From a virus: 64,000 bases of DNA. Each line of letters opens with the position of its first letter. The first letter of the stretch is position 1. A model generated the notes under the pieces. The model was given only the letters and a program-made list of their open reading frames with translations. It ran no database searches and had not been told where the DNA came from. A program made the translations under genes and the position numbers. The DNA is taken from IMG/VR virus record IMGVR_UViG_3300030406_003150, positions 14,122 to 78,121 of that record. One strand, written 5' to 3'. This document shows positions 1 to 64,000 of this stretch, one piece after another.

Positions 1-3000
1 TAGAGACTGCTACATTTGCACTTCCGCTAGCAAACTCAATTATATTTTTGTTTACTGGAATAAGCGCAAGCTTATTCTCTTGGAGGGCAACTATATCTTC
101 GTTATAGTTACCTATATAATCAATCGCTCCAAACTTAGCATCTAAAGATGAAAAATTCGAAAGCGAAGGATTAAACGAAGAGAAAGATAGGTTTGAAACA
201 TCCTCTACATAAGCATCACTATACGTCAAACCATTTAGCCTGACTATTTCCTTAGACTTTTTAAATGGAACATGAGCTCTTCCCTGGCTCCAGATCCTTG
301 AGTTAAACCTATCAGAAAGGGTGTTGCTTTCTATAAACAGAGTTTGATATCCGTAAGAGTCATAGAAATCTCTAGCCTCCCAAGCAGAAAACGTGCTTGA
401 GGTTGCAGTTTCAAGATCAGTTTCTATATCGTTGTCAAGAACTTGAACTCCTCCTCCTGGGCTAGAGCCAGCATGCAGGGCAGTCTTACAGGCTACTGGC
501 CTCAGCCAAGAATCGCCATTCGTCACAGTAATAGAAGCCCCATGCTGATTGACGCTACCTGATTTTCTAGCCCCGCATCTGTCGCCATGGCCTATCTCGT
601 AGTACACCTTTTCAGAAGTAGTTTTCTTAGGGGTGTATATCTCAACAAGGGTTTCTTTGCCCCAGTGATTAATAGCGTTAGTTCCAATAGTAGTGTTCGA
701 TCCAGTAGTCAAATCAAAACCGCTTACATCTCCCCAGTCAAACCCAGTATATCTTACGGCAGTGCCACTACTGTTTGTTTCTCCACCGTTAATTCTTGAA
801 GCCTCAAGGACCAAAAAGCTGCCAGTGTATTTATCGTCAGCAGCGCTACCACTTTCCCTCACTATTTGAATTGGAGTGGTAGTATCGGTTGGGGATGTGC
901 CTTTGGAAAGAGTAACCACATCGACAACTTCAAACTCAATCTGAGAATTATCATTAGCCTCTGGGTACAAAGTTGACGAATTGTCGTCTGCTCTACGGCT
1001 GATAAGTCTTAGCCTGTCGCCTTTAGTAAATGAATAATTTCTAGATACGTTTTTCTCTTCCCTGTAGCTTTCCAAAGTGGTTAAAGAAACATACAGCCTT
1101 TTGTTCTGTACGTCTGTACGGTGTTTTGGAGTACTAGCGCCATCATCTAACTCCAAAGTAGCCACATAAGCTGGTCCAGTAGTATACTGAACGTAATCGT
1201 CTATACTGTCTGGGCCTGCATAAACGATCTGATATCTTTCTGCCCAGCTAGGGGGGTTGTGGTTAAAGGTTATCTTTACTGATGCTGGTCCAAAGTCCGA
1301 CAAACTAGAATTACTTCTTTCATTTACTGTCTTTACATAGCAAGACCCTAGCTCATTAACAAAACCAGATCTATTAAACTCATCATAGTAAACTATGCCA
1401 AAGCTGTGCGTGCTGCCTGATTTAAAAGTAGGTTTAGCTTGGATTGCGTTTGCAGAAGCAGATTGTGCGCTCACAAAAGTTGAACCTACGGTATAACCGA
1501 GAGTCCCCGTGTCGCTTTCAGCGCCAAGAATATCAGCCTCTTGCTCGTGGCTCATATTAAAAGACAAGGTATAAGAAGAAAACCCACTGCTTATAGCGTC
1601 TACACTAAATACAGCGCTAGATTTTTCTACCTGAATAAGCTTGGGGTTGATTCTAAATCCTGATACCCCAGTGGCTGGTGTAAGAGTTGTAGTATTGCCG
1701 AAATCAAAAGTAGCATTTACATTTCCGTCTAGATCCAAACCAGTCCAAGAAGAAAAATTTGGGCTGAGCGAGCTGTCAACACCGCTGTCCACAGTAAACT
1801 GCTCGTCGGTTATTGTATACAGATAATCAATGGTTTTGCCATTCATAAGTTCTTCAAGAGCAGCCCCTATATCTTCTATGTCTTGGTCTTGGGGAACTAT
1901 ATAGGTAATTGAAATGCCGTCTTGATCCGAAGAACTTTGATGAACGAGAGACACGCTATCGCTAGACTTCAACACTATCCCAGGGTCTACAATATTAAGA
2001 GATGGACTAGTATTATGATTAGCTATCATAGTTCCCTCTACTCTAAAGACGCCTCCACCTGTAGTTCCAGCGTCAACCACTATGTTTTTGCCAGGACCTC
2101 CCCAGTTGAAACTAAGTTTTATGATCGTGCCAGCGGGGACAATCGTGTCCTTGTCTGCCTGTGTTGATCCGCTTTCTAAACCGTCAAATGCAGTCCCTCC
2201 AAGAAGATTTATATCTATAGAAGGCGTGGTGGATGTTGACTGAGTTATAACACTTGTGGCCTGACCAGAGGCTATAAACTGCTCATCCTTGTCGGTAAGT
2301 GGAGAATACTGAACTGTAAGGGTTACGTCAGTAACCACATTGTCGAAACCCTCTTTGTAATTAGAGTACACGACTCTATTTCCAGCTATAGCCTGTCCCT
2401 TTGCGGTCAGAGGAACGTTGTCATATAATTTGTTTACCGTCTGAGTAGGGACAGTTTCCCCTAGAGTGTTGTTGTAAAATCTGTAGGTTTCTGTGGTCGG
2501 ACTGTAAACCGTAACTGAATTACCAGCTATGTGCCTAGTTACAGTTGTTGTTGGGTCAAACTGATCAACGACAAAGAATGATCCAGTATTTCCTATCCTA
2601 GCCAACAGCCTAACTTCTTTCAGGTCTGGAAGAGTAGGATCTAGTTGGATGTTTACTAAACATACGTTATCAATAAATGGGTTGGTTGCAAAACCACTTG
2701 TCTCCATGGTGTTCAAAAACAAAACCTTGGAAACAGCTATTTCAGAGTATGGAGAGATCGCAGATTCTTCGCCGTCTTGAAAGATGTTTTGAGTAGCAAA
2801 CTGAAAAGTGTCCTCGTTAAAGTTGTTCTGGAGAACGTTTGTATCTGATTCAAAAGAAACAAGAGGGAACTTATTATTTGCTGCTTTGATAGCAGATATG
2901 TGCTCTACAAAATTAGAACCTGTAAACTGATCATAATCGCCAGCTATAGCTCTATCTACGTTAATCTTTCTAGGACCATTCTGGTTGTCTGTTACGCTGC

Positions 3001-3460
3001 TAGATCCACCTCCGTCAGTAAAATAAAGAATGGTGTTTATACTACCGTCTAGGTTTATATTGACAACATCTGCCTTTATAAAACCGTTGGGATCAAAGTT
3101 TAAATTGCTGCTTTCAAGTATGGTCCTATAGGAGTTAGCCGCTAGGGTTCCGTTAGTAGTAGACTTTGTATTATACTGATATATCGTATCGCCAGTTCCA
3201 GAAGAGCTAACAGCAAAGTAGTATATAAAACCTCTTTGAGGGTCGGACACCTGACCAATAACCACCTTACTGTTAAAAATCTGTGAGTCAGAAACAGCAG
3301 TAGCGGCTGTCGTTCCCTTGACATTTTTGATTACACCCTCGGTACCATCTCCATCCTCAGATATGGAGACGTTGAGGGCGTCCGTCATGGCGCCCTCTTT
3401 CAACAAACGCTCATCCTCATCACTGACAAGGAAGCGTGGTATGATCTTATCAATAGGCAT
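1..3460 (-). CDS. Tail stabilisation/muzzle protein, copy A (3' end beyond window)
   Basis: Not in the ORF track. ATG at 3460 overlaps the upstream TAA and reads MPIDKIIPRFLVSDEDERLLKEGAMTDALNV. The same frame at the left edge reads FGAIDYIGNYNEDIVALQENKLALIPVNKNII. Both ends align with the 47940..53903 protein. Confidence 0.85.
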   Translation of the reverse strand, partial: MPIDKIIPRFLVSDEDERLLKEGAMTDALNVSISEDGDGTEGVIKNVKGTTAATAVSDSQIFNSKVVIGQVSDPQRGFIYYFAVSSSGTGDTIYQYNTKSTTNGTLAANSYRTILESSNLNFDPNGFIKADVVNINLDGSINTILYFTDGGGSSSVTDNQNGPRKINVDRAIAGDYDQFTGSNFVEHISAIKAANNKFPLVSFESDTNVLQNNFNEDTFQFATQNIFQDGEESAISPYSEIAVSKVLFLNTMETSGFATNPFIDNVCLVNIQLDPTLPDLKEVRLLARIGNTGSFFVVDQFDPTTTVTRHIAGNSVTVYSPTTETYRFYNNTLGETVPTQTVNKLYDNVPLTAKGQAIAGNRVVYSNYKEGFDNVVTDVTLTVQYSPLTDKDEQFIASGQATSVITQSTSTTPSIDINLLGGTAFDGLESGSTQADKDTIVPAGTIIKLSFNWGGPGKNIVVDAGTTGGGVFRVEGTMIANHNTSPSLNIVDPGIVLKSSDSVSLVHQSSSDQDGISITYIVPQDQDIEDIGAALEELMNGKTIDYLYTITDEQFTVDSGVDSSLSPNFSSWTGLDLDGNVNATFDFGNTTTLTPATGVSGFRINPKLIQVEKSSAVFSVDAISSGFSSYTLSFNMSHEQEADILGAESDTGTLGYTVGSTFVSAQSASANAIQAKPTFKSGSTHSFGIVYYDEFNRSGFVNELGSCYVKTVNERSNSSLSDFGPASVKITFNHNPPSWAERYQIVYAGPDSIDDYVQYTTGPAYVATLELDDGASTPKHRTDVQNKRLYVSLTTLESYREEKNVSRNYSFTKGDRLRLISRRADDNSSTLYPEANDNSQIEFEVVDVVTLSKGTSPTDTTTPIQIVRESGSAADDKYTGSFLVLEASRINGGETNSSGTAVRYTGFDWGDVSGFDLTTGSNTTIGTNAINHWGKETLVEIYTPKKTTSEKVYYEIGHGDRCGARKSGSVNQHGASITVTNGDSWLRPVACKTALHAGSSPGGGVQVLDNDIETDLETATSSTFSAWEARDFYDSYGYQTLFIESNTLSDRFNSRIWSQGRAHVPFKKSKEIVRLNGLTYSDAYVEDVSNLSFSSFNPSLSNFSSLDAKFGAIDYIGNYNEDIVALQENKLALIPVNKNIIEFASGSANVAVS

Positions 3461-4302
3461 TAGAACTTAGGTGCTTGCTTGTAGTTCTTCCTAATCGTCC
3501 TCAAGGCGTCCTCCTTAGTGAACGACTTAATTCTGGAGTTGGCTTTTCTCCTCTCGTTATAGTATTCCTGTCTAGCTCTCTGCTTCTCTCCCATAGGCAC
3601 AGAGGCTTTACGCTCAATAATCTTGTAGTACATATACGCCATAAGAGCCTCTTCTGCGTATACATTGACAGAAGGGTTTTTAGACCTGGCCTCATCAGCT
3701 ACATACTCTATAACTACCTCGGACACGTTAGAAGCTGTGTCTATCTCAATTCTGTTTTGGTCCAGATTCACCCTGAACTGACCGTTTCTGTGTCCCCCTC
3801 CGATCCCGTACAGAGCATTAGCCGCTCCATAAACATAGTTTCTAAAGATGAAAGAGTTAAATCCTTGGGAGAGACTATCAGAATTCGATGACGATCCAGA
3901 CGTAGCGGACTTAGAATCAATTCGATCGTTCACGCCGTCGCCGTCTGAGTCAGCCGCTGAAGCTGCATTGTCTACAGCCGTTCCAGTAGCATCAGCGTAA
4001 GACTGAGAGTAGTTTATATTTTTGTTTTCGCCCAATACATAGATGATGCCATCGGTACCCACAGAGCCTATCTTGCTCCAGTCTACATAATCATCAGGCA
4101 ACTCGACGGTATTGTTGGTAGAGTCAACCTTCAGCTTAAGTGACTTTATTTTTTTAGATACATCAAAACCAAGCTCACGAATACCTCTAAGCGCGTGAGT
4201 TCTAATCTGTGTGTCAGAAGCATTGCCAGCGTAGTCATCATCAGCAATAGTGATGATGAAGTCGTTGATGATTTGATTTAGTGGTACTGTATTTCTAGCC
4301 AT
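3460..4302 (-). CDS. Tail ring/tubular protein, copy A
   Basis: 280 aa; directly upstream of the muzzle gene; paralog of 53903..54730 (DDYA.NASDT.IR..ALRGIRE.GFD; VYAEEAL..Y.YYKI.ERK). Confidence 0.7.
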   Translation of the reverse strand: MARNTVPLNQIINDFIITIADDDYAGNASDTQIRTHALRGIRELGFDVSKKIKSLKLKVDSTNNTVELPDDYVDWSKIGSVGTDGIIYVLGENKNINYSQSYADATGTAVDNAASAADSDGDGVNDRIDSKSATSGSSSNSDSLSQGFNSFIFRNYVYGAANALYGIGGGHRNGQFRVNLDQNRIEIDTASNVSEVVIEYVADEARSKNPSVNVYAEEALMAYMYYKIIERKASVPMGEKQRARQEYYNERRKANSRIKSFTKEDALRTIRKNYKQAPKF

Positions 4303-5036
4303 TAGAATGTCTCTGCTTGTTTCCTACTAGTCACCTCTGAGTTAGCGTAGGCAACCACGTCTGCGTCTCTTAAGTTGATTCCAATCATCTTTGCTATCTC
4401 ATAGATAAGATCAGCTGTGTAATGCTCTGGCAGTTCAAAATCTATCAACGTGCCAGAAGGGGCAAACTTGGGTTGACTAGAATTCCTTTCTCCGTCAGAT
4501 GTATTTCTTCCTTGAGGGATTTTATAGTAACGAACTTCAATCTTAGTTACAGAAGTAGGGAATACATGAATGTCGTCTGACACAAGCGCTATAGGAAAAT
4601 CATCTGTAGGTGCGCTAAGGGTGCTGATTAGGATGCGCTCAATTTTTTCTTCGTCGTAACAAATCTCGATTGGCTTCTTAGTAGACTGGTCCAACAAGAT
4701 ACTTCCAGCCGTAGATATGCTTATGATTCTAGACAGGTCAGTAGGCTTGTCAAATACCCCACTGCTTTTAGATACCGTTTGCTTCTTTGAAAAAGAAGAT
4801 AAATCCTCTTGTATTCTTTTGATTCTTGACTTATCCCTGTTGGGGTTAAAGCCAGCGCGAGACAGCCTCTTGGCATCCTTTAGTTCGTCAAAGAGACCGT
4901 TGTATATATTAAGTTGAGCTATCTGAGCGAACTTATTAAACTCAAGATCAGATACAAAGCCCTGCTGATCTTTGTTGGCTAAATCCAACAAGGTATCGTG
5001 TACGATTTGTATACTAGCTCCGTTTGCTTGTGCCAT
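4302..5036 (-). CDS. Tail ring/adaptor protein, copy A
   Basis: 244 aa; LANKDQQGFVS..EFN.FAQ.AQ and FELPEHY motifs; paralog of 54730..55500. Confidence 0.7.
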   Translation of the reverse strand: MAQANGASIQIVHDTLLDLANKDQQGFVSDLEFNKFAQIAQLNIYNGLFDELKDAKRLSRAGFNPNRDKSRIKRIQEDLSSFSKKQTVSKSSGVFDKPTDLSRIISISTAGSILLDQSTKKPIEICYDEEKIERILISTLSAPTDDFPIALVSDDIHVFPTSVTKIEVRYYKIPQGRNTSDGERNSSQPKFAPSGTLIDFELPEHYTADLIYEIAKMIGINLRDADVVAYANSEVTSRKQAETF

Positions 5037-5040
5037 GCAA

Positions 5041-5048
5041 CAAATATA
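5041..5048 (-). promoter_or_regulatory. Bacteroidota -7 box TATATTTG, 4 nt before ATG 5036
   Basis: Matches the TAnnTTTG consensus. Confidence 0.7.
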
Positions 5049-5050
5049 CG

Positions 5051-5078
5051 AAAAAGAAAAAGCCCCCTTGCGGGGGCT
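5051..5078 (-). terminator. Intrinsic terminator
   Basis: AGCCCCC/GGGGGCT stem with U-tract on the minus strand. Confidence 0.75.
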
Positions 5079-5101
5079 CTTCTAGCACTGAGGCGCAGAT
5101 A

Positions 5102-5911
5102 TTAGGATAGCTGTCTTTCGATTTCAGCGACGACAGGAGCCGCCGCATCTGTCAAGCAGTATCTAACAAAAACATCAACTGGGTCTTGACCAGCAGGCAC
5201 CGATACGATGAGGCTGTTGGTATCAAACCACTTAACGGCATTGTCATCTGCCTTAATTAACTGATAGTTGATAGCCTGACGAACCATAGACTTCATAGAT
5301 ACCACTGGGTTGTCGAATGATTCAATAAACTGTTGAGGGGACTTCTTTGCTTTGATTAGCAAGTCGTGCTTTATTTCTGCTGCTGGTCTGTCTATATCCA
5401 TACCGTAAGCTAAAGCTACAGAGCATAGCTGGTCTATGTCTTTGCTTCTAAGCAAGCTAATCGCGTCGTTAATCAAGAACTCAGAATCAACATCGATCTC
5501 TGCTTTCTTCACTTTGTCAACAAGCTCAAACAGGGAACCTCCGTTCGCCTTATTATCTGGGTGTATGCGTAAATACTCTTTCAGGTTGGGTTGAGACTTA
5601 TTTACAAACAGCCTCCCCATGTTGAATATGATGGGGGTTTTTACAGATCTGTCTGATTGCTCGTCCCTCCATATAGAGTTTTCATTTTCGCAGTAACGAA
5701 TCTCTCTGACCTTACCGACCTCTTCGTCATAAATCGTAATGCCACTTTGCATCAGCATCATAACGGCTCCAGCGTTGTACGCTACGAACTCTTGTATTCC
5801 GCTATACTTTTGATTCTCATTGCGCTTAACAGGCTTTCTCTTAGCCTGTTGCTTGGCTGCTGGTGCAGCTTTTTTTGGTCGCCCTGGAGGGCGCTTGGTT
5901 GTTTGATTCAT
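5102..5911 (-). CDS. Conserved capsid-region protein, copy A
   Basis: 269 aa; basic PGRPKK N-terminus; VREIRYC.NE.SI..DEQ motif; paralog of 56981..57814. Confidence 0.65.
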   Translation of the reverse strand: MNQTTKRPPGRPKKAAPAAKQQAKRKPVKRNENQKYSGIQEFVAYNAGAVMMLMQSGITIYDEEVGKVREIRYCENENSIWRDEQSDRSVKTPIIFNMGRLFVNKSQPNLKEYLRIHPDNKANGGSLFELVDKVKKAEIDVDSEFLINDAISLLRSKDIDQLCSVALAYGMDIDRPAAEIKHDLLIKAKKSPQQFIESFDNPVVSMKSMVRQAINYQLIKADDNAVKWFDTNSLIVSVPAGQDPVDVFVRYCLTDAAAPVVAEIERQLS

Positions 5912-5946
5912 AATGATATTGAATTAAATGTTTTTACAAGAGTAGT

Positions 5947-5975
5947 AAAAGAGAGGAGAGCTATTCTCTCCTCTC
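5947..5975 (-). terminator. Intrinsic terminator
   Basis: GAGAGGAGA/TCTCCTCTC stem plus short U-run. Confidence 0.6.
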
Positions 5976-5990
5976 AGTTACCGATTTAGA

Positions 5991-6380
5991 TTAAGCAAAA
6001 ACTGGAGAGTTGGCGTTAGCACCAATAATATCCAAGTCAGTTGCTGATTGAAGTCCATCCTTTGTAAGCATTACAGAAGCAGCTTCGTTTGCAGCATTCA
6101 AAGTAAGAGTGTTTGAGCCTCTTCTGAAAATCACTGCGGCAGCGGCAGCATCTTCTGAGTTGCTGTTGAGGCTGGTAATGTCAACAAAGAAAATCAATCC
6201 CGCTGGGCCGATCAAGTCTACCGTGTATGTAGGTGCCGAATCTGCCCCTTGAGCATTGATCAAAACTGTTCTTGAGTCAACCTCAAAGTTTACAGTTTTT
6301 GCAGTTTCAGTTGCTACAATCTCAAGAGTCAAGGTAGCGCTTGCTGTTTCAGAAAGCAGGGGAAAAAGTTTATCCGCCAT
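5991..6380 (-). CDS. Putative capsid decoration protein (module A only)
   Basis: Probable start MADKLF at 6380; Ala/Thr-rich beta protein directly after the MCP. Confidence 0.45.
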   Translation of the reverse strand: MADKLFPLLSETASATLTLEIVATETAKTVNFEVDSRTVLINAQGADSAPTYTVDLIGPAGLIFFVDITSLNSNSEDAAAAAVIFRRGSNTLTLNAANEAASVMLTKDGLQSATDLDIIGANANSPVFA

Positions 6381-6403
6381 AATAATAAGTATTATGAACA
6401 TCA

Positions 6404-6429
6404 AGAGAAAGCCCCGAAGGGCCTTCTCT
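6404..6429 (-). terminator. Hairpin/terminator after MCP A (cUUCGg loop)
   Basis: AGAGAAAGCCCCGAAGGGCCTTCTCT inverted repeat. Confidence 0.55.
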
Positions 6430-6444
6430 GTCAGTTCAGGTTAA

Positions 6445-7866
6445 TTACTTCAATACAACGTGCTGGTTAGCAGCGCGAGTAACGAGGTTACACTCAGAAC
6501 GGTAGTTGAACTTAACAGTGTCCTTACCGTTTGTAACGTGACCAAGAACTCCACCGCCTTCTACCCAGTGCTCCATCTCTCTGCTGTAGTTTCCAGCAGA
6601 CTTGAAGTTCATCTCCAAAGAAGGAGACTTAATACCAGTAGAAGCGTCAGCTACTTGCGTCATAGGAATCATAGCACCCTTATGGATTTCGTTGAGTCCA
6701 CCCAAAGTAGGATCGTTCAACAACTTCCAATCGTGCTTGTGGAAAGTGTATCCACCGCGAGTGAACGACTTAAATCCGAGCTTTACAGCCAAGTCAGCGT
6801 CATTGTTGAATGCGCCGAACTGTCCAGCCAAACCAGCAGTCACCTGAGTAGCGATACCAGAAGCAAGCAAGTTATCGATATCCAAAGAAGTCTTTCTGTT
6901 CAGGTACATAGCGTACTCAGCAGGAGCTCCTTCTTTATCGAGCTGAATCAAGATATCGTCGATATCCTTCATGCTAGAGAATGTTCCGTGAGTTCCACCA
7001 GAGAGAGTAGAGATGATACCTCTTCTTTCTACAGCTTGGAAGTAACCCTCAGAACCTGGAATAGTTCCGCTTGCGTCTCCAGTAGCAGCTGTTTCAACAC
7101 CGCCGAGAGCGATATCAGCTGCCGATGCTTCAGCTGGAGGACGTGTGCCAACAGCGTCAAGCTGAGAGTACAACAACATCATCTCACGCTGATTCATGAA
7201 GCGCTTACGAGCATCCATCTCGTTCTTCAAGTACCACATGTACTGTCCGTTTACGTTCAGGTAGCCGATGTTTGTAGCCTGAGAACCATTCACCTCGTAA
7301 GTTTCCTTCGTGATGATGTAAGGATTCTTACGCTTTACCAAACCGTTCTGATAGAACGTAGTTGGCTGGTCAGTACCCTGAGCGTAGATGTTACCGATGA
7401 TTGCTGCGGTTCCACTCAATGAGGCGTCAAGCGCCTCGCCGTCAAGACGAACCACGTCAAGAGTATTAGTAGCCGTCTTAATAACAACTACTCTTTCTCC
7501 AGTAGCGAGCAACAACACGTCGTTCACACGGCAAGGCTCGCCAGTTACGGTCAACGTAGCGTTGGCAGCTGGAGAACCCACAGCGGCTGACGAGTTAGTG
7601 TAAGCAACAGTCTGGTGCAGACGACCCTCTTCGTAGTAATGTACTTCGTCAGCGGTGCCAGCGTTCTTTTTCGCTCCTGTCATTTCCAGGAAGCCAGTGA
7701 TGCCCTGATCACCGAAAGTTTCAACATACAGATCTCTTACGTCGGGCTTCGTAGGATCGATTAAATCTCCCAAAGAAGTATAGTTCTGTGGGCTGGTTTG
7801 AAAGCCTCCGCCTACAAGTCCTTCACTTGATGTGGCGTCGTCTCTATTAGTAATGGAATTAGCCAT
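6445..7866 (-). CDS. Major capsid protein, copy A
   Basis: 473 aa after the scaffold; motifs GDQGITGFL, Y.VNGSQATNIG, GSEGYF.A...RG, LGFKSFTRGGYTFHKHDWKLLNDPT as I recognise them in Bacteroidota podophage MCPs. Confidence 0.85.
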   Translation of the reverse strand: MANSITNRDDATSSEGLVGGGFQTSPQNYTSLGDLIDPTKPDVRDLYVETFGDQGITGFLEMTGAKKNAGTADEVHYYEEGRLHQTVAYTNSSAAVGSPAANATLTVTGEPCRVNDVLLLATGERVVVIKTATNTLDVVRLDGEALDASLSGTAAIIGNIYAQGTDQPTTFYQNGLVKRKNPYIITKETYEVNGSQATNIGYLNVNGQYMWYLKNEMDARKRFMNQREMMLLYSQLDAVGTRPPAEASAADIALGGVETAATGDASGTIPGSEGYFQAVERRGIISTLSGGTHGTFSSMKDIDDILIQLDKEGAPAEYAMYLNRKTSLDIDNLLASGIATQVTAGLAGQFGAFNNDADLAVKLGFKSFTRGGYTFHKHDWKLLNDPTLGGLNEIHKGAMIPMTQVADASTGIKSPSLEMNFKSAGNYSREMEHWVEGGGVLGHVTNGKDTVKFNYRSECNLVTRAANQHVVLK

Positions 7867-7888
7867 AATATTTTCTTTTTATAAAAAC

Positions 7889-8974
7889 TTATACAAATCC
7901 GAACCCTCCTTTATTCATCCCCATAGCCTCTCTTAATTGTTCGGTTAGGGGGTCGGGTCCGCTAGGTGCGCTTCCTTGACTTGGAGAAGTTGGGGTTGCG
8001 TTAGCCGCGTTCTGCACTACCGATCTCTGAGCGTCTGCCATGCCCTGTCTGTAAACAGACTGGATAATCTTATCGGCATTGTCGATCAAAGCTCTGTGCA
8101 TGTTGAGCGTATCGTAATCCCAGCTTCCGTCTTCTCTCACGTATGGATCGAAGAACTCGTCAAGGCGAGCATTTTTCTCAGCGAGTTGACCCTTGTATGC
8201 TTCGTCCATACCGAAGGTAAAGCTGTTACCATTTCCGAGATCGAACTCAATCCCTTCCATAGAGTCTAGCTCCTCCGCCATAGCAGAAATCCAAGGCTCA
8301 TCAATAAATGACTCCGACTCTACAGATTGTCGCTCTGGGGCTTGATATTGCAATCGCATTTCTTCAATACCCTTACGCGCATTCTCTGCGTCGATTTTCA
8401 TTTGCAGTTGCGAAAGCTTCACCTCGTCTTCTGAGTTAAGATCTGGATCGAGCTTGTACTTGCTAGAGACCAACAATCCGATTTCTTCTTGAGAAAGGTT
8501 GGGGTAGTCAGATGCCATTTGCACCTGAATAGCAGTCATGTCATCCATTTCGGATGGGTTCATAGACTGATAAACAAACCAATCTCTTGGATCACGACCA
8601 GTGTTATCAACAAAGTCTGCGATCGCAGCGATTCTTTCGTCGAGCTCTCTTTGCTCCTGCTGTTGCACCGTCAAGTCATCGAGGGAATTGATGTCTCTTC
8701 CAAGCCTTTCGCTAAGGAAGTTAAAGACTGCTCCTTCGACTTCTTCTGGTGAATATTGTGGTTCTCCCACAGTCTCGTTTGACTGAGGTTCCGAACTAAT
8801 TTCTTGTTGAACCTCTGGGGTAGCTTCTACCGTAGGCTGTTGATCTACGGCTGGGGCTTGAGGTTGTTGTACTGAAGCTATCTCTTCTTCGCTTACAAAG
8901 CTGAAGGACGGCTCTGGTGTGGAGACGGGAGCCTCTTGCTCTACCGCCTCTACGGGTTGTGTATTTTCTTCCAT
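7889..8974 (-). CDS. Capsid scaffolding protein, copy A
   Basis: 361 aa; acidic E/Q/P-rich N-terminus; directly upstream of the MCP; paralog of 60753..61889. Confidence 0.7.
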   Translation of the reverse strand: MEENTQPVEAVEQEAPVSTPEPSFSFVSEEEIASVQQPQAPAVDQQPTVEATPEVQQEISSEPQSNETVGEPQYSPEEVEGAVFNFLSERLGRDINSLDDLTVQQQEQRELDERIAAIADFVDNTGRDPRDWFVYQSMNPSEMDDMTAIQVQMASDYPNLSQEEIGLLVSSKYKLDPDLNSEDEVKLSQLQMKIDAENARKGIEEMRLQYQAPERQSVESESFIDEPWISAMAEELDSMEGIEFDLGNGNSFTFGMDEAYKGQLAEKNARLDEFFDPYVREDGSWDYDTLNMHRALIDNADKIIQSVYRQGMADAQRSVVQNAANATPTSPSQGSAPSGPDPLTEQLREAMGMNKGGFGFV

Positions 8975-8992
8975 TAAATTAAAATTCGTTTA

Positions 8993-9256
8993 TTACAGGT
9001 ATGCAATAACGCCGCAGCCTGAAGTATTGGGAACCACAATACTGGTGTATTCACCTTCGATGGTTTGCCCTTCCTTTAGGATAAGATCGTAGCCATTGCT
9101 GTCTTGAGTTCCGTTAACAAAAAAGTTAGGGGAAGTAACGCCATAAGTTCCAGCACCTGTAACCGTAAACTTAAAAAAGCTTTTGCCTGTAGGGGCGTTT
9201 AGAGTAGTATTTTGAGCGCCTACGTGAACCTCACTCACACTGTTTGGATATGCCAT
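8993..9256 (-). CDS. Small putative virion protein
   Basis: Probable start MAYPNS at 9256, after TATATTTG at 9271-9278. Confidence 0.5.
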   Translation of the reverse strand: MAYPNSVSEVHVGAQNTTLNAPTGKSFFKFTVTGAGTYGVTSPNFFVNGTQDSNGYDLILKEGQTIEGEYTSIVVPNTSGCGVIAYL

Positions 9257-9281
9257 TGCTATTCTTTTTGCAAATATATAA

Positions 9282-9494
9282 TTATTTCTTCTTGCCTTTT
9301 CCAGCGCGGATCTTAGCGGCTTCCTTTCTACCAAACTCGCTCTTCACCCTAGCCATAGCCCAGGCATGCTGAGAAACCTTTGGTCTGTTTCCAGAAGACA
9401 TGTACGCAGCTAGACCTCGACGATACACCTCTTTCTGTGCAGCGTCAAGACCAGCCATGCCTCCGCCTTTTTTCTTCTTCTTCTTGGCCTTCAT
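9282..9494 (-). CDS. Small basic protein, copy A
   Basis: VYRRGLAAYMSSGNRPKVSQHAWAMARV; near-identical to 63256..63462. Confidence 0.75.
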   Translation of the reverse strand: MKAKKKKKKGGGMAGLDAAQKEVYRRGLAAYMSSGNRPKVSQHAWAMARVKSEFGRKEAAKIRAGKGKKK

Positions 9495-9718
9495 TACATT
9501 CCTAGCATTTTCTTGGCCTTAGCTCTTTGTGCTGGGTCTTTCAACAAAGCCTCCATCAAGCTACCGCCGTCCTTGAACACCTTTCCGCCGTACATGTACT
9601 TAGGCATCTTACCGCCCTTACCCATCATCATAGGCTTCTTAATCATGCCGCCACCTGGCATCTTCTTCACTGGCTTCATCATGCCGCCAGCCATCATTTT
9701 CTTTTTACCGTGGTCCAT
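9494..9718 (-). CDS. Small Met/Lys/Gly-rich protein with repeated xxGG motifs, copy A
   Basis: Paralog of 63462..63659 with mostly synonymous differences, which supports coding status. Confidence 0.75.
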   Translation of the reverse strand: MDHGKKKMMAGGMMKPVKKMPGGGMIKKPMMMGKGGKMPKYMYGGKVFKDGGSLMEALLKDPAQRAKAKKMLGM

Positions 9719-9736
9719 AGTTTTATCTTTTAAAAG

Positions 9737-10282
9737 TTATATCTTATCTCGTTGAGCCATAAGCCTTTTGAGCCTAGCCGCTACAGCTGGAGGAAATCCT
9801 TTCTTCTTTCTTTTAGCTTTTGTCCCTCTATGCTTTTTATATATAGCGCTGATCTCAGCCATAAGCTTCTTTCTCTTCCCTACGTCAGCACTACCACGAG
9901 TATACTTCGGGTTGAACTTCATCCCCTTCTTCGCTTTGGGTACTTCACCTCTTTCCTTTTTTGAAATAGCGATAGCTGCTTGCTGCTTAAGGTTTCCACC
10001 GCTCTTGAAAGTAGCTGGTTCTGATAATTTTGGCCTAACTATATACCCTCTTTCATCCTGAGACAATATAATCTCTGGGTAATCCCTGCCCTCAACTAAA
10101 TTACGAACAACTGATGTCTCCCCTGGTTTAACACCCATGGACTTGATAGCTTCAGCTACAAGCGCCTCTCGAAGAATGCTTTTAGCAAGATGCCTCTGCG
10201 GTGATCTTTCTTCCATAACAGGAAGATTCATATCGAAATTAATCTGTCGCTTTATGGGTTTTATTTTCTTCTTTCGTGCCAT
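9737..10282 (-). CDS. Basic protein with conserved C-terminal module, copy A
   Basis: C-terminal ~65 aa shared with the ORF ending at 63679. Confidence 0.7.
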   Translation of the reverse strand: MARKKKIKPIKRQINFDMNLPVMEERSPQRHLAKSILREALVAEAIKSMGVKPGETSVVRNLVEGRDYPEIILSQDERGYIVRPKLSEPATFKSGGNLKQQAAIAISKKERGEVPKAKKGMKFNPKYTRGSADVGKRKKLMAEISAIYKKHRGTKAKRKKKGFPPAVAARLKRLMAQRDKI

Positions 10283-10476
10283 CACTTCTTCTTTGGGTGG
10301 TCAGCCATTTTGAACGTAGCCTTCTTCACGGCACCAGGGTGTGGTACGTAGTCGCCTTTCATAAGATAGTATCTACCTCCCTCTTCCATCCAGTGAAAGC
10401 CCTTCGGTGGATCAATAGACATCTTTCGGCTTGTTACGGTAAACTTCCCGCCCTTCTTGTACTTAGCTACTTTCAT
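10282..10476 (-). CDS. Small basic phage protein
   Basis: PPKGFHWM..G.Y.LMKG.Y.PH motif; stop/start coupling with neighbours. Confidence 0.6.
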   Translation of the reverse strand: MKVAKYKKGGKFTVTSRKMSIDPPKGFHWMEEGGRYYLMKGDYVPHPGAVKKATFKMADHPKKK

Positions 10477-10769
10477 CACCACTTAGATTTGTTAGCCCAG
10501 TACGCTGCACTCATCTTGCCCTTTGCGATGTTGCGTCTGTGTCTAGCCTTGAAGCTGGCTCTCTTTTTCTTCATCTTGTCGCTCTCTCCAGCCTTTGGCT
10601 TGCCCGCTGTCTTGGCACCTTGCTGACCGTAACGTATAAGCTTTACTTTGTTTCCTTCTTTCGCTAACACTATGTGAGACTTCTTAGGGTGCTTCGGAGT
10701 TCTCTTGGGTTTGTTCACCCCAGATAACCCGTGCTTCTTAAGGAGGTTCTTGACTCTAGTATTAGACAT
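10476..10769 (-). CDS. Small basic phage protein (DUF6321-like)
   Basis: KLIRYGQQG...RASFKARH...SAAYWANKSKW; TACCTTTG 4 nt upstream. Confidence 0.65.
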   Translation of the reverse strand: MSNTRVKNLLKKHGLSGVNKPKRTPKHPKKSHIVLAKEGNKVKLIRYGQQGAKTAGKPKAGESDKMKKKRASFKARHRRNIAKGKMSAAYWANKSKW

Positions 10770-10795
10770 CTGGCAAAGGTAATAAAAATAAAAAG

Positions 10796-11053
10796 TTATG
10801 GCTTGACGCCATATTCGCCAGCGGGAAGCGTGTAAGTAATTTCTCCTCCATTTACCATATCCAAGTAGGTGTATGTTTTTGGAGAAGACAATTCCATACT
10901 TTCATAAGTAGCTCGCCAGGTTGTTTCGTTAATTTTAATGCACTCGTCTAACGAAGATTCGTTGAACCCAAAAGAAAAGTTTGGACAATTATCGTCACTC
11001 CAGCTTTCCTCTAAATCAGACTCAGAGGTAATATTTACTGTGTATGTAGCCAT
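10796..11053 (-). CDS. Hypothetical acidic protein, possible fibre chaperone
   Basis: 85 aa in an operon with the fibre genes. Confidence 0.45.
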   Translation of the reverse strand: MATYTVNITSESDLEESWSDDNCPNFSFGFNESSLDECIKINETTWRATYESMELSSPKTYTYLDMVNGGEITYTLPAGEYGVKP

Positions 11054-11055
11054 TT

Positions 11056-12413
11056 TTATTGATATTGAGCGATTAACACTTCGGCGCTGTTTGAATCTGG
11101 TCTTATAATGGCAGCTTCTCCGTTTATCTGAGAGTCTATAAGTAAAGTTGGGCTTGTTATATATGCCCCGCTGGTACTATTAGGTGATATATTTCCCTCT
11201 CTTGTATACCCAACGTAATAGAGCTTGCCAGATCTTTTTATGATAAGATACTTGACTATGTATTGACCTCGTGCATAGTAGATGTCTTCAGCATCAGTCC
11301 AGGTACTCGTTCTCACAGCGTCTCCAGCCTTATGATCATCCTGGGTTCCGTCTCCACTCATGTAATATTGCCCATCACCCTGGTGGTAAAAATGACCACT
11401 AGAGTTAATCAGGTGTGAAGAGTAGTAGTTAGCGTAAAACTTAGTCCAATCGGTCTGAAGGGTACCGCCAACAGAACCAGTTTGAACCATGATGGTTTGA
11501 TCAGAGGTTAAGTTTTGACCTAAAGGTTCGTTGCTGTCACATCTTCCGCAAGCAAAGGCCCTACCGCTTTGAATCGCAGTTGTGTGGTGATAGCTTGCGT
11601 CAACAAAAGAAAAATTATTGTTTGTAGCGCTAACGAGATTCGTAGCATCTACAGCAGTCCACGTAGTTGTGTTTCCTGACTGGGTGTTTTGTCCAGTCAT
11701 TCCGTCGTTGTTTCGCCCAGCAGTGTAAAGCACGTTGCTTGACCCCTTAATAGCAGCAGTATGATTTTGACTGACAGATACGCTAACCCAGTCGCTATCT
11801 GTTCCTATTTGAGTCCAATTACCGTAAGACGAAGAGGTTGAACCATTTCCAAACTTTCCGTAACTGTTGTTGCCAATACCATAAAGCTTTCCAGAGTTTA
11901 TAGCTAGTGCAGTAGAAGAACAGGCGGATACGTCTGTCCATCCCGTATCAGAGTCGCCAACCCCTGTAAGCTGAGTAAAGGTCCTCCGCGAGACACTCCC
12001 TGAGCCGCCCCAATAGCTGTTGGATGTAGCCATAATCCACATCTTTCCGTCTGTATCTATAATAAAAATTGCATACCCTCCAGCCGTCATTTTTGATACG
12101 GTTGGGGTAAATGGAGTAGCAGCTCTAGCGTGGATACCATTGACGTCTGAAGAGTAGTTTCTAACTATATCTGTCCCCAGGGTAAACCCAGTAACATCGT
12201 CGCCGCCGCTGTGCTTTCCGCTGGAGGCTGATTCGCTGTAGGGTTGCCTGTATGCCCCTCCCATCTGTATCAATCCAGACGTTGGCACTGTGGTGGTGTA
12301 CGTTCCCGTCCCAGCCACAGGGTCAAAAGCTCCACCAGAGGCTGGAATATCCTGTCCGTTTATAGATGCAATGTTAGCCATGTCTATACCGTTTTTCTGA
12401 TCTATGTCTGGCA

Positions 12414-12414
<1 letters not shown>
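11056..12414 (-). CDS. RCC1/BLIP-II-like beta-propeller, putative receptor-binding protein
   Basis: Repeats such as GKLYGIGNNSYGKFGNG, TQIGTDSDWVSVS, LYTAGRNNDGMTG. Confidence 0.65.
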
Positions 12415-14625
<2,211 letters not shown>

Positions 14626-14626
14626 A

Positions 14627-17074
14627 TCAACCTAATAGTGTGTTTGTAATATCTGCTGGTATATCAGAACCCTCTGCTATTTCACCTCTCTTGCCTTGAC
14701 GTTGAGATATAAGCTTGCTCTGCTTCTCCGCTTGCTTATCTATCCTTTCGTCCTTTCTGTTCTCCTTGAGAACTTCAATCTTTTCTTTAAACTCTTGATC
14801 GTCAGTCTTGAATCCAAGAGTCGCCTGAGCTTTAATTATCTCAATCTCTTTTCTAAACTGATGGCGTACCTGTTCGAGCTGCGACTCTAACTGAGTTTTA
14901 AGCTGCATCTTTTGAGCATCTATCTCTGCCTCCATCTGCATCTCTTGCATCCTAGCTTGAGAAGCAGCCTGAGCAGAAGCCTGAGCTTGCTGAGCCTGGA
15001 ACTGAGAATTTTGCGCAGCGATCTGTTGTTGAGAAGCGATTCTCTTTTTCCTTCGGATCACAAGCAAACGCTCAGCTTGATTCACATCCTTTATGTTGCG
15101 AATAGCTATAGCATCCTCAATATCTATTTCCTTTTGCTGCAAAGAAATCTGTATGTTTTGTTCCAAGTATGCCTTGTCTTTGTCCTCCATTTCTTTGACT
15201 ACCTGCACACCAAAGTTGTACATCGGCAAGTTGCTAAACGAAGAAAGGACAGACATATTTTCTTTTCCAATAGCGTTCTCATAAACCCTATACAAGACAG
15301 ACTCAGAAGGAAGTATCTGTATGCACTTCACTATGTCTTCGCACACATACTTAAACAACACCATAGAAGCATTAGTGATGTCGTATATAGCATTGTTCCC
15401 AGCTGCTATAGCTTGCTGCTGAACACCCACGAGTGTATCACCCTTAGGGGTAGAAGCATCCATCATCTCGTTGATTCCCGTAGTGTCACGGATCATTCGG
15501 AGATAGTGGTTGTATAAACCAATCAATTCGTTGATATTTCGAATGCTGTTACCTATCTCTCTGACTGGAGGATTTTGGAAACCACCTTCTGGGTTCTTGC
15601 TTCTGTAGTAGAAGACACCTGTCTGCTCGTATATGTCGTGGAGATCCAAAGGCTGAAGTTCGCCGCCCTTTCCAAGCTGTACGTTTTCTAGACCTTCGAT
15701 GTCAATGATCAGTCCGTCAGGCTTGGCCTTTGCGATAGCTTGCTGCAACTTCAAGTGAGTCAACTGCAACATATCGGCAAAACCCGTGCAACTATCCACC
15801 AAAGACTTTGGCATCATGTTGCGGATGTTTGTCGCAACTACAGAATAAGACAGTCTGCACTTAGATATATCATGAATATTCTTAGGGATATTCTTGCTCA
15901 TCCCATAGTTGAAAATCATATCAGAACCGCCCAAGATATAGCTACCACCGTAAACGGTAGCAATTTCCATTTTGTGCGGTTTTCTTTGAAACACACTCCC
16001 CTGTTTAGGCTCATAATTAAAACCCTTCATAAAGAAGTTTACGTTTCCGAACCTGTTCTCCTTCTCTTCGAAATGAATACAATCAACAGAGATAAATTCA
16101 AAATCTAATATGTTAACCATATACTCATCGTACCCATACTCCTGGCGCATAAGTCGATTGTTGTAAGAGGTCTTGTTTAACGCACTAGAATCATTACCGT
16201 ACTTCCCGCTTACAGTCTTAGCTATCTTTTCAAAGTCGTGCTCTTCTAGTTCATGACCAGCTAACCTTTTTAGCTCTTGTATGGATACCGTCTTAATGTG
16301 ACCAGCATAAATTAAATCTTGGAAGGTGGGGTCCTCTGTGTAGCTATGAATAAACTTAGTCGGATCAACGTAATTAGTTTTGATTCCTTCGTTGGGGTCG
16401 TTGGTCCTCTGCACAACAGCCATGCCCAAAGAAACTAAGTCGTTAACACATCGTCTAAAAATATTATCGGTGAAGTTATTCCAGGAAAGAGTCATATTGG
16501 TTCCAATCTGAGCTGCCACTTCAGCATCAGTCTTGGTGTTTGTACCCAAGAATATTTCTGACTCTTCTAAAGAATCTGGTAATTCGTCAGGGTCGATGTC
16601 GAGAACCAACCCGCTTTTTTCTTTTAGAGCCTTAAGCTTTTCCTTGGCTTGAATCTGTACCTCTACTCTTCTTTTCTTTTTGTCTTTTTCAGAAGAAGAA
16701 AGTGGGTCTACAGCCTCAAGATTGGGGTACGGATTTCTAGAAAGGATTTTGTTTACAACGACACGAACAAACTTTGGAAGGATAGGAACTGGCGTATAAT
16801 CCAGATTCATCAAGCTGCCATCACCATCGTTCGGATTCAAAGACCGAAGAAGCTTCTTGTATATGTTGGTGTCTTGATTACCGTTAGCGTAATCCCTACT
16901 TCTTTCAAAAATAACATTTCTTTTCCCATAAAGAGATGTGGAGCTAGTCATCTTACCCCACTGAGACTCCATCGCTTTTGCGTATGCAATCCCGTAAGCC
17001 TTACTGTTTTTCGTTTCAGTGCTTGCTAACGGATCGGGAAACGAGCCTTTTTTGTTGTCGTTTTTATAATTCAT
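14627..17074 (-). CDS. Portal protein
   Basis: 815 aa after TerL; LDYTPVPILPKFV, TTGINEMMDASTP, C-terminal Q-rich coiled coil. Confidence 0.85.
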   Translation of the reverse strand: MNYKNDNKKGSFPDPLASTETKNSKAYGIAYAKAMESQWGKMTSSTSLYGKRNVIFERSRDYANGNQDTNIYKKLLRSLNPNDGDGSLMNLDYTPVPILPKFVRVVVNKILSRNPYPNLEAVDPLSSSEKDKKKRRVEVQIQAKEKLKALKEKSGLVLDIDPDELPDSLEESEIFLGTNTKTDAEVAAQIGTNMTLSWNNFTDNIFRRCVNDLVSLGMAVVQRTNDPNEGIKTNYVDPTKFIHSYTEDPTFQDLIYAGHIKTVSIQELKRLAGHELEEHDFEKIAKTVSGKYGNDSSALNKTSYNNRLMRQEYGYDEYMVNILDFEFISVDCIHFEEKENRFGNVNFFMKGFNYEPKQGSVFQRKPHKMEIATVYGGSYILGGSDMIFNYGMSKNIPKNIHDISKCRLSYSVVATNIRNMMPKSLVDSCTGFADMLQLTHLKLQQAIAKAKPDGLIIDIEGLENVQLGKGGELQPLDLHDIYEQTGVFYYRSKNPEGGFQNPPVREIGNSIRNINELIGLYNHYLRMIRDTTGINEMMDASTPKGDTLVGVQQQAIAAGNNAIYDITNASMVLFKYVCEDIVKCIQILPSESVLYRVYENAIGKENMSVLSSFSNLPMYNFGVQVVKEMEDKDKAYLEQNIQISLQQKEIDIEDAIAIRNIKDVNQAERLLVIRRKKRIASQQQIAAQNSQFQAQQAQASAQAASQARMQEMQMEAEIDAQKMQLKTQLESQLEQVRHQFRKEIEIIKAQATLGFKTDDQEFKEKIEVLKENRKDERIDKQAEKQSKLISQRQGKRGEIAEGSDIPADITNTLLG

Positions 17075-17102
17075 ATTTTTTAAAGCACAGTAAGCTTGTT
17101 TG

Positions 17103-17110
17103 CAAATATA
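17103..17110 (-). promoter_or_regulatory. -7 box TATATTTG upstream of the portal
   Basis: TAnnTTTG consensus. Confidence 0.55.
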
Positions 17111-17118
17111 GCAAATCG

Positions 17119-19248
17119 TTAATTGACCTTATATTTTCTAAAAAACACACGATCATTGAAATTAGATTCCTTCTTTTGTTTTTGTTTCTGACAGCCTAAC
17201 AATGCAAGACCAGAACTAATAGTCAAGTCATATTTAGTTCTCTTATCTATCTTAAATCCTATCCAGTCCTCTAACGTTGTATTAAAATACATCTTTCCCA
17301 CTTCGCCAGTTTCGTAGTTTACTCCAACGTGTTCATGGATATACTTCTCTATAGATTGAGCATGAGCCTGTATTACGTCCTGAGAGTTAGATGGAATCCC
17401 TTTTGTTTTCACATTTGTGTGTGAAGAAGTACTAAGCAGATGCTTAGGTCTGTCCATCAAGTAACCGTCGTAACCCCTTGACTCAAAGTATCTTACAATA
17501 CCATACTTGTTGTTCTCTACAAGCAAAGGGTATCCGTAGTAGAAAGCACACATCAAGACGTCCTCATAAAATATACTGGCTAGATCTGGGCGTGAAGCAT
17601 ATTCTACAACAAACATGTTTGAGGGGCGATTCATAGAAAACTTGTTGTACATGTGGAGCGCACCTTTAGAGCCTCTGTTGTCTACAGTAGCATCTAGGTC
17701 GTAAGAGTCAACCCCACCACAACCATATTCAGGGAAAGGCGCAACTCTTTTCCCTCTGTCCAGTTTGGATATATTTCTTTCATTTGGATCTGGCATCCAG
17801 CATACCTTGAACCTGCCGTTAGGGGTGGGAGAGAACACCACCTCTTTATCTTTTTCTTTCCAAGTAAAGTTTCCTGTAACTACAGGATTTGGGAATAGCT
17901 CGTCGTTGTGTTCTATCTGCTGATAAATCTTACCTATGTTGAAAAGGCTACCCTCAATGCTGTCCCTGAAGGCTTCGTCTTCGGTAAAAGGAAACTGCCT
18001 AGTTATCTCGTTAAGTTCAGAAGGGTCATCCTTAAAAGACTTCCTCTCATTTTTTAAATAAGACTTACTACCCAAATCAATGACCTCACCATCGATACCT
18101 ATTACGTCACCATGTATGTGTACGGTTTGGGAAGGATCTTCAACTACAGCATTTCCATACTGATCAAAGAAACCTTCTAACGCTTCGTATGCAGGAATAA
18201 ATATTCTGTAAAGACCCGACCTAGTTCTTCCGTTGGCGTTTCTCTGATTAGGATCTGAATCATTCCATAAACCTTTATACTCTTTACCGCCTTTGTTCAT
18301 AGGGTTGACAGTAGAGCCAACAATTGCCTTTCCGACAATCCTCTTACCTACAATCAAGCAAGTCCTTTCTATCCTCCAAGCTTCACGAATGTCTGTAGGC
18401 TTCTCCCACTTGCCTGCCTCGTCCAAGTAAAGCATATGCAGCTTCTCACCATCATATGCGTTGTTCGTGGTGTTCTTCCAGTTGATGACTGTATTAAGGG
18501 CATCACCACGGTAAGACGTCTTGTTGTTTTTCGTAATTCTTTTTGATGGCTCACGGAAAGCCAGCTCCATACGGGGGTTGGTGGTACCGTCCTGGATAGG
18601 CTTGAAGAAGAAGGGGTAGCCTCTAAAAATAGAGACTACTTTTTTCATGAAGATGTTTTCCTGAGCATCTTTACCAGTCTTTGACTGAATGCCCAACAAC
18701 TTCTCTTTAACTTGACTAGCTTCGTCCACAAGGACAGCAGAGCATATATTAGTGTAGCCAGAACGACGACACTTAGTATAAAGCTGACCGAAACAACGGG
18801 GATCAGCTTCGCAAGCAGCCATGTGGAGAAAGATTTCTCTTTGGAAAGCGAGGTATGATGGGTATCCGATATCAATTTTAGACCATTGTAGAAACATATA
18901 GTGTCTCCCTGTAATATACGTAGGGACCCCATTGTTGTAAAACCAAACGCCGTTCCTCCTGCGTTGAAACTCTTTCTCGATGTATACACGAAACTTTGAC
19001 CGAAACTCGGCAGGCTTCTCGAACCACTCATCCATACTTCGAATCCTTTGCAGTTCTTCGGGCATAGGCAAGCGCCTCCACAGCTGCAACTCCTTTGGCT
19101 CTTCATGGAAGAGTATTTCAGATCGCTTTGGTTTTTTTGGTAGCACAATAAGTAGCCCACTCGATTCGAAGTGATTTCCCTCTGTGCCGTTAGGGTCGAT
19201 CTTAATCCCTTTAGTTTCATAACCATCTATATCTATAAGTACAGACAT
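17119..19248 (-). CDS. terL: Terminase large subunit
   Basis: Walker A variant KCRRSGYT, Walker B LYLDEAGK, GST coupling motif, nuclease GGVDSYD...ENN...D. Start placed at MSVLID (19248) to avoid overlapping the tRNA. Confidence 0.9.
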   Translation of the reverse strand: MSVLIDIDGYETKGIKIDPNGTEGNHFESSGLLIVLPKKPKRSEILFHEEPKELQLWRRLPMPEELQRIRSMDEWFEKPAEFRSKFRVYIEKEFQRRRNGVWFYNNGVPTYITGRHYMFLQWSKIDIGYPSYLAFQREIFLHMAACEADPRCFGQLYTKCRRSGYTNICSAVLVDEASQVKEKLLGIQSKTGKDAQENIFMKKVVSIFRGYPFFFKPIQDGTTNPRMELAFREPSKRITKNNKTSYRGDALNTVINWKNTTNNAYDGEKLHMLYLDEAGKWEKPTDIREAWRIERTCLIVGKRIVGKAIVGSTVNPMNKGGKEYKGLWNDSDPNQRNANGRTRSGLYRIFIPAYEALEGFFDQYGNAVVEDPSQTVHIHGDVIGIDGEVIDLGSKSYLKNERKSFKDDPSELNEITRQFPFTEDEAFRDSIEGSLFNIGKIYQQIEHNDELFPNPVVTGNFTWKEKDKEVVFSPTPNGRFKVCWMPDPNERNISKLDRGKRVAPFPEYGCGGVDSYDLDATVDNRGSKGALHMYNKFSMNRPSNMFVVEYASRPDLASIFYEDVLMCAFYYGYPLLVENNKYGIVRYFESRGYDGYLMDRPKHLLSTSSHTNVKTKGIPSNSQDVIQAHAQSIEKYIHEHVGVNYETGEVGKMYFNTTLEDWIGFKIDKRTKYDLTISSGLALLGCQKQKQKKESNFNDRVFFRKYKVN

Positions 19249-19261
19249 TGAATTTAATTTG

Positions 19262-19335
19262 TACACCCGACAGGATTCGAACCTGTGACCGTCTGCTTAG
19301 AAGGCAGATGCTCTATCCAACTGAGCTACGAGTGC
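19262..19335 (-). tRNA. tRNA-Arg(TCT)
   Basis: GCACTCG/CGGGTGT acceptor, anticodon arm TCTGC-CTTCTAA-GCAGA, T arm ACAGG-TTCGAAT-CCTGT; CCA not encoded. Confidence 0.93.
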
Positions 19336-19670
19336 ATTCGCTCATGTGTTTTTTTACGATGGCAATTTGCACACCTTATCTCACACTTTCTTATTTCGTC
19401 TTTTATTGTTTTTATGCTGTAATAGTTAGAAACCATATCAGCTATTGCCCTTCTCTTTTCTCCTTTTACGTGATCAAACTCAAGGACCACTGGGTCTGAC
19501 TCCCCGCAATCCACACAGCTGAACATTCTTTTTACTCGGTCTACAAAAGCTTTGTTCTTTTTTCTTTGCCTTCTGTTTCTAGCCGAGCTTCTAGAGATTA
19601 TTTTCTCTTTGTTTTCTCGGTAGTGTTTAGCTGCCGCCTTAGCCTGATCTTTTTTGCTTTTGTATGGCAC
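19326..19670 (-). CDS. HNH endonuclease
   Basis: CVDCG...LEFDH...CEIRCANCHRKKT. Confidence 0.8.
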   Translation of the reverse strand: MPYKSKKDQAKAAAKHYRENKEKIISRSSARNRRQRKKNKAFVDRVKRMFSCVDCGESDPVVLEFDHVKGEKRRAIADMVSNYYSIKTIKDEIRKCEIRCANCHRKKTHERMHS

Positions 19671-19674
19671 CGTG

Positions 19675-19746
19675 TGCTCTCTATTGGATTCGAACCAATG
19701 ACCTACGAATTATGAGTTCGCTGCTCTACCGCTGAGCTAAGAGAGC
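19675..19746 (-). tRNA. tRNA with CAT anticodon (Ile2 or elongator Met)
   Basis: GCTCTCT/AGAGAGC acceptor, GCGAA-CTCATAA-TTCGT, ATTGG-TTCGAAT-CCAAT; G1-C72 paired, so not an initiator. Confidence 0.9.
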
Positions 19747-19827
19747 TTGAAGTTGACGATAGAGTGACCAGAAGTAACGTTTTGACTGCTAAAATCATAA
19801 TCACCCCAATATATTAAGCCAGTGGGT

Positions 19828-20121
19828 TTACTTGGAGAATTTTTCTGCGAATCCTCCTGAGTAGTCTTTGTCTTGTTCGATTTCTCCATTTGCTTGTAGC
19901 TCTTTAACCATTTGTTCTAATCTCTGGCGCTCTACCAGAAGTTCTTTACAATCCACAGCAGTCTGCTTTATTGACTGCAATTCTGCTTTTCGAGCAGAGC
20001 CACCAGCCTCTGGATCAACAGGCTTTTTGATTTCCTCAATCATATTGTTGATCGCAACCTCCATACTAGACATAAGTCGTCTAGCCGCACTGACAGTAGT
20101 AAACTTAGTCGAACGGCTCAT
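19828..20121 (-). CDS. Probable terminase small subunit
   Basis: Helical ~97 aa protein ending GGFAEKFSK upstream of TerL; probable start MSRSTK. Confidence 0.55.
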   Translation of the reverse strand: MSRSTKFTTVSAARRLMSSMEVAINNMIEEIKKPVDPEAGGSARKAELQSIKQTAVDCKELLVERQRLEQMVKELQANGEIEQDKDYSGGFAEKFSK

Positions 20122-20440
20122 CTCCAATCCAGTATGTTCCGTACTGAGAGCAGTACACAAATACAGGCGTACGCTCACCCACATATGACCCACCTATATT
20201 GAACTCGAAATGCTCAATAGCATCTTCACGAGTCATATCATCATCCCTACAAAGGATGTCAATGATTTGGTCAATATCGTAAACGGCTTTTGGTTCTGAC
20301 CCATGTGTCATTCCTATCAACGCTTCATCGAAACCATCGGCGATAAGACACTCGTTTTGCTCCAGAGCAGACATAAGCTCGTCTGCCTTTCTTTTTTCAG
20401 AGGCAATCATAGTCATATTAATTAAATTATCTTTCAACAT
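20105..20440 (-). CDS. Conserved phage hypothetical protein
   Basis: ADGFDEALIG..VYD..EDAIEHFEFNI.GSYVGERTPVF family motif. Confidence 0.6.
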   Translation of the reverse strand: MLKDNLINMTMIASEKRKADELMSALEQNECLIADGFDEALIGMTHGSEPKAVYDIDQIIDILCRDDDMTREDAIEHFEFNIGGSYVGERTPVFVYCSQYGTYWIGDEPFD

Positions 20441-21011
20441 ACATCAAGTCTTCAAGGCGGGTTCTGTAATATTCCTTCCCATCTATCTTGATGCGATAGT
20501 CTCGGTTCTCTTTGAACCCCACTACGTCGCCGACCTCTAGCCCTAGCGCTTCAATCCCAGAAGACGTAAATGCGACTTTACCTCTTGTTGTTGGTTTCTC
20601 TGTAAGTTTAACAACTTCGATAATTTCCGATTCTTGAACTTCCTCTTCTTCGATGGGTTCAAGAAGGCTCCAACCCGCAAGAGGTTGGATAGCACCAGTA
20701 CTGCCACTTTTAAAGCCAATAGCTTGATTATTGATAGCGTGGTCTTGATCGTACCTGACAAGGTAGTGATTATCACTGCCAGTAAGTGGTTGACCTTCGT
20801 TGATAACCACGAGATGGTGGAAGTACAGCGTGTCGCCAGGCTCGACACCAGTTTCGTACTTGAACGGGACAGCCACGACAGGGCCTTCTGTAACTCTGTT
20901 TTCAAACTCATTGAATCTATTGTCTATGTACAACTCTAAACCACCAGACGTAGTGATGGTGTCGTTTATCGTCCTGTCTAATTCGACGACAAACAAATTA
21001 AATGTTTTCAT
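20427..21011 (-). CDS. Tandem two-domain GroES-like co-chaperonin
   Basis: TTSGGLEL...GPVVAVP...VEPGDTLYF, then PLAGWSLLEP...RGKV...LEVGDVVGF...IDGKEYY. Confidence 0.7.
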   Translation of the reverse strand: MKTFNLFVVELDRTINDTITTSGGLELYIDNRFNEFENRVTEGPVVAVPFKYETGVEPGDTLYFHHLVVINEGQPLTGSDNHYLVRYDQDHAINNQAIGFKSGSTGAIQPLAGWSLLEPIEEEEVQESEIIEVVKLTEKPTTRGKVAFTSSGIEALGLEVGDVVGFKENRDYRIKIDGKEYYRTRLEDLMYVER

Positions 21012-21021
21012 TAATTAAAAT

Positions 21022-21357
21022 TTAGTAACCCCCACCGCCACTTCCTCCGCTAGGGGTAGTTGTAGGAGTAGTTTGCATTGGAATATTCTGTGTTCTTACT
21101 GGAGGCGTGTACCTTACAGGCGGGATTACGATTGGCAATCTCCTTTCAATGACTGGCGTTGGAATCTCTGCCTGTCTATTCGCTACACTTTGTCTAGACT
21201 TTGAACTTACAGGTTCAAGAATAGCGTGAAACCTATCTACATGAACAGCACCCACCATAGCACCCTTCTTGGGGTGGACATGGTAGTAACCTCTGTATCT
21301 TCTGCCATTAGGCAGCTTGAACTCCGATCCGTCTGTATAAAGGTTTTCTGTTGCCAT
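21022..21357 (-). CDS. Hypothetical protein
   Basis: LYT.G.EF.LPNG..Y.GYYH motif; Pro/Thr-rich tail. Confidence 0.5.
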   Translation of the reverse strand: MATENLYTDGSEFKLPNGRRYRGYYHVHPKKGAMVGAVHVDRFHAILEPVSSKSRQSVANRQAEIPTPVIERRLPIVIPPVRYTPPVRTQNIPMQTTPTTTPSGGSGGGGY

Positions 21358-21593
21358 CAAAAATTAAGATCAAATTCTAAAACACATGACATCTCATCTA
21401 TGCTCTTCCATAGCATGGTGCCTTCATCGTTCTCAATGTAGATCAAATAACGTTGCTTACCAAACTTGTGAAGATGTCTGTCGTCTTCTACGATAGCAGA
21501 CACTTCTCCAGATCCAGCTCGCATACCTACATAATAAGCCATTCCGTTCTTGGGGTCTTTGCCGACCACAATCTTTCTAATAAGTCCTTCCAT
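21357..21593 (-). CDS. Conserved phage hypothetical protein
   Basis: IRKIVVGKDPKNGMAYYVG...LWK..MSCVLEFDL. Confidence 0.55.
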   Translation of the reverse strand: MEGLIRKIVVGKDPKNGMAYYVGMRAGSGEVSAIVEDDRHLHKFGKQRYLIYIENDEGTMLWKSIDEMSCVLEFDLNF

Positions 21594-21889
21594 TAGTTTA
21601 ATGATATTCCCAATCCACCCAACAGGTCATCAAGAGGGTCGTCGTCTTTGTAGGCATTATCCATTATGGTCTTCACAGTTTCTAGCTCTTGCCTGTCTTG
21701 GATATTGAAGCTGTACATAGTCTTCATCTCAGCTTCCGTATCCCCCACTTCTATAGCGTCGTAATCTATTACTCCGATTACAATAGAAGCAACGGTCCTA
21801 TCCTTCATATCAAACTCCTCGATAGTCTCTTCCATCTTTTTTACAAGGCTGTACAATTCAGCAAAGAAGAGGGTCTCGTTGGGGCTCAT
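21593..21889 (-). CDS. Acidic hypothetical protein
   Basis: 98 aa; TATATTTG upstream at 21909-21916. Confidence 0.55.
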   Translation of the reverse strand: MSPNETLFFAELYSLVKKMEETIEEFDMKDRTVASIVIGVIDYDAIEVGDTEAEMKTMYSFNIQDRQELETVKTIMDNAYKDDDPLDDLLGGLGISLN

Positions 21890-21929
21890 GTTGTAAATTC
21901 GTTTGACTCAAATATACGACAGAATAGAG

Positions 21930-22349
21930 ATGCCAAAATCGACAGTTAAGAAGAAGCGGATGTTTAGAGATGTGTCTAAACTACCTAGTAAATACGTAAA
22001 GCAAAACCACCTTAAAAATCTAAGGACAGCTATGAACGAGTTCTTAGAAGACAACCCTAGCCTGACTAGAGGATATATTTATTTTATGCTGTACGCTTAC
22101 GACCTAGAGTTTTTCACTATCTCTTGGGCAGCGGAGAACTACCAGATGAGTAAAGGCAATCTAGCTGACAGGATCATATACCCGCTGATGAGCCTTGGGT
22201 ATATCTATAAGGTGTTTGATAAACTTAGCCCTTCTCAGACTCTAGAGGATCACTTGTTCCGTGATGAAACAAAGTATAACTACAGAGTTCGTTATGGGCT
22301 GTCGCAGAAAGGTAGGCTAGCGGTACAGCGTTTCTACAATTCTCTTTAG
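21930..22349 (+). CDS. Putative winged-helix transcription regulator
   Basis: Only plus-strand gene in this late arm; IYPLMSLGYIYK...RYGLSQKGR wing pattern; probable start MPKSTV. Confidence 0.5.
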   Translation: MPKSTVKKKRMFRDVSKLPSKYVKQNHLKNLRTAMNEFLEDNPSLTRGYIYFMLYAYDLEFFTISWAAENYQMSKGNLADRIIYPLMSLGYIYKVFDKLSPSQTLEDHLFRDETKYNYRVRYGLSQKGRLAVQRFYNSL

Positions 22350-22480
22350 CGGCCTTGACCACGATAAGCTTTCTTGTAGCTTTTGCTTTGCTTGTTGCTA
22401 GACGTCTTCGTCTTAGCGTGTACCCCTGGCCGCTTTTTTTTGCTGTCGCCAGGAGCGTAGTTAAATACTTGCTTAGGCAT
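22346..22480 (-). CDS. 44-aa basic peptide ending YRGQGR
   Basis: MPKQVFNYAPGDSKKKRPGVHAKTKTSSNKQSKSYKKAYRGQGR; below the ORF-track cutoff. Confidence 0.55.
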   Translation of the reverse strand: MPKQVFNYAPGDSKKKRPGVHAKTKTSSNKQSKSYKKAYRGQGR

Positions 22481-22943
22481 TTTCTACTGTGTAGTAAACT
22501 CTATTCTTTTCGTCTCTGCGGGCTCGCTTAATCTGTTTGCGATTCTGTCCCACAGACTTATATGAGATATGCACCCAGTTGGGTTCTTCATCATCCCCGA
22601 ACTCCCAGATCATTTGGTCCCACACGAGGTTGTCTTTCACGAAGTTGAAGATATCTGCATTCGTGATGCGTCCGTATACGTCGGCATCCAGGTCGAGCGC
22701 CTCGCCCACCATGTGCTGAGAGTACTTACTCCCGCCGATGGCTTTGTTTAGCTGCTTCCCTCTGTATCCAGAGCTCACGGCGATAGGCACACCGAAGTGA
22801 TCGCGGATAGGTTGGAATACATTCTCTGCTACGGCCTTGAGGTTTTCGATCTCCCAGTCTTCTGGGGTGTTGTCAATACCGAGGCGGCTGGCCGTGTTTG
22901 ACTTTACGACCTCCTTCAGTGATAGGTTTTTGCTTAACTGCAT
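22473..22943 (-). CDS. Peptidase M15 family endolysin
   Basis: SSGYR...N..IGG...SQH..GEALD...WVHIS zinc-peptidase motifs. Confidence 0.85.
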   Translation of the reverse strand: MQLSKNLSLKEVVKSNTASRLGIDNTPEDWEIENLKAVAENVFQPIRDHFGVPIAVSSGYRGKQLNKAIGGSKYSQHMVGEALDLDADVYGRITNADIFNFVKDNLVWDQMIWEFGDDEEPNWVHISYKSVGQNRKQIKRARRDEKNRVYYTVENA

Positions 22944-23012
22944 TTTTTTTTGCTACCCAGCTAGGGTTGATTCGTTTTAATTTAGGGTTGAAGTAGTTTT
23001 TGCTACCCAATA

Positions 23013-23501
23013 TCAGCTAGCTATAAATACTTCTAGTTGAGCTGTGGCGTTTTCATCATTAATAGCGATGATGCTCTCAAGATCTACCAAACTACCTATC
23101 GCAGTAGCAGTAGCAGCGTCATCATCTACTGCTGCGACCCCTACAGCCTTACCCAACATAAAGCTTTTACCAGCTTCTAACAATATCGTCGCCTGAGTAC
23201 TCGCGGCAGCACCGCCGTTTGCTGCAAGCTGTAGAGAAAGAGTCACAGAGTTCGTACTCTCTAAGTTCGTTACTCTTACATACTTGACGTCATCGTCATC
23301 TAAAGCGCCATCCGCCGTAGTAACGTCAGTTCTAAAGTTGGCTATCGTAGTTTGAGTGGCAGATCCTCCCCCGTCAGCAGGTAAAGTGACAAGTCTTTTG
23401 AAAGACTGTGTAACACTAGCAATATTTAGCGTGTTTGTTGCACCCTGCTGAGTGCCATTGAGCGAAAGCTCTTCTCTAATTGTTACAGTGAGTACTCCCA
23501 T
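23013..23501 (-). CDS. Putative virion beta-sandwich protein
   Basis: YVRVTNLE motif resembles 62421..62828 and 62828..63223; TATATTTG 4 nt upstream. Confidence 0.55.
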   Translation of the reverse strand: MGVLTVTIREELSLNGTQQGATNTLNIASVTQSFKRLVTLPADGGGSATQTTIANFRTDVTTADGALDDDDVKYVRVTNLESTNSVTLSLQLAANGGAAASTQATILLEAGKSFMLGKAVGVAAVDDDAATATAIGSLVDLESIIAINDENATAQLEVFIAS

Positions 23502-23513
23502 GCAACAAATATA

Positions 23514-23642
23514 CTATTTTTTATTCTTAAAGAATTCAATCTGTCGCAAGCGCTTCAGTGCAGCCTTCTTAGTCAAGAATTTACCTAGCAACTTCCCCTT
23601 CTTACTGCGGATCTCGTAGGTATTCTTCCTTTTTACTATCAT
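23514..23642 (-). CDS. Small basic protein
   Basis: MIVKRKNTYEIRSKKGKLLGKFLTKKAALKRLRQIEFFK; probable start 23642. Confidence 0.45.
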   Translation of the reverse strand: MIVKRKNTYEIRSKKGKLLGKFLTKKAALKRLRQIEFFKNKK

Positions 23643-23773
23643 GACAGTCCTTGTGCCTTTACAGCTCGTATGGTTTGATTGACGTGGGATTATTTTAAAG
23701 TGCATACGCACTCATAAATTTACCAATGTAGCATTTAAAACAACTTATTGTGTCACTTCACTAACAATGTAGG

Positions 23774-23804
23774 CAAAGTTACAGCTTTTTTTTTAAAAAG
23801 TCAA
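23774..23804 (-). promoter_or_regulatory. Leftward promoter TTGACT-N17-TAACTTTG
   Basis: Same architecture as the three early promoters. Confidence 0.7.
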
Positions 23805-24232
23805 GCCATAAAGTAGATTCTAAGTAAAGAGTCTTATGTGTTTGTAATACAGCATCTTACTAGATTTAAAAAGTGGACACATATATACCCCTTCTCTCGC
23901 CAACACGCCTCCCGTCTTCTTTTTTTTGGTAGAAATACAGATCTGGGGGATTATATATGTATGTACACACACGCGCACGCACACCAAAACCGCCTGCGTA
24001 ACCCCGCCCCCATAATGCGGCTGCAGTTTGCGCGTAGTTTTTTGGCTTTTGTGCTGCCACAAGTAACTAAGAATCAGCAGGTTACAGCATCCAGTTGAAG
24101 CAACGGTTGAATTTATGGACGCTAACTGGCTGAAAGAGAGGCAGAACAATCCCCTCACCTACACACATACTTGCGCACATATACACGCACACGTAGGTAC
24201 ACACACACATCACACACGCATAGTGAGCGCAC

Positions 24233-24271
24233 TGTGGGCACATAGCGGGTGGTGTGGGCACACAGCGGGTG
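24233..24271. repeat. Tandem 19-nt direct repeat TGTGGGCACAYAGCGGGTG
   Basis: Copies at 24233-24251 and 24253-24271 with one mismatch. Confidence 0.8.
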
Positions 24272-24387
24272 ATGATGCGCTGTAATGCGCTATGATGCAG
24301 GCACACATACAAGCCAGACCCAAAAAAATTTTGCCTCGGAAAGCCCAGTGTTTGCAGGGGTTTCAGCGATGCGACCAAAAAAAGTGC

Positions 24388-24418
24388 TTGACAAAGGTGT
24401 TTCGATTCCCTACCTTTG
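24388..24418 (+). promoter_or_regulatory. Early promoter P1 TTGACA-N17-TACCTTTG
   Basis: Bacteroidota -7 box plus TTGACA, preceded by an A-tract. Confidence 0.8.
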
Positions 24419-24458
24419 TCGCCGTCGGCAACGTCGCTGACCTCAAAATCTCTTACCT

Positions 24459-25076
24459 ATGGCAAACGCCACATACACTCCCACACACTGCCCACAGACA
24501 GGGCGCAAGTTCACCAAGGCTGAGCGCAAGGCCGCTAACAAGGCGAAGTACGCTGCTGAGCGTGCTGCTCAGGCTGCATCGAAGCCCAAGTCCAAGCGCA
24601 AGGCCAAGGCGCAAAAGGCCTCACCCAAGCCCACGAAGGTGAGCGTACCCACTCGCAAAGCGAAGCTGATGCGTATGACCAAGGCTCAGTTGGTTGACCT
24701 CATCATCGGCGCTGAACCACCAGCACCCAAGCGCAAGCCCAAGGCGAAGCGCAAGGCTGTAGCGAAAGGTCGCAAGGCCTCACCCAGCGAGCGTGTAGCA
24801 GACAAACAGGAGCGCGGGGCACACGGTGCGAAGGGTGTCGGCCCAATCGAGCCGCAGCCTGAGGGTCACACGTCAGACGTGAAGCAAGCACGTAAGGCGA
24901 CGGAGGCGATGGGGGAGCGCAACCGCCGCAAGCATGCGAAGAAGCTGGCTATGCGCTGGGCATTTGCACCGAACTACGGTGGCATGTTCCTTGAAGGTCA
25001 GCAAGCGGAGTTGCAGCGCCTGCTCGGTGACGTGGATGTGTCCACCTACGAGGACGTAATGGCCGCTGTACTCTAA
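24459..25076 (+). CDS. Lys/Ala-rich histone-H1-like nucleic-acid-binding early protein
   Basis: KA/KP-rich low-complexity tracts flanking a LMRMTKAQLVDLI helix. Confidence 0.55.
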   Translation: MANATYTPTHCPQTGRKFTKAERKAANKAKYAAERAAQAASKPKSKRKAKAQKASPKPTKVSVPTRKAKLMRMTKAQLVDLIIGAEPPAPKRKPKAKRKAVAKGRKASPSERVADKQERGAHGAKGVGPIEPQPEGHTSDVKQARKATEAMGERNRRKHAKKLAMRWAFAPNYGGMFLEGQQAELQRLLGDVDVSTYEDVMAAVL

Positions 25077-25088
25077 GCCTGTCGAATC

Positions 25089-25688
25089 ATGGTAAGTTTC
25101 AGCACACTACCGCTCGCTACAGTCACACGCCACACCAAGGCGTGGGCTGGGCGGGCATCCGATCACGAGCGCGAGGAAGGCTTGCGCTGGTACAAGGAAG
25201 CGATGGAATTCGCTGAATACCTGTCGATTACGTTCAACATCTCAAAGGTCGTAGCTGCGGGCGTGATAAGCGCCCTGAGCCCGAACAACAAGTGGGAGCG
25301 CAACAAAATCGATGCATTCAACCTGATTCAGGCATACGTAGACGGTCGCACGATGGATGATGTGAGCGTGTGTACGTACACGAACAACAAGCGCCGCGCG
25401 TGGGGCATCCTGAGCGGTGACGTGGAGATGCTACGCAAGGCACGCAAGACCCACGCATTTGCGCTGAATGTGGGTGCGATGGATGAATCTGTCGTTACCA
25501 TTGACAAGTGGATGCTCCGTGCGTTTGTGACTACGTCGCTCAAGCCCAAGGACGTGCCTACTACGTGTACTCCCGTGCAGTACGACCGTCTGAGCGCTCA
25601 CTTCTGCAAGGTGGCGCGTGCTATGGGGTACAAGCCCTACGAGTTGCAGGCTATCATATGGGTCACCATTCGTAATCGATGGCTCTGA
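25089..25688 (+). CDS. Conserved phage protein, HhH-glycosylase-like (DUF7178-like)
   Basis: G..WY, AGVISALSPNNKWERN, VTIDKWM, ELQAIIW motifs. Confidence 0.55.
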   Translation: MVSFSTLPLATVTRHTKAWAGRASDHEREEGLRWYKEAMEFAEYLSITFNISKVVAAGVISALSPNNKWERNKIDAFNLIQAYVDGRTMDDVSVCTYTNNKRRAWGILSGDVEMLRKARKTHAFALNVGAMDESVVTIDKWMLRAFVTTSLKPKDVPTTCTPVQYDRLSAHFCKVARAMGYKPYELQAIIWVTIRNRWL

Positions 25689-25722
25689 AACCCCAGTAAA
25701 TGCTGGCAAATCGAAAATAAAT

Positions 25723-25753
25723 TTGACAACGCTGTTTGGATTCCTTATCTTTG
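25723..25753 (+). promoter_or_regulatory. Early promoter P2 TTGACA-N17-TATCTTTG
   Basis: Same architecture as P1. Confidence 0.8.
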
Positions 25754-25782
25754 CAGTCCACGAAATCAAAATTCTCTTGCAT

Positions 25783-26022
25783 ATGGAAAACGCACCACGC
25801 TACTGCTCAATCACCAACGAACCTATGTGGGAAGGTTGGTACTTCGAAGGGATTGGGTTCTTCTACGTCAAGTACGAGAAGGATGCGCTCCGCATCTGCC
25901 AAGAACACGACTACGCCACGCTGGATGAGGCGTTCGATGACGAGTTCATGTACTGGACTGACTGGCACGACATCCCCAAGGACGAGTGGGACTTACCCAC
26001 GAACCTACCCAAGGTACACTGA
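25783..26022 (+). CDS. Small acidic early protein
   Basis: Start MENAPRY after an AAATCAAAAT leader; its stop TGA lies inside the hammerhead core. Confidence 0.65.
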   Translation: MENAPRYCSITNEPMWEGWYFEGIGFFYVKYEKDALRICQEHDYATLDEAFDDEFMYWTDWHDIPKDEWDLPTNLPKVH

Positions 26023-26062
26023 TGAGTCCTGAATGGACGAAACGCTGCGAAGCGTCTGTATC
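26013..26062 (+). ncRNA. Type I hammerhead ribozyme HH1 (predicted cleavage after GUC, C26056)
   Basis: GGUACA-CUGAUGA-GUCC(UGAAU)GGAC-GAAA-CGCU(GCGA)AGCG-UC-UGUAUC: complete core and three stems. Confidence 0.92.
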
Positions 26063-26080
26063 AATCAAAATCTCTCACAC

Positions 26081-26332
26081 ATGAGCAAATACGAAAACGG
26101 CTACCTGCCTAAGATTGCCTACCACATGTTCAAGGGCAATCAAGACCGAGTTGATTACTTCGTTCATCGACAACTGACCACGTACGGGCCAATCGAAGAC
26201 CGCCAGCGCTGGTGGGTAATCGAGGAAGTCCACCGACTCCGAGAACAACAAGCGAAGCCTAAGACCTTCGAAGATGCATTGGCACTCTGCCACAACAAAG
26301 ACGAGGTGCTGGCTCAACTCAAAAACCTCTAA
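26081..26332 (+). CDS. Small early protein
   Basis: Start MSKYENG after AATCAAAATCTCTCACAC; lies between the two hammerheads. Confidence 0.65.
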   Translation: MSKYENGYLPKIAYHMFKGNQDRVDYFVHRQLTTYGPIEDRQRWWVIEEVHRLREQQAKPKTFEDALALCHNKDEVLAQLKNL

Positions 26333-26382
26333 GGCACACTGACGAGGCTTGAATAGCCGAAACGCCGCGAGGCGTATGTGTC
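26333..26382 (+). ncRNA. Type I hammerhead ribozyme HH2 (predicted cleavage after GUA, A26376)
   Basis: GGCACA-CUGACGA-GGCU(UGAAU)AGCC-GAAA-CGCC(GCGA)GGCG-UA-UGUGUC; compensatory changes relative to HH1. Confidence 0.92.
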
Positions 26383-26401
26383 AAATCAAAATCATTACAC
26401 T

Positions 26402-26701
26402 ATGCACACAAGCATTCCCCGTCTACGTGCCCTGCACATCGAGTTCTTCGGCCCTACCAACACGAAGGGCGCACGAGTCCGCATCAAGGACGAACGCAAC
26501 AACGTCACCAAGTGGCTGGCATATGACTACGCTGTCGGAGATATCGTAGAGCAGTCGTATACGTACCTTGAGCAGCAGGGCGTAATCAAAGAGGGCACGG
26601 ATATGTGGGGTGACAAGGACGTCTACCCGATGCTGATTCTGCACGACACACGCCGAGGCTACACGCTGGGCGTACCTAACTTCGAAACCCCAATCAAATG
26701 A
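26402..26701 (+). CDS. Small early protein
   Basis: FFGPTNTKGARVRI motif; start MHTSIP. Confidence 0.6.
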   Translation: MHTSIPRLRALHIEFFGPTNTKGARVRIKDERNNVTKWLAYDYAVGDIVEQSYTYLEQQGVIKEGTDMWGDKDVYPMLILHDTRRGYTLGVPNFETPIK

Positions 26702-26765
26702 GTACAGCAATCCTTTGTGCCTACGCTGTGGGCACGGTAATCGTTACAATTCAATCCCTGAAAAA

Positions 26766-26948
26766 ATGATACGAAGCACTTTCGACAAGTGGATACACAA
26801 AGGCGAGGTCATAGGCAGCGTGCGTTGTGTGAACTACGCTAAGATGGCTTTGGCTGTCTGGGCGCAAGGAAGGGACGCAGATGCCTTCGTATATCTGGAC
26901 AAAGCAAAGCGAGAGTTTTACATCACGGCAGATGAACTGCCATTCTAA
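26766..26948 (+). CDS. Small early protein
   Basis: Probable start MIRSTF, ATGA-coupled to a 23-aa hydrophobic ORF at 26698..26769. Confidence 0.45.
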   Translation: MIRSTFDKWIHKGEVIGSVRCVNYAKMALAVWAQGRDADAFVYLDKAKREFYITADELPF

Positions 26949-26959
26949 ATCAAATCACA

Positions 26960-27250
26960 ATGAAAACACAACAACACATTGACGCGCTGTACGAACGGCG
27001 CAAGACAGCAGGCGGATTCGAGCAGGCGTTGATCGACGCATACTTGCGAGCCGATGGCGGCAATACAAGAATTCTCGAAGAGGCTTTCAAGGGTACTCGG
27101 TTTGACCTGACTCCGAAACCCAAGTTCAACAGCGGCGTGGAGACGCTACGCAATGCTGCGTACTGGTCAGGGCATCGTGACGAGTACCTGAACGACGACA
27201 AAACAGCCTACCAACTCATCGACGAATACCTGAATGAAAAAGAACAATGA
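26960..27250 (+). CDS. Small early protein
   Basis: GGFEQALIDAYLRADGGNTRILEEAF motif. Confidence 0.6.
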   Translation: MKTQQHIDALYERRKTAGGFEQALIDAYLRADGGNTRILEEAFKGTRFDLTPKPKFNSGVETLRNAAYWSGHRDEYLNDDKTAYQLIDEYLNEKEQ

Positions 27251-27369
27251 GAGCAATGACGGACTTATGGAGAGAAGGGTACGACTACCCAAGCGATGAC
27301 GATGATGCATATGAGTATGACATCATGGAGGAAGCAGACCGAGCATACGAATACGAAAACGATATATGA
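27247..27369 (+). CDS. 40-aa highly acidic peptide
   Basis: MRAMTDLWREGYDYPSDDDDAYEYDIMEEADRAYEYENDI; ATGA overlap with the upstream stop. Confidence 0.5.
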   Translation: MRAMTDLWREGYDYPSDDDDAYEYDIMEEADRAYEYENDI

Positions 27370-27370
27370 A

Positions 27371-27637
27371 ATGGAAACAAAATTCTTGAACGAACGATTA
27401 CCCATCCGCATAGGCACCAAGGTCGTGTATCGCGGTGGCTTTGGCTTCGAAGGCCGCAAGGTGGCGCGAGTCACACACATAGAGCAGACGTTCCACCCGA
27501 ACGAGAAGTACGGACACGAGGTGGACGAGGTGACATACTCGCAAGACCATTACGTACTCAATCTGGATGACGGCCACTGGTGTTACTCCCACCAAGTCGA
27601 TGGGGTCGTTGTAAATGACTGTGAATCAACCGATTAG
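27371..27637 (+). CDS. Small SH3-like early protein
   Basis: IGTKVVYRGGFG...V..I...LDDGHWCY; probable start METKFL. Confidence 0.55.
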   Translation: METKFLNERLPIRIGTKVVYRGGFGFEGRKVARVTHIEQTFHPNEKYGHEVDEVTYSQDHYVLNLDDGHWCYSHQVDGVVVNDCESTD

Positions 27638-27646
27638 AAAAAAAAC

Positions 27647-27677
27647 TTGACAACGGCGTTTGAATGTCGTATCTTTG
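27647..27677 (+). promoter_or_regulatory. Early promoter P3 TTGACA-N17-TATCTTTG
   Basis: Same architecture as P1 and P2. Confidence 0.8.
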
Positions 27678-27697
27678 CATCGTCAATCGATTACTGG

Positions 27698-27761
27698 TTG
27701 AGCTGTCCACTCAAGGTGGTGTATGTACTCCGACACATACGGGGCGAAAGCCTCGGACAGC
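27698..27761 (+). ncRNA. Structured 5' leader RNA, family unassigned
   Basis: GCUGUCC/GGACAGC, GUAUGU/ACAUAC and GGGGC-GAAA-GCCUC stems. Confidence 0.45.
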
Positions 27762-27793
27762 CTTCCACAATCACAAATCAAAATCTCTAACAC

Positions 27794-27991
27794 ATGGAAA
27801 AGCAAGAATACTTTTACTACTTCGAGAATGGCGGATGGAACTCAGAGTTCGCCACGTCTATCGAGGAGGCTCGGCAGATGGCTGAGGCACGATGGGCACA
27901 CTTGGACAGCCTGACCCCTGCACCTAAGACGTTCAAGCCCGTAAAGGGGAACGAGGAGCACTACAAGTCGCTGCTCAATATGTTCTACTAA
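27794..27991 (+). CDS. Small early protein
   Basis: 65 aa; conserved leader motif upstream. Confidence 0.6.
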   Translation: MEKQEYFYYFENGGWNSEFATSIEEARQMAEARWAHLDSLTPAPKTFKPVKGNEEHYKSLLNMFY

Positions 27992-27999
27992 TCACACAT

Positions 28000-28129
28000 A
28001 GCATTGACATATCCCGCATGAGGATGCGGTAAGGATGTGCCAAACCAACAAACGTTCCTTCTACCCGTTACCACGGGCTTATGGCAACGAGCGTGAGGGA
28101 TGGCGGTGGTTCGATCCCACCCTATGCTA
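28000..28129 (+). ncRNA. tRNA-like structured RNA (acceptor plus T arm around a long insert)
   Basis: AGCAUUG/CUAUGCU acceptor (6 of 7 pairs), GGUGG-UUCGAUC-CCACC T arm, two internal long hairpins. Confidence 0.5.
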
Positions 28130-28330
28130 CAACGGTACTCACCATTAAATCTGGTAGGTGAGCTAAGTCGATACCAGGACCACTGAGCGACACGTTAAAT
28201 CACCAGGAAGACCATTACCTGTGGTGTGAGCTATGGAATCATGAGGCTTGCACCTACGAGAGAGAAACTCTGCGTGGCGTGGATAGAAGGGATAAACAAA
28301 GCCGACCACATTAACTCAAAACTCTAACAC

Positions 28331-28477
28331 ATGAAAGACGAAATCATTGCCCGACTCGAATACTTCGAAGAAACCATTGCAGGTGAAATCGAAACTTGGC
28401 TAGACCCCGTGACGGGTGACTACTACCACGTACCTATAGAAATCGTGCGTGACTTTGACAACATCGAAAAACTCTAA
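28331..28477 (+). CDS. 48-aa acidic protein
   Basis: MKDEIIARLEYFEETIAGEIETWLDPVTGDYYHVPIEIVRDFDNIEKL; leader motif upstream. Confidence 0.55.
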   Translation: MKDEIIARLEYFEETIAGEIETWLDPVTGDYYHVPIEIVRDFDNIEKL

Positions 28478-28480
28478 CAC

Positions 28481-28696
28481 ATGAAAGTACTCCAACCAAC
28501 GTCAATAACTACAACAGGCACCCCAGTGAAGTGCCAAAGCATCTCAATCGACAGCAAAGAAATAGCAATCCTGTTCTTCGGAACACGAGAAGTGGACATC
28601 ATCGCCGTCCCTGAAGCCCACATCCCTATTGGGGACGTGGACGAGTACCTCGAAGAACTCGGATACAACTTATCAGAAATCCTTTACATGACATGA
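28481..28696 (+). CDS. Small early protein
   Basis: 71 aa; leader motif upstream. Confidence 0.5.
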   Translation: MKVLQPTSITTTGTPVKCQSISIDSKEIAILFFGTREVDIIAVPEAHIPIGDVDEYLEELGYNLSEILYMT

Positions 28697-28845
28697 CATA
28701 CGAACAATTTGAACTGCTCCGTAAGTGGGCAGAGCGTGTGGCTAACACAGCCAACGACACTGACACGAACATACGCTCCATCGATCTCGTGCATGACATT
28801 GCAGGAATTTTGGCTAATGACGAACACTTTTTGCCACGACTGTGA
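28693..28845 (+). CDS. 50-aa protein
   Basis: MTYEQF...DLVHDIAGILANDEHFLPRL; ATGA coupling. Confidence 0.5.
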   Translation: MTYEQFELLRKWAERVANTANDTDTNIRSIDLVHDIAGILANDEHFLPRL

Positions 28846-29075
28846 TAACTGGAGACCTCAACCTACAAGAGATGAGCAGACTGACACAAAGCAAGGGCGT
28901 GTGCCCGAACTGCAAGGCTGACAGCCACATCAGCTACAGCAAGCTGAAAGACCAGTACGACCCCGACCTTGTATACTTCGACGTCAAGTGCCACAACTGC
29001 GGTACTACGTGGGACGAGCATTACAGCCTCGTGTTCTTCGAACAAGACAACATTCAAATACCATCACAACAATGA
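28842..29075 (+). CDS. Zinc-ribbon protein
   Basis: CPNC...CHNC. Confidence 0.55.
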   Translation: MITGDLNLQEMSRLTQSKGVCPNCKADSHISYSKLKDQYDPDLVYFDVKCHNCGTTWDEHYSLVFFEQDNIQIPSQQ

Positions 29076-29479
29076 AATACTGGAACGAACAAGGACGATA
29101 CCAACAGGAGTACAACGCATACTGGAAGGCACTTGTACCCGACACAGGCGAAGCATCTACCACCGAAGGCGAGGCACTCCGAGCCATCAGCCGAATCTAC
29201 TACGATATCTACAACAACGGTGGCTGCAACATCCTCGAAAGCCAAGAAGTGTATGACGATGACGGCAACTACGAGTGCGATGAGCATTCAATCTCCTCGT
29301 TCTACGACAGCTTCTTTGATACTGTTGCCCGATTCACGGGGGACCACGACAACGTGCGTTTACTCAAGATGAAGGTGGAGGACTTGGGTGTGGACTACTG
29401 GCACAAAGACCTCGGAACTATGCTTGATAGCCTGATTGACAAAACCATAGAAAAGATTGGAACAGAAAAAGCAGCATGA
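29072..29479 (+). CDS. Conserved phage hypothetical protein
   Basis: YWNEQGRYQ...LVP..G...T.EGEALRAISRIYYD.YNNG. Confidence 0.6.
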   Translation: MKYWNEQGRYQQEYNAYWKALVPDTGEASTTEGEALRAISRIYYDIYNNGGCNILESQEVYDDDGNYECDEHSISSFYDSFFDTVARFTGDHDNVRLLKMKVEDLGVDYWHKDLGTMLDSLIDKTIEKIGTEKAA

Positions 29480-29643
29480 CACATGAACAACTCCAAGAAA
29501 TCTTCGGCCTCGAATGGATTGACTACCTCGACTATTTGTGTGAAGAGTAGTGCAAACGAAGATCCCGCGAAGGATTTCAACGAGTGGATGCAGCACGTCT
29601 ACTCACAAGTCAAAATCAATTACGAACGTAAACTCAAAATCTC

Positions 29644-30039
29644 ATGTACAAAATCAGATTCCACCTCGCCAAAGGCGAAAACTTCATGAAGTGGCAAATC
29701 AAAGCGCCAGGCTTAGTTCGATACGTAGACCCCGCTGAATTTCAGATAGCTATGTTCAATGCCAAGCTCAAGGTTCAAACAGGCACGTCAAAAAAGATTC
29801 ACGAAGGTGCATGCAAAACTGTGTGTGCTTGGGTTCAATGTGAAGAGTTCCAGATTACAAGGAACGACAAAATCAAACCCAACGTAAATGACTTCTACGT
29901 CAGGTTCAACCCACGCCGTAATCCTGAATGGGTAGACATGCACGACAACATCATGAGCAACGAGGAGTACAGCTTGCTGGTAAGCCAAGATCGTAGCCTG
30001 TTTGTAGTGACCGAGAACCACCAATGCGACGAAGAATGA
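29644..30039 (+). CDS. Hypothetical phage protein
   Basis: RFHLAKGENFMKWQIK...KIHEGACKTVCAWV. Confidence 0.6.
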   Translation: MYKIRFHLAKGENFMKWQIKAPGLVRYVDPAEFQIAMFNAKLKVQTGTSKKIHEGACKTVCAWVQCEEFQITRNDKIKPNVNDFYVRFNPRRNPEWVDMHDNIMSNEEYSLLVSQDRSLFVVTENHQCDEE

Positions 30040-31073
30040 CATACGAAGAAATCATAGAGCAAGAGCCGCAACCGATAGTGTACTCCATTGACTTCCCAAA
30101 CGGGATGTTCTATGTGGGTCGGACGGTGGATGTATCGAGGCGGGCAAAACGTCACTTCCATGAGTCGATGCGGTCCGCACACAGCAACACAGCTATGGAG
30201 CGATGCTTCAAGAAGTATAAGTTTCAAGAAACATGGGGGGTGATAAAGACATTTGCTACTGCGAAGGAAGCTGTAGATTTCGAGGCGATGTACATCGAAG
30301 AGTTCTGGGATGACCCTTTGTTCCTGAATCAGAAGCGCGGTGACAAGTTTACCGCGTTGGAAAACGAGCGACAACACAGCAAGCTGGCGTACTACATGAA
30401 CGCATACACAAAGATGATGTGGCGATCAGAGAAGAAGGGTGAATTGCGCCATCAGATGGGGCAAAAGGGATACCAGCCGCTACCTTCTGGTATTGGAGGT
30501 AAGTGCCACAGGGTATTGGCTTATGGTTCTACCCCAGAGGAGTGTGAAGCAGATGCAGAACGAATATTACGGAGGGATTTTGTTCAGATATGCAACAAGA
30601 TTGACCCCCCTTGGAAAGAAAAAGCTAATCAAAAGCTAAACGCCAAGCGAAAAGAGGAACGCAGAATAGCAAAGCTAAAGAAGTCATATGTGGTTAAGGA
30701 CCTGAAGACAGGACGTGTTTCGATTGCTAAATGGTGGTGTAGCAAGAAAGGACTTACTCCTGGTCAGAAAAGAGTGTTAAATGAAGGTGTAAGACCATGG
30801 TCTCTGCACAACGTGAGAAGGTATGGAGAGCCTTGGGCGGAATTCGTTCCTGAGAAAACTCAATCGTGGGCAAATCACAACAAACCCAAGCCCATCGTAG
30901 GGGTACACAAGAGTGGAAAGATAGGCGAGTGGGCTAGCGTGGGTGCATTCGCAAGAGAGGAACTAAATGCTAAAACAAGATCAAGAAAAAAATGCTTACG
31001 GGCACAAGCAATAATATCAATCGAAAGAAATGGCACATGCCATGGGTGGGAACTAAAATACAAGAAACAATGA
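30036..31073 (+). CDS. GIY-YIG family (homing-type) endonuclease
   Basis: IVYSI..PNGMFYVGRT..R...H...E...N; C-terminal NUMOD1-like KPIVG...EWASVGAFAREEL. Confidence 0.7.
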   Translation: MTYEEIIEQEPQPIVYSIDFPNGMFYVGRTVDVSRRAKRHFHESMRSAHSNTAMERCFKKYKFQETWGVIKTFATAKEAVDFEAMYIEEFWDDPLFLNQKRGDKFTALENERQHSKLAYYMNAYTKMMWRSEKKGELRHQMGQKGYQPLPSGIGGKCHRVLAYGSTPEECEADAERILRRDFVQICNKIDPPWKEKANQKLNAKRKEERRIAKLKKSYVVKDLKTGRVSIAKWWCSKKGLTPGQKRVLNEGVRPWSLHNVRRYGEPWAEFVPEKTQSWANHNKPKPIVGVHKSGKIGEWASVGAFAREELNAKTRSRKKCLRAQAIISIERNGTCHGWELKYKKQ

Positions 31074-31429
31074 ACAACGTTAACTACATCTACTCCTACG
31101 TTCACAACGGAGCGTGGGTATTCGACGACGAGTCACGAGAGCTCGACAAAGAACCTTTCGTGGAAGGTGCTGACCTTCTCCTCGACGCCATGAGCGGACG
31201 AGACAAATACGAGTACATCGACAGGTGTGCATTCTACTTCGCTGAGACTCCTCTCCCCAACTGGGATGTACAGCTCAAGATGCACGGACATGACGGATAC
31301 GACGGCACGTACTACAAGGTTGACTTCCCTGAGAAGAACGTCAAGAACGAAGGTCCAATCTGGCTGTGTCCAGCACTACTGAAGTTCTTTGACAAATCAC
31401 CACAAAACATTTACGTAAAAATCAAATGA
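31070..31429 (+). CDS. DUF6717-like protein
   Basis: WVFDD...L.KEPFV.GAD...WLCPALLKFF..P..IY. Confidence 0.65.
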   Translation: MNNVNYIYSYVHNGAWVFDDESRELDKEPFVEGADLLLDAMSGRDKYEYIDRCAFYFAETPLPNWDVQLKMHGHDGYDGTYYKVDFPEKNVKNEGPIWLCPALLKFFDKSPQNIYVKIK

Positions 31430-31746
31430 CGAACGAAGCAGCAATCAAGATGATTCGGGACAAACACCGAACCGAAAACAAAGCGGAGAAGCTAGCAGCT
31501 ATGTACGCTATGGATGACATCATATTCGATGATATCGAAGTGTGGCTCAAGACACCCACGTACAAACACATCGAACAGTTTGTGAGCATTGGGCTGGAGG
31601 TCTTGGAAGATTATATGTGTGAACCACACACAGATGAGGATAAGCAACGTAAGTTTGCAGAAGGAACGCTTGGTATCGCAGAGTCTATGTACCACTACGC
31701 TCAGATACATCACGAGCTACAAGAAGAGTCTATGTCAGAACGCTGA
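31426..31746 (+). CDS. Hypothetical protein
   Basis: 106 aa; ATGA coupling. Confidence 0.55.
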   Translation: MTNEAAIKMIRDKHRTENKAEKLAAMYAMDDIIFDDIEVWLKTPTYKHIEQFVSIGLEVLEDYMCEPHTDEDKQRKFAEGTLGIAESMYHYAQIHHELQEESMSER

Positions 31747-31879
31747 CATGAGAGGGACGTATGGTGTGCGGGGAGATCCCGTAACAAGCCTTGTGTAAGA
31801 GAGCTTTGAGAAACAAAGTCCCTCTTTTTCTTGGATTATCAACATTGGCTTTGTAGGTTTGGTGGATAAAATTTAATCC

Positions 31880-32278
31880 ATGAAAAAAAGAATTGACAAG
31901 GTGATGAGAGAGTATTCCAAGGTCATTCACGTAGACATCAAGTCAAAGCGACGCCTAGCCTACATAGTGCAGCCAAGGGCAGCATTGATGGTTGCGATGA
32001 GCAGAGAGATGCCCGTCGTTGAGGTAGCCAGAGCATTCGGGATGAACCACGCAACGGTGCTTCACCACAAGAGAAAGCATCTGGGAAACTTAGATCATTG
32101 GCTGGGCTACAGAGACAAGTACGAGATAGCAAAGGCTATGTGTGATGCATGGCTAAGGCGAGAGCGGATTGTGCAAGCAATCGAAACAGTAAACAATAAA
32201 ATTGAATCGCTACAAGACGTAGCACAAGAATTAAATCAAAGGTTAAACAATGAGCAATTACAAGTTCAAGACCACTAA
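31880..32278 (+). CDS. DnaA C-terminal-like HTH protein
   Basis: IVQPRAALM...VARAFGMNHATVLH resembles the DnaA domain IV signature (R.H.TV.H). Confidence 0.65.
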   Translation: MKKRIDKVMREYSKVIHVDIKSKRRLAYIVQPRAALMVAMSREMPVVEVARAFGMNHATVLHHKRKHLGNLDHWLGYRDKYEIAKAMCDAWLRRERIVQAIETVNNKIESLQDVAQELNQRLNNEQLQVQDH

Positions 32279-32765
32279 CATTCGTGGTAAGCAGTACGTT
32301 GAAGTCAACGAACGCATCAAGTTCTTCCGACAAGAAGAGCAGTACAAAAACTGGAGTTTGATAACAGAGTTCACCGTGCTGGACAGCGAGCAATGTGTGT
32401 GCAAGGCATCGATAGCAGACCCAGAGCATCGCATCATTTCGGTCGGACATGCGCACGAAGTGCAAGGAAGTAGCAACATCAACAAGACGAGCTACGTAGA
32501 GAACTGCGAGACCTCAGCAATCGGCCGTGCGTTAGCCATGCTGGGGATTGGAATCGACACTTCCATTGCATCGGCTAACGAGGTATCAGATGCTATTGCC
32601 AAGCAGGAGGCAAGCGATGAGCCAGTAGAAAATATCATGGACAAAGCTGTTGCTTACATCAAGTCGCAGACCGACAAGAAGAAAGCGTTTGAGTCCATCA
32701 TGTCCAAGTACAAGGACAGCCTGACCGACAAGCAGGTAGCTGGACTCAAGAAGTTTGTTCGATGA
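32250..32765 (+). CDS. Sak/Rad52-like single-strand annealing protein
   Basis: IRGKQYVEVNERI...ENCETSAIGRALAMLGIG. Confidence 0.7.
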   Translation: MSNYKFKTTNIRGKQYVEVNERIKFFRQEEQYKNWSLITEFTVLDSEQCVCKASIADPEHRIISVGHAHEVQGSSNINKTSYVENCETSAIGRALAMLGIGIDTSIASANEVSDAIAKQEASDEPVENIMDKAVAYIKSQTDKKKAFESIMSKYKDSLTDKQVAGLKKFVR

Positions 32766-33052
32766 GGGTTGACTTAGTTAGAACTGATCACAAGAAGTAC
32801 GCACAGTTCAGGGCTTCGGCGCTGAAGCTCAAAGTCAAGAAGGTTTGGGTGGAAACCAAAGACGCAAACCCAGAGTTTGACGGGTTGTTTTTCATCAAGC
32901 ACAAAGACTTCTTGGGCGACATAGACATAGCTGAGTTCTTCATCAACTCCAAAGGCCAAAGCTTTTGGCTTACGCCGAGTGATCCCACACACTGGGCAGA
33001 GATAGAGACCTACGAGTACAAAGACAAAGAGGGAAATTTAATTTACGAATGA
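32762..33052 (+). CDS. Hypothetical protein
   Basis: 96 aa; coupled within the operon. Confidence 0.5.
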   Translation: MRVDLVRTDHKKYAQFRASALKLKVKKVWVETKDANPEFDGLFFIKHKDFLGDIDIAEFFINSKGQSFWLTPSDPTHWAEIETYEYKDKEGNLIYE

Positions 33053-33834
33053 TGACAATACCTGAACAATTACAAGAGAGATACAACAAATCGCACCTCT
33101 CTTACTCCTCTATCAAGCAAGCGCTGGGGGACATGGCGCAGTTCGACCGATACATGAAGGGCGAGCTGGTGTACAAGTCCGAAGCCCTAGATTTTGGTAC
33201 GCTGTACGACATGCTGCTGTTCGAACGAAAGAAAGCGATGGAAACATACTTCGTCATCAACAAAAACAGGATACTTGCCGAGTGCAGCTCCAAAACTAAA
33301 TCGTCTAAGTCTCCTCACCTTACAAACGAATACAAGTCTGTAAAGGCGGACCTTGAGCAGCAAGCAGAACTCAAAGGAATGACCTTAGTGTCACACGAAG
33401 ATTGGCAGATGGCTAACGATATGATCGACAGACTAGCGACGTGTGGTCTGCTTGACACCTATCTAGCTGGTGAGTACCAGGTGGGATTCCTTGAAGAGCT
33501 GCATGGTATTCAAGTGAAAGGATTCCTTGACTGCTTGGGTGACGGATTCATCAGCGACAGCAAGTCTTCACGCAGCGCAGAGAAGTTTCGCTACGCAGTC
33601 AGAGACTTCTGCTACGACATCCAAGCATACATATACACAAAGGTGTTTGGAATAAAAGATTTCTACTGGGTTGTTCAGGAGAAAACTTATCCGTATCTTC
33701 CTGCTCTCGTCAAGTGTAGCGATGAGACAATCTTTGTGGGTGAAATGAAATTCAATGATGCAGTAAACAGGATCAGAACCTTCTTGAGAGAGGACTATGA
33801 CCCAACAAAGGATTACTTGCAGTATGAAGTTTAA
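33049..33834 (+). CDS. RecE/exonuclease VIII-like PD-(D/E)XK nuclease (DUF3799-like)
   Basis: LSYSSIK, ALDFGT, KGFLD..D.K, YDIQAYIY, F.WVVQEK. Confidence 0.75.
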   Translation: MMTIPEQLQERYNKSHLSYSSIKQALGDMAQFDRYMKGELVYKSEALDFGTLYDMLLFERKKAMETYFVINKNRILAECSSKTKSSKSPHLTNEYKSVKADLEQQAELKGMTLVSHEDWQMANDMIDRLATCGLLDTYLAGEYQVGFLEELHGIQVKGFLDCLGDGFISDSKSSRSAEKFRYAVRDFCYDIQAYIYTKVFGIKDFYWVVQEKTYPYLPALVKCSDETIFVGEMKFNDAVNRIRTFLREDYDPTKDYLQYEV

Positions 33835-33930
33835 GAAAGCGTGGGAAACCGTTGCGGGTGTATTGTACTACATGTCAGCGGCTTTCTGTGTGGCAATGTT
33901 AATAGTAGAAATTTTTAATTAATTTAAAAG

Positions 33931-34236
33931 ATGAGTGATCAAAACAAAAAGTACGAGAGTGTTCTCGTAGGCTGGGCAGACGAGCCTAGCTACAATGACA
34001 ACGGTGAGTTGATGGGGTGGAGCTTCCGCCTCAAGGACAACGAGTTGAAAGACGCTATTGACCAGTACGCTACCAAGCGTGACGAGAACGGTCAGGGTGG
34101 TAACATTCGATTCCGATTGTTCATGTCGAAGTCGGGCAAGCCATGCCTCAGCGTATGGGACCCGAACAGCGAGGCGGCACAAGAACGCCGAAACAACCAG
34201 GCTAAAAACGGTGGGTCATCTGACTTGCCGTTCTAG
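33931..34236 (+). CDS. Probable single-stranded DNA-binding protein
   Basis: 101 aa with SSB-type C-terminal tail DLPF, in the recombination cluster. Confidence 0.6.
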   Translation: MSDQNKKYESVLVGWADEPSYNDNGELMGWSFRLKDNELKDAIDQYATKRDENGQGGNIRFRLFMSKSGKPCLSVWDPNSEAAQERRNNQAKNGGSSDLPF

Positions 34237-34254
34237 TATATCATGTCATACGGT

Positions 34255-34299
34255 TAAGGGGAGGGGTTGAGATTATTCTCACCCCTTTTCTTTCCCTTA
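34255..34299 (+). terminator. Hairpin/terminator
   Basis: GGGGT(T)GAGA/TCTCACCCC stem followed by a T-rich run. Confidence 0.5.
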
Positions 34300-34309
34300 C
34301 TCTTACACA

Positions 34310-34588
34310 ATGGGAAAGCCTATCTATTACATCGAAGCAGAAGCTACGATTATCAAAAACAGAAGGCCAGTATCTAAGATGGTGTGGATAGTAAGCACAT
34401 ACGACAACCCATCGGACATCATGAAGCATGACATGAGAACCATGAGCAGGCTACGGGATCAGCTGATTACAAAGAAGGCCAAGAACAAAACAGTTTTAAT
34501 TGAGAGTATCAAGTCAATCAAACAAGTAGGAACGACCTCCAATGCAAGTAACTATCTACAAAAATCTCTACAAGAAAAGCGCAAGTGA
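34310..34588 (+). CDS. Hypothetical protein
   Basis: 92 aa upstream of the primase. Confidence 0.5.
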   Translation: MGKPIYYIEAEATIIKNRRPVSKMVWIVSTYDNPSDIMKHDMRTMSRLRDQLITKKAKNKTVLIESIKSIKQVGTTSNASNYLQKSLQEKRK

Positions 34589-36359
34589 TGCACACATAGT
34601 CCCTGTGATGGCCGCCCTGAAAAGAATCAAAGATGGCTCATCGAAAGACAAGATTGAAAAGATTAGATCAGGAGAGAAGGAGTTCAAGAGGGCTTTACCT
34701 GTAGTTCTTTTCAGCGGTGAGTTTGGCGCCAGAAAAGACAACGAGATACGAAAGCACAGCTCCTTCATAGTCTTAGACTTTGACCACATAGAAGTAGAAA
34801 AGTCGAAACCAGTTATAGGCACAGACCCTTACGTATATGCCTGCTGGGTGTCGCCTTCGGGAGACGGCATCAAAGCGCTGGCAAGAATTACAAACCCAGA
34901 AAGACACAGGGATCACTTCAGGGCGCTTGTAGCATACTTCAAAAAGCAATACGACCTTGAGGTTGATATATCTGGAATCAACGAGAGCCGAGCTTGTTAC
35001 GAATCATACGACCCAGACATCATACTAAACGAGGGCAGCAATGTCTTCGGTGCGCTTCAAGTAGATTCTAAGCAAGAGCAGGTAGCTGTCTCACAATCAG
35101 AGAGTTACACCGATTACTTAAAGTTAAATCTAGCAGCAAAGATGATTCGTCAATGCCCTGACGGAGAGAAGCATGCAACGTTGCTTAGGGCTGGAAGGTT
35201 GTGCGGTGGATTTATATCTGCTGGGCGCATGGAAGAGGACGAGGTGATTCGTGTGCTCACCAGAGAGATACTCAAACGAGACGTTGATGACGAAGAGCAT
35301 ACGGTAAGGACGTTACGAGAGGCTGTAGAGAAGGGCAAGCAAGATCCCATAACCGTAACCATACAAGACGAGAAGAAAGCACAGAGGGAGCTTCTAATCA
35401 ACGATGGTGACATGTCCTTCATATCGTCAGACGACGAAGACTTCCGATGGATTGACGACTTTGCAAACGGAAAGATACCCGTAGGGCTAGATACTGGTGA
35501 CGTGGAGCTTGATAGGTTCTTCAGATACAAAAAGGAGTTCGTTATTGTAAACGGGCACAGTAACGTGGGCAAGACTACCATGGTGCTGTACTTGATGGTA
35601 AACTCTACTATGCGGCACGGATGGAAATGGGTAGTGTACTCCTCTGAGAACCGTACAGCCTCCCTAAAGATGTCACTGATACAGTTTGCAATGAACAAGT
35701 CTGTATCATCCATGAACCATGCACAAAGGAAGAAAGCATACGAGTGGGTTGGCAAACACTTTGTCATCATCAGCAACAAGCAGATATACAGCTACACAGA
35801 CATTATAGTATTCTTAGAGAAGATACTTAAGCAGCAAAGCATTGATGGCGTGTTTGTTGATCCCTACAACAGCCTCAAATTGGACATGAGAAACAGCTCT
35901 ATAGGCGTACACGACTACCACTATGAAGCAGCCTCTGAGTTCCTTACGTTCTCCACCTCTAACAACGTAGCAGTCTGGCTGAACATGCATGCGGTTACTG
36001 AGGCTCAAAGAAGGAAGGGGCCTGACGGTTTGCCTGTAGCGCCATACGCGGAGGACACAGAGGGCGGCGGTAAGTTTGTGAATCGTTCTGATTGTTTTGT
36101 CACAATACACCGCAAGGTTCAGCACCCTGATCCCAACCAGAGAAAGGTCACGGAGTTTCATATCCGCAAGGTGCGAGACGTAGAAACTGGTGGCGAACCG
36201 AGCCCCTTAGAGGAGCCAGTCCGCTTTGAGATGAACACTTCGAGGACTGGGTTTAGGCTGTACAAGACTCAAATGGATTTGTTCCAACCCCTTGATTTAC
36301 AGCAATCTAAGCAGTCTTACTTTACGTGGGGCGAGAACAGTTCGTTTTTAAAAGAATAA
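34542..36359 (+). CDS. Primase (VirE-N/BT4734-like) fused to DnaB-like helicase
   Basis: LP..FSG.F..R, LDFDH, SPSGDGIKA; Walker A GHSNVGKT, SSEN, FVDPYN, FVNRSD..IHR. Confidence 0.8.
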   Translation: MQVTIYKNLYKKSASDAHIVPVMAALKRIKDGSSKDKIEKIRSGEKEFKRALPVVLFSGEFGARKDNEIRKHSSFIVLDFDHIEVEKSKPVIGTDPYVYACWVSPSGDGIKALARITNPERHRDHFRALVAYFKKQYDLEVDISGINESRACYESYDPDIILNEGSNVFGALQVDSKQEQVAVSQSESYTDYLKLNLAAKMIRQCPDGEKHATLLRAGRLCGGFISAGRMEEDEVIRVLTREILKRDVDDEEHTVRTLREAVEKGKQDPITVTIQDEKKAQRELLINDGDMSFISSDDEDFRWIDDFANGKIPVGLDTGDVELDRFFRYKKEFVIVNGHSNVGKTTMVLYLMVNSTMRHGWKWVVYSSENRTASLKMSLIQFAMNKSVSSMNHAQRKKAYEWVGKHFVIISNKQIYSYTDIIVFLEKILKQQSIDGVFVDPYNSLKLDMRNSSIGVHDYHYEAASEFLTFSTSNNVAVWLNMHAVTEAQRRKGPDGLPVAPYAEDTEGGGKFVNRSDCFVTIHRKVQHPDPNQRKVTEFHIRKVRDVETGGEPSPLEEPVRFEMNTSRTGFRLYKTQMDLFQPLDLQQSKQSYFTWGENSSFLKE

Positions 36360-36376
36360 GCTGTAACTTCCACGAT

Positions 36377-36895
36377 GTGAAGCGAAAGGCGAAGGGCACT
36401 CCAAGACGAAAGACCGCTAAGAAAAAAAACTTAGGTAAGTATAAGAGCGGGTTGGAAAAAACATGCGCTGACCTTTTAGCTGAATCGGGGCTAAGTTTTG
36501 CCTATGAGAAGCATGAGTACATCCTGATGGACAAGTTTAGATACCCAGGAACGTATCTAAAAATGACATCAAAGCGTAAGGATCTATCGGACAGAACCAA
36601 TAAGGTCGTCCTACCAATAAAATATACTCCAGACTTTGTGGGACCAGACAAAGGTTGGATAATTGAAACCAAAGGGTATACACCTTCGCATCACGACTTC
36701 CCGATGCGGTGGAAGCTATTCCTAAACCACTTGATAGACTCAGGAGAACCAGTCCCTGCACTGTTCATCTGCAAAAACAAACGGCAGATTGAAGAGGCAA
36801 TAGAGAAGATTAAAGAACTAGGGTATGGTAAAAAAAGAGCTAACAAAAGAACAACTAGGCGAAAGCTACAGAATAGCGACAGTCAGGCTGCATGA
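36377..36895 (+). CDS. T7 endonuclease I-like resolvase
   Basis: YKSGLEK...YE...YTPDF...IIETKG; probable GTG start. Confidence 0.75.
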   Translation: MKRKAKGTPRRKTAKKKNLGKYKSGLEKTCADLLAESGLSFAYEKHEYILMDKFRYPGTYLKMTSKRKDLSDRTNKVVLPIKYTPDFVGPDKGWIIETKGYTPSHHDFPMRWKLFLNHLIDSGEPVPALFICKNKRQIEEAIEKIKELGYGKKRANKRTTRRKLQNSDSQAA

Positions 36896-37109
36896 AATTG
36901 TAGATAGGCTGTACGAAGACCTCTTCGATCAGGAGGGTAACCCGCGCTGCGACAGTGGGAACATAGCGAACATGATTGCTTCGCAAAGAATATCAATTAA
37001 TCAAGAGTTGGAGCTGATCAAAGATGCTTCATACGAACACCTCGAATCAAATACAAATGAACAATCAAAACAGGAGGGTATATTCTTCTACGACGGGCAG
37101 GGTAGCTGA
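36825..37109 (+). CDS. Hypothetical protein
   Basis: 94 aa, helical. Confidence 0.45.
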   Translation: MVKKELTKEQLGESYRIATVRLHEIVDRLYEDLFDQEGNPRCDSGNIANMIASQRISINQELELIKDASYEHLESNTNEQSKQEGIFFYDGQGS

Positions 37110-37554
37110 GACCCGATTCCAAAGAGCGGCAGAGAAGCTAGGCTTGAAAGTAATGAAGAGCGAAAACGATCAAGACATTCACCTGCATGTAGATTATTGG
37201 CTGAGCTACGATGGCGGCAACAATCACGGCGTAGATGTAAAGGGCAACAACTTGCCCGACGAGATATGGTGTGAGTTCAGGAACGTAAACGGAGACCCTG
37301 GATGGATGTACGGGTATGCCAGTATCGTTGCCTTTGACATGCCTGAAGAAGGTGGGTTCTGTGTGGTGGACACAAAGGACCTACGAAAGTATTGTGAAGA
37401 CCACGTAGAGGATGTGGTTGTGACTCACAAGTCAAATGCTTACAAGAAAAAGTACCAACGCAAAAACAGAGAGGATATCATCACGAGGATTTACCTGTCT
37501 GATTTGAAGACAATTAGTTCTTACAGGGTGTGGGAGTACAACAAAGACTACTAG
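37057..37554 (+). CDS. PD-(D/E)XK nuclease-like protein
   Basis: G..AE..F...D..LHVDYW...VDVKG...WCEF.N..G.PGW. Confidence 0.6.
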   Translation: MNNQNRRVYSSTTGRVAETRFQRAAEKLGLKVMKSENDQDIHLHVDYWLSYDGGNNHGVDVKGNNLPDEIWCEFRNVNGDPGWMYGYASIVAFDMPEEGGFCVVDTKDLRKYCEDHVEDVVVTHKSNAYKKKYQRKNREDIITRIYLSDLKTISSYRVWEYNKDY

Positions 37555-37844
37555 GCCCTGTTGTGCATCCTGCGTATAGCCTCTTTACCTGCCCTAGCTA
37601 TGCGGGCTTGCTCGGTTTTACCCGCTACTTTAGCTCGTTGCTCTAACACAGTAAGTATCTGAATTTTTCTAGCGAATGGCTTGTTAATCTTCTTGACCTT
37701 GGCTACGGTAGCTCTAGCGTCAGCGGGAGTAGCAAACTTGATTGAAACGGTATCTCTTGGATTCTCGTCCGTGTACAGCCTTCTGTCCGATCCCTTGGGC
37801 TTCTTGCCTGTACCTACTTTGGGGTCACGCTTCTTTGTCCTCAT
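37551..37844 (-). CDS. Small basic phage protein
   Basis: GTGKKPKGSDRRLYTDENPRDTV.IKFAT motif. Confidence 0.65.
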   Translation of the reverse strand: MRTKKRDPKVGTGKKPKGSDRRLYTDENPRDTVSIKFATPADARATVAKVKKINKPFARKIQILTVLEQRAKVAGKTEQARIARAGKEAIRRMHNRA

Positions 37845-39418
37845 CTTTTCTTAGCTCTCATTCCTTTCTTACGCTTCTTCTTCACCTTGAGCTTGCCTCC
37901 GTATCTAAGTTTTTCTACTATTGGGTAAGGGAATAGAAGCCTAGTTCCCTTTGGGGTTGGACCCCCGTAAGGCTGTTTTGGTATAGGTTCTATTTTAGCT
38001 GCTGGTAGTCCAACCTCCTTTAATTTAGGGTCAATGTACTTGTTCTTTATTTCAAGGAGGTACTTATCTGCCTCTTCTACAGACATACCGTAAGCTTTGG
38101 ATGTTCCTGATCCCGTCAGAAGTTCGTCAGTCATAATCCTTCTTAGTTCTTTTTCAGGTATCCCAAAATAATTTCTAAATCTACCCATATCATTCAGGGT
38201 CCTGAAGCTTATGGCTTCTTCCTGAGAGACTTTATCTATAATCTTCACACCGCGATTCTTAATAGTTTTCTTAACTTCATCGCTTGCCGAGATGTATTTG
38301 TTTCCTTTCTTAATTTGAGTAAGGAACATAGGGTAAGAGTCCGAGCTGAGACTACCTGATTCTGGTATCCCTATCAAATCACCTTTCTGTATGTTAGACA
38401 TCAGAGTGTTCATGACTTTAGCCTGCTCTCTCTTATCGGTAAAATTAGCATTTGGCCGCTTTTTGAGCTCAGTCATGTCCATGTTCATGCTGTGGGCATA
38501 TCGGTCCCCATATTCTTTAGCTAAGTTGGGGAGCTTTTCAGACACAGATGCAGAATTTATTTCCGCATAATTACCCATCCTGTCTGTATAGGAAACCATA
38601 ACCTCGTTTGGACTGTATCGCTCAAAATCTGCCTGAAAGTCACCTATACTTTCTGGTATATTTCCCAGCCCTCTTGTCTCTTCTATTGAGGGAGCAAGCT
38701 TCAAACTGGATGACGGGGCTCCTTGAGTGGATATATCTTTTATTTCTTCAAGTACAAGCCTTTCGGTGTTGCTTAAATTAAGACCAGAGAACTCATCAAA
38801 CGATAAGTCGATGAGTTCTTGAGCGTCTTTAGCTATAGCTGCCCGTTCTTCTTTACTGAATTTTTCAGCTACGAAAGCAATATCTTCAGGGGACTCCAAC
38901 TCCCGACCAATACCCTTGAATATCCTGTCGAGAGCAGGGTTATTTACGCTCTGAGCGTATGACCTCATCATGCTAAGGTTGCCAGGCAAGAACGCCATGG
39001 CTCCCGCAGCGAGAGACAGGCCAGCTCCACCAGCCACCTTACCTAAGTCGCCCTCCTTCACCCCTCTGCCAGCCATCTGCAAACCAGAAAATATATCTTC
39101 CACGTCTCCGACGGGGCTAACAAACTTCATGGGAGTCACGGATTCGACCCTTCCAGATTCCATCGGATACCCTCGGCCCATCATACTCTCAAACTCCTCG
39201 CGCTCCTTGGCTCTCTGCATATCTCTGAGCATACCAGCAAAGTCCATAGATTCTCCTGCGGAAAGCTGTTGTTGCAACGCCTCTGGTCGGCGGGTCATAG
39301 TAGACTCACTGACTGCGGGCTGAGACTGAAACCTAGGCAAGGGCTGAGACTGAGCAGCCAATCTTTCAAGAAGAGATCGAACCTCGCCACCTTGCTGATA
39401 TCTTCTTACTGCTCTCAT
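37841..39418 (-). CDS. Putative internal/cargo protein
   Basis: 525 aa; xxGG motifs at both ends; Gly/Ala hydrophobic hairpin. Confidence 0.5.
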   Translation of the reverse strand: MRAVRRYQQGGEVRSLLERLAAQSQPLPRFQSQPAVSESTMTRRPEALQQQLSAGESMDFAGMLRDMQRAKEREEFESMMGRGYPMESGRVESVTPMKFVSPVGDVEDIFSGLQMAGRGVKEGDLGKVAGGAGLSLAAGAMAFLPGNLSMMRSYAQSVNNPALDRIFKGIGRELESPEDIAFVAEKFSKEERAAIAKDAQELIDLSFDEFSGLNLSNTERLVLEEIKDISTQGAPSSSLKLAPSIEETRGLGNIPESIGDFQADFERYSPNEVMVSYTDRMGNYAEINSASVSEKLPNLAKEYGDRYAHSMNMDMTELKKRPNANFTDKREQAKVMNTLMSNIQKGDLIGIPESGSLSSDSYPMFLTQIKKGNKYISASDEVKKTIKNRGVKIIDKVSQEEAISFRTLNDMGRFRNYFGIPEKELRRIMTDELLTGSGTSKAYGMSVEEADKYLLEIKNKYIDPKLKEVGLPAAKIEPIPKQPYGGPTPKGTRLLFPYPIVEKLRYGGKLKVKKKRKKGMRAKKR

Positions 39419-39849
39419 TTCTTAGCTTTCTCGATAGTTCTACCTGCAAAGTACGCACCAAATGCTGTAAGCATAAGCACCTGCAATAAGTCTATGTAGC
39501 TGTCCTTCACATTGAACGGCCAGTTGTCTAAGCTGTCGAGGATCATCGTAACCATAAACATGCTCATCAAAGCGATCAAAGTGATAGGGCGAATCAGCTT
39601 AGCTAGCTTCACGTCGCTGCCCATGTCAGCCTTCCATCGCTCAGTTACGTTCTTCTGGAACTCAATCTCTGCATCAACCATAGCAATACCTTCGTCAGTG
39701 TTTACATCTGGGTCTTTGTCAATCAAGTTCTTTACTATTCCAAGCGCCCCCTGATCAGGAAGCAACTCACCTACTGTGTCAAGCACGTTCGGGGCTTTGC
39801 TCTTGAGCCAAGCACCCAGCTTAGTATTCTTAATCTTTTTGTCTGCCAT
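39415..39849 (-). CDS. Holin (3TM/GTA holin-like)
   Basis: RWKADMGSD..LAKLIRP, transmembrane segments, FGAYFAGRTIEK. Confidence 0.75.
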   Translation of the reverse strand: MADKKIKNTKLGAWLKSKAPNVLDTVGELLPDQGALGIVKNLIDKDPDVNTDEGIAMVDAEIEFQKNVTERWKADMGSDVKLAKLIRPITLIALMSMFMVTMILDSLDNWPFNVKDSYIDLLQVLMLTAFGAYFAGRTIEKAKK

Positions 39850-39853
39850 CTTA

Positions 39854-42800
39854 TTATTGTTCTTGAGCCTGTACGAGCGCGTTAAACGCCTCTACGTTGG
39901 CCGTGTACATGTCTATCATCTCTTGGACTCTTTCATCGCCGTATATGGCTTTGTTTGCCTCCAGGGACTCTATCTTGTTATTGTATCTCTGCTTGGAAAC
40001 GATACTCATAGGGATTGCACCACCCCTAAGTATTTGGTCTACATCTCTTTTAGACATACCGCCATCGGAGAAAGAGGAGCCAATCTTATCTTCTGCCATG
40101 CCAAGCGTTCTACCTGTTTCTGCGTACCCCAAGACCGTATTGTTGAACTTGTCCTGAGCTTGCTTGTAAGCAGAGAAGGCTTTCTGTATTTCGTTCTCAG
40201 ACATGATCCTGTTTGTAGACAGGGACTTAAGCTGTTGCGATTGCAACTCGCTCATGATGCCTTTCTCCTCTCTAATCTTATTTTTAACAGCCTGATAGTA
40301 GTTCACTGTTGACTGTCGGAAACCAAGGAATCCAAGCAGAGCGTCTTCTGGTTTGTACTCTCGATACGTGCTCACCTTCTCTCCGAATATTTCTGGGCTA
40401 ATCTCCAATGCCCTCGCCATTTCTTGAGCGTTATTGTAAACGCCTGGACCAGCTTTCTTGGCGAGGTAGTTAACCATAGCCTTAGGGTCATTGAACACGC
40501 CATTAACGATTGGTATGGAGCTGACCTTCTCTCCCTCGCTGTAGATAGCGTTACCGAAAGAGTTTTCGTTTTTAAACAGTTCGAGCAAAGCCTTACTGGT
40601 AAGGTCAAATCCTACATAAGGACCGAGCGCCTCTTCCAGCGCATCAACCGCTCTCTTCCCGACGGTTTCGTCCTGAGGATTCTCCAGCAGGATTCTAATT
40701 GGCTTAATAACAACCTCCGACGGGAACAAAGCTGTACCATCGATAAACGTGGCGCTATTCTCATCCTTACCCATGTAGAGGAGTTCGGAATCTTCCTGAT
40801 AGAAAGGAACTAATGACCTAATTCTTTCGTCATCCTCATCTGTAAGTCCAAGCAAATGTTTAGATGCAGTGGATAGCGCTCCAATACCAACAGTAGCCAT
40901 AGTCATTCCAGCTAGCCTACTCATAGCCATCCTAGTTCTTCCAGCCTGCAAATCCTCTACAGCATATAACAAATTGTTTTTTGTGGTTCGAACCACTTCG
41001 TAGGGGAAAGAAACAAACGATCCAACAAACGGATTTCTTCTGATCTTCCTGATGGTTGGCGGAATGTAAGAATATGTAGGGTATCCACCTCGAATGCGCT
41101 CAGCAGCTTTATTAATAGCATCCAATTCGCTCATCCCGCTGTCCATGAGCTTGGCCTTCTCTTCATAAAAACCAGTCGTTTTATAGAAGTCATCACCAAA
41201 AGCATAAGCTTTCTTGGCAAAATCAAAAGCTTTTTTACCTGTAGCAACCCTTCTAGGATCTCCATAACTTGATGAAAAATCGTTTAGTGTAGCCATAAGC
41301 TCGCCAGACCTGGTTGCGTCACCTATAACCCCTAGCTTTATAAGTTCCTCTCTCTCTTTTTGCAACTGCTTTTTGTTTCTAACGGGTCCCCACGCCATCG
41401 CTGCTGACTTGCCAATCCTATCTGGACTCATGGCAAAAATGTGACCAGAATTTAAACCAAGAAGGATACCACTATACAAGTTTCTAAACGTAGTGGTTGG
41501 AGAAAGAACAGTCTTGCTGAGCTTACCATAGCTGGCAAGTCTTACAAGACTGTTGTATAAGTTATTGTTTACAGTTTCCAAAGGTCCAAGAGCATCCATA
41601 GCTTCTTTGAACTCTATGGGAACATACAAGTCTTTTAAGTAAGACCAATCATTAGAGTTTGGTGCCAGCTTAGTGTATCCTGGTTTAGGAGTTGCCGTTG
41701 CTATGCCCATGCCAAGCACGGCATCAGACAAATTTTGTTGATAGTCAATGCTAGCCAAAAAACCAGACAGCTGTTCGGTTGTGTTTGCGTAATTAAACAG
41801 CGGATCTTTAGCCTCTCCAAGCAGCTCTCTAAACGCCTCTGGTATATCCTTTCTTTTTCTTAAAAATCTGGCTGCTGCTGCACCCGCCCTGCCAACAGCC
41901 ATCTCTGAACCTTCACCCCGAACCAGATCATCAATGTATTTTACAACTTCTGCTTGAGCCTGTTCAAAGCTTAGGCCCTCAGCTGTCTGCAAGTACTCCA
42001 CGGCACCATCAAACTTCTTTCTGGCGACATCATTCATCTCCCCGTAAGGCATCATGAATCCCTTCAAATACTTGGGATCGGTAAACGCCTCGAAGCTTCT
42101 CTTTATATATTGTCCGTTATTAAACTGAATGGTTTCAATGAGTTCTTCAGTCGCCTTTTTTTGTTTTTCAGTTTTTACTCCTTCTTTGAGTTTTTGCTGT
42201 AAGACATTTACGATGTGCTTAGATAGGGTGTCTATTCTTTCTCTTGAATAATCAAGCACTTGCAAATCCTTTTGATCAAGGAAGCTCAAGTCTACTTCCT
42301 TGTCACCCGTCAGGTACTGATTGATCCTATCGTATCTGCTATTTGTTAGGTTTTCATTTGCGCCTTTTGACGCTTTCTTTCTGAGGTCATTAATTGCATT
42401 AGCCTCTACGTTAATTTTGTCGTTGTAAGCAGCAATATCTCTGTTTAGCTGTCTATATATTTCTGCAACCTCATTGTTTGCTCCAGCGTTAGATTTGAAA
42501 GTTCTATTCCAGAGTCTTCTTGCAGATCTATTAAGAGAAAACTTATCGTATGTCTTTCCGTTCAGAGAAATAGTGCCTCTCTTTCTGTGGAACAGCTTTT
42601 TGAGCCTAGACATCTGCGACTTAGGCTGCGCTTCTTGAAGCAAAGCCTCTTCGTCGAACCTCCACGTAGGGTATTCCTGCTTAGGCTGTTCTGGGGCTTC
42701 TGTTGGTTCTGCTGGTGTTTCTACGGCTTCTGGTTGAACTGGCTGCTCAGTGGGCTTACTAACACCCAGTCGATCAGCATACTCTATTGCTTCCTTTATA

Positions 42801-44521
42801 GTTCGGAATCCCTGACCCCAGTTGTTCTGATCTGAAGTTTCAGATGGGTCCGTTGTATCGTATGCAGCATACTGTCCGCTATCAGTTTTCCTAAGTAAAA
42901 AGTCACCATCTGGATGTCTTATAACGTAAGTTCCATCAGATATCTTTTCTCTTTTCACCTTCTTTACAGCCTCTGGTTGAACTGGCTCTGGCTGAACCTC
43001 GATAGGTTCTGGCTGCTTGGGCTCAATCGGCTCCACCTTAGCCGCCTCTACAGCGCGGTTAATTATTTCGTCAATCTCTGAGTCAATCTCGCTGAGTCTG
43101 TTCTTCCCCGACTTCAGCTTCGAGTTTACATATTTCTCGCGCTCCGTCTCCAAATCTACCAGCCTAGATCTATCCTCGCCCTTCACTCGTGGGTCAATCT
43201 CTGCGTCGATCTCTGCTTTGCGCTTCTTGGATGCAATCAAAGCGCTCACCTCAGCATCGTTCTTGACTTCTATCTTGTCAAGCAACCCAGCCTTAATCTG
43301 TTCATTCGTAGCGGTATTCACTACGTCAAGCACCTCGTTTCTGTTAGCAGCGCCCTTGTTTATGGAGTACTTAGGCGGGTTCAGAAGCACTGTGCCTACA
43401 GAGATAGGTGCTGTAGCCAGCCCAGCTACGCCTTCAAATCCAATCTCAGCTACGTCAAGCTCCTGACCAACAGCCACCCTTGCAGCGGTCTCTCCAGCAG
43501 CTCCAGACACAGACTCTCCAGCAAGGCCCACGCCAGTAGTCTTCAGCTTGCTGCCCGTCTTGGCAAGCACCTTGCCGCCCACCGATCGTACCACCCTGCC
43601 TCCGATGGCATCAAACACGCCAACAGTAGCACCCTTAGTCAGAGCCTTATTTCGCATTCTAGCGTAGGCTTCTGGGTCCTGCATCACAGCGAGCACGTTA
43701 TCTACGTTGAACTCTCTCTCGCCTAGCTCCTCGTTCAGGAATTCTGAAAAAGAAGCAGCCGTCTCCAGCGTCCCACTCATCACACCGAGGGCAGTAGGCA
43801 TAGTGGCAGCAATACCTGCGGCAGTGCCTACGCCTGGGGCTACAGAGCCAGCAACAGCTCCGCCACCCATAATGGCAGCACCTTCTGCTAAAGATACTTT
43901 GTTCGCCATGCCAGCCATGGACTGCAAGAATATCTCAGGGAGTACGCTAGGGTTATTTGCCAGCCCCTTGAAGAACCCGAATGGTCCGCTACCGTTCTCT
44001 TCGTAAATCTTGTTGAACGAGCGCATCTCGTCGCTCATACCTACGCTCTCTTGCTGGCGCTGCCAGTCCTTTACAGTATCTACGTAAGTCTGTACAGTCT
44101 CTCTGTCTACGTCTGTGCCACCGTACATAAGCTTGAGGGTCTCGTCTATCTTGGCACCTTCGCCCTGACCAGTGTAAATGGCTCTGGCTGTGTCGTCAAT
44201 GAAGTCCCCCACTACTGGGATGGAGTTTAGAAACTCACCAAACGATCCTCCAATAAAGTTTTTCTCTGCTTCTGGGTTAGGATTTGTGACTTGTGTGAAG
44301 TCCAAATCTGTAGAGGCCACCTCGGAATCTGGCATAAACGCCATAAAAGGGTTTTGAGAGAGCGATTCCGAAGAGTCTTTTTTTTTTACGATCATGTCCT
44401 GGTAGACAGGATACTTCTCCAGCATCCTGTTAGCCAAGTCAAGGTTATCTAAGGCCTCGTACTGAGGGTACTTAGACTTAATCATTTGAGCGAACTCCTC
44501 TAATGTGTACTTATCCTCCAT
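39854..44521 (-). CDS. Large ejection (internal virion) protein
   Basis: 1555 aa, helical, Gly/Ala-rich N-terminal region; last of three genes downstream of the muzzle. Confidence 0.6.
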   Translation of the reverse strand: MEDKYTLEEFAQMIKSKYPQYEALDNLDLANRMLEKYPVYQDMIVKKKDSSESLSQNPFMAFMPDSEVASTDLDFTQVTNPNPEAEKNFIGGSFGEFLNSIPVVGDFIDDTARAIYTGQGEGAKIDETLKLMYGGTDVDRETVQTYVDTVKDWQRQQESVGMSDEMRSFNKIYEENGSGPFGFFKGLANNPSVLPEIFLQSMAGMANKVSLAEGAAIMGGGAVAGSVAPGVGTAAGIAATMPTALGVMSGTLETAASFSEFLNEELGEREFNVDNVLAVMQDPEAYARMRNKALTKGATVGVFDAIGGRVVRSVGGKVLAKTGSKLKTTGVGLAGESVSGAAGETAARVAVGQELDVAEIGFEGVAGLATAPISVGTVLLNPPKYSINKGAANRNEVLDVVNTATNEQIKAGLLDKIEVKNDAEVSALIASKKRKAEIDAEIDPRVKGEDRSRLVDLETEREKYVNSKLKSGKNRLSEIDSEIDEIINRAVEAAKVEPIEPKQPEPIEVQPEPVQPEAVKKVKREKISDGTYVIRHPDGDFLLRKTDSGQYAAYDTTDPSETSDQNNWGQGFRTIKEAIEYADRLGVSKPTEQPVQPEAVETPAEPTEAPEQPKQEYPTWRFDEEALLQEAQPKSQMSRLKKLFHRKRGTISLNGKTYDKFSLNRSARRLWNRTFKSNAGANNEVAEIYRQLNRDIAAYNDKINVEANAINDLRKKASKGANENLTNSRYDRINQYLTGDKEVDLSFLDQKDLQVLDYSRERIDTLSKHIVNVLQQKLKEGVKTEKQKKATEELIETIQFNNGQYIKRSFEAFTDPKYLKGFMMPYGEMNDVARKKFDGAVEYLQTAEGLSFEQAQAEVVKYIDDLVRGEGSEMAVGRAGAAAARFLRKRKDIPEAFRELLGEAKDPLFNYANTTEQLSGFLASIDYQQNLSDAVLGMGIATATPKPGYTKLAPNSNDWSYLKDLYVPIEFKEAMDALGPLETVNNNLYNSLVRLASYGKLSKTVLSPTTTFRNLYSGILLGLNSGHIFAMSPDRIGKSAAMAWGPVRNKKQLQKEREELIKLGVIGDATRSGELMATLNDFSSSYGDPRRVATGKKAFDFAKKAYAFGDDFYKTTGFYEEKAKLMDSGMSELDAINKAAERIRGGYPTYSYIPPTIRKIRRNPFVGSFVSFPYEVVRTTKNNLLYAVEDLQAGRTRMAMSRLAGMTMATVGIGALSTASKHLLGLTDEDDERIRSLVPFYQEDSELLYMGKDENSATFIDGTALFPSEVVIKPIRILLENPQDETVGKRAVDALEEALGPYVGFDLTSKALLELFKNENSFGNAIYSEGEKVSSIPIVNGVFNDPKAMVNYLAKKAGPGVYNNAQEMARALEISPEIFGEKVSTYREYKPEDALLGFLGFRQSTVNYYQAVKNKIREEKGIMSELQSQQLKSLSTNRIMSENEIQKAFSAYKQAQDKFNNTVLGYAETGRTLGMAEDKIGSSFSDGGMSKRDVDQILRGGAIPMSIVSKQRYNNKIESLEANKAIYGDERVQEMIDMYTANVEAFNALVQAQEQ

Positions 44522-44522
44522 A

Positions 44523-45962
44523 CTATTGTTGTTGCCTCAGAATTCCCAGTGGATCGTCGTTTACTGACGCTTGAGTTCCCGCAGCGGGTTGTTGTTCATC
44601 CTGACCCTGGAAGTAGCTGACGTTTCTTATAGCTCTATCTGGGTCCAACAGCATTTCAAGGGTAAGCTCACCCTCATACGCCTCGTTCATAGCTTGTCTA
44701 AGCTGCTCAAGGATGTCTTGCTCCTGCTCATTAGGCTGTGCATAGTTCACTCTGTATTCACCCTTTAGGCCACCTTTAATAACAAGCATGTCCATCTCTG
44801 GGAAGACCTGAATGGTCCTAACTTTCTCGTTTACAATTGGAGTCTTCTTCAGCCTAATTTTACTGGCGTCATCATAAGGGGACTCTTTGTACAATGGGTC
44901 GTACTCAGGGTTCGGTAAGTCAAGACCTTTACCCTTCTCAAGCTCAGTCATTACGTAGTTTTGCCCTACAGCATCTTGATCTGGACCCAATGTATCGGCA
45001 AATCGTCCATACTGTTGGAGCTCCTCCTGAGTGATCTCAGCCCTGGTTCTGTTCTCGATTACATCTACAGAAAGCTGCTTAGACGAACCGCCCGTAGCGT
45101 CGGGTTTGTCCATCCCCAACAAATCTAGAGCAGCTTCAACATATCTGTTTTTGAAATCAATAACACCTGCCTCAAGATCAGAGTAAAAGTTATTTGCGCT
45201 AGCAGAATAAACCTTACTGGTGTCATATTTATCAAGCATATCGTCCTTTATATCCGCTCTAATTTTTTCAGGGGGCTCACCAGCGGCTACCAAATCATTA
45301 GCAGTAGCACGATAAAGAGCAGCAAACTGTTCAGGTGTTACATTATCCTGAGGGCCAAAGTCCCGCGTATAGTAGCCCTGTCTATTAATGCCTGGAGCGT
45401 TTAATATATTTCCAATCTCACCGAGTGACTCTCCGCTAGCACCTACATACTGAGCAGTAATGCTTCCATCAGGATTTACAGTGTATTCACCAATACCGCC
45501 AGCGTCATATTCGGCATCGTGCTCTAAAAGTTGTGCTGCGTCACCTGTAAACTTTGAAGTTTCAGTATCTAGTGATCCTATCTGATATACGCCCTTCTCA
45601 TATTCTTTTCTTTGTGGAGCAACCTCTTCAGCGTGGTTCTTGAAAAAATCATAAGAAATTGACACATTATCGAATATGGTGCTTGCCATGGGGTCACCGT
45701 TTCGGAACGCATTGGCCGCCAATAGTCTTTGCTCTTCAAAAATATCTCTATGTTTTTCAGCCCACCCACTAGTATCGTAGCCTCGGAGTTCTTTTAGATT
45801 CTCATCTCGCTGCCTTCTTCTAGCGGTTTCTCTAGCTAGATTGTTTCTAGCAGCAGCAGCCATCAAAGGGCCTAGGTTTTGTGTGCCCTGAGTTATTGCC
45901 TCACTAAATGTTTTGCTAGGCTGTAAAGGGGCTACGTAAGCTGGAACTGGACCGTTTGCCAT
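44523..45962 (-). CDS. Ejection protein
   Basis: 479 aa; position in the ejection cluster. Confidence 0.5.
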   Translation of the reverse strand: MANGPVPAYVAPLQPSKTFSEAITQGTQNLGPLMAAAARNNLARETARRRQRDENLKELRGYDTSGWAEKHRDIFEEQRLLAANAFRNGDPMASTIFDNVSISYDFFKNHAEEVAPQRKEYEKGVYQIGSLDTETSKFTGDAAQLLEHDAEYDAGGIGEYTVNPDGSITAQYVGASGESLGEIGNILNAPGINRQGYYTRDFGPQDNVTPEQFAALYRATANDLVAAGEPPEKIRADIKDDMLDKYDTSKVYSASANNFYSDLEAGVIDFKNRYVEAALDLLGMDKPDATGGSSKQLSVDVIENRTRAEITQEELQQYGRFADTLGPDQDAVGQNYVMTELEKGKGLDLPNPEYDPLYKESPYDDASKIRLKKTPIVNEKVRTIQVFPEMDMLVIKGGLKGEYRVNYAQPNEQEQDILEQLRQAMNEAYEGELTLEMLLDPDRAIRNVSYFQGQDEQQPAAGTQASVNDDPLGILRQQQ

Positions 45963-46921
45963 TACGCTTCATTAAATTGTGGTTCCTCTAAAAACTTAGC
46001 GGCTTTGAATAGTTCAAGCAGCTGCTCGTAAGTAGGCTCCTCTTTATTGATCATAGCATACGCCTCTTGCAAGCCTGACGACTGCTCTGGGTTAATGATA
46101 AACTCACCCCCCGTAGCTTCGGCTTCTTTTACGCCAGTCTCTTCGTCTACGATAGCCTTCTTGTTGGTGCTGTGATCGAACTCTCCCCCTAGCTTTTGCA
46201 CTGGGGGCTGCTTTGAATCTTGCAATATTGCAATCATCACATCTTCTTTCATCTCTCCTCCGTGACCGTACTTTATCTTGCCTCCTTTTTCCTTCGTAAT
46301 GTCTCCAAAAGCCCCAGCCCCAGCAAGTGCGGTTCCAATGCCAAGGATGTTCTGTAAGGCCCCAGGAAAAGCAGAAGCCTTCTGAGCTTTAAGCTGTTCT
46401 ATGTTCTGAGCAGCTGTAGCTTCAGATCCCATGGCTCTTTGCAGCTTGAGTTGCTCTAAGTTTCTCTGTAAATCTATGTTACCAGTCAAAGCGGCTTGTT
46501 CTAACCCAGCTAATCTACCCTCTGCTGCTAGCTCTCTAGACAAATCGGCTTGCTGTGCAGCCGTAGTTGCCTGTTGAGTAGCCTGTGTGAGTCCTGGTAC
46601 AGCCCCCATCAAAGCTCTAGGGTCAGTAGCTAAAGCCTCTAACGCAGTAGCCTGCTGTGCAGCTATAGGTGACAAGTCTGTAGGGCGCATACCCGCCTTA
46701 GCCAGTTGTTTTTCTGCCTCGGAAACGGTGTACTTTACGTCAGCCAACGAGCCAAAAGCAGACTGAACGTCTTGCCTGGCTTGGTCTAAAAGAGGCTGCT
46801 GAGCTTTTATTCTTTTTTTAGCAGTAAAAAAATCCGCAATACCCCCTGCTAATGGAATTCCGACGCCAGCTATAATCGCAGCAAGTTGTCCACCCGTTAA
46901 GTATTTCTTGGTTTCAGCCAT
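45962..46921 (-). CDS. Ejection/cargo protein
   Basis: Hydrophobic N-terminus, Q/A coiled coil, EKGGKIKYGHGG, GGEFDH...EATGGEFIINP. Confidence 0.55.
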   Translation of the reverse strand: MAETKKYLTGGQLAAIIAGVGIPLAGGIADFFTAKKRIKAQQPLLDQARQDVQSAFGSLADVKYTVSEAEKQLAKAGMRPTDLSPIAAQQATALEALATDPRALMGAVPGLTQATQQATTAAQQADLSRELAAEGRLAGLEQAALTGNIDLQRNLEQLKLQRAMGSEATAAQNIEQLKAQKASAFPGALQNILGIGTALAGAGAFGDITKEKGGKIKYGHGGEMKEDVMIAILQDSKQPPVQKLGGEFDHSTNKKAIVDEETGVKEAEATGGEFIINPEQSSGLQEAYAMINKEEPTYEQLLELFKAAKFLEEPQFNEA

Positions 46922-46932
46922 CGTTTACAAAT

Positions 46933-47934
46933 TTAAGCGTTTTGATTTAAACCCTTATCTAGCTTAGAAAAGGCGTATTCTGCGTTAATAGAGTGAAGTT
47001 CCAAAGGTTTTGAGCTAGCAGATTCTAACCTAAGGTTTAAATATGGACCCCTCATCTCATCACCGTTGATTTCAGCTGGAGAAACAGCAAAAAGGTTTGA
47101 AGCTGTAGTAAGATACTGCTCAAAAGCTTGGAGGTATAATGTAATAAAACTAGAATCACCTAAGAAATTTGACGGGATAGGCAAACTTAAAGTCATAACT
47201 CCATTACCAATAGAAACAATGTTTATATCAAGCCCCAATAATGAATTCTCTAGCACTATAAAAGGAGGAGTAACAGAAGAAAAAGAAGAAAGTGTTTGCA
47301 ACTGACCTGACAAATCGGGATCATCAAAAGAAGCCAAGAGAATTATTGAGTTGCCAAAAGGAGCCGAAGGAAAAGAGCTTACCTCTATGGCATTTAGATT
47401 TACATCGACTAACACATTAGGGTTACCTTCTAGAAGTATCTCTTGCAAAACCTCTGAAAACAGTCCTTCTATGGAAGTAGCGCCAGGTACAGGAACTATG
47501 TTAGCACTAGAGTTCAACCTAGATCTTGGGACCTCCAAATACTTAAACCCTTCTTTGTCCTCAAGGATCTTAGATGTCAACAAACTTTGCTGATTGTTTG
47601 AGTCGTCGTACTCTTGGTTAGTGCTAAATATGTATGACCAATTATTTCTGTTCGTCTCTAAAGAAACAGACTTAAATATCTTTACAGAAGAGGGGTCATC
47701 ATTAAAAGATAGCTCTATACTAGACTTGTTTTTAACTCCATAGAAGTCATTTCTAGCTGAGTTCTTGTCATGCAGCCACGCTGTGCCTATGTTGTCTTTA
47801 AACGACAGCATTTCGTCACCAGAGGAAGCGTAACAAGTCGGGACAAAAGAGTACCTAGTTGTCCAAGCGCTTTGCCTTTCTGAGTAAGCAAACGTAGCTT
47901 CAAACCCGTTTGATGTTAAAGGTATATCTGCCAT
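46933..47934 (-). CDS. Separately encoded C-terminal part of the muzzle protein
   Basis: TFAYSE...WTTRYSFVP, FYG, FNDDPSSVKIFKSVSLE, KEGF.Y, MRGPY motifs, which I recognise as the usual end of this family. Confidence 0.6.
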   Translation of the reverse strand: MADIPLTSNGFEATFAYSERQSAWTTRYSFVPTCYASSGDEMLSFKDNIGTAWLHDKNSARNDFYGVKNKSSIELSFNDDPSSVKIFKSVSLETNRNNWSYIFSTNQEYDDSNNQQSLLTSKILEDKEGFKYLEVPRSRLNSSANIVPVPGATSIEGLFSEVLQEILLEGNPNVLVDVNLNAIEVSSFPSAPFGNSIILLASFDDPDLSGQLQTLSSFSSVTPPFIVLENSLLGLDINIVSIGNGVMTLSLPIPSNFLGDSSFITLYLQAFEQYLTTASNLFAVSPAEINGDEMRGPYLNLRLESASSKPLELHSINAEYAFSKLDKGLNQNA

Positions 47935-47939
47935 GGATG

Positions 47940-50900
47940 TTACAGATTAAAAGCTGGGTCATTTAAACTGTACGAAGTGCCTTGCTCTTGCGTTCCAAAT
48001 CCCCAAGTGCCTAACATGTTTAATAAATCTGCAGCGCTAATTTGATTGTCTTCGTTAGAATCAGCTTTTGCAGCTAACTTAACGTAGCTAGCAAGATAGA
48101 AATACTGTGCTACAGTCATAGTCCCATCGTCTATCAACCACAATATTGTTTCTAAAGAAGACGGTCCAGCAGGAATTCCTCCTTGGTCTGGAGTTGGCGT
48201 GCTAGCAAAGGCAGGTTCGTCAGGATCGGTTGTTACTCCGAATACTTGAAGCATTTGAATTAAATCAAAAGTATTTACTGGTCCCTGTTCGTTTAGGTTA
48301 AGACTAAAGTTGTCATTGATTTGAGCTCTAAGCAGGTGGTACTCCCCTACTGTAAGCTCATTCTGAACAAACAAATAGTTTATGGCTCCATCAACACTTT
48401 TAAAGTAGTTTACCGTAGTCGGCTTTGGTTTACTTGGAGGTGGTGGGGTAGCTTTAGGTAGCGGAGGAGTGGATGTTGCTGGTATCAAACCAGAGAACAT
48501 ACCAGTGCCTTCAATGTACTCCTCTCCAAAATTTTCAGCGAACAGTAAAAAATCACCAACCGTATCAATCAGTTGGTTTCCATTTAAATCAAACCTAGCC
48601 ATCTTTACGTTGGTTTGATTGTCCACTGCGCTCTCCATGAAGTTTCTTAAATCTAATAGCGTAGGCTCACCTGCGGTGCCTTGTAAGTCTTGTAGGTATT
48701 GGAATGCTAATTCTTTGCTCATGTCTTGATCTGTTAAGTCAGTTCCATAAAAATCATTGTATGCTTGTGTAAACGGAGAAAGCGCTTCACCGTCAGAGTC
48801 ATCTTCCGATCCGTCATCACCATTACCTTCATCTTCTGATTCTTTAAACAAAACGGTTAGTGGTAAATCTAGAATTGGTGTGTCTGGGTCGTTGCTGTAT
48901 ATCTCTAAGAAGCTATTTATTGGTCCATCTTCCTCTGGAATTATGATAGAAATCAATATTGTTTCTGATCCACTAGGCTGTATCACCATTGGATTGTCGG
49001 CGCTAACATTAGCGTTAGCAGAGACCAACTCAAAGTTTATGGCCTCACCATCGTTTATATCAAAGTCGGTTATAATCAGATTGGCTGATCCAGTATTAGA
49101 TACTATTACCTGTTTTGGAGTAACAGTGTCTGTAAGGGTTAGCACTCCGAAATCTAAAACATCCGAAGGGTTTATTACTATGTTTGGCTCAAGCTCTTCT
49201 ACGGGAGTTACATCATCTTCTTGCGTCTCTTGGACAACCTCTTGGACAAAGCTTGTGCTCCTTACGGGGATGTTTACAATGGACAACAAATACTCTTCTT
49301 TTAGAGTATCATAGCCTCCTACTACGCGGACATTATCACCTACTTCTATGGCTTTTTGTAAAGAAGCTCTAATCAAAGAAGACATACCCTTCTCAGATAT
49401 TTCTTCAACACCAGACTGCCTAGTAAATCTGTAAACTTTAGACAGAGATTTATTACAGAAGTAAACTTGCTGACCTGAATCATAAACAGAAGAAGGATCA
49501 TCATCACATCCTGAAACACCAGGGTATGCTATAACTTCTCCAAGCACATTTAGTGAAGCTATAATCTGTTGATTGCCTGAAGCATCCGACAGCACATTTT
49601 TGTTTACAGGAACGATACTGACTTTTTCTTTCTGAATGACTACTATGTAATCGTTGTGGTTGGCTATGTACTCTATATCTCCGTAACGATCTGATAAGTC
49701 TTTGAAGTTTGCTAGAGAAGAGTTAAAAGAAGAATACCTGATTCTAAATGATTCAGGGTTACTAGGGTCTGAGTAAGTTATAGTAGCCTCCCTTTTAGTC
49801 TCTGCTGCATCTTCGAATATGACGTTTGGTCTACCTCTAGAAAAAGAATCTGATTTAAATAAATCTGTAGCGGACTGCGTTTCTAAGAATACATTCTTAA
49901 AGTTGGGCTGAGGTGCAGGATCTGCGCCGTCATCGTCGGGTATGATGTCTACATACTCTCCGTTTTCAAACTCTCTAATATTTGTAGCAACTGGTCTGAA
50001 CCAGACATCGCCATTCTTTACTACAACAGGATTTACATCATGAACTAAGTTGCCAAAGTTGTTTTTTACGACTTTATAGTGATCACTTATCTCATAGTAA
50101 ATCTGATCTTCTACGTCTATAGACTTCTTTGGAGTGCGTATCTCTACAATACAGTTCTTTCCCCAGTTATGGAAGTCTGACAATACATCAGCATGGCTAA
50201 ATCCAAAAGCCTCTGGATTATCTTTTATTACTAGAAACTCTCCTTGTTGATTTTGCTCAGGGTTATTGGATAATGGATTTTCTGCATCACCCAAAATGAC
50301 TAAATCAACTACATCAAACTCATAATCTTTGTAATTGATTCCCGCACCATCAAAGTAAGATATCACCCTTAGTTTATCACCCTCTTCAAATTTGTAAAGA
50401 TTCAAGCCACCCTCTTGAGTTCTTGCTCCAAAAGCGTTGACATAAGAAACTGGGTGTCCTTGCAAATAATTTAAGGAAACGTATATGTTTTTGTTAAAGT
50501 CAGAGGCTTCAACATCATCTGGGTCTCCACCAACAAAAGCGCCACCTGCACTGTACTGAACGAAGTCTTGAACTGTGCTGTTTTCTCCGTAAACTATTTT
50601 GTAGCTATGAGCCCAATCGGGAGGCGTACCAGTAAGCTGTAAAGACACTTCTACTGCACCTTTGCCATCATTGCCCAGCCCTCTCTCTTCATTTGTATAT
50701 CCCTCAACAAAGGCGGTAGTTAAGTAGTCCACAAATCCGTGCCTGCCTCTTTCGTCATAATAAACAATACCGAAGTCGTGGCTAGCCTCCGTTTTAAAAG
50801 ACTCTACACCACCAAAATCAAAAGATCCGCTGGCAAAATTTACAGTTTTGTTTAGCTCTACTGCGGATTGCTGTCTTGAAAAGTCTACGCTGTCAGACTC

Positions 50901-53900
50901 TAAAGATGTGCCATCTGCTGCGGCCTCTGGTAGCTGAAGAATATAGTTAGTATCTTGGTTAAATATTTTGCGCAAGAATGGCAGCGTTGTTCCATAAACA
51001 AATGAACTAGAGATGCTAGCTGAAGATCCACCCTCCGATGCTGGGCCAGAAGCAGGAGTAACAACTTGTATTTGATTAGTTGGTCTTAGCTCTCCGCCAT
51101 AAAAAACAGTGTCTGAATATTGATACTCCGCAACAAATTCCTGCAAATAATCTGGATAATTAGGAAGGTTAGCAGCAAGCTCCATTCTCTCATAAGGGTT
51201 TACAGTAACAGAACCCTGAGCATACATCTTCATCTTGTCATAGTCATTTTCGCTATCAAAAGACCTAGCGGGTCCACCCCCTGGGCCTCCCTCTCCATCA
51301 GCAATAATTCCTATAGGATTAACAATTAAATCAGCACCTAAATTAAGTCCCTGCACAAGAACATTTTGAAAAGTAAAACCCCCAGTCACATTATAACCGC
51401 TTGGGGGGGCAGGATAGCTGTGGAAAATATATTGAGGCCCATTGATAGGAAATACAGAGCCTCCTGTATAATCTGTTTGATTGCCACTACTTGAAAGATA
51501 TCCGATTTGATGTCCGTAACCCTTAGTGACATTAGCCGCTGAATTATCTCCGTAAGGATTATTAGCAAATCCATGAATTTGATCAGAGCCTATACCTACA
51601 GAATCTAACCAAGAATCAATATTAGTTCCAAATTCTATTACATCTTCTTCAGATATGACAATCCAACTTAAAGCAGCAGGAGTTTGAGGATCAGGAGCCG
51701 TATCATGCAGGCAGGTCAAAGGCTCTACATCACTAAAATCAACCAAATGCAACATGAAGTGCGATGAAGTTGACGAATTATAATCAAAGTAAGAGTCTCC
51801 AGAGAAAAAATCATCGCTACCTTCAGAGTAAGCATCTGTAAGTGCCTGAGAGTTTTCTGAGAGCATCCAAGTAGCCTTGCCTTTATTAAAAATAAAGTAA
51901 CCAACAGGCACCCCGCTTTCTTGGGTTGTAGGTGATCCCGCAATATCCCCATAAACAGCATTGATTAGCTTATTTCTACTGTCGTTATTTGCATCTTCTT
52001 TACCTATGTAGGGTTGTGATATTAAATCACCACTAGACAACCCCAAATCAAAAGAATAAGAAGGCGTGCAGTTATTTTCTAGTATTGTTATACCAAAACC
52101 TGGTATTTCAAAAGGCTCAACAGTTGTGTTGAAAGTAGAAGAGGGTATGTTTTTGTTTATAAAGGCTTCTCTAACAGCTAAATTTAACGCTGATTGAGCA
52201 TTAGACAAATCCTGAGTTATTTCCAAGCTGGTAGAAAAAGTAATTGATTTGCCCTTAATAATAATCGGATGAGCAGCACTGCTTCCAACGACAGCGTTGT
52301 GTTGCTCTACCATCGCAACACCTTCAATACTACTAGGGCCTGTATAATTCCAATAATTACTGACGAGATAATTATAGTTATTTGCCCCGCTTGAACCACC
52401 AGCAAAACCAGAGCCATCACCAAATATCTCACCATCATCAAAAGCGCCTACCCCTGATTCTGCTTGGCTTAGTGCATTTCCTTGGTTAGCATTAACGCCG
52501 CTAAATAAACCCTCGTCATTAGAGGATACTAGTTGCGGGCCTACCTGCCGAGTTTGACTGACCCCTCCTCCTTTGGTGTGAAAGAAGTGAAAGTTTGTGT
52601 CAGGAGTCAGAGTGACAGAAACATTTACGATTGTATCCGCTGGAAGAGAGTCAGGCATCTCTTGAAAATCCATAAAGAATGACACGCCCTGCCCAAACTT
52701 TGGGCTAAAAATAGAAGGCACAACATTTATTGTGTACGTAATAAAGTCTTCTGGTCGATTCTTATAGATTACAGTAGCTATGGCTGTAGTAGTAGACTTG
52801 TTAAAACCGTCTACATAGTTTCCGTACATTAGCCTGTTTGAAGAGACTGTTTGAGCTACAGCGCTACGCGGAATAGAATCAAACTGCTTGTTTACTTCGT
52901 TTGTACTTACACCCTTAAGTATTCTGTCGTTAAAGAAATTGTACGATGTGACTCCTGCGTCTAGCTCGTCTATAATTAAAAAGCTACCGTCGTTTCCCTC
53001 TCTACAAAGCAACCTTACCTTTTCTATCTCTGGACCTTGAGCAGGTATAGTAAGAACGCACTTGTTGAAATCTGAATGGTTTACGTATGTCTGCGACCCT
53101 TGATCTAAGATGCTAGGTGGGAAAGCCACGTCAGAATAAGATGAAATAGCGCTTTCTGCTCCGTCTTTATAAATAGTTTGGTATGCAAACTGAAACCCTC
53201 TAGTTCTCTCAAAGTTACTAGTAGAGCGGTCTGGTTCATTCTGAAAAACAAACTCGATAGGGACGAGCGGTGTTTTAGGACATGCTGTTATGAAATCAGC
53301 CTCTGCATAAATATCCGAACCGTTAATCTGTTGGCCTTCAGATTCTACGAAGGCTCTATATGCATTTATCTTTCTCGGTTCGTTTACACCATCAGTGAAG
53401 TATATAATTACATCCTTGTCTAAATCTTCATCCTCAAAGCTTCTAGATGCATTGCTGTATACGATATCGCCCTTGACAAATCCATTTTGAGGAAAATTAA
53501 ACTGAGAACTTCGGTAGATAAGTCTCAACACAGGATTGCCCGTGCTTTCACCTCCAAACGCAGTTGATAGGATATCTTTTTTATCGTAAGCCCAAACACC
53601 ATGTTTGTCGGCATTTACGCTGTAGACAAAGAGATAAGTAATGTCAGTCCTTACATCCTCAACCGATCCTAAAACCCTAGCATCTGATGGAAGACTTTCC
53701 TCAGGATATGCATCTACAGCTACGTTACCGCGTATGTTTTTCAAGACGTCTTTACCTGCATCTAGCTTCTTGCCAGTAGCGTCGAAACCTTCGTTGTCAG
53801 GACCTGAATAAAGATTTAAGGCATCCGACATGGACACCTTATTTACGGTCTTATTGTCAGCATCTGAGTTTAAGACCCTAGGTATTCTTTTATCTATAGC

Positions 53901-53903
53901 CAT
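47940..53903 (-). CDS. Tail stabilisation/muzzle protein, copy B, with C-terminal Ig-like and dockerin/EF-hand-like domains
   Basis: YFTDGVNEPRKIN, FQFAYQ..Y.DG.ESAIS, NRLMYGNYVDG, FGIVYYDERGR, PPDWA.SYKIVY. Confidence 0.8.
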   Translation of the reverse strand: MAIDKRIPRVLNSDADNKTVNKVSMSDALNLYSGPDNEGFDATGKKLDAGKDVLKNIRGNVAVDAYPEESLPSDARVLGSVEDVRTDITYLFVYSVNADKHGVWAYDKKDILSTAFGGESTGNPVLRLIYRSSQFNFPQNGFVKGDIVYSNASRSFEDEDLDKDVIIYFTDGVNEPRKINAYRAFVESEGQQINGSDIYAEADFITACPKTPLVPIEFVFQNEPDRSTSNFERTRGFQFAYQTIYKDGAESAISSYSDVAFPPSILDQGSQTYVNHSDFNKCVLTIPAQGPEIEKVRLLCREGNDGSFLIIDELDAGVTSYNFFNDRILKGVSTNEVNKQFDSIPRSAVAQTVSSNRLMYGNYVDGFNKSTTTAIATVIYKNRPEDFITYTINVVPSIFSPKFGQGVSFFMDFQEMPDSLPADTIVNVSVTLTPDTNFHFFHTKGGGVSQTRQVGPQLVSSNDEGLFSGVNANQGNALSQAESGVGAFDDGEIFGDGSGFAGGSSGANNYNYLVSNYWNYTGPSSIEGVAMVEQHNAVVGSSAAHPIIIKGKSITFSTSLEITQDLSNAQSALNLAVREAFINKNIPSSTFNTTVEPFEIPGFGITILENNCTPSYSFDLGLSSGDLISQPYIGKEDANNDSRNKLINAVYGDIAGSPTTQESGVPVGYFIFNKGKATWMLSENSQALTDAYSEGSDDFFSGDSYFDYNSSTSSHFMLHLVDFSDVEPLTCLHDTAPDPQTPAALSWIVISEEDVIEFGTNIDSWLDSVGIGSDQIHGFANNPYGDNSAANVTKGYGHQIGYLSSSGNQTDYTGGSVFPINGPQYIFHSYPAPPSGYNVTGGFTFQNVLVQGLNLGADLIVNPIGIIADGEGGPGGGPARSFDSENDYDKMKMYAQGSVTVNPYERMELAANLPNYPDYLQEFVAEYQYSDTVFYGGELRPTNQIQVVTPASGPASEGGSSASISSSFVYGTTLPFLRKIFNQDTNYILQLPEAAADGTSLESDSVDFSRQQSAVELNKTVNFASGSFDFGGVESFKTEASHDFGIVYYDERGRHGFVDYLTTAFVEGYTNEERGLGNDGKGAVEVSLQLTGTPPDWAHSYKIVYGENSTVQDFVQYSAGGAFVGGDPDDVEASDFNKNIYVSLNYLQGHPVSYVNAFGARTQEGGLNLYKFEEGDKLRVISYFDGAGINYKDYEFDVVDLVILGDAENPLSNNPEQNQQGEFLVIKDNPEAFGFSHADVLSDFHNWGKNCIVEIRTPKKSIDVEDQIYYEISDHYKVVKNNFGNLVHDVNPVVVKNGDVWFRPVATNIREFENGEYVDIIPDDDGADPAPQPNFKNVFLETQSATDLFKSDSFSRGRPNVIFEDAAETKREATITYSDPSNPESFRIRYSSFNSSLANFKDLSDRYGDIEYIANHNDYIVVIQKEKVSIVPVNKNVLSDASGNQQIIASLNVLGEVIAYPGVSGCDDDPSSVYDSGQQVYFCNKSLSKVYRFTRQSGVEEISEKGMSSLIRASLQKAIEVGDNVRVVGGYDTLKEEYLLSIVNIPVRSTSFVQEVVQETQEDDVTPVEELEPNIVINPSDVLDFGVLTLTDTVTPKQVIVSNTGSANLIITDFDINDGEAINFELVSANANVSADNPMVIQPSGSETILISIIIPEEDGPINSFLEIYSNDPDTPILDLPLTVLFKESEDEGNGDDGSEDDSDGEALSPFTQAYNDFYGTDLTDQDMSKELAFQYLQDLQGTAGEPTLLDLRNFMESAVDNQTNVKMARFDLNGNQLIDTVGDFLLFAENFGEEYIEGTGMFSGLIPATSTPPLPKATPPPPSKPKPTTVNYFKSVDGAINYLFVQNELTVGEYHLLRAQINDNFSLNLNEQGPVNTFDLIQMLQVFGVTTDPDEPAFASTPTPDQGGIPAGPSSLETILWLIDDGTMTVAQYFYLASYVKLAAKADSNEDNQISAADLLNMLGTWGFGTQEQGTSYSLNDPAFNL

Positions 53904-54730
53904 CAGTACTTAGGCGCTTGCATAAAGTTCTTTCGAATAGTCTTTAGGGCTTCATCTTTTGTGAAGTTGCTGAGTCGTGCGTTCGCTTTTCTTCTTTCGT
54001 TGTAAAACTCAGCTCTCGCTCTAGCTTTCTCGTTAGCTGGCACAGAGGATTTACGTTCAACAATTTTGTAGTATATGTAGGAGCGCAATGCTTCCTCAGC
54101 ATACACATGCACCTCAGGATCAGTTGACCTAGCCTCATCTGCAACGTACTCAATTACCACGTCAGTAATATCTGAGTTTGTCTCTATCTCAATTCTGTCT
54201 TGATCAAGGTTTAATCTGTACTCTCCAGCGAGATGTCCACCTCCTGCTCCGTACAGCCTACCTACGCCTCCTTGATATATGTAATTCTCAAAAACGTATT
54301 GACCGAAATCGTTATCAGACCCCCCACTATTTTGAGTAGCCGTCTTGTCATCTTCTCTATTGTCGATAAAGTTGTCCTCTATGTTCAATGGGTCTGAAGC
54401 GCTATCCGTAGCAACATTCGGGCTGCTTATCTTTCTAGAATAATTTATGTTCTTGTTCTCACCAAACACCCTAAGTATGCCTTCGGAGTCAACAATTCCG
54501 ATCTTAATCAAATCAACAAAATCCTGAGGGAGAATTATGGTGTTGTTTGACTGTACGGTGCTCTTAAGCGACTTTACCTTTTTACCAAGATCAAATCCAA
54601 TCTCGCGTATACCTCTCAACGCAAAGTTTCTTATAGCTGTGTCAGAAGCATTACTAGCATAGTCGTCTCCGTCAAGAGTGATAATGAAATCTCTTATGAT
54701 TTCGCTGAGTTTTACCTTATTAAATGCCAT
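53903..54730 (-). CDS. Tail ring/tubular protein, copy B
   Basis: Paralog of 3460..4302. Confidence 0.7.
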   Translation of the reverse strand: MAFNKVKLSEIIRDFIITLDGDDYASNASDTAIRNFALRGIREIGFDLGKKVKSLKSTVQSNNTIILPQDFVDLIKIGIVDSEGILRVFGENKNINYSRKISSPNVATDSASDPLNIEDNFIDNREDDKTATQNSGGSDNDFGQYVFENYIYQGGVGRLYGAGGGHLAGEYRLNLDQDRIEIETNSDITDVVIEYVADEARSTDPEVHVYAEEALRSYIYYKIVERKSSVPANEKARARAEFYNERRKANARLSNFTKDEALKTIRKNFMQAPKY

Positions 54731-55500
54731 TATTCAGATGCTTCTTCTTGTGATGCAAACACAGATACCTGCGTTTCTCTCAACCTAATTCCAATCAACT
54801 TAGCCAACTCCATTACCACCTCTGTCAAATAGTGAGGCGGCAACATGAAGTTTCTAGAGCCTTGAGCATTAAATACTTCTAAAGATTCGCCGTTGTAACT
54901 TGCTGTCCTGAAGTCGTAGTAAGGTGCGTCAGGCAAGACGTTTCCTTCGCTATCAAACGAAGTGGGTTTAGCGTAGTAATTTAAGTAAACAACGGGTATT
55001 GTAGGTGGAAATATTTCTATGTCTACAGCAGAAACTAAGGCTACTGGAAAGCTCTCTGTAGGGTAAGAAAGATTGCTACCTACTATTCTGTCAATCTTCT
55101 CAGGATCGTACACTAGCTCACAGTTAACTAAGTCCTGGTTAGCGTTTGTAGCACCTTGAGGATCAAACAACGAACCTGCGTATATAGATACTATCTTAGA
55201 TAGATCAGAGGGTTTCTCTAGCAGTCCGTTGTTGTATTCTAAATCCAACAGGGCAGCCTTCCTTCTCAAGTAAAAGGCTAAGTCCTCTTGCTTTTGTTTT
55301 CTTACAGACTTGTCTCTACCAGGCTCAAAATTCTGTCGGCTCAAGCGTTTAGCCGTCACAAGCTCAGCAAACATTTCATTGTAGATATTCATCTGAGCCA
55401 GCGCTGCAAATGAATTGAATACTTGAGGCGTAATGAAACCTTTTTGCTCTTTGTTAGCGAGGTCCCTTAGAGCTGTATATACTTGTAATACGCTTACCAT
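54730..55500 (-). CDS. Tail ring/adaptor protein, copy B
   Basis: Paralog of 4302..5036; TATATTTG 4 nt upstream (55505-55512). Confidence 0.7.
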   Translation of the reverse strand: MVSVLQVYTALRDLANKEQKGFITPQVFNSFAALAQMNIYNEMFAELVTAKRLSRQNFEPGRDKSVRKQKQEDLAFYLRRKAALLDLEYNNGLLEKPSDLSKIVSIYAGSLFDPQGATNANQDLVNCELVYDPEKIDRIVGSNLSYPTESFPVALVSAVDIEIFPPTIPVVYLNYYAKPTSFDSEGNVLPDAPYYDFRTASYNGESLEVFNAQGSRNFMLPPHYLTEVVMELAKLIGIRLRETQVSVFASQEEASE

Positions 55501-55533
55501 AATACAAATATACTAAAAACAAATAGGGTGTAA

Positions 55534-56934
55534 TTAGTAGCTAATTCTTGCAGAGGTAGCCACCCTCGTAGTAGGTTTAGTTGATGTGCCTGTAAGCTTG
55601 CTTCTCTTGCCGCCATACAAAGAGTATAGCTGAGCGGCTAAGTTTGCAGCTTCACTAGCTCCGATGTCAGAATTTATAACTCCAAACCTATAAAGCTGCA
55701 CCCGCTGTGTGCTTTGAGCACCTCCAACCTCTCCTATAGAGCCCAAAACTAAATCACCGTCCGTCCTAAAGTCAGAGCTATTAGTAAGGTTAGGATCTAG
55801 CTCAAGGGTTTTTGCGGGCAGCTTACCAACGATGTCGCCGTTTCTATTGTGAAGAAACATATTACCAAGTATGTCTCTACGAATAATAAAGACATGATTT
55901 GCATCATACCCTTTAGCGTCTGGGTCGGGGTCGGGGAATGCAAAAGACTTAGTTCCATCCTCAGTGGATGTGGTGTCTACAAAAGCTGGATAGCCAGTCA
56001 GAATAGTAGAGCTAGCAAGAGCAGCAGAATCTGTCTTACTGTGTCTTGCAGCAAATATGTTTTTGCTTTGTCGCATAGTGTTGCTTCCATCAAACTTGCC
56101 GTTATCAGAAGGGACGGCCCCAAAACCAAAGCCACCGCCACCAACATCACCATACAAAGCTCCAATGCCATACGTAGCGCTGCCAGCAAGACCGTTTAAA
56201 TTTACAGCTACATAGATGGTGTAATCTTGTTTTATCTCAAAAACAGTGTCCAGATTAAACGCATTAGAAGTTCCAATATTAACAGCTGGCTTAATTAATG
56301 TTTCGTCACCACCGCTCGCAAGTTGAGTCCTAGTGCTGCCCGTTTGCTGAGAAAGATTGTGATCTACACCTGCTGTGCCAGAGTTTTTCCAAGAAGTATT
56401 AGCTGTGTTGTGAGTTTGAACCAAGTTTTCATGATTGTAATCAATCACAGGAAGCTCGTTAAAGAAAATCTCAGCTATTGTATTCTGAAACTCTCTTTCT
56501 TGCCTTCCAACAGAAGGCCGCTTGTTTATCGTCTTTACAGGGGCAGAAGAAATCGCAGGCAAGACATCATTAACGTCTTCAACAACAGCTTCTCTAAATG
56601 TAGATTCACTAGACACTACATCAAACTTCATGATGTTTTTAGGAGTGTTCCTAGACATAAAGTTTATGATGCTTTCTATTAGGCTTGCTTCTTCACCCTG
56701 ATTGCAAGAGACAGTTATAGTTGTTTTGAGCAATGACTCTCCCTCTTCTAAGGCAGCCTCATCAAAACCGTTGCAGTCCTTGAAGGTAAACCTCACCCTT
56801 CCGAGTTCCGAAGTAATGAACGTCAGATTTTCGGACGGTATTGCTATGGTGCTTATACCAACACCAGTATCTGAAAATGAAGCGCTAGTTGGAGACTCTA
56901 TCTCTCTACGGAAAAAGAAGAACTTTCTGTCCAT
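55534..56934 (-). CDS. Putative head/tail fibre with LamG-like C-terminal domain (module B only)
   Basis: N-terminal domain resembles 57896..58708; YTIYVAV...HVFIIRRD..GNMFLH...LGSIG lectin-like pattern. Confidence 0.5.
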   Translation of the reverse strand: MDRKFFFFRREIESPTSASFSDTGVGISTIAIPSENLTFITSELGRVRFTFKDCNGFDEAALEEGESLLKTTITVSCNQGEEASLIESIINFMSRNTPKNIMKFDVVSSESTFREAVVEDVNDVLPAISSAPVKTINKRPSVGRQEREFQNTIAEIFFNELPVIDYNHENLVQTHNTANTSWKNSGTAGVDHNLSQQTGSTRTQLASGGDETLIKPAVNIGTSNAFNLDTVFEIKQDYTIYVAVNLNGLAGSATYGIGALYGDVGGGGFGFGAVPSDNGKFDGSNTMRQSKNIFAARHSKTDSAALASSTILTGYPAFVDTTSTEDGTKSFAFPDPDPDAKGYDANHVFIIRRDILGNMFLHNRNGDIVGKLPAKTLELDPNLTNSSDFRTDGDLVLGSIGEVGGAQSTQRVQLYRFGVINSDIGASEAANLAAQLYSLYGGKRSKLTGTSTKPTTRVATSARISY

Positions 56935-56952
56935 GAAACAAATATACGAAAC

Positions 56953-56978
56953 AAAAAAGCCACCCGAAGGTGGCCTTT
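56953..56978 (-). terminator. Intrinsic terminator (cUUCGg)
   Basis: GCCACC/GGTGGC stem with U6. Confidence 0.75.
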
Positions 56979-56980
56979 CT

Positions 56981-57814
56981 TTATCCTAGCTTGTCTAGCC
57001 TTTCCTCTAAGGCGGAAAGCACTGATGATCCTTTTTCTGTTAGGCAGAATCTAACCATGACGTCTACAGCATCCTGACCCACAGGGACCGATACGATTAG
57101 GCTGTTGGAGTCAAACCAATAAACAGCCTCTTGACTTACTCTTATGATCTGATAATCTTTAGCCTGAATCACGACAGATCGCGCCTGTACTTGAGGTGAA
57201 TCAAATGATTCGATAAACTCTTGCGGCTTGTTCTTAGCGATTCTAAGCAAGTTAAATCGAATCTCTGCTACTGGTTGGTTGATGTTTACTTGGAAGTAAA
57301 GAGCCACAGGCAAAAGCTCTTGTATGTCTGTATCTCTAACCAAGGCTATAGCATCTGTCAACAAAAACTCTCTCTTGAGTTCTGCTTCAGCTTCTAGTTT
57401 TTTGTTTACCTCTGCAAAAACATTGCCTCCGTTGGCTTTGTTCAAAGGATGCATCTCGATAAACTTCCTGAGATTGGGCTTGTCTTTGGGGATAAAAAGC
57501 TTTTTGTTTCTAAATACTACAGATTCTCTGCGAGCGTTTTCAGATTGTTCATCCCTAAAAATAGATGGCTCATTAGGGCAGTAACGTATCTCTCTAACGC
57601 TGTCGTTTTCTTCGTCGTATACAGTCACGCCTTTCTGAGGGAGCATAAAAGCGATACCACCTCCTTTTAAGATCTCGTATTCTTTGTTTTGGTTTACTTG
57701 CTCTTTTCTCTTGATAGAGCGCTTCTTCTTTGCAGGGGCGGCAGGTGCTACTGCCTGTGCAGGTGCCTGGGCTTTTTTAGGTCTCCCAGGAGACTTCTTA
57801 GTTTGTGTAGTCAT
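56981..57814 (-). CDS. Conserved capsid-region protein, copy B
   Basis: Paralog of 5102..5911. Confidence 0.65.
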   Translation of the reverse strand: MTTQTKKSPGRPKKAQAPAQAVAPAAPAKKKRSIKRKEQVNQNKEYEILKGGGIAFMLPQKGVTVYDEENDSVREIRYCPNEPSIFRDEQSENARRESVVFRNKKLFIPKDKPNLRKFIEMHPLNKANGGNVFAEVNKKLEAEAELKREFLLTDAIALVRDTDIQELLPVALYFQVNINQPVAEIRFNLLRIAKNKPQEFIESFDSPQVQARSVVIQAKDYQIIRVSQEAVYWFDSNSLIVSVPVGQDAVDVMVRFCLTEKGSSVLSALEERLDKLG

Positions 57815-57850
57815 ATTAAATTGAATTAGTAAGGCAAATATAACTAAAAT

Positions 57851-57875
57851 AAAAAAGGCCCCCGAAGGAGCCTTT
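57851..57875 (-). terminator. Intrinsic terminator (cUUCGg)
   Basis: AAAAAAGGCCCCCGAAGGAGCCTTT. Confidence 0.7.
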
Positions 57876-57895
57876 CTTTAAAAGAAAAAAGTTTA

Positions 57896-58708
57896 TTACT
57901 CAGTGCCGTAGAGCTCAATCAAAAGTTTACCAGCAGTGTAAGTGCCATTGGTTCCCTCTCCATCAACAAGATATAAGTACTGATTGGCAGTCGGCAAGTT
58001 AGCCAAAGAAATAGGCCCATTCTGTGTGCCAGAAAAATCTACGTCTACAGCTTGCAAAGTGACTCCATTAGTTCCAGTTGAAATAGCAGCATCTTCTGCC
58101 AGGGTAGCTTCGTCTACAGAGTGCAAGTCAATATCTGCATCGCCCCCTGCGGGAGTTTCGAGACACGTCATGCTACCCGCAAACAAAGTCCCAGAAACAG
58201 CAGTAGTATACTGACCGATGTGGCTGTTTGCTGTTGCTGCCTTACCAATTACATCACCAGAAGCTGAAGAATCCAAACCAGTAAGATCAATAAATATACT
58301 GGTCTTAATAACATTACCCATTTTTTCAATCCAGCTATGATACACAGTGCCAGTACCAGTAGTGATACCTGTTCCAGCCGTCAAGCCGTTGTTAGTAGCA
58401 CCAGAGTCATCTACGGAGACAGCACTAATATTGTTGTCAATAAAGACGCTATTCACTGAATCGGCAATAACAACAAACTGATCTTTACTGAAAGCAATAG
58501 CTTCAGAGATAGATTGCATTACGGCCTTTTCTGTTCCAGCAGTAACCGTAAGATCAACTTTAGTGTTAGAACTAGACGTTCCGAGAGCATGTTCGAAAGT
58601 CATAAGAATGCTGGTGTTATCCAGCTGATCGATAGCCAAAAGTCTATCTACAGGGAAGGTCATTGCGTTATCTGACCCCCCATCAAAGTACAAAAATTTT
58701 GCAGCCAT
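57896..58708 (-). CDS. Putative capsid auxiliary/head fibre protein (module B only)
   Basis: 270 aa; Thr/Gly/Ala-rich; downstream of the MCP. Confidence 0.5.
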   Translation of the reverse strand: MAAKFLYFDGGSDNAMTFPVDRLLAIDQLDNTSILMTFEHALGTSSSNTKVDLTVTAGTEKAVMQSISEAIAFSKDQFVVIADSVNSVFIDNNISAVSVDDSGATNNGLTAGTGITTGTGTVYHSWIEKMGNVIKTSIFIDLTGLDSSASGDVIGKAATANSHIGQYTTAVSGTLFAGSMTCLETPAGGDADIDLHSVDEATLAEDAAISTGTNGVTLQAVDVDFSGTQNGPISLANLPTANQYLYLVDGEGTNGTYTAGKLLIELYGTE

Positions 58709-58746
58709 TTTTTTTAGTTTATGTAGTAAAACAAATCATACATGGT

Positions 58747-58775
58747 AAAAAGCAGGGAGCCGAAGCCCCCTGTTT
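58747..58775 (-). terminator. Intrinsic terminator (cUUCGg)
   Basis: AAAAAGCAGGGAGCCGAAGCCCCCTGTTT. Confidence 0.65.
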
Positions 58776-58776
58776 C

Positions 58777-59256
58777 TTAGAAGTGTCTATAAACAACGTG
58801 AACTTCAAGTTCGTTGTCTCCTGTGATTGCTTGGTTTCCAGTGTCAATTCTACCAAAAATTTTTCTAGCAACACCAGTAAAAGCACCAGCGGTGTTTGTT
58901 ACTCCAGGAGTGTTAGTGCCAGCAGTACCAGCGATAGTAAATTTGAACACGTTACCAGCAGCGACAGTTGCATTGTCACTTTGATCAAGGATTCCGTTTG
59001 AAACATCTGCAACGATATCAACGCCAGTATGGTCAGAGTTTGTGCCCATTCTAAAGCCAATATCAGCAGCGCCACCAATAGTAATACCACCTACAACACG
59101 AACAAAAACACCATCAACAATGCTATTAGCTGGCTGATCAAACTCAAAGTCAGTATCAGTATTTTGCTTACAAGCATTCTTAATCGTAATTGCGTGAGAG
59201 GATGTCATACAGCCTGGACGCGCATGAGAGAATATAGCGTCTGTATTTTCAGCCAT
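58777..59256 (-). CDS. Putative capsid decoration protein (module B only)
   Basis: 159 aa, beta-rich; directly after MCP B. Confidence 0.45.
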   Translation of the reverse strand: MAENTDAIFSHARPGCMTSSHAITIKNACKQNTDTDFEFDQPANSIVDGVFVRVVGGITIGGAADIGFRMGTNSDHTGVDIVADVSNGILDQSDNATVAAGNVFKFTIAGTAGTNTPGVTNTAGAFTGVARKIFGRIDTGNQAITGDNELEVHVVYRHF

Positions 59257-59318
59257 AATAGTTGTTTGTTAGGAAGTTAGGGGAAGGGCCGAAGCCCCTC
59301 CCTTTCACTTCAGGTTAA

Positions 59319-60746
59319 TTATCCCTTGATGAGTACGTGCTGGTTAGCAGCGCGAACACACAAAGCAATTTCAGATCTGTAGTGGAACGTAGCAACGTCA
59401 GAACCAGCATCTCCATTGTTTGTGTGGCCCAATACACCGCCACCAGTTACCCAGTGCTCCATCTCACGAGAGTAGCCGTTTGCTTCCTTGTAGTACATCG
59501 CCAAAGCAGGAGACTTGTATCCGCTGCGTGGGTCAGCCACTTGAGTCAAAGGAACCATAACGCCCTGGAAAGCTGTACCTGCACCCAACAAAGTTGGATC
59601 GTTCAACAGCTTCCAATCGTGCTTGTGGAAAGTGTATCCACCGCGTGTAAACGACTTAAAGCCCAACTTGACAGCCATGTCTGCATCGTTGTTAAACGCA
59701 CCGAACTGTCCAGACAAGCCAGCAGTCACACCAGTTGCAATACCAGTAGCAAGCATGTCATCGATAGCGAGGTCTTGCTTTCTGTTCAAGTACATAGCGT
59801 ACTCAGGCGGAGCGCCTTGCTTATCAAGCTCGATGATGATATCGTCAAACTCAGCAAAAGAATCGAGAGGGTTAGAGTTGGCGTTAGTCACCTCAATGCC
59901 TCTGGAATCGAGAGCTGTGAAGTAGCCTTCAGATCCAGCGATTGTCTTACCCAAGTCGTTGTCTCCATCATCACTTGTTGTAGCTGCGTTCTTCTCACCG
60001 AAAAGCAACATCATCTCACGACGATCTTCAAAGCGCTTGCGAGCTTCTTGCTCACCGTACATAAACCAGCGGAACTCTCCACCTCCGATATCAACCCAAC
60101 CGATATTGGTTGCTTGAGATCCGTTTACTTGGTAACGATCCTTAACGATCATGAATGGATTGCTACGCTTTACGACGTCTGAGTCAGTAAAGTGAGTGGG
60201 CTGATCAGTGCCTTGAGCGTACAGGTTGCCAAGGTGAATCATTGTGACTCCAGATCCGTCTTCGCCAGCAGAACCATTAGCACCATCAAGACGCTCCATT
60301 TTGAGAACGGGATCAGTAGCTGTTGATGCTTCATTGACCAAGTATCTTGTTCCAGTAGCGGCGTTCATCAAAACGTCAGACTGCTGAATCAATCCTGCTA
60401 CGTGAGCAACACCGTCGCCAGAAGCGGAAGTGTCAATCGTGTAAGTAGCAACACCAGGTGCGTTTCCATCAGAACCAGCAGCTGATGCTGAAATTGTACC
60501 AGTGTAAACTCTGTGACGACGACCAGCTTCCCACCAATCAATTTGATCAGAGGTGCCTCCGCTTACGACAGCTCCAGTGAGCTGCAAGAATCCCGTGATA
60601 CCTTGATCCCCGTAGGACTCGGTAAGTTCAGGAATAACAAAATCTTTTGTTGTCTTCAAAAGATTATCTATAGTAGTGTATCTCTCAGGGGTCAGCCTTA
60701 AGTCTGGTGACGCCTGGTCTACACTAGCTCCAGTAATAGTAGCCAT
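59319..60746 (-). CDS. Major capsid protein, copy B
   Basis: 475 aa with the same signature motifs as copy A. Confidence 0.85.
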   Translation of the reverse strand: MATITGASVDQASPDLRLTPERYTTIDNLLKTTKDFVIPELTESYGDQGITGFLQLTGAVVSGGTSDQIDWWEAGRRHRVYTGTISASAAGSDGNAPGVATYTIDTSASGDGVAHVAGLIQQSDVLMNAATGTRYLVNEASTATDPVLKMERLDGANGSAGEDGSGVTMIHLGNLYAQGTDQPTHFTDSDVVKRSNPFMIVKDRYQVNGSQATNIGWVDIGGGEFRWFMYGEQEARKRFEDRREMMLLFGEKNAATTSDDGDNDLGKTIAGSEGYFTALDSRGIEVTNANSNPLDSFAEFDDIIIELDKQGAPPEYAMYLNRKQDLAIDDMLATGIATGVTAGLSGQFGAFNNDADMAVKLGFKSFTRGGYTFHKHDWKLLNDPTLLGAGTAFQGVMVPLTQVADPRSGYKSPALAMYYKEANGYSREMEHWVTGGGVLGHTNNGDAGSDVATFHYRSEIALCVRAANQHVLIKG

Positions 60747-60752
60747 AATTTT

Positions 60753-61889
60753 TTAGATTTTAAAAGTTAGCTTGTTGGACTGACCTCCCATAATATTTTT
60801 TAGTTGGTCGGCCAACGGGTTGGTTTGTTGGTTTTGATTCCCTTGTTGCGGGGTTTCAGTAGAGACATTGGCAGCTGTGTCTACAAGTGTTTTTTGTCCG
60901 TCACCCAATCCTCTAGTGTAAGCAGACTTAACAATTCTGTCAATGTTATCAATGACAGCCATGTGAGACGACAGCAAGTCGTAGTCCCAAGTACCGTCCT
61001 CACGAACGTAGGGATCAAAAAACTCGTCGAGACGAGCATTGCGATTCTTTAATTGACTTTTGTACTGATCGTCAAGACCGAATTCAAAAGTCTTCTCGTC
61101 ACCAAGGTCAAACTCTAGACCCGTTAACGCATCAACTTCCTTGGACATTTCAGATATCCAGTTGTCGTCAATTATAGATTCTGGTTCAGATGCTGACTGT
61201 TCTTTTGGGGCAGGAGCAGAGTAGCTACCTCTGATATCTTCAATGCCCTTTCTAGCTTTGTCACCATCCATTTTCAACTGAAGCTTGCCAAGCGTAACCT
61301 CCTCTTCTGTATACATATCGGGGTCAAGCTTGTACTTGCTGTTGACTAAAAGATTGAGTTCATCATACGAAAGGTTTGGATACTCATTCGCCATTTGAAT
61401 GCGAATAGCTGTCATATCATCCATACCCTCTGGATTCAATGACTGATATCTAAACCAATCTTCTGGTGCGCGGCCCGTTTCCTCTACGAACTTTGCGATG
61501 GCCTCGATCCTCTCGTCTAAAGCTTTTGCTTCAGTCTGTTGAGCAACAGAGAGGTCATCAAGAGAAGCTACGTTTCTTCCAAGCTTATCGCTCAAGAAAG
61601 AAAAGACAGCAGACTCGATATCCTCTTCTGAATACTCAGGTTCTGTATATTGTTCAGTCTCAACAGTTTCTGCTTGAGGCTGTACGAATTCTTCTACTAC
61701 GGGAGCCGATTCCTGCACGGGTGGCCCCTCGGTAATTGGTTGTTCTACGGGCTGTTCTACGACAGCTTCTTGTTGTTCTACGGGTGCTTCAGTTGTAGTT
61801 TCTGAAGCTGAGTTCATAGATGCAGCAAGGTCCTCAGGATTACTGAAGACCTTCATTCCTGCAATCTCTTCGATTGGAGTTTGTTCCAT
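60753..61889 (-). CDS. Capsid scaffolding protein, copy B
   Basis: LDERI.AIA.FV..TGR.P.DWF.YQS.NP shared with copy A. Confidence 0.7.
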   Translation of the reverse strand: MEQTPIEEIAGMKVFSNPEDLAASMNSASETTTEAPVEQQEAVVEQPVEQPITEGPPVQESAPVVEEFVQPQAETVETEQYTEPEYSEEDIESAVFSFLSDKLGRNVASLDDLSVAQQTEAKALDERIEAIAKFVEETGRAPEDWFRYQSLNPEGMDDMTAIRIQMANEYPNLSYDELNLLVNSKYKLDPDMYTEEEVTLGKLQLKMDGDKARKGIEDIRGSYSAPAPKEQSASEPESIIDDNWISEMSKEVDALTGLEFDLGDEKTFEFGLDDQYKSQLKNRNARLDEFFDPYVREDGTWDYDLLSSHMAVIDNIDRIVKSAYTRGLGDGQKTLVDTAANVSTETPQQGNQNQQTNPLADQLKNIMGGQSNKLTFKI

Positions 61890-61909
61890 TTTATTTAATT
61901 AAGTGTGTA

Positions 61910-62410
61910 TTAGTATTCAAAGCCGAACACAAGGTCCACGCTGTCTGCGCCCGAAAAATTTGGCTCGGTCGAAACGCTGTCGAGTATCCCCGCAACATAG
62001 ATTGCGCCTCCAGACTCAATACTGCTTAAAGGCACAGCCAAAGGGAGGGGTGATGATTCCGTCACGTCTGCATAGGTGTCACCAAACTTGATGTTCAAAT
62101 TGTCAAGCGCAGCGTTTGAAACCGCTGTGCTGCTAATGTGGACGCCGCCTATATACTGATTCGCTCTAAAATTTGCATCACTTATATTAGCGGTAGCGTT
62201 CTGCGTACCCAAATCATTAGTGTTTTTTTGAAAAAAGTAGAGCTGAACCGCGTCGCCGTTAAGTTGACCTTCCGTGTCAACGGCATATGCAGATATCAGT
62301 TTTGCGCCACGCGCAGGAAGCTTCAACTTAGTAGGGTTAAAAAGCACGTCATTAAGGGAGTAAGTCCCCGCTGCAATACTTGGTGTTACAGTTACTGTCT
62401 TAAATGCCAT
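61910..62410 (-). CDS. Putative virion protein
   Basis: 166 aa, beta-rich. Confidence 0.5.
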   Translation of the reverse strand: MAFKTVTVTPSIAAGTYSLNDVLFNPTKLKLPARGAKLISAYAVDTEGQLNGDAVQLYFFQKNTNDLGTQNATANISDANFRANQYIGGVHISSTAVSNAALDNLNIKFGDTYADVTESSPLPLAVPLSSIESGGAIYVAGILDSVSTEPNFSGADSVDLVFGFEY

Positions 62411-62420
62411 GTCTTATCTA

Positions 62421-62828
62421 TTATGCGAGTTGAACTGATGAGTTGTCGTTACCAAAGACGCCGTACTCAATGATTGAGTCAACCTTTGTAGCGATAGCTT
62501 CGTATGTTTTGTCTGGAGCAATAGGAATAAAGGCAAACTCTCCACCGCCGATTTTGGCTACAAGTGCGGTGTTAGATTCTGACTCGTTCCTAACGTAGAT
62601 GTAGTTCTCCAGCTCTGGTTCCAGGTTTCTGATAAACAGATAGGCTCTGTCGTTTTTTTGATTCTCCTTATACAATAGCTTATCATCAGTATCAGCAGCT
62701 GTACCTTTTACTTTTGCTCTGATCAAACTGCCAGAATCACAGCTAATAACTGAGTTGACCGTCAAAGCTAGATTGCTTGTCAGGACATCAGCGCTGTTTA
62801 TGCTAAGAGCTGCTGTTACTGTTGCCAT
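62421..62828 (-). CDS. Putative virion beta-sandwich protein
   Basis: MATVTAALSINS.D...YLFIRNLE; tandem paralog of the next gene. Confidence 0.55.
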   Translation of the reverse strand: MATVTAALSINSADVLTSNLALTVNSVISCDSGSLIRAKVKGTAADTDDKLLYKENQKNDRAYLFIRNLEPELENYIYVRNESESNTALVAKIGGGEFAFIPIAPDKTYEAIATKVDSIIEYGVFGNDNSSVQLA

Positions 62829-63223
62829 TATGCTTCGTAGATAACAGCGAACTCAATAGTAAAGGCAGTAGCAACGCTAGGTGTAATCTTGATGTCTTGG
62901 TCACCATTGTAGGGCAGCAAGCACCAGTCACCAGCGTACAGACGACCAAGCAGCTGAGACTCAATAGTTATAACAGCGTTTTCAGTAGCGACTGTGCTGG
63001 TGTTTTTGATATAAACCTTGTGGGCTTTATCGTCGCTGTAATCCGCTTTGTCAACAAGAGTGTACTGTGAACTTGAGGTGGTTGTTTTTCTACCTACACC
63101 TGTAGTTTGGTCCAAACCAGTAAGCGTTCCCGCCTTGGTGAGTGTCGCTGTAGTTGACAGCGCAAGAGCGTCACCAGTAAGGTCAGCGCTCGAAAGTGTA
63201 ATTGTTGCAGTAGTTGTAGCCAT
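62828..63223 (-). CDS. Putative virion beta-sandwich protein
   Basis: MATTTATITLSS.D...KVYIKNTS; TATATTTG at 63244-63251. Confidence 0.55.
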   Translation of the reverse strand: MATTTATITLSSADLTGDALALSTTATLTKAGTLTGLDQTTGVGRKTTTSSSQYTLVDKADYSDDKAHKVYIKNTSTVATENAVITIESQLLGRLYAGDWCLLPYNGDQDIKITPSVATAFTIEFAVIYEA

Positions 63224-63255
63224 AATTATTAGTTATATGAATGCAAATATAACGA

Positions 63256-63462
63256 TTATTTTTTCTTGCGTTTTTTAGCAGCAATCTTACGTGCTTCCTT
63301 TTTACCAAAGTCACTTTTTACCCTAGCCATAGCCCAAGCATGCTGAGATACTTTTGGCCTATTGCCAGAGGACATATAGGCGGCTAATCCCCTACGATAC
63401 ACTTCTTTTTGTGCAGCGCTAAGACCAGCCATCCCACCTTTTTTGAGCTTCTTGACTTTCAT
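63256..63462 (-). CDS. Small basic protein, copy B
   Basis: Near-identical to 9282..9494. Confidence 0.75.
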   Translation of the reverse strand: MKVKKLKKGGMAGLSAAQKEVYRRGLAAYMSSGNRPKVSQHAWAMARVKSDFGKKEARKIAAKKRKKK

Positions 63463-63659
63463 TACATTCCGAGCATTTTCTTGGCTTTAGCTCTTTGCGC
63501 TGGGTCTTTCAACAAAGCCCCCATCAAGCTGCCACCATCTTTAAATACCTTGCCTCCGTATACGTACATAGGCATTTTCTTTTTCATCATGCCACCGCCT
63601 GGCATCTTCTTGACTTTCATCTTCCCGCCCATCATCATTTTTTTCTTACCGTGATCCAT
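63462..63659 (-). CDS. Small Met/Lys/Gly-rich protein, copy B
   Basis: Paralog of 9494..9718. Confidence 0.75.
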   Translation of the reverse strand: MDHGKKKMMMGGKMKVKKMPGGGMMKKKMPMYVYGGKVFKDGGSLMGALLKDPAQRAKAKKMLGM

Positions 63660-63678
63660 AGTTTTATTTTTTAAAGGT

Positions 63679-63999
63679 TTATATCTTATCTCTTTGTGCC
63701 ATGAGCCTTTTGAGCCTCGCAGCTACAGCAGGGGGAAAGCCTTTCTTTTTTCTTTTGGCTTTTGTCCCTCTGTGCTTTTTGTATATCTCGCTAATCTGTG
63801 CCATAAGCCTCTTTCTTTTGCCCACGTCAGCGCTGCCACGAGTATACTTTGGGTTGAACTTCATCCCCTTTTTTGCCGATGGAGCAAGACTAGAAAGAAA
63901 GAATCTAGTTCCACCCCCTGGTAGATTGTCTATCTCAAAGTTTCGTGTTTCATTAAATCCCTTTAGATCTAAAGCGTCTCGGCCAGCATCTTTATTTAA
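63679..63999 (-). CDS. Basic-tailed protein, copy B (5' end beyond window)
   Basis: Frame is open to the window edge: LNKDAGRDALDLKGFNETRNFEIDNLPGGGTRFFLSSLAPSAKKGMKFNPKY... Confidence 0.65.
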   Translation of the reverse strand, partial: LNKDAGRDALDLKGFNETRNFEIDNLPGGGTRFFLSSLAPSAKKGMKFNPKYTRGSADVGKRKRLMAQISEIYKKHRGTKAKRKKKGFPPAVAARLKRLMAQRDKI

Positions 64000-64000
64000 A

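Follow-up and report, generated by a model that had tools for sequence, protein, structure and literature searches.

A viral record with two head-tail modules is most likely an assembly chimera of two related marine phages

The IMG/VR record IMGVR_UViG_3300030406_003150 is very probably an assembly chimera, in which module A of one phage (Y) was joined to the backbone and module B of another (X). Its two head-tail modules are thus most likely an assembly artefact, and not the mark of one virus with two particle types. The record is a single contig of 78,121 bp, of which we analyzed the right 64 kb (bases 14122–78121, hereafter "the window"; coordinates are those of the window unless stated otherwise). 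We propose that two related, co-occurring marine podophages were strung into one misassembled metagenomic contig: phage Y would supply the left ~24 kb, i.e., module A, and phage X the other ~50 kb, including the fibre N-terminus, portal, terminase, tRNAs, early genes, cargo genes, and module B. Each phage would carry a single head-tail module along with its own portal and terminase.

The initial annotation had described nine syntenic, intact gene pairs on the same strand, and these were borne out: BLASTP of minus-strand ORFs recovered nine pairs in the same order, with 30–92% amino acid identity and open frames in both copies (Table 1). Nucleotide repeats between the two modules were offset by 52,886–53,974 nt, and the two major capsid proteins (MCPs) were most alike near their C-termini (86% nucleotide identity, 6703–6880 vs 59589–59766). 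In contig coordinates, the homologous stretches span 75–24055 and 53534–77997, i.e., both contig ends; with 24 kb of homology per end, the contig is ~1.45 times as long as a ~54-kb unit genome. The regulatory words noted earlier were likewise located in both modules: TATATTTG lies 4 nt before the ATG of the first ring-like gene and again just 3' of the 70/68-aa genes, and TAATTAACCTGAA together with a GC-rich TTCG hairpin lies downstream of the MCP stop. Only one portal and one terminase large subunit (TerL) are in view, as previously stated, with PHROGs matches at 1e-202 and 6e-211, respectively. The Y and X parts could not be told apart by tetranucleotide profile (r = 0.94 for module A against module B), as expected of related phages.

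Table 1 Features of the two-module record, with evidence or amino acid identity between copies A and B
Feature	Position in window	Strand	Content	Evidence or A vs B identity
Phage Y part left of window	further 14,121 nt		336-, 806-, 3026-, and 142-aa genes	
Phage Y-specific part with module A	1–9934	minus	muzzle-like (runs past left window edge), two ring-like, 269-aa, 137-aa, MCP A, scaffold-like, small basic genes, C-terminal part of 182-aa gene	X1/X3 depth; MCP A relatives; absence from G001–G003
Copy A-specific stretch (~343 nt)	9935–10276	minus	N-terminal part of 182-aa gene	left edge of segment S
Segment S, tail-fibre cassette	10277–13667	minus	66-, 97-, and 85-aa genes; 452-aa RCC1-like (11056–12414); C-terminal ~418 aa of 585-aa collagen-like tail fibre (gene 12414–14171)	depth; G011; L190; Pfam (RCC1 and Collagen); PHROGs (tail fibre)
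Collagen-like (Gly-X-Y) array, 9-nt period	13669–14106	minus	inside 585-aa fibre gene	repeat family D1
Phage X late backbone	14144–24378	minus	fibre N-terminus, 150-aa, portal (14627–17074), terminase large subunit (17119–19266), tRNA-Arg(TCT), tRNA-Met(CAT), small genes	PHROGs; tRNA search; G001–G003 identity; depth
Phage X early/replication arm	24292–37554	plus	primase-helicase (34542–36359), PDDEXK-like (33049–33834), GIY-YIG (30024–31073), many small genes	Pfam; collinear with G001 and G003
Phage X distal late genes and module B	37551–64000	minus	97-aa, 525-aa, holin-like 144-aa, 1555-aa, 479-, 319-, and 333-aa, muzzle-like 1987-aa, two ring-like, 466-, 277-, 270-, and 159-aa, MCP B, scaffold-like, small basic genes, 106-aa gene (truncated by contig end)	identity to G002, G003, L208
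Muzzle-like pair		minus		30–32%
Second ring-like pair		minus		58%
First ring-like pair		minus		40%
269/277-aa pair		minus		47%
Capsid protein (MCP) pair	A, 6445–7866; B, 59319–60746	minus		49%
Scaffold-like pair	A, 7889–8974	minus		52%
70/68-aa pair		minus		88%
74/65-aa pair		minus		78%
182/106-aa pair		minus		93% (C-terminal 68 aa)

Evidence against a single molecule came from depth across sequencing runs, for which module A, segment S, and the portal/terminase backbone were compared using exact-match Logan contigs of ≥800 nt, i.e., contigs rather than raw reads. Runs X4 and X5 held only short pieces of 90–99% relatives of either part, and were left out of this argument. Module A and backbone varied independently: depths in run X1 were 26.7, 23.1, and 24.3 for module A and 46.1, 44.1, 48, and 55.6 for the backbone, and those in run X3 were 30.8, 26.6, and 26.4 for module A and 7.33, 8.23, and 9.39 for the backbone. 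The module A to backbone ratio hence went from ~0.5 in X1 to ~3.4 in X3, a roughly six-fold change where one molecule should give 1:1. Since the ratio inverts between runs, module A and the portal/terminase cannot be one molecule. A coverage step of this kind had been named in the initial annotation as evidence against a single genome, and the contig depths support one. Even when all X3 sequence ≥90% like the portal was counted, the summed depth was 9.3–9.4 in bins 14673–15339 and 16007–16673, two of those falling entirely within the portal, and 20.9 in the bin between them, again below module A. As this portal-like total stays below module A, most module A molecules in X3 must lack this portal.

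Segment S, by contrast with both flanks, had about the depth of X plus Y in each run: 61.8 in X1, somewhat under the simple sum (67–83), and 40.1 and 34.5 in X3, with one contig version per run for 10842–13589. Among the pieces listed for the four runs, those covering the portal region all started at 14144–14326, and none bridged 13589–14144. On the other side, runs X1, X4, and X5 contained joints from 9928/9934 directly to 10277/10278, omitting the copy A-specific stretch; many relatives skip this stretch as well, including L195, L196, and L201, and copy B has a different N-terminus at its counterpart.

The X part of the record is also found on its own. Module A is absent from three independent contigs of relatives, G001 (52.7 kb), G002 (42.8 kb), and G003 (54.1 kb), which match the backbone, the early genes, and module B collinearly (80–96% nucleotide identity). 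Within the backbone, identity was 95% for G002, 90–96% for G003, and 86–89% for G001; along the early arm it was 80–88% for G001 and 72–95% for G003, both of which continue into module B. The distal late region (from 46403/46926 to 57877) was 92.5% identical to G002 and G003, and a further contig, L208, matched module B at 98.5% over 53643–61912, MCP included. Separate genomes for the two modules were thus recovered in part: backbone plus module B alone was found directly, while module A alone was found only in lineage relatives with their own portal and TerL (G005, with an MCP 81% identical, and L190). A metagenome scan with the 182-aa protein, which yielded L190, L201, and L208, did not find a contig identical to phage Y (best match 82%).

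An MCP tree had been called for in the initial annotation. In a FastTree phylogeny rooted at the midpoint, MCP A and MCP B fell on opposite sides of the root, each in one of the two deepest family clades, and each nested among contigs with a single capsid-search match apiece. The nearest relatives of MCP A were L042 (81%) and L001 (77%), and those of MCP B were L081 and L082 (85–86%). The search for genomes holding both MCP clades came back empty, i.e., no relative with two MCPs was found, and the five longest relatives (64.7–66.7 kb, rated 100% complete) have one MCP each. The 78.1-kb contig exceeds these longest complete-rated relatives. Since the 52.7–54.1-kb relatives are rated 86–87% complete, a genome of ~61 kb would be expected.

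The two parts of the contig meet at a segment that both lineages possess. An independent 15-kb contig, G011, carries segment S (10278–13667) at 98.2% identity, joined to a portal and terminase 74% identical to those in the window, and ends 12 nt past the left edge of the segment; a G011-like backbone may be phage Y's own. L190 likewise carries segment S, at 90.5% identity, and its neighbors there are an A-like scaffold gene and a portal with 71% identity. Homology to the contigs bearing segment S ends at 13667, and homology to X-like contigs begins at 13975–14155; the collagen-like array of the fibre gene is the right edge of this crossing zone.

We suggest that this ~3.4-kb tail-fibre cassette (10277–13667), near-identical in both phages, was a repeat node of the assembly graph. 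The assembler would have walked into segment S from the Y side and out on the X side, most likely crossing there, and then gone once round the ~54-kb genome of X, halting ~0.2 kb before reaching segment S again. By homology with G002, the right end of the contig indeed lies ~195 nt short of the segment S equivalent. We infer the graph topology, because neither contig end has an exact k-mer overlap with segment S. The last 121 nt matched neither segment S nor L208, the contig ends shared no exact overlap of ≥12 nt with internal sequence, which would be the simple signature of an unrolled bubble, and exact 30-mers from the contig right end and the A-specific insert had no match in viral contigs. 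A direct terminal repeat or concatemer was considered and rejected, with the longest exact word common to both ends being <41 nt and no end overlap.

Where phages share repeats or mosaic modules, chimeric contigs and shared unitigs result (PMC10563150). The present case resembles the "phage bubble" problem addressed by Phables (PMC10563150) in having two variant paths and a common node at summed depth, flanks that vary independently between samples, and a contig end near the common node (by homology), with G011 ending at the node edge. It differs in that X and Y are far apart (49% MCP identity) compared to the usual variants of >95% ANI, so that the product has the appearance of one genome bearing two distinct modules and not of a collapsed strain mixture.

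The headline reading of the initial annotation, in which both diverged head-tail modules belong to a real phage genome, here of >78 kb, that acquired one of them from a distant relative and could build two particle types or mosaic virions, is very unlikely. Both modules are intact and retain promoter-like and terminator-like words, and a minor population with both of them, below about 8x in X3, would be compatible with the contig depths. However, such a genome would require three populations where two suffice, and the inverted depth ratio, the existence of X-type genomes without module A, the occurrence of the junction segment next to another portal and terminase, and the lack of any relative with two MCPs all argue against it. 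The contig is also well over the 55–67 kb known from relatives, even though the genes at its two ends are truncated. We see only a very slight chance that a minor population holds both modules on one >78-kb molecule, the second module having been gained through the shared fibre cassette; if this were the case, a tailed phage with both modules could form particles of two kinds.

It is also very unlikely that the record reflects a real DNA molecule that is not packaged, e.g., a recombinant hetero-concatemer formed through the fibre cassette during co-infection of one host, or tandem related prophages or episomes. The near-identical 3.4-kb cassette could support homologous recombination and both phages occur in the same samples, but the annotated genes revealed neither an integrase nor host DNA, and recombination intermediates would be rare relative to the 25–55x depth of each parent. 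An assembler would be unable to distinguish such intermediates from a graph walk, and no data demand this reading. Finally, the shared order, strand, and position at both contig ends might evoke a duplication within one genome or a diverged terminal redundancy, which we regard as extremely unlikely. Identity reaches 81% between MCP A and L042 and 85–86% between MCP B and L081/L082, but only 49% between A and B, which the tree places in its two deepest clades; terminal repeats, for their part, are identical by mechanism, whereas the modules reach at most 66–80% nucleotide identity, in patches. The earlier statement that the copies are not a terminal repeat therefore holds. The alternative that the initial annotation had flagged as serious, i.e., a chimera of two related phages in which the copies lie about one unit genome apart, is the one that depth, relatives, and the junction support.

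Under this assembly chimera, the record is a cautionary case. It has neither Ns nor broken genes and is rated 100% complete by CheckV, yet it most likely joins two viruses, and a literal reading would point to a phage with two sets of capsid and tail genes. As the contig is ~1.27x as long as expected and has few k-mers in common between its parts, it probably stayed below the CheckV warnings for excess length and repeated k-mers. A cassette common to phages with ~50% identical capsid proteins suffices to create such a contig, and comparing depth across samples exposes it. The underlying biology is ordinary: two divergent co-occurring marine phages and one shared cassette.

This cassette fits classical phage mosaicism by tail-fibre exchange, with nothing unusual here: the C-terminal part of the fibre and the RCC1-like gene are 98% identical on 74%-identical backbones, and the break falls where a lineage-specific N-terminus gives way to a collagen-like repeat. 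Such identity between two divergent co-occurring marine phages suggests that the cassette was exchanged recently and that both may use the same host, and the family names of the fibre and RCC1-like proteins hint at a role in receptor binding.

Phages X and Y probably infect Bacteroidota, as their nearest isolates grow on Flavobacterium, Cellulophaga, and Maribacter. We compared them to marine and freshwater Flavobacteriia podophages, including vB_FspP_elemo (~60 kb), Cellulophaga phages, Maribacter phage Panino (77 kb), and hundreds of IMG/VR contigs, with which they share the MCP (phrog_13704), portal (phrog_6547), and TerL (phrog_6681) families, the late-gene order, and the presence of one MCP per genome. 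The isolates differ in that their MCPs are only 30–33% identical to those of the record, and all close relatives are uncultivated; a megablast of window positions 10000–30000 against phage isolates matched tRNA genes only. "Ring" and "muzzle", names of the initial annotation that stem from crAss001-type tail parts and were given by gene order and size, are used here as labels only: PHROGs names these proteins "virion structural protein" only, and phmmer searches of MCP A and the 280-aa ring-like protein against PDB chains returned no match at E ≤ 0.01. Phages of the X lineage have even exchanged the capsid gene, between modules that are otherwise 93–100% identical.

The 78,121-bp IMG/VR record, of which the window takes up bases 14122-78121, contains no Ns and no terminal repeat, and its late genes lie on the minus strand. 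Two head-tail gene sets, left (module A) and right (module B), form nine collinear pairs at 30-92% identity (BLASTP) with every gene intact, and nucleotide repeats between the copies sit at offsets of 52.9-54.0 kb. Together with the short regulatory words, which were found in both copies at the positions claimed, these pairs and repeats confirm the initial annotation's observation of paired, intact head-tail genes in the same order; PHROGs labels its ring-like and muzzle-like genes "virion structural proteins". Homology between the copies extends to both contig ends (contig 75-24055 vs 53534-77997), and the record wraps ~1.45 times around a ~54-kb unit, its two overlapping ends being different in sequence. 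Genes are truncated at both contig ends: the left end cuts a gene with a signal-peptide-like start, 3 nt past the stop codon of a 142-aa gene, while the right end leaves a 106-aa gene open.

Features of the window (window coordinates)
Feature	Position	Strand	Source or context
MCP A, family phrog_13704	6445-7866	-	PHROGs
Repeat array, 9-nt period	13669-14106	-	adjoins similarity break in 585-aa fibre gene
Portal, single	14627-17074	-	PHROGs
Terminase large subunit, single	17119-19266	-	PHROGs
tRNA-Arg(TCT)	19261-19335	-	directly upstream of terminase gene
tRNA-Met(CAT)	19674-19746	-	directly upstream of terminase gene
MCP B, family phrog_13704	59319-60746	-	PHROGs

Three independent IMG/VR contigs (G001, G002, and G003) were collinear with the window from ~13975-14155 rightwards, in the order portal, terminase, and tRNAs, then early arm, cargo genes, and module B with the small basic genes. 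For G002, nucleotide identity was 95% over 13975-24512 and 92.5% over 46403-57877. Module A was absent from all three in nucleotide comparison with the window, and in each the similarity ended in the 5' part of a 585-aa collagen-like tail-fibre gene. Since these contigs are collinear without A, and module B, MCP included, recurs at 98.5% identity in a metagenome contig (L208), backbone plus module B is a normal, recurring, single-module genome, here called phage X.

Between module A and this backbone lies a shared segment (10277-13667), a typical exchangeable fibre cassette that encodes a 452-aa RCC1-like protein as well as the last ~418 residues of the collagen-like fibre. Through an exact 30-mer from this segment we reached G011, an independent 15.3-kb IMG/VR contig that carries window 10278-13667 at 98.2% identity and terminates 12 nt beyond the segment's left edge. 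The portal and terminase joined to the segment in G011 are only 74% identical to those of the window, and the nearest relatives of this backbone are L190 (80%) and G005 (76%), the latter being the contig whose MCP is closest to MCP A. In L190 itself, the segment recurs at 90.5% identity, connected both to a scaffold gene resembling that of module A and to a portal of 71% identity. Judged by homology to G002, the record stops, at its right end, ~195 nt short of X's re-entry into the cassette.

A single marine study from 2014 supplied three runs in which 84-93% of the sampled words of window 9001-19000 are present. Four runs (X1, X3, X4, and X5) were placed on window 4001-24000, with depths taken from exact-match Logan contigs of at least 800 nt. 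Module A had depths of 26.7, 23.1, and 24.3 in X1 and 30.8, 26.6, and 26.4 in X3, against 46.1, 44.1, 48, and 55.6 (X1) and 7.33, 8.23, and 9.39 (X3) for the portal/terminase backbone, i.e., the A-to-backbone ratio moved from ~0.5 to ~3.4. All X3 sequence at least 90% like the portal summed to 9.3-9.4 in two bins wholly inside the gene and to 20.9 in the bin between them, also below module A; the majority of A-bearing molecules in X3 thus lack the window's portal. Window 10842-13589 occurred as a single contig version per run, at a depth (61.8 in X1, 40.1/34.5 in X3) close to the sum of its two flanks in both, and is therefore carried by both phages.

We consider it very likely that the record is a metagenomic misassembly joining two co-occurring phages and not a new biological arrangement. 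An assembly chimera of two related phages, initially put forward as the serious alternative, is borne out by the depth shift, the shared segment, and the single-module relatives of X. Phage X (the window's backbone and module B) and phage Y (module A and its own backbone, probably G011-like) would co-occur in the same samples and share the near-identical ~3.4-kb cassette; an assembly-graph walk would have entered it from Y, exited on X, and then made one circuit of X. Chimeric contigs at repeats and unitigs common to mosaic phage genomes have been described previously (PMC10563150). A contig identical to phage Y was found neither by metagenome protein search nor by exact 30-mers in viral contigs.

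We give little probability to a genuine recombinant or tandem molecule that is not packaged, and less still to a real two-module genome: the idea of one genome carrying both modules fails against G001-G003, which hold backbone and B without A, and against the shifting A-to-backbone ratio. One MCP apiece is found in the five relatives of greatest length, which span 64.7-66.7 kb and have a completeness rating of 100%, and in records of the nearest isolates, phages of Flavobacterium, Cellulophaga, and Maribacter (~30-33% MCP identity). For relatives of 52.7-54.1 kb, completeness is put at 86-87%, implying an expected genome of ~61 kb; the record measures 78.1 kb, yet both its ends are incomplete. 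The chance that the modules are a duplication within one genome, or a terminal repeat that has diverged, is negligible: MCP A and MCP B share only 49% identity, and higher values link A to L042 (81%) and L001 (77%) and B to L081/L082 (85%). A FastTree analysis of 160 MCPs splits at its midpoint root into clades of 50 and 110 rows (support 97), with A in one and B in the other, surrounded in each case by MCPs of other contigs. Duplication was rejected on these grounds, and identities and tree place the modules in two old lineages within one large marine family.

The misassembly is instructive in that it unites distant relatives and all genes remain intact. CheckV rates the record 100% complete, and standard length and k-mer-repeat checks would presumably not flag it. 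Beneath it lies ordinary phage mosaicism: a fibre cassette is shared, and in the X lineage the capsid gene has been replaced. In G002 and G003 (L119 and L121), the ring-like, 466-aa, and scaffold-like proteins are 94-100% identical to those of module B vs only 67% for the MCP, and L208 carries the MCP B region at 98.5% nucleotide identity; the capsid gene is mosaic, having been swapped between structural modules that are otherwise nearly identical. At the cassette's edge, 9935-10276 (343 nt encoding the N-terminal part of a 182-aa gene) is absent in many relatives and skipped by abundant contigs of X1, X4, and X5 (joints 9928/9934 to 10277/10278), and represents an insertion/deletion polymorphism.

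The word TATATTTG occurs nine times (5041, 9271, 17103, 21909, 23506, 55505, 56939, 57835, and 63244), always on the minus, late-gene strand, and just upstream of a gene start at all four sites inspected. We take it to fit the Bacteroidota -7 promoter element TAnnTTTG, which would agree with a Flavobacteriia host; its retention in both copies reflects a family-wide promoter word and not co-regulation within one genome. Cargo-like genes 3' of the muzzle-like genes are not equivalent (contig 492-9572, left of the window, 336, 806, and 3026 aa in copy A, vs window 39854-44521, 333, 319, 479, and 1555 aa in copy B), and clear nucleotide similarity (74%) is confined to a holin-like 142/144-aa pair. 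In the early arm, an ORF of 349 aa (30024-31073, +) has a GIY-YIG nuclease domain, falls in an alignment gap with no nucleotide match in G001 or G003, and may be a mobile homing-endonuclease gene. Also there, 26014-26061 (+) gave an Rfam Hammerhead_1 match of 23.6 bits, below the gathering threshold of 34 (E = 0.013 when 2.7 kb was searched); across the whole window only the two tRNAs reached the gathering threshold. Depth in the tRNA region was very high in all runs (310-4917), since tRNA-like words are common to many organisms, and several contigs joined 19739 to 19266, omitting the DNA between both tRNAs.

Follow-up and report, generated by a model that had tools for sequence, protein, structure and literature searches.

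The question raised by this locus is why a phage should carry two hammerhead ribozyme motifs at successive junctions between small genes of its early region. The biological purpose of hammerheads in phages and bacteria was still considered undefined in a 2019 review (PMC6765202). The two motifs, here called HH1 and HH2, lie in a stretch of 64,000 nucleotides, hereafter the window, that corresponds to bases 14122-78121 of a 78,121-bp IMG/VR virus record rated complete. The virus is uncultured and its source is marine metagenomes. The only cultured phages matched by its capsid protein are those of Flavobacterium, Cellulophaga and Maribacter (~30% identity), and the host of this marine phage probably belongs to the Flavobacteriia; no match to cultured phages was returned by blastn for 24300-28300.

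The early region lies on the + strand and starts at ~24380. A 43-nt promoter-like repeat, the conserved part of which is TTTG ... TAnnTTTG, is present in three copies, at 24378, 25713 and 27637. The copy at 25713..25755 (+ strand) is of the Bacteroidota type (TTTG/TTGACA ... TATCTTTG), stands 5' of the first of the three genes considered here, gene A, and is presumed from its sequence to be the promoter at which the transcript of genes A, B and C starts; the TAnnTTTG box is kept in relatives that have no TTGACA (L091 and L083). Since neither a promoter-like nor a terminator-like site was found on the + strand within 25755-27637, the three genes are presumably co-transcribed. None of them has an assigned function. 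Gene A (25783..26022, + strand, 79 aa) and gene B (26081..26332, + strand, 83 aa) gave no matches in PHROG and Pfam, and single-protein searches with them returned close relatives only, while gene C (26402..26701, + strand, 99 aa) has a weak match to phrog_3199 and homologs of 70-86% identity at nine viral loci on eight contigs. The neighboring gene at 25089-25688 was assigned to DUF7178/phrog_3842; otherwise only weak PHROGs or Pfam matches were found among the neighbors of the three genes. Homologs of gene B in L041, L083 and L075 begin at MSKYENGYLPK. An in-frame ATG at 26033 falls in loop II of HH1 and is not the start of gene B; it may lead gene callers to merge HH1 into a longer ORF.

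An initial annotation, made from the letters of the DNA, had placed two complete type I hammerheads at 26013-26062 and 26333-26382, and this assignment proved correct to the base in sequence, fold and covariation. HH1 (26013..26062, + strand) consists of stem I GGUACA/UGUAUC, the core CUGAUGA and GAAA, stem II GUCC-UGAAU-GGAC, and stem III CGCU-GCGA-AGCG closed by the A15.1-U16.1 pair. Its cleavage triplet is GUC, with the predicted cut between C26056 and U26057, 24 nt 5' of the ATG at 26081. HH2 (26333..26382, + strand) has stem I GGCACA/UGUGUC, the core CUGACGA, stem II GGCU-UGAAU-AGCC and stem III CGCC-GCGA-GGCG, and its triplet GUA puts the predicted cut between A26376 and U26377, 25 nt 5' of the ATG at 26402. 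All core bases are present in both (C3 U4 G5 A6 N7 G8 A9, G12 A13 A14, A15.1-U16.1 and H17). Between the two copies each of the three stems holds at least one compensatory double change, in agreement with the earlier description.

The way in which the ribozymes are set between the genes was also as first described. The final three codons and the TGA of gene A lie within HH1, forming the 5' strand of stem I and the UGA of CUGAUGA, so that U4-G5-A6 of the core is at the same time the stop codon; the first base of HH2 directly follows the TAA of gene B. The two predicted cut sites define an excised piece of 320 nt (26057-26376), the length given originally, and in both cases the short leader stays on the downstream gene after the predicted cut. 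Gene B would keep a 24-nt A-rich leader without a Shine-Dalgarno (SD) sequence (UGUAUC-AAUCAAAAUCUCUCACAC, 26057..26080, + strand), and gene C a 25-nt leader (UGUGUC-AAAUCAAAAUCAUUACACU, 26377..26401, + strand). The early leaders have no SD sequence, and the motif A(A)UCAAAAUCUC..ACAUG stands 5' of those early genes that are not translationally coupled, recurring 3' of the promoters and of both hammerheads.

We then asked how far the motifs exceed chance. A strict descriptor was used that demanded, besides the core and H17, stems II and III without mismatches, closure by an A-U pair and 4 bp or more in stem I. HH1 and HH2 were its only matches on both strands of the window, and no match was obtained in 200 dinucleotide shuffles; a loose pattern of the core alone was uninformative (18 matches against 18.9 expected). 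The minimum-free-energy fold of both 50-mers is the three-way hammerhead junction with stem I open. When HH1 was folded with 83-nt natural flanks, the minimum-free-energy structure was not the hammerhead, and stems II and III remained in the centroid.

The Rfam hammerhead model, which the initial annotation had named as a check, did not return the pair at its threshold: with RF00163 (Hammerhead_1), whose gathering score is 34, HH1 reached 23.6 bits and HH2 was unreported. At gathering thresholds the whole window yielded two tRNAs only, and permissive Rfam searches of 23500-29500 returned HH1 alone, with a score below the cut-off, and nothing from other ribozyme classes. The shortfall lies in the seed of the curated model and does not mark an absent structural feature. 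HH1 aligns with RF00163 end to end, and the motifs seen here share with the family its core, its junction of three helices, an open stem I and the NUH site; the difference is that stem I here has no internal loop and that conserved unpaired A residues flank its short 6 bp. R1, a covariance model that we built from independent phage sequences, scored HH2 at 78.0 bits and HH1 at 77.2 bits, with the next-best match in the window at 11 bits, and it gave no additional diverged hammerhead, either within the window or in the 14 kb that complete the genome.

Independent evidence for the fold came from other phages. A pattern scan of IMG/VR, with all stem positions set to N and only the core and the loops (loop II and a GNRA loop III) fixed, retrieved 28 other contigs, in every one of which stems II and III are fully paired (4/4 each) and stem I has exactly 6 bp. 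Among the 27 sequences that are distinct, every stem cell pairs (405 of 405), and double changes are seen at 12 of the 15 pairs; as controls, slid registers pair at ~30% and none of 500 shuffles approached 405/405. The catalytic core is invariant in the 27 homologs, and an A 5' of stem I and an A 3' of it (A or AA) are invariant at positions that the pattern left unconstrained. These unpaired residues next to a stem I without internal loop, together with the U-N-N-N-U-like loop II of the relatives, make the flanking A's plausible candidates for a tertiary contact with loop II, a contact that hammerheads need if they are to cleave fast at physiological Mg2+. Variants of HH1 in other marine metagenome contigs carry stem III as ACCC-UUCG-GGGU or ACCC-UGAA-GGGU, wholly different in sequence and self-complementary. 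An invariant core combined with three covarying stems points to selection on a folded, catalysis-competent RNA and not on DNA identity. By core, fold and covariation, the identity of HH1 and HH2 as type I hammerheads is strongly supported.

Hammerheads of this build keep a characteristic position in unrelated phages. Across 25 independent phage cases the distance from the cut to the next ATG has a median of 26 nt and is 19-32 nt in 20, and for 20 of 23 phage hammerheads the upstream stop codon is found between -16 and +17 relative to the start of stem I. In a separately retrieved contig (G001), two copies bracket three small genes. Among cultured phages, R1 matches Agrobacterium phage OLIVR1 (47 bits), Pseudomonas phage UFV-P2 (23 bits) and Pelagibacter phage HTVC019P (46 bits), whose hammerhead precedes a MarR gene and an integrase.

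We next compared the locus with those of its relatives (L numbers), which were fetched via the neighboring DUF7178 gene and genes A, B and C and searched with R1. In the window the order is promoter, gene A, hammerhead, gene B, hammerhead, gene C. L039 and L040 have the same order from gene A to gene C, with the two ribozymes 235 nt apart. Gene A is absent from L041, in which the promoter is followed by gene B, a hammerhead and gene C, and gene B is absent from L047, in which gene A and a hammerhead are followed by another gene. In L075, gene B and its hammerhead precede a 72-aa gene, and in L083 the promoter, gene B and a hammerhead precede a 124-aa gene. L091 has the promoter, gene A and a tRNA-like RNA and no hammerhead. 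Contigs from metagenomes, namely from a run labelled DNA and one from an RNA library, show gene A, a hammerhead and gene C without gene B. The conservation in related phages that the initial annotation had asked for is thus seen in close relatives, which keep hammerheads at the same junctions.

A regularity in these arrangements is that the subtype of the ribozyme tracks the upstream gene. A hammerhead with GGUACA stems follows the gene A homologs of L039, L040 and L047 (that of L091 being the exception), and one with GGCACA stems is directly 3' of gene B in every one of the six relatives found to have this gene. The upstream ORF usually ends within the ribozyme, often at the core UGA. The hammerhead and the leader are kept as one unit irrespective of the gene that comes downstream. 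Gain and loss of genes between strains, gene B among them, fall exactly at the hammerhead elements and at the level of DNA, and the deletions have their ends inside the hammerhead-plus-leader repeats.

The element that precedes a given leader is exchangeable. A hammerhead stands before gene B in the window, L039 and L040, and a TTTG..TAnnTTTG promoter in L041 and L083; the leader is identical in both settings. When all copies of the leader in this lineage were deduplicated by their ATG, 17 followed promoters, nine followed hammerheads and two followed the 3' end of a tRNA-like element, counts that come from related loci and are descriptive. The tRNA-like element stands directly before the leader in L040 and L042; such elements were not called as tRNAs by ARAGORN, and RNase P or RNase Z is presumably the enzyme that cuts them. 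For a few leaders, among them those at 27794 and at 2995 of L079, the preceding sequence is neither a promoter nor a known cleavage element.

Part of this picture is already known. Perreault et al. described in 2011 that in prophages and phages multiple hammerheads can lie on either side of one gene or of a short block of genes, and proposed that polycistrons are thereby processed into single-gene mRNAs; three tandem arrays cleaved in vitro and one cleaved in E. coli (PLoS Comput Biol, PMC3088659). Clustered phage hammerheads, a role in mRNA processing and the idea of circular RNA were all published there, and our locus is a further example: the co-oriented pair around gene B, 320 nt apart, has the layout of the clustered phage hammerheads and recurs in L039 and L040. 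As in those clusters, co-oriented hammerheads in one phage transcript bracket a small gene without known function. The present case differs in that the phage is marine, probably of Flavobacteriia, and has SD-less leaders, in that both ribozymes belong to type I and share a compact build (stem I of 6 bp, stem II of 4 bp and a GNRA-capped stem III), and in that a promoter and a tRNA-like element interchange with the hammerhead before a common leader, which the consulted parts of PMC3088659 do not describe. What is new here is that each ribozyme travels with its upstream ORF, that the core UGA often serves as a stop codon, that strains gain or lose gene B at the hammerhead elements, and that one SD-less leader is found behind promoters, hammerheads and tRNA-like elements alike. 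This leaves the existing knowledge of clustered phage hammerheads unchanged, and the added value, the interchange and the cassette behavior, is modest.

The reading that we favor, and regard as likely, is that HH1 and HH2 are active and split the early transcript of genes A, B and C, acting as an insulator or promoter surrogate through which cassettes could be shuffled while expression is kept. The transcript would begin at the promoter near 25755 and span all three genes. Each ribozyme would fold once the 3' strand of its stem I is made and would cut itself co-transcriptionally, after GUC (26056) in HH1 and after GUA (26376) in HH2. The upstream piece would run 34-44 nt beyond its stop codon and terminate, with a 2',3'-cyclic phosphate, in two compactly folded hairpins. 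On the downstream piece, the 5'-OH would be followed by an unstructured, A-rich leader of 24-25 nt. One promoter would in this way yield three separate messages, and the downstream genes would obtain the same SD-less, 5'-proximal leader that promoters give to first genes. The 5'-OH may also stabilize the downstream RNA, a plausible effect that had been suggested at the outset. Because of the position of the UGA in HH1, terminating ribosomes would unfold the uncut ribozyme, in competition with its folding.

The protein-free processing of a polycistron that the initial annotation put forward, which is also the view accepted for clusters like this one, gains support from the arrangement of sequence elements, in that neither promoter nor terminator was recognized between genes A, B and C and that a leader of the early type follows each predicted cut. 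The further step, to an insulator or promoter surrogate, is suggested by the fact that promoter and hammerhead interchange before the same gene and leader, and the common leader found after a promoter, a hammerhead or a tRNA-like element likewise suggests that the cut acts in place of a promoter. The general scheme is familiar from other systems. T7 early mRNA is cut by RNase III, and mitochondrial transcripts are cut by tRNA punctuation, at gene junctions. By analogy only, a long transcript would likewise be divided at its junctions into separate messages here, whereas the proposed cut would be protein-free and leave 5'-OH and cyclic-phosphate ends. Another parallel is the HHphage ribozyme of haloviruses HF1 and HF2: a halovirus hammerhead lies 13 nt before a start codon, and the mRNA 5' end mapped in HF2 is within three nucleotides of the cut (PMC3088659). 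It differs from our pair in being a variant hammerhead of an archaeal virus, in single copy and at the first ORF of the transcript.

We also compared the locus with environmental sequences from one RNA run and three DNA runs, all in the form of assembled contigs. The only RNA-library contig to span the locus (25798-26064 plus 15 nt) crosses the cut site of HH1; it represents a strain without gene B, and contigs of this kind cannot show RNA ends and may be derived from DNA, so that it speaks neither in favor of cleavage nor against it. The ends predicted upstream of each cut are of the type captured by cyPhyRNA-seq, which recovers RNA ends with a cyclic phosphate (PMC8782182).

A different emphasis is to regard the hammerhead as a 3' module of the upstream ORF cassette, which would trim the message past the stop codon and give it a protective two-hairpin end with a cyclic phosphate, the downstream leader being incidental. 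A 3'-end role for the upstream message is compatible with message splitting and is a real alternative, and several of the observations above fit it well: the subtype goes with the upstream gene, whereas the gene that comes next can be gene C, the 72-aa ORF, the 124-aa ORF or another, the ribozyme overlaps the last codons of the upstream ORF with the core UGA often as its stop, and 3' UTR ribozymes can change expression in reporter work cited in PMC6765202. As the whole explanation, with nothing gained on the downstream side, we consider it unlikely. The hammerhead and leader are conserved jointly whichever gene comes next, the distance from the cut to the ATG is tightly constrained in unrelated phages, and a promoter can stand in for the hammerhead 5' of gene B, a replacement that points to a role on the 5' side.

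The initial annotation had further suggested that the 320-nt RNA might be circularized, and this part found no support. Ligation of the piece, by RtcB or by reversal of the hammerhead reaction, into a circular translatable RNA or a mobile gene B cassette appears very improbable to us. RtcB is compatible with 5'-OH and 2',3'-cyclic phosphate ends, so the predicted ends would suit it, the two ends of the piece could form 5 of 6 pairs and rebuild a hammerhead, and the strains with and without gene B differ exactly at the hammerheads. Retrozymes and viroid-like circular RNAs (de la Pena et al., PMC7761336 and PMC7229834) resemble the locus in that two hammerheads bracket a short RNA with the same end chemistry. 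In retrozymes, however, the halves of the repeat ribozymes rebuild a perfect hammerhead at the junction, whereas the halves here mismatch and the second flank is not conserved: the junction chimera has a C.A mismatch and a modeled probability of the hammerhead fold of 0.087, against 0.39 and 0.54 for the native ribozymes, and in L041, L075 and L083 gene B has only its 3' hammerhead. Moreover, covariation maintains the stem I of each ribozyme itself and not the cross-pairing, and gene B is already missing at the level of DNA in some strains, so that no event at the RNA level is needed. A joint of 26376 to 26057 was not seen among the assembled contigs of one small RNA run. Perreault et al. had already raised the idea of circular and spliced products, sought them and found none (PMC3088659).

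That the motifs are non-catalytic in vivo, being structured intergenic repeats whose main part is in the recombination of cassettes or in forming RNA hairpins, is hardly credible. The deletion ends inside the hammerhead-plus-leader repeats of strain variants, the Rfam scores under threshold and the fact that no RNA ends were seen (in assembled contigs, which cannot show ends) would agree with it. Against it, the core is invariant across 27 diverse phage copies while the three stems covary, and hammerheads of the same build from other phages do cleave (PMC3088659).

The locus itself provides a natural comparison, in that gene B, with an unchanged leader, lies 3' of a promoter in some strains and 3' of a hammerhead in others; this interchange and the gain and loss of genes at the ribozymes make the insulator or promoter-surrogate idea testable with reporters. 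A wider generalization, which we offer tentatively and hold to be possible though less likely than not, is that in this phage lineage the hammerhead, the promoter, the tRNA-like element and perhaps an RNA at 27680-27775 are interchangeable punctuation that places the SD-less leader at or near a free 5' end. If initiation in Bacteroidota favors 5'-proximal unstructured leaders, this generalization would account for the placement of phage hammerheads ~25 nt before start codons, and it would offer a testable answer to what bacterial and phage hammerheads are for.

As a separate observation, 27680-27775 holds a 95-nt structured RNA leader; it is absent from L096 and has one homolog, in L097.

Loop II of HH1 (26013-26062), the type I hammerhead that follows gene A, contains an ATG (26033-26035) in frame with gene B, the small gene lying between HH1 and the second hammerhead, HH2. 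Use of this ATG lengthens the gene B frame to 99 amino acids (26033-26332), and homologs of gene B have their start codon at the position equivalent to 26081. Gene callers that pick the ATG at 26033 may hide HH1 inside a coding annotation.

Type I hammerheads matching the covariance model that we built from phage examples were also found in the cultured phages HTVC019P of Pelagibacter (L093, 2493-2560), OLIVR1 of Agrobacterium (L094, 2492-2548) and UFV-P2 of Pseudomonas (L095, 1158-1219), all of them unannotated and located within intergenic gaps of the early region; the one in HTVC019P has a MarR gene and an integrase downstream. A separately retrieved viral contig (L037, G001:C1:567-3625) carries two hammerheads on its minus strand (2067-2125 and 1059-1115 in contig coordinates), which lie about 1 kb apart and bracket three small ORFs. 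Both directly follow a stop codon, and the next ATG comes about 15-25 nt downstream. Hammerheads were further observed near the DUF7178/phrog_3842 gene, an early gene at 25089-25688 in the window whose distant actinophage and cyanophage homologs are annotated as glycosylase: in the lineage relative L083 a hammerhead (58 bits) stands directly upstream of this gene, and in two other loci, L045 and L046, one (39-45 bits) is about 0.7 kb upstream and separated from the gene by three small ORFs.

The window also harbors a large tRNA-like element (27990-28330), housed in an ORF-free stretch of about 340 nt, and counterparts are present in the lineage relatives L040 (8770-8940), L042 (near 8420) and L091 (1750-1920). 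The element combines an acceptor-like stem with a GGTTCGA T-arm, and ARAGORN did not call it as a tRNA. In L040 and L042 the standard A-rich early-gene leader begins directly 3' of the element's ...CGCUACUA end, and this abutment suggests that RNase P or RNase Z would cleave here as a form of punctuation comparable to the hammerhead cut.

Downstream of the third early promoter, and ahead of the standard leader that precedes the gene at 27794, lies an apparently structured RNA (27680-27775, about 95 nt), in which a long-range stem, CUGUCC/GGACAG, would enclose two hairpins. The phage locus L097 has a variant form of it, and it is missing from L096 and from the relatives L039-L041, where the promoter adjoins the leader directly. 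A search of Rfam with this RNA returned no family at E<=10. Because elements that make 5' ends recur before the same leader, it could be a further cleavage or processing module.

The promoter-like repeat itself is 43 nt long and occurs in three copies (24378-24420, 25713-25755 and 27637-27679), with a conserved core, TTTG ... TA(C/T)CTTTG, of the -33/-7 type seen in Bacteroidota. Combined with leaders lacking a Shine-Dalgarno site and a capsid protein whose cultured-phage matches are all phages of Flavobacteriia, these repeats point to a host among marine Flavobacteriia. The phage encodes tRNA-Arg(TCT) and tRNA-Met(CAT) on the minus strand (19261-19335 and 19674-19746, respectively). Where the minus-strand block and the plus-strand early operon diverge, the gap separating them contains an odd low-complexity tract (23950-24310), rich in CA and CACG and with short imperfect repeats; this tract may serve as an origin or in regulation.
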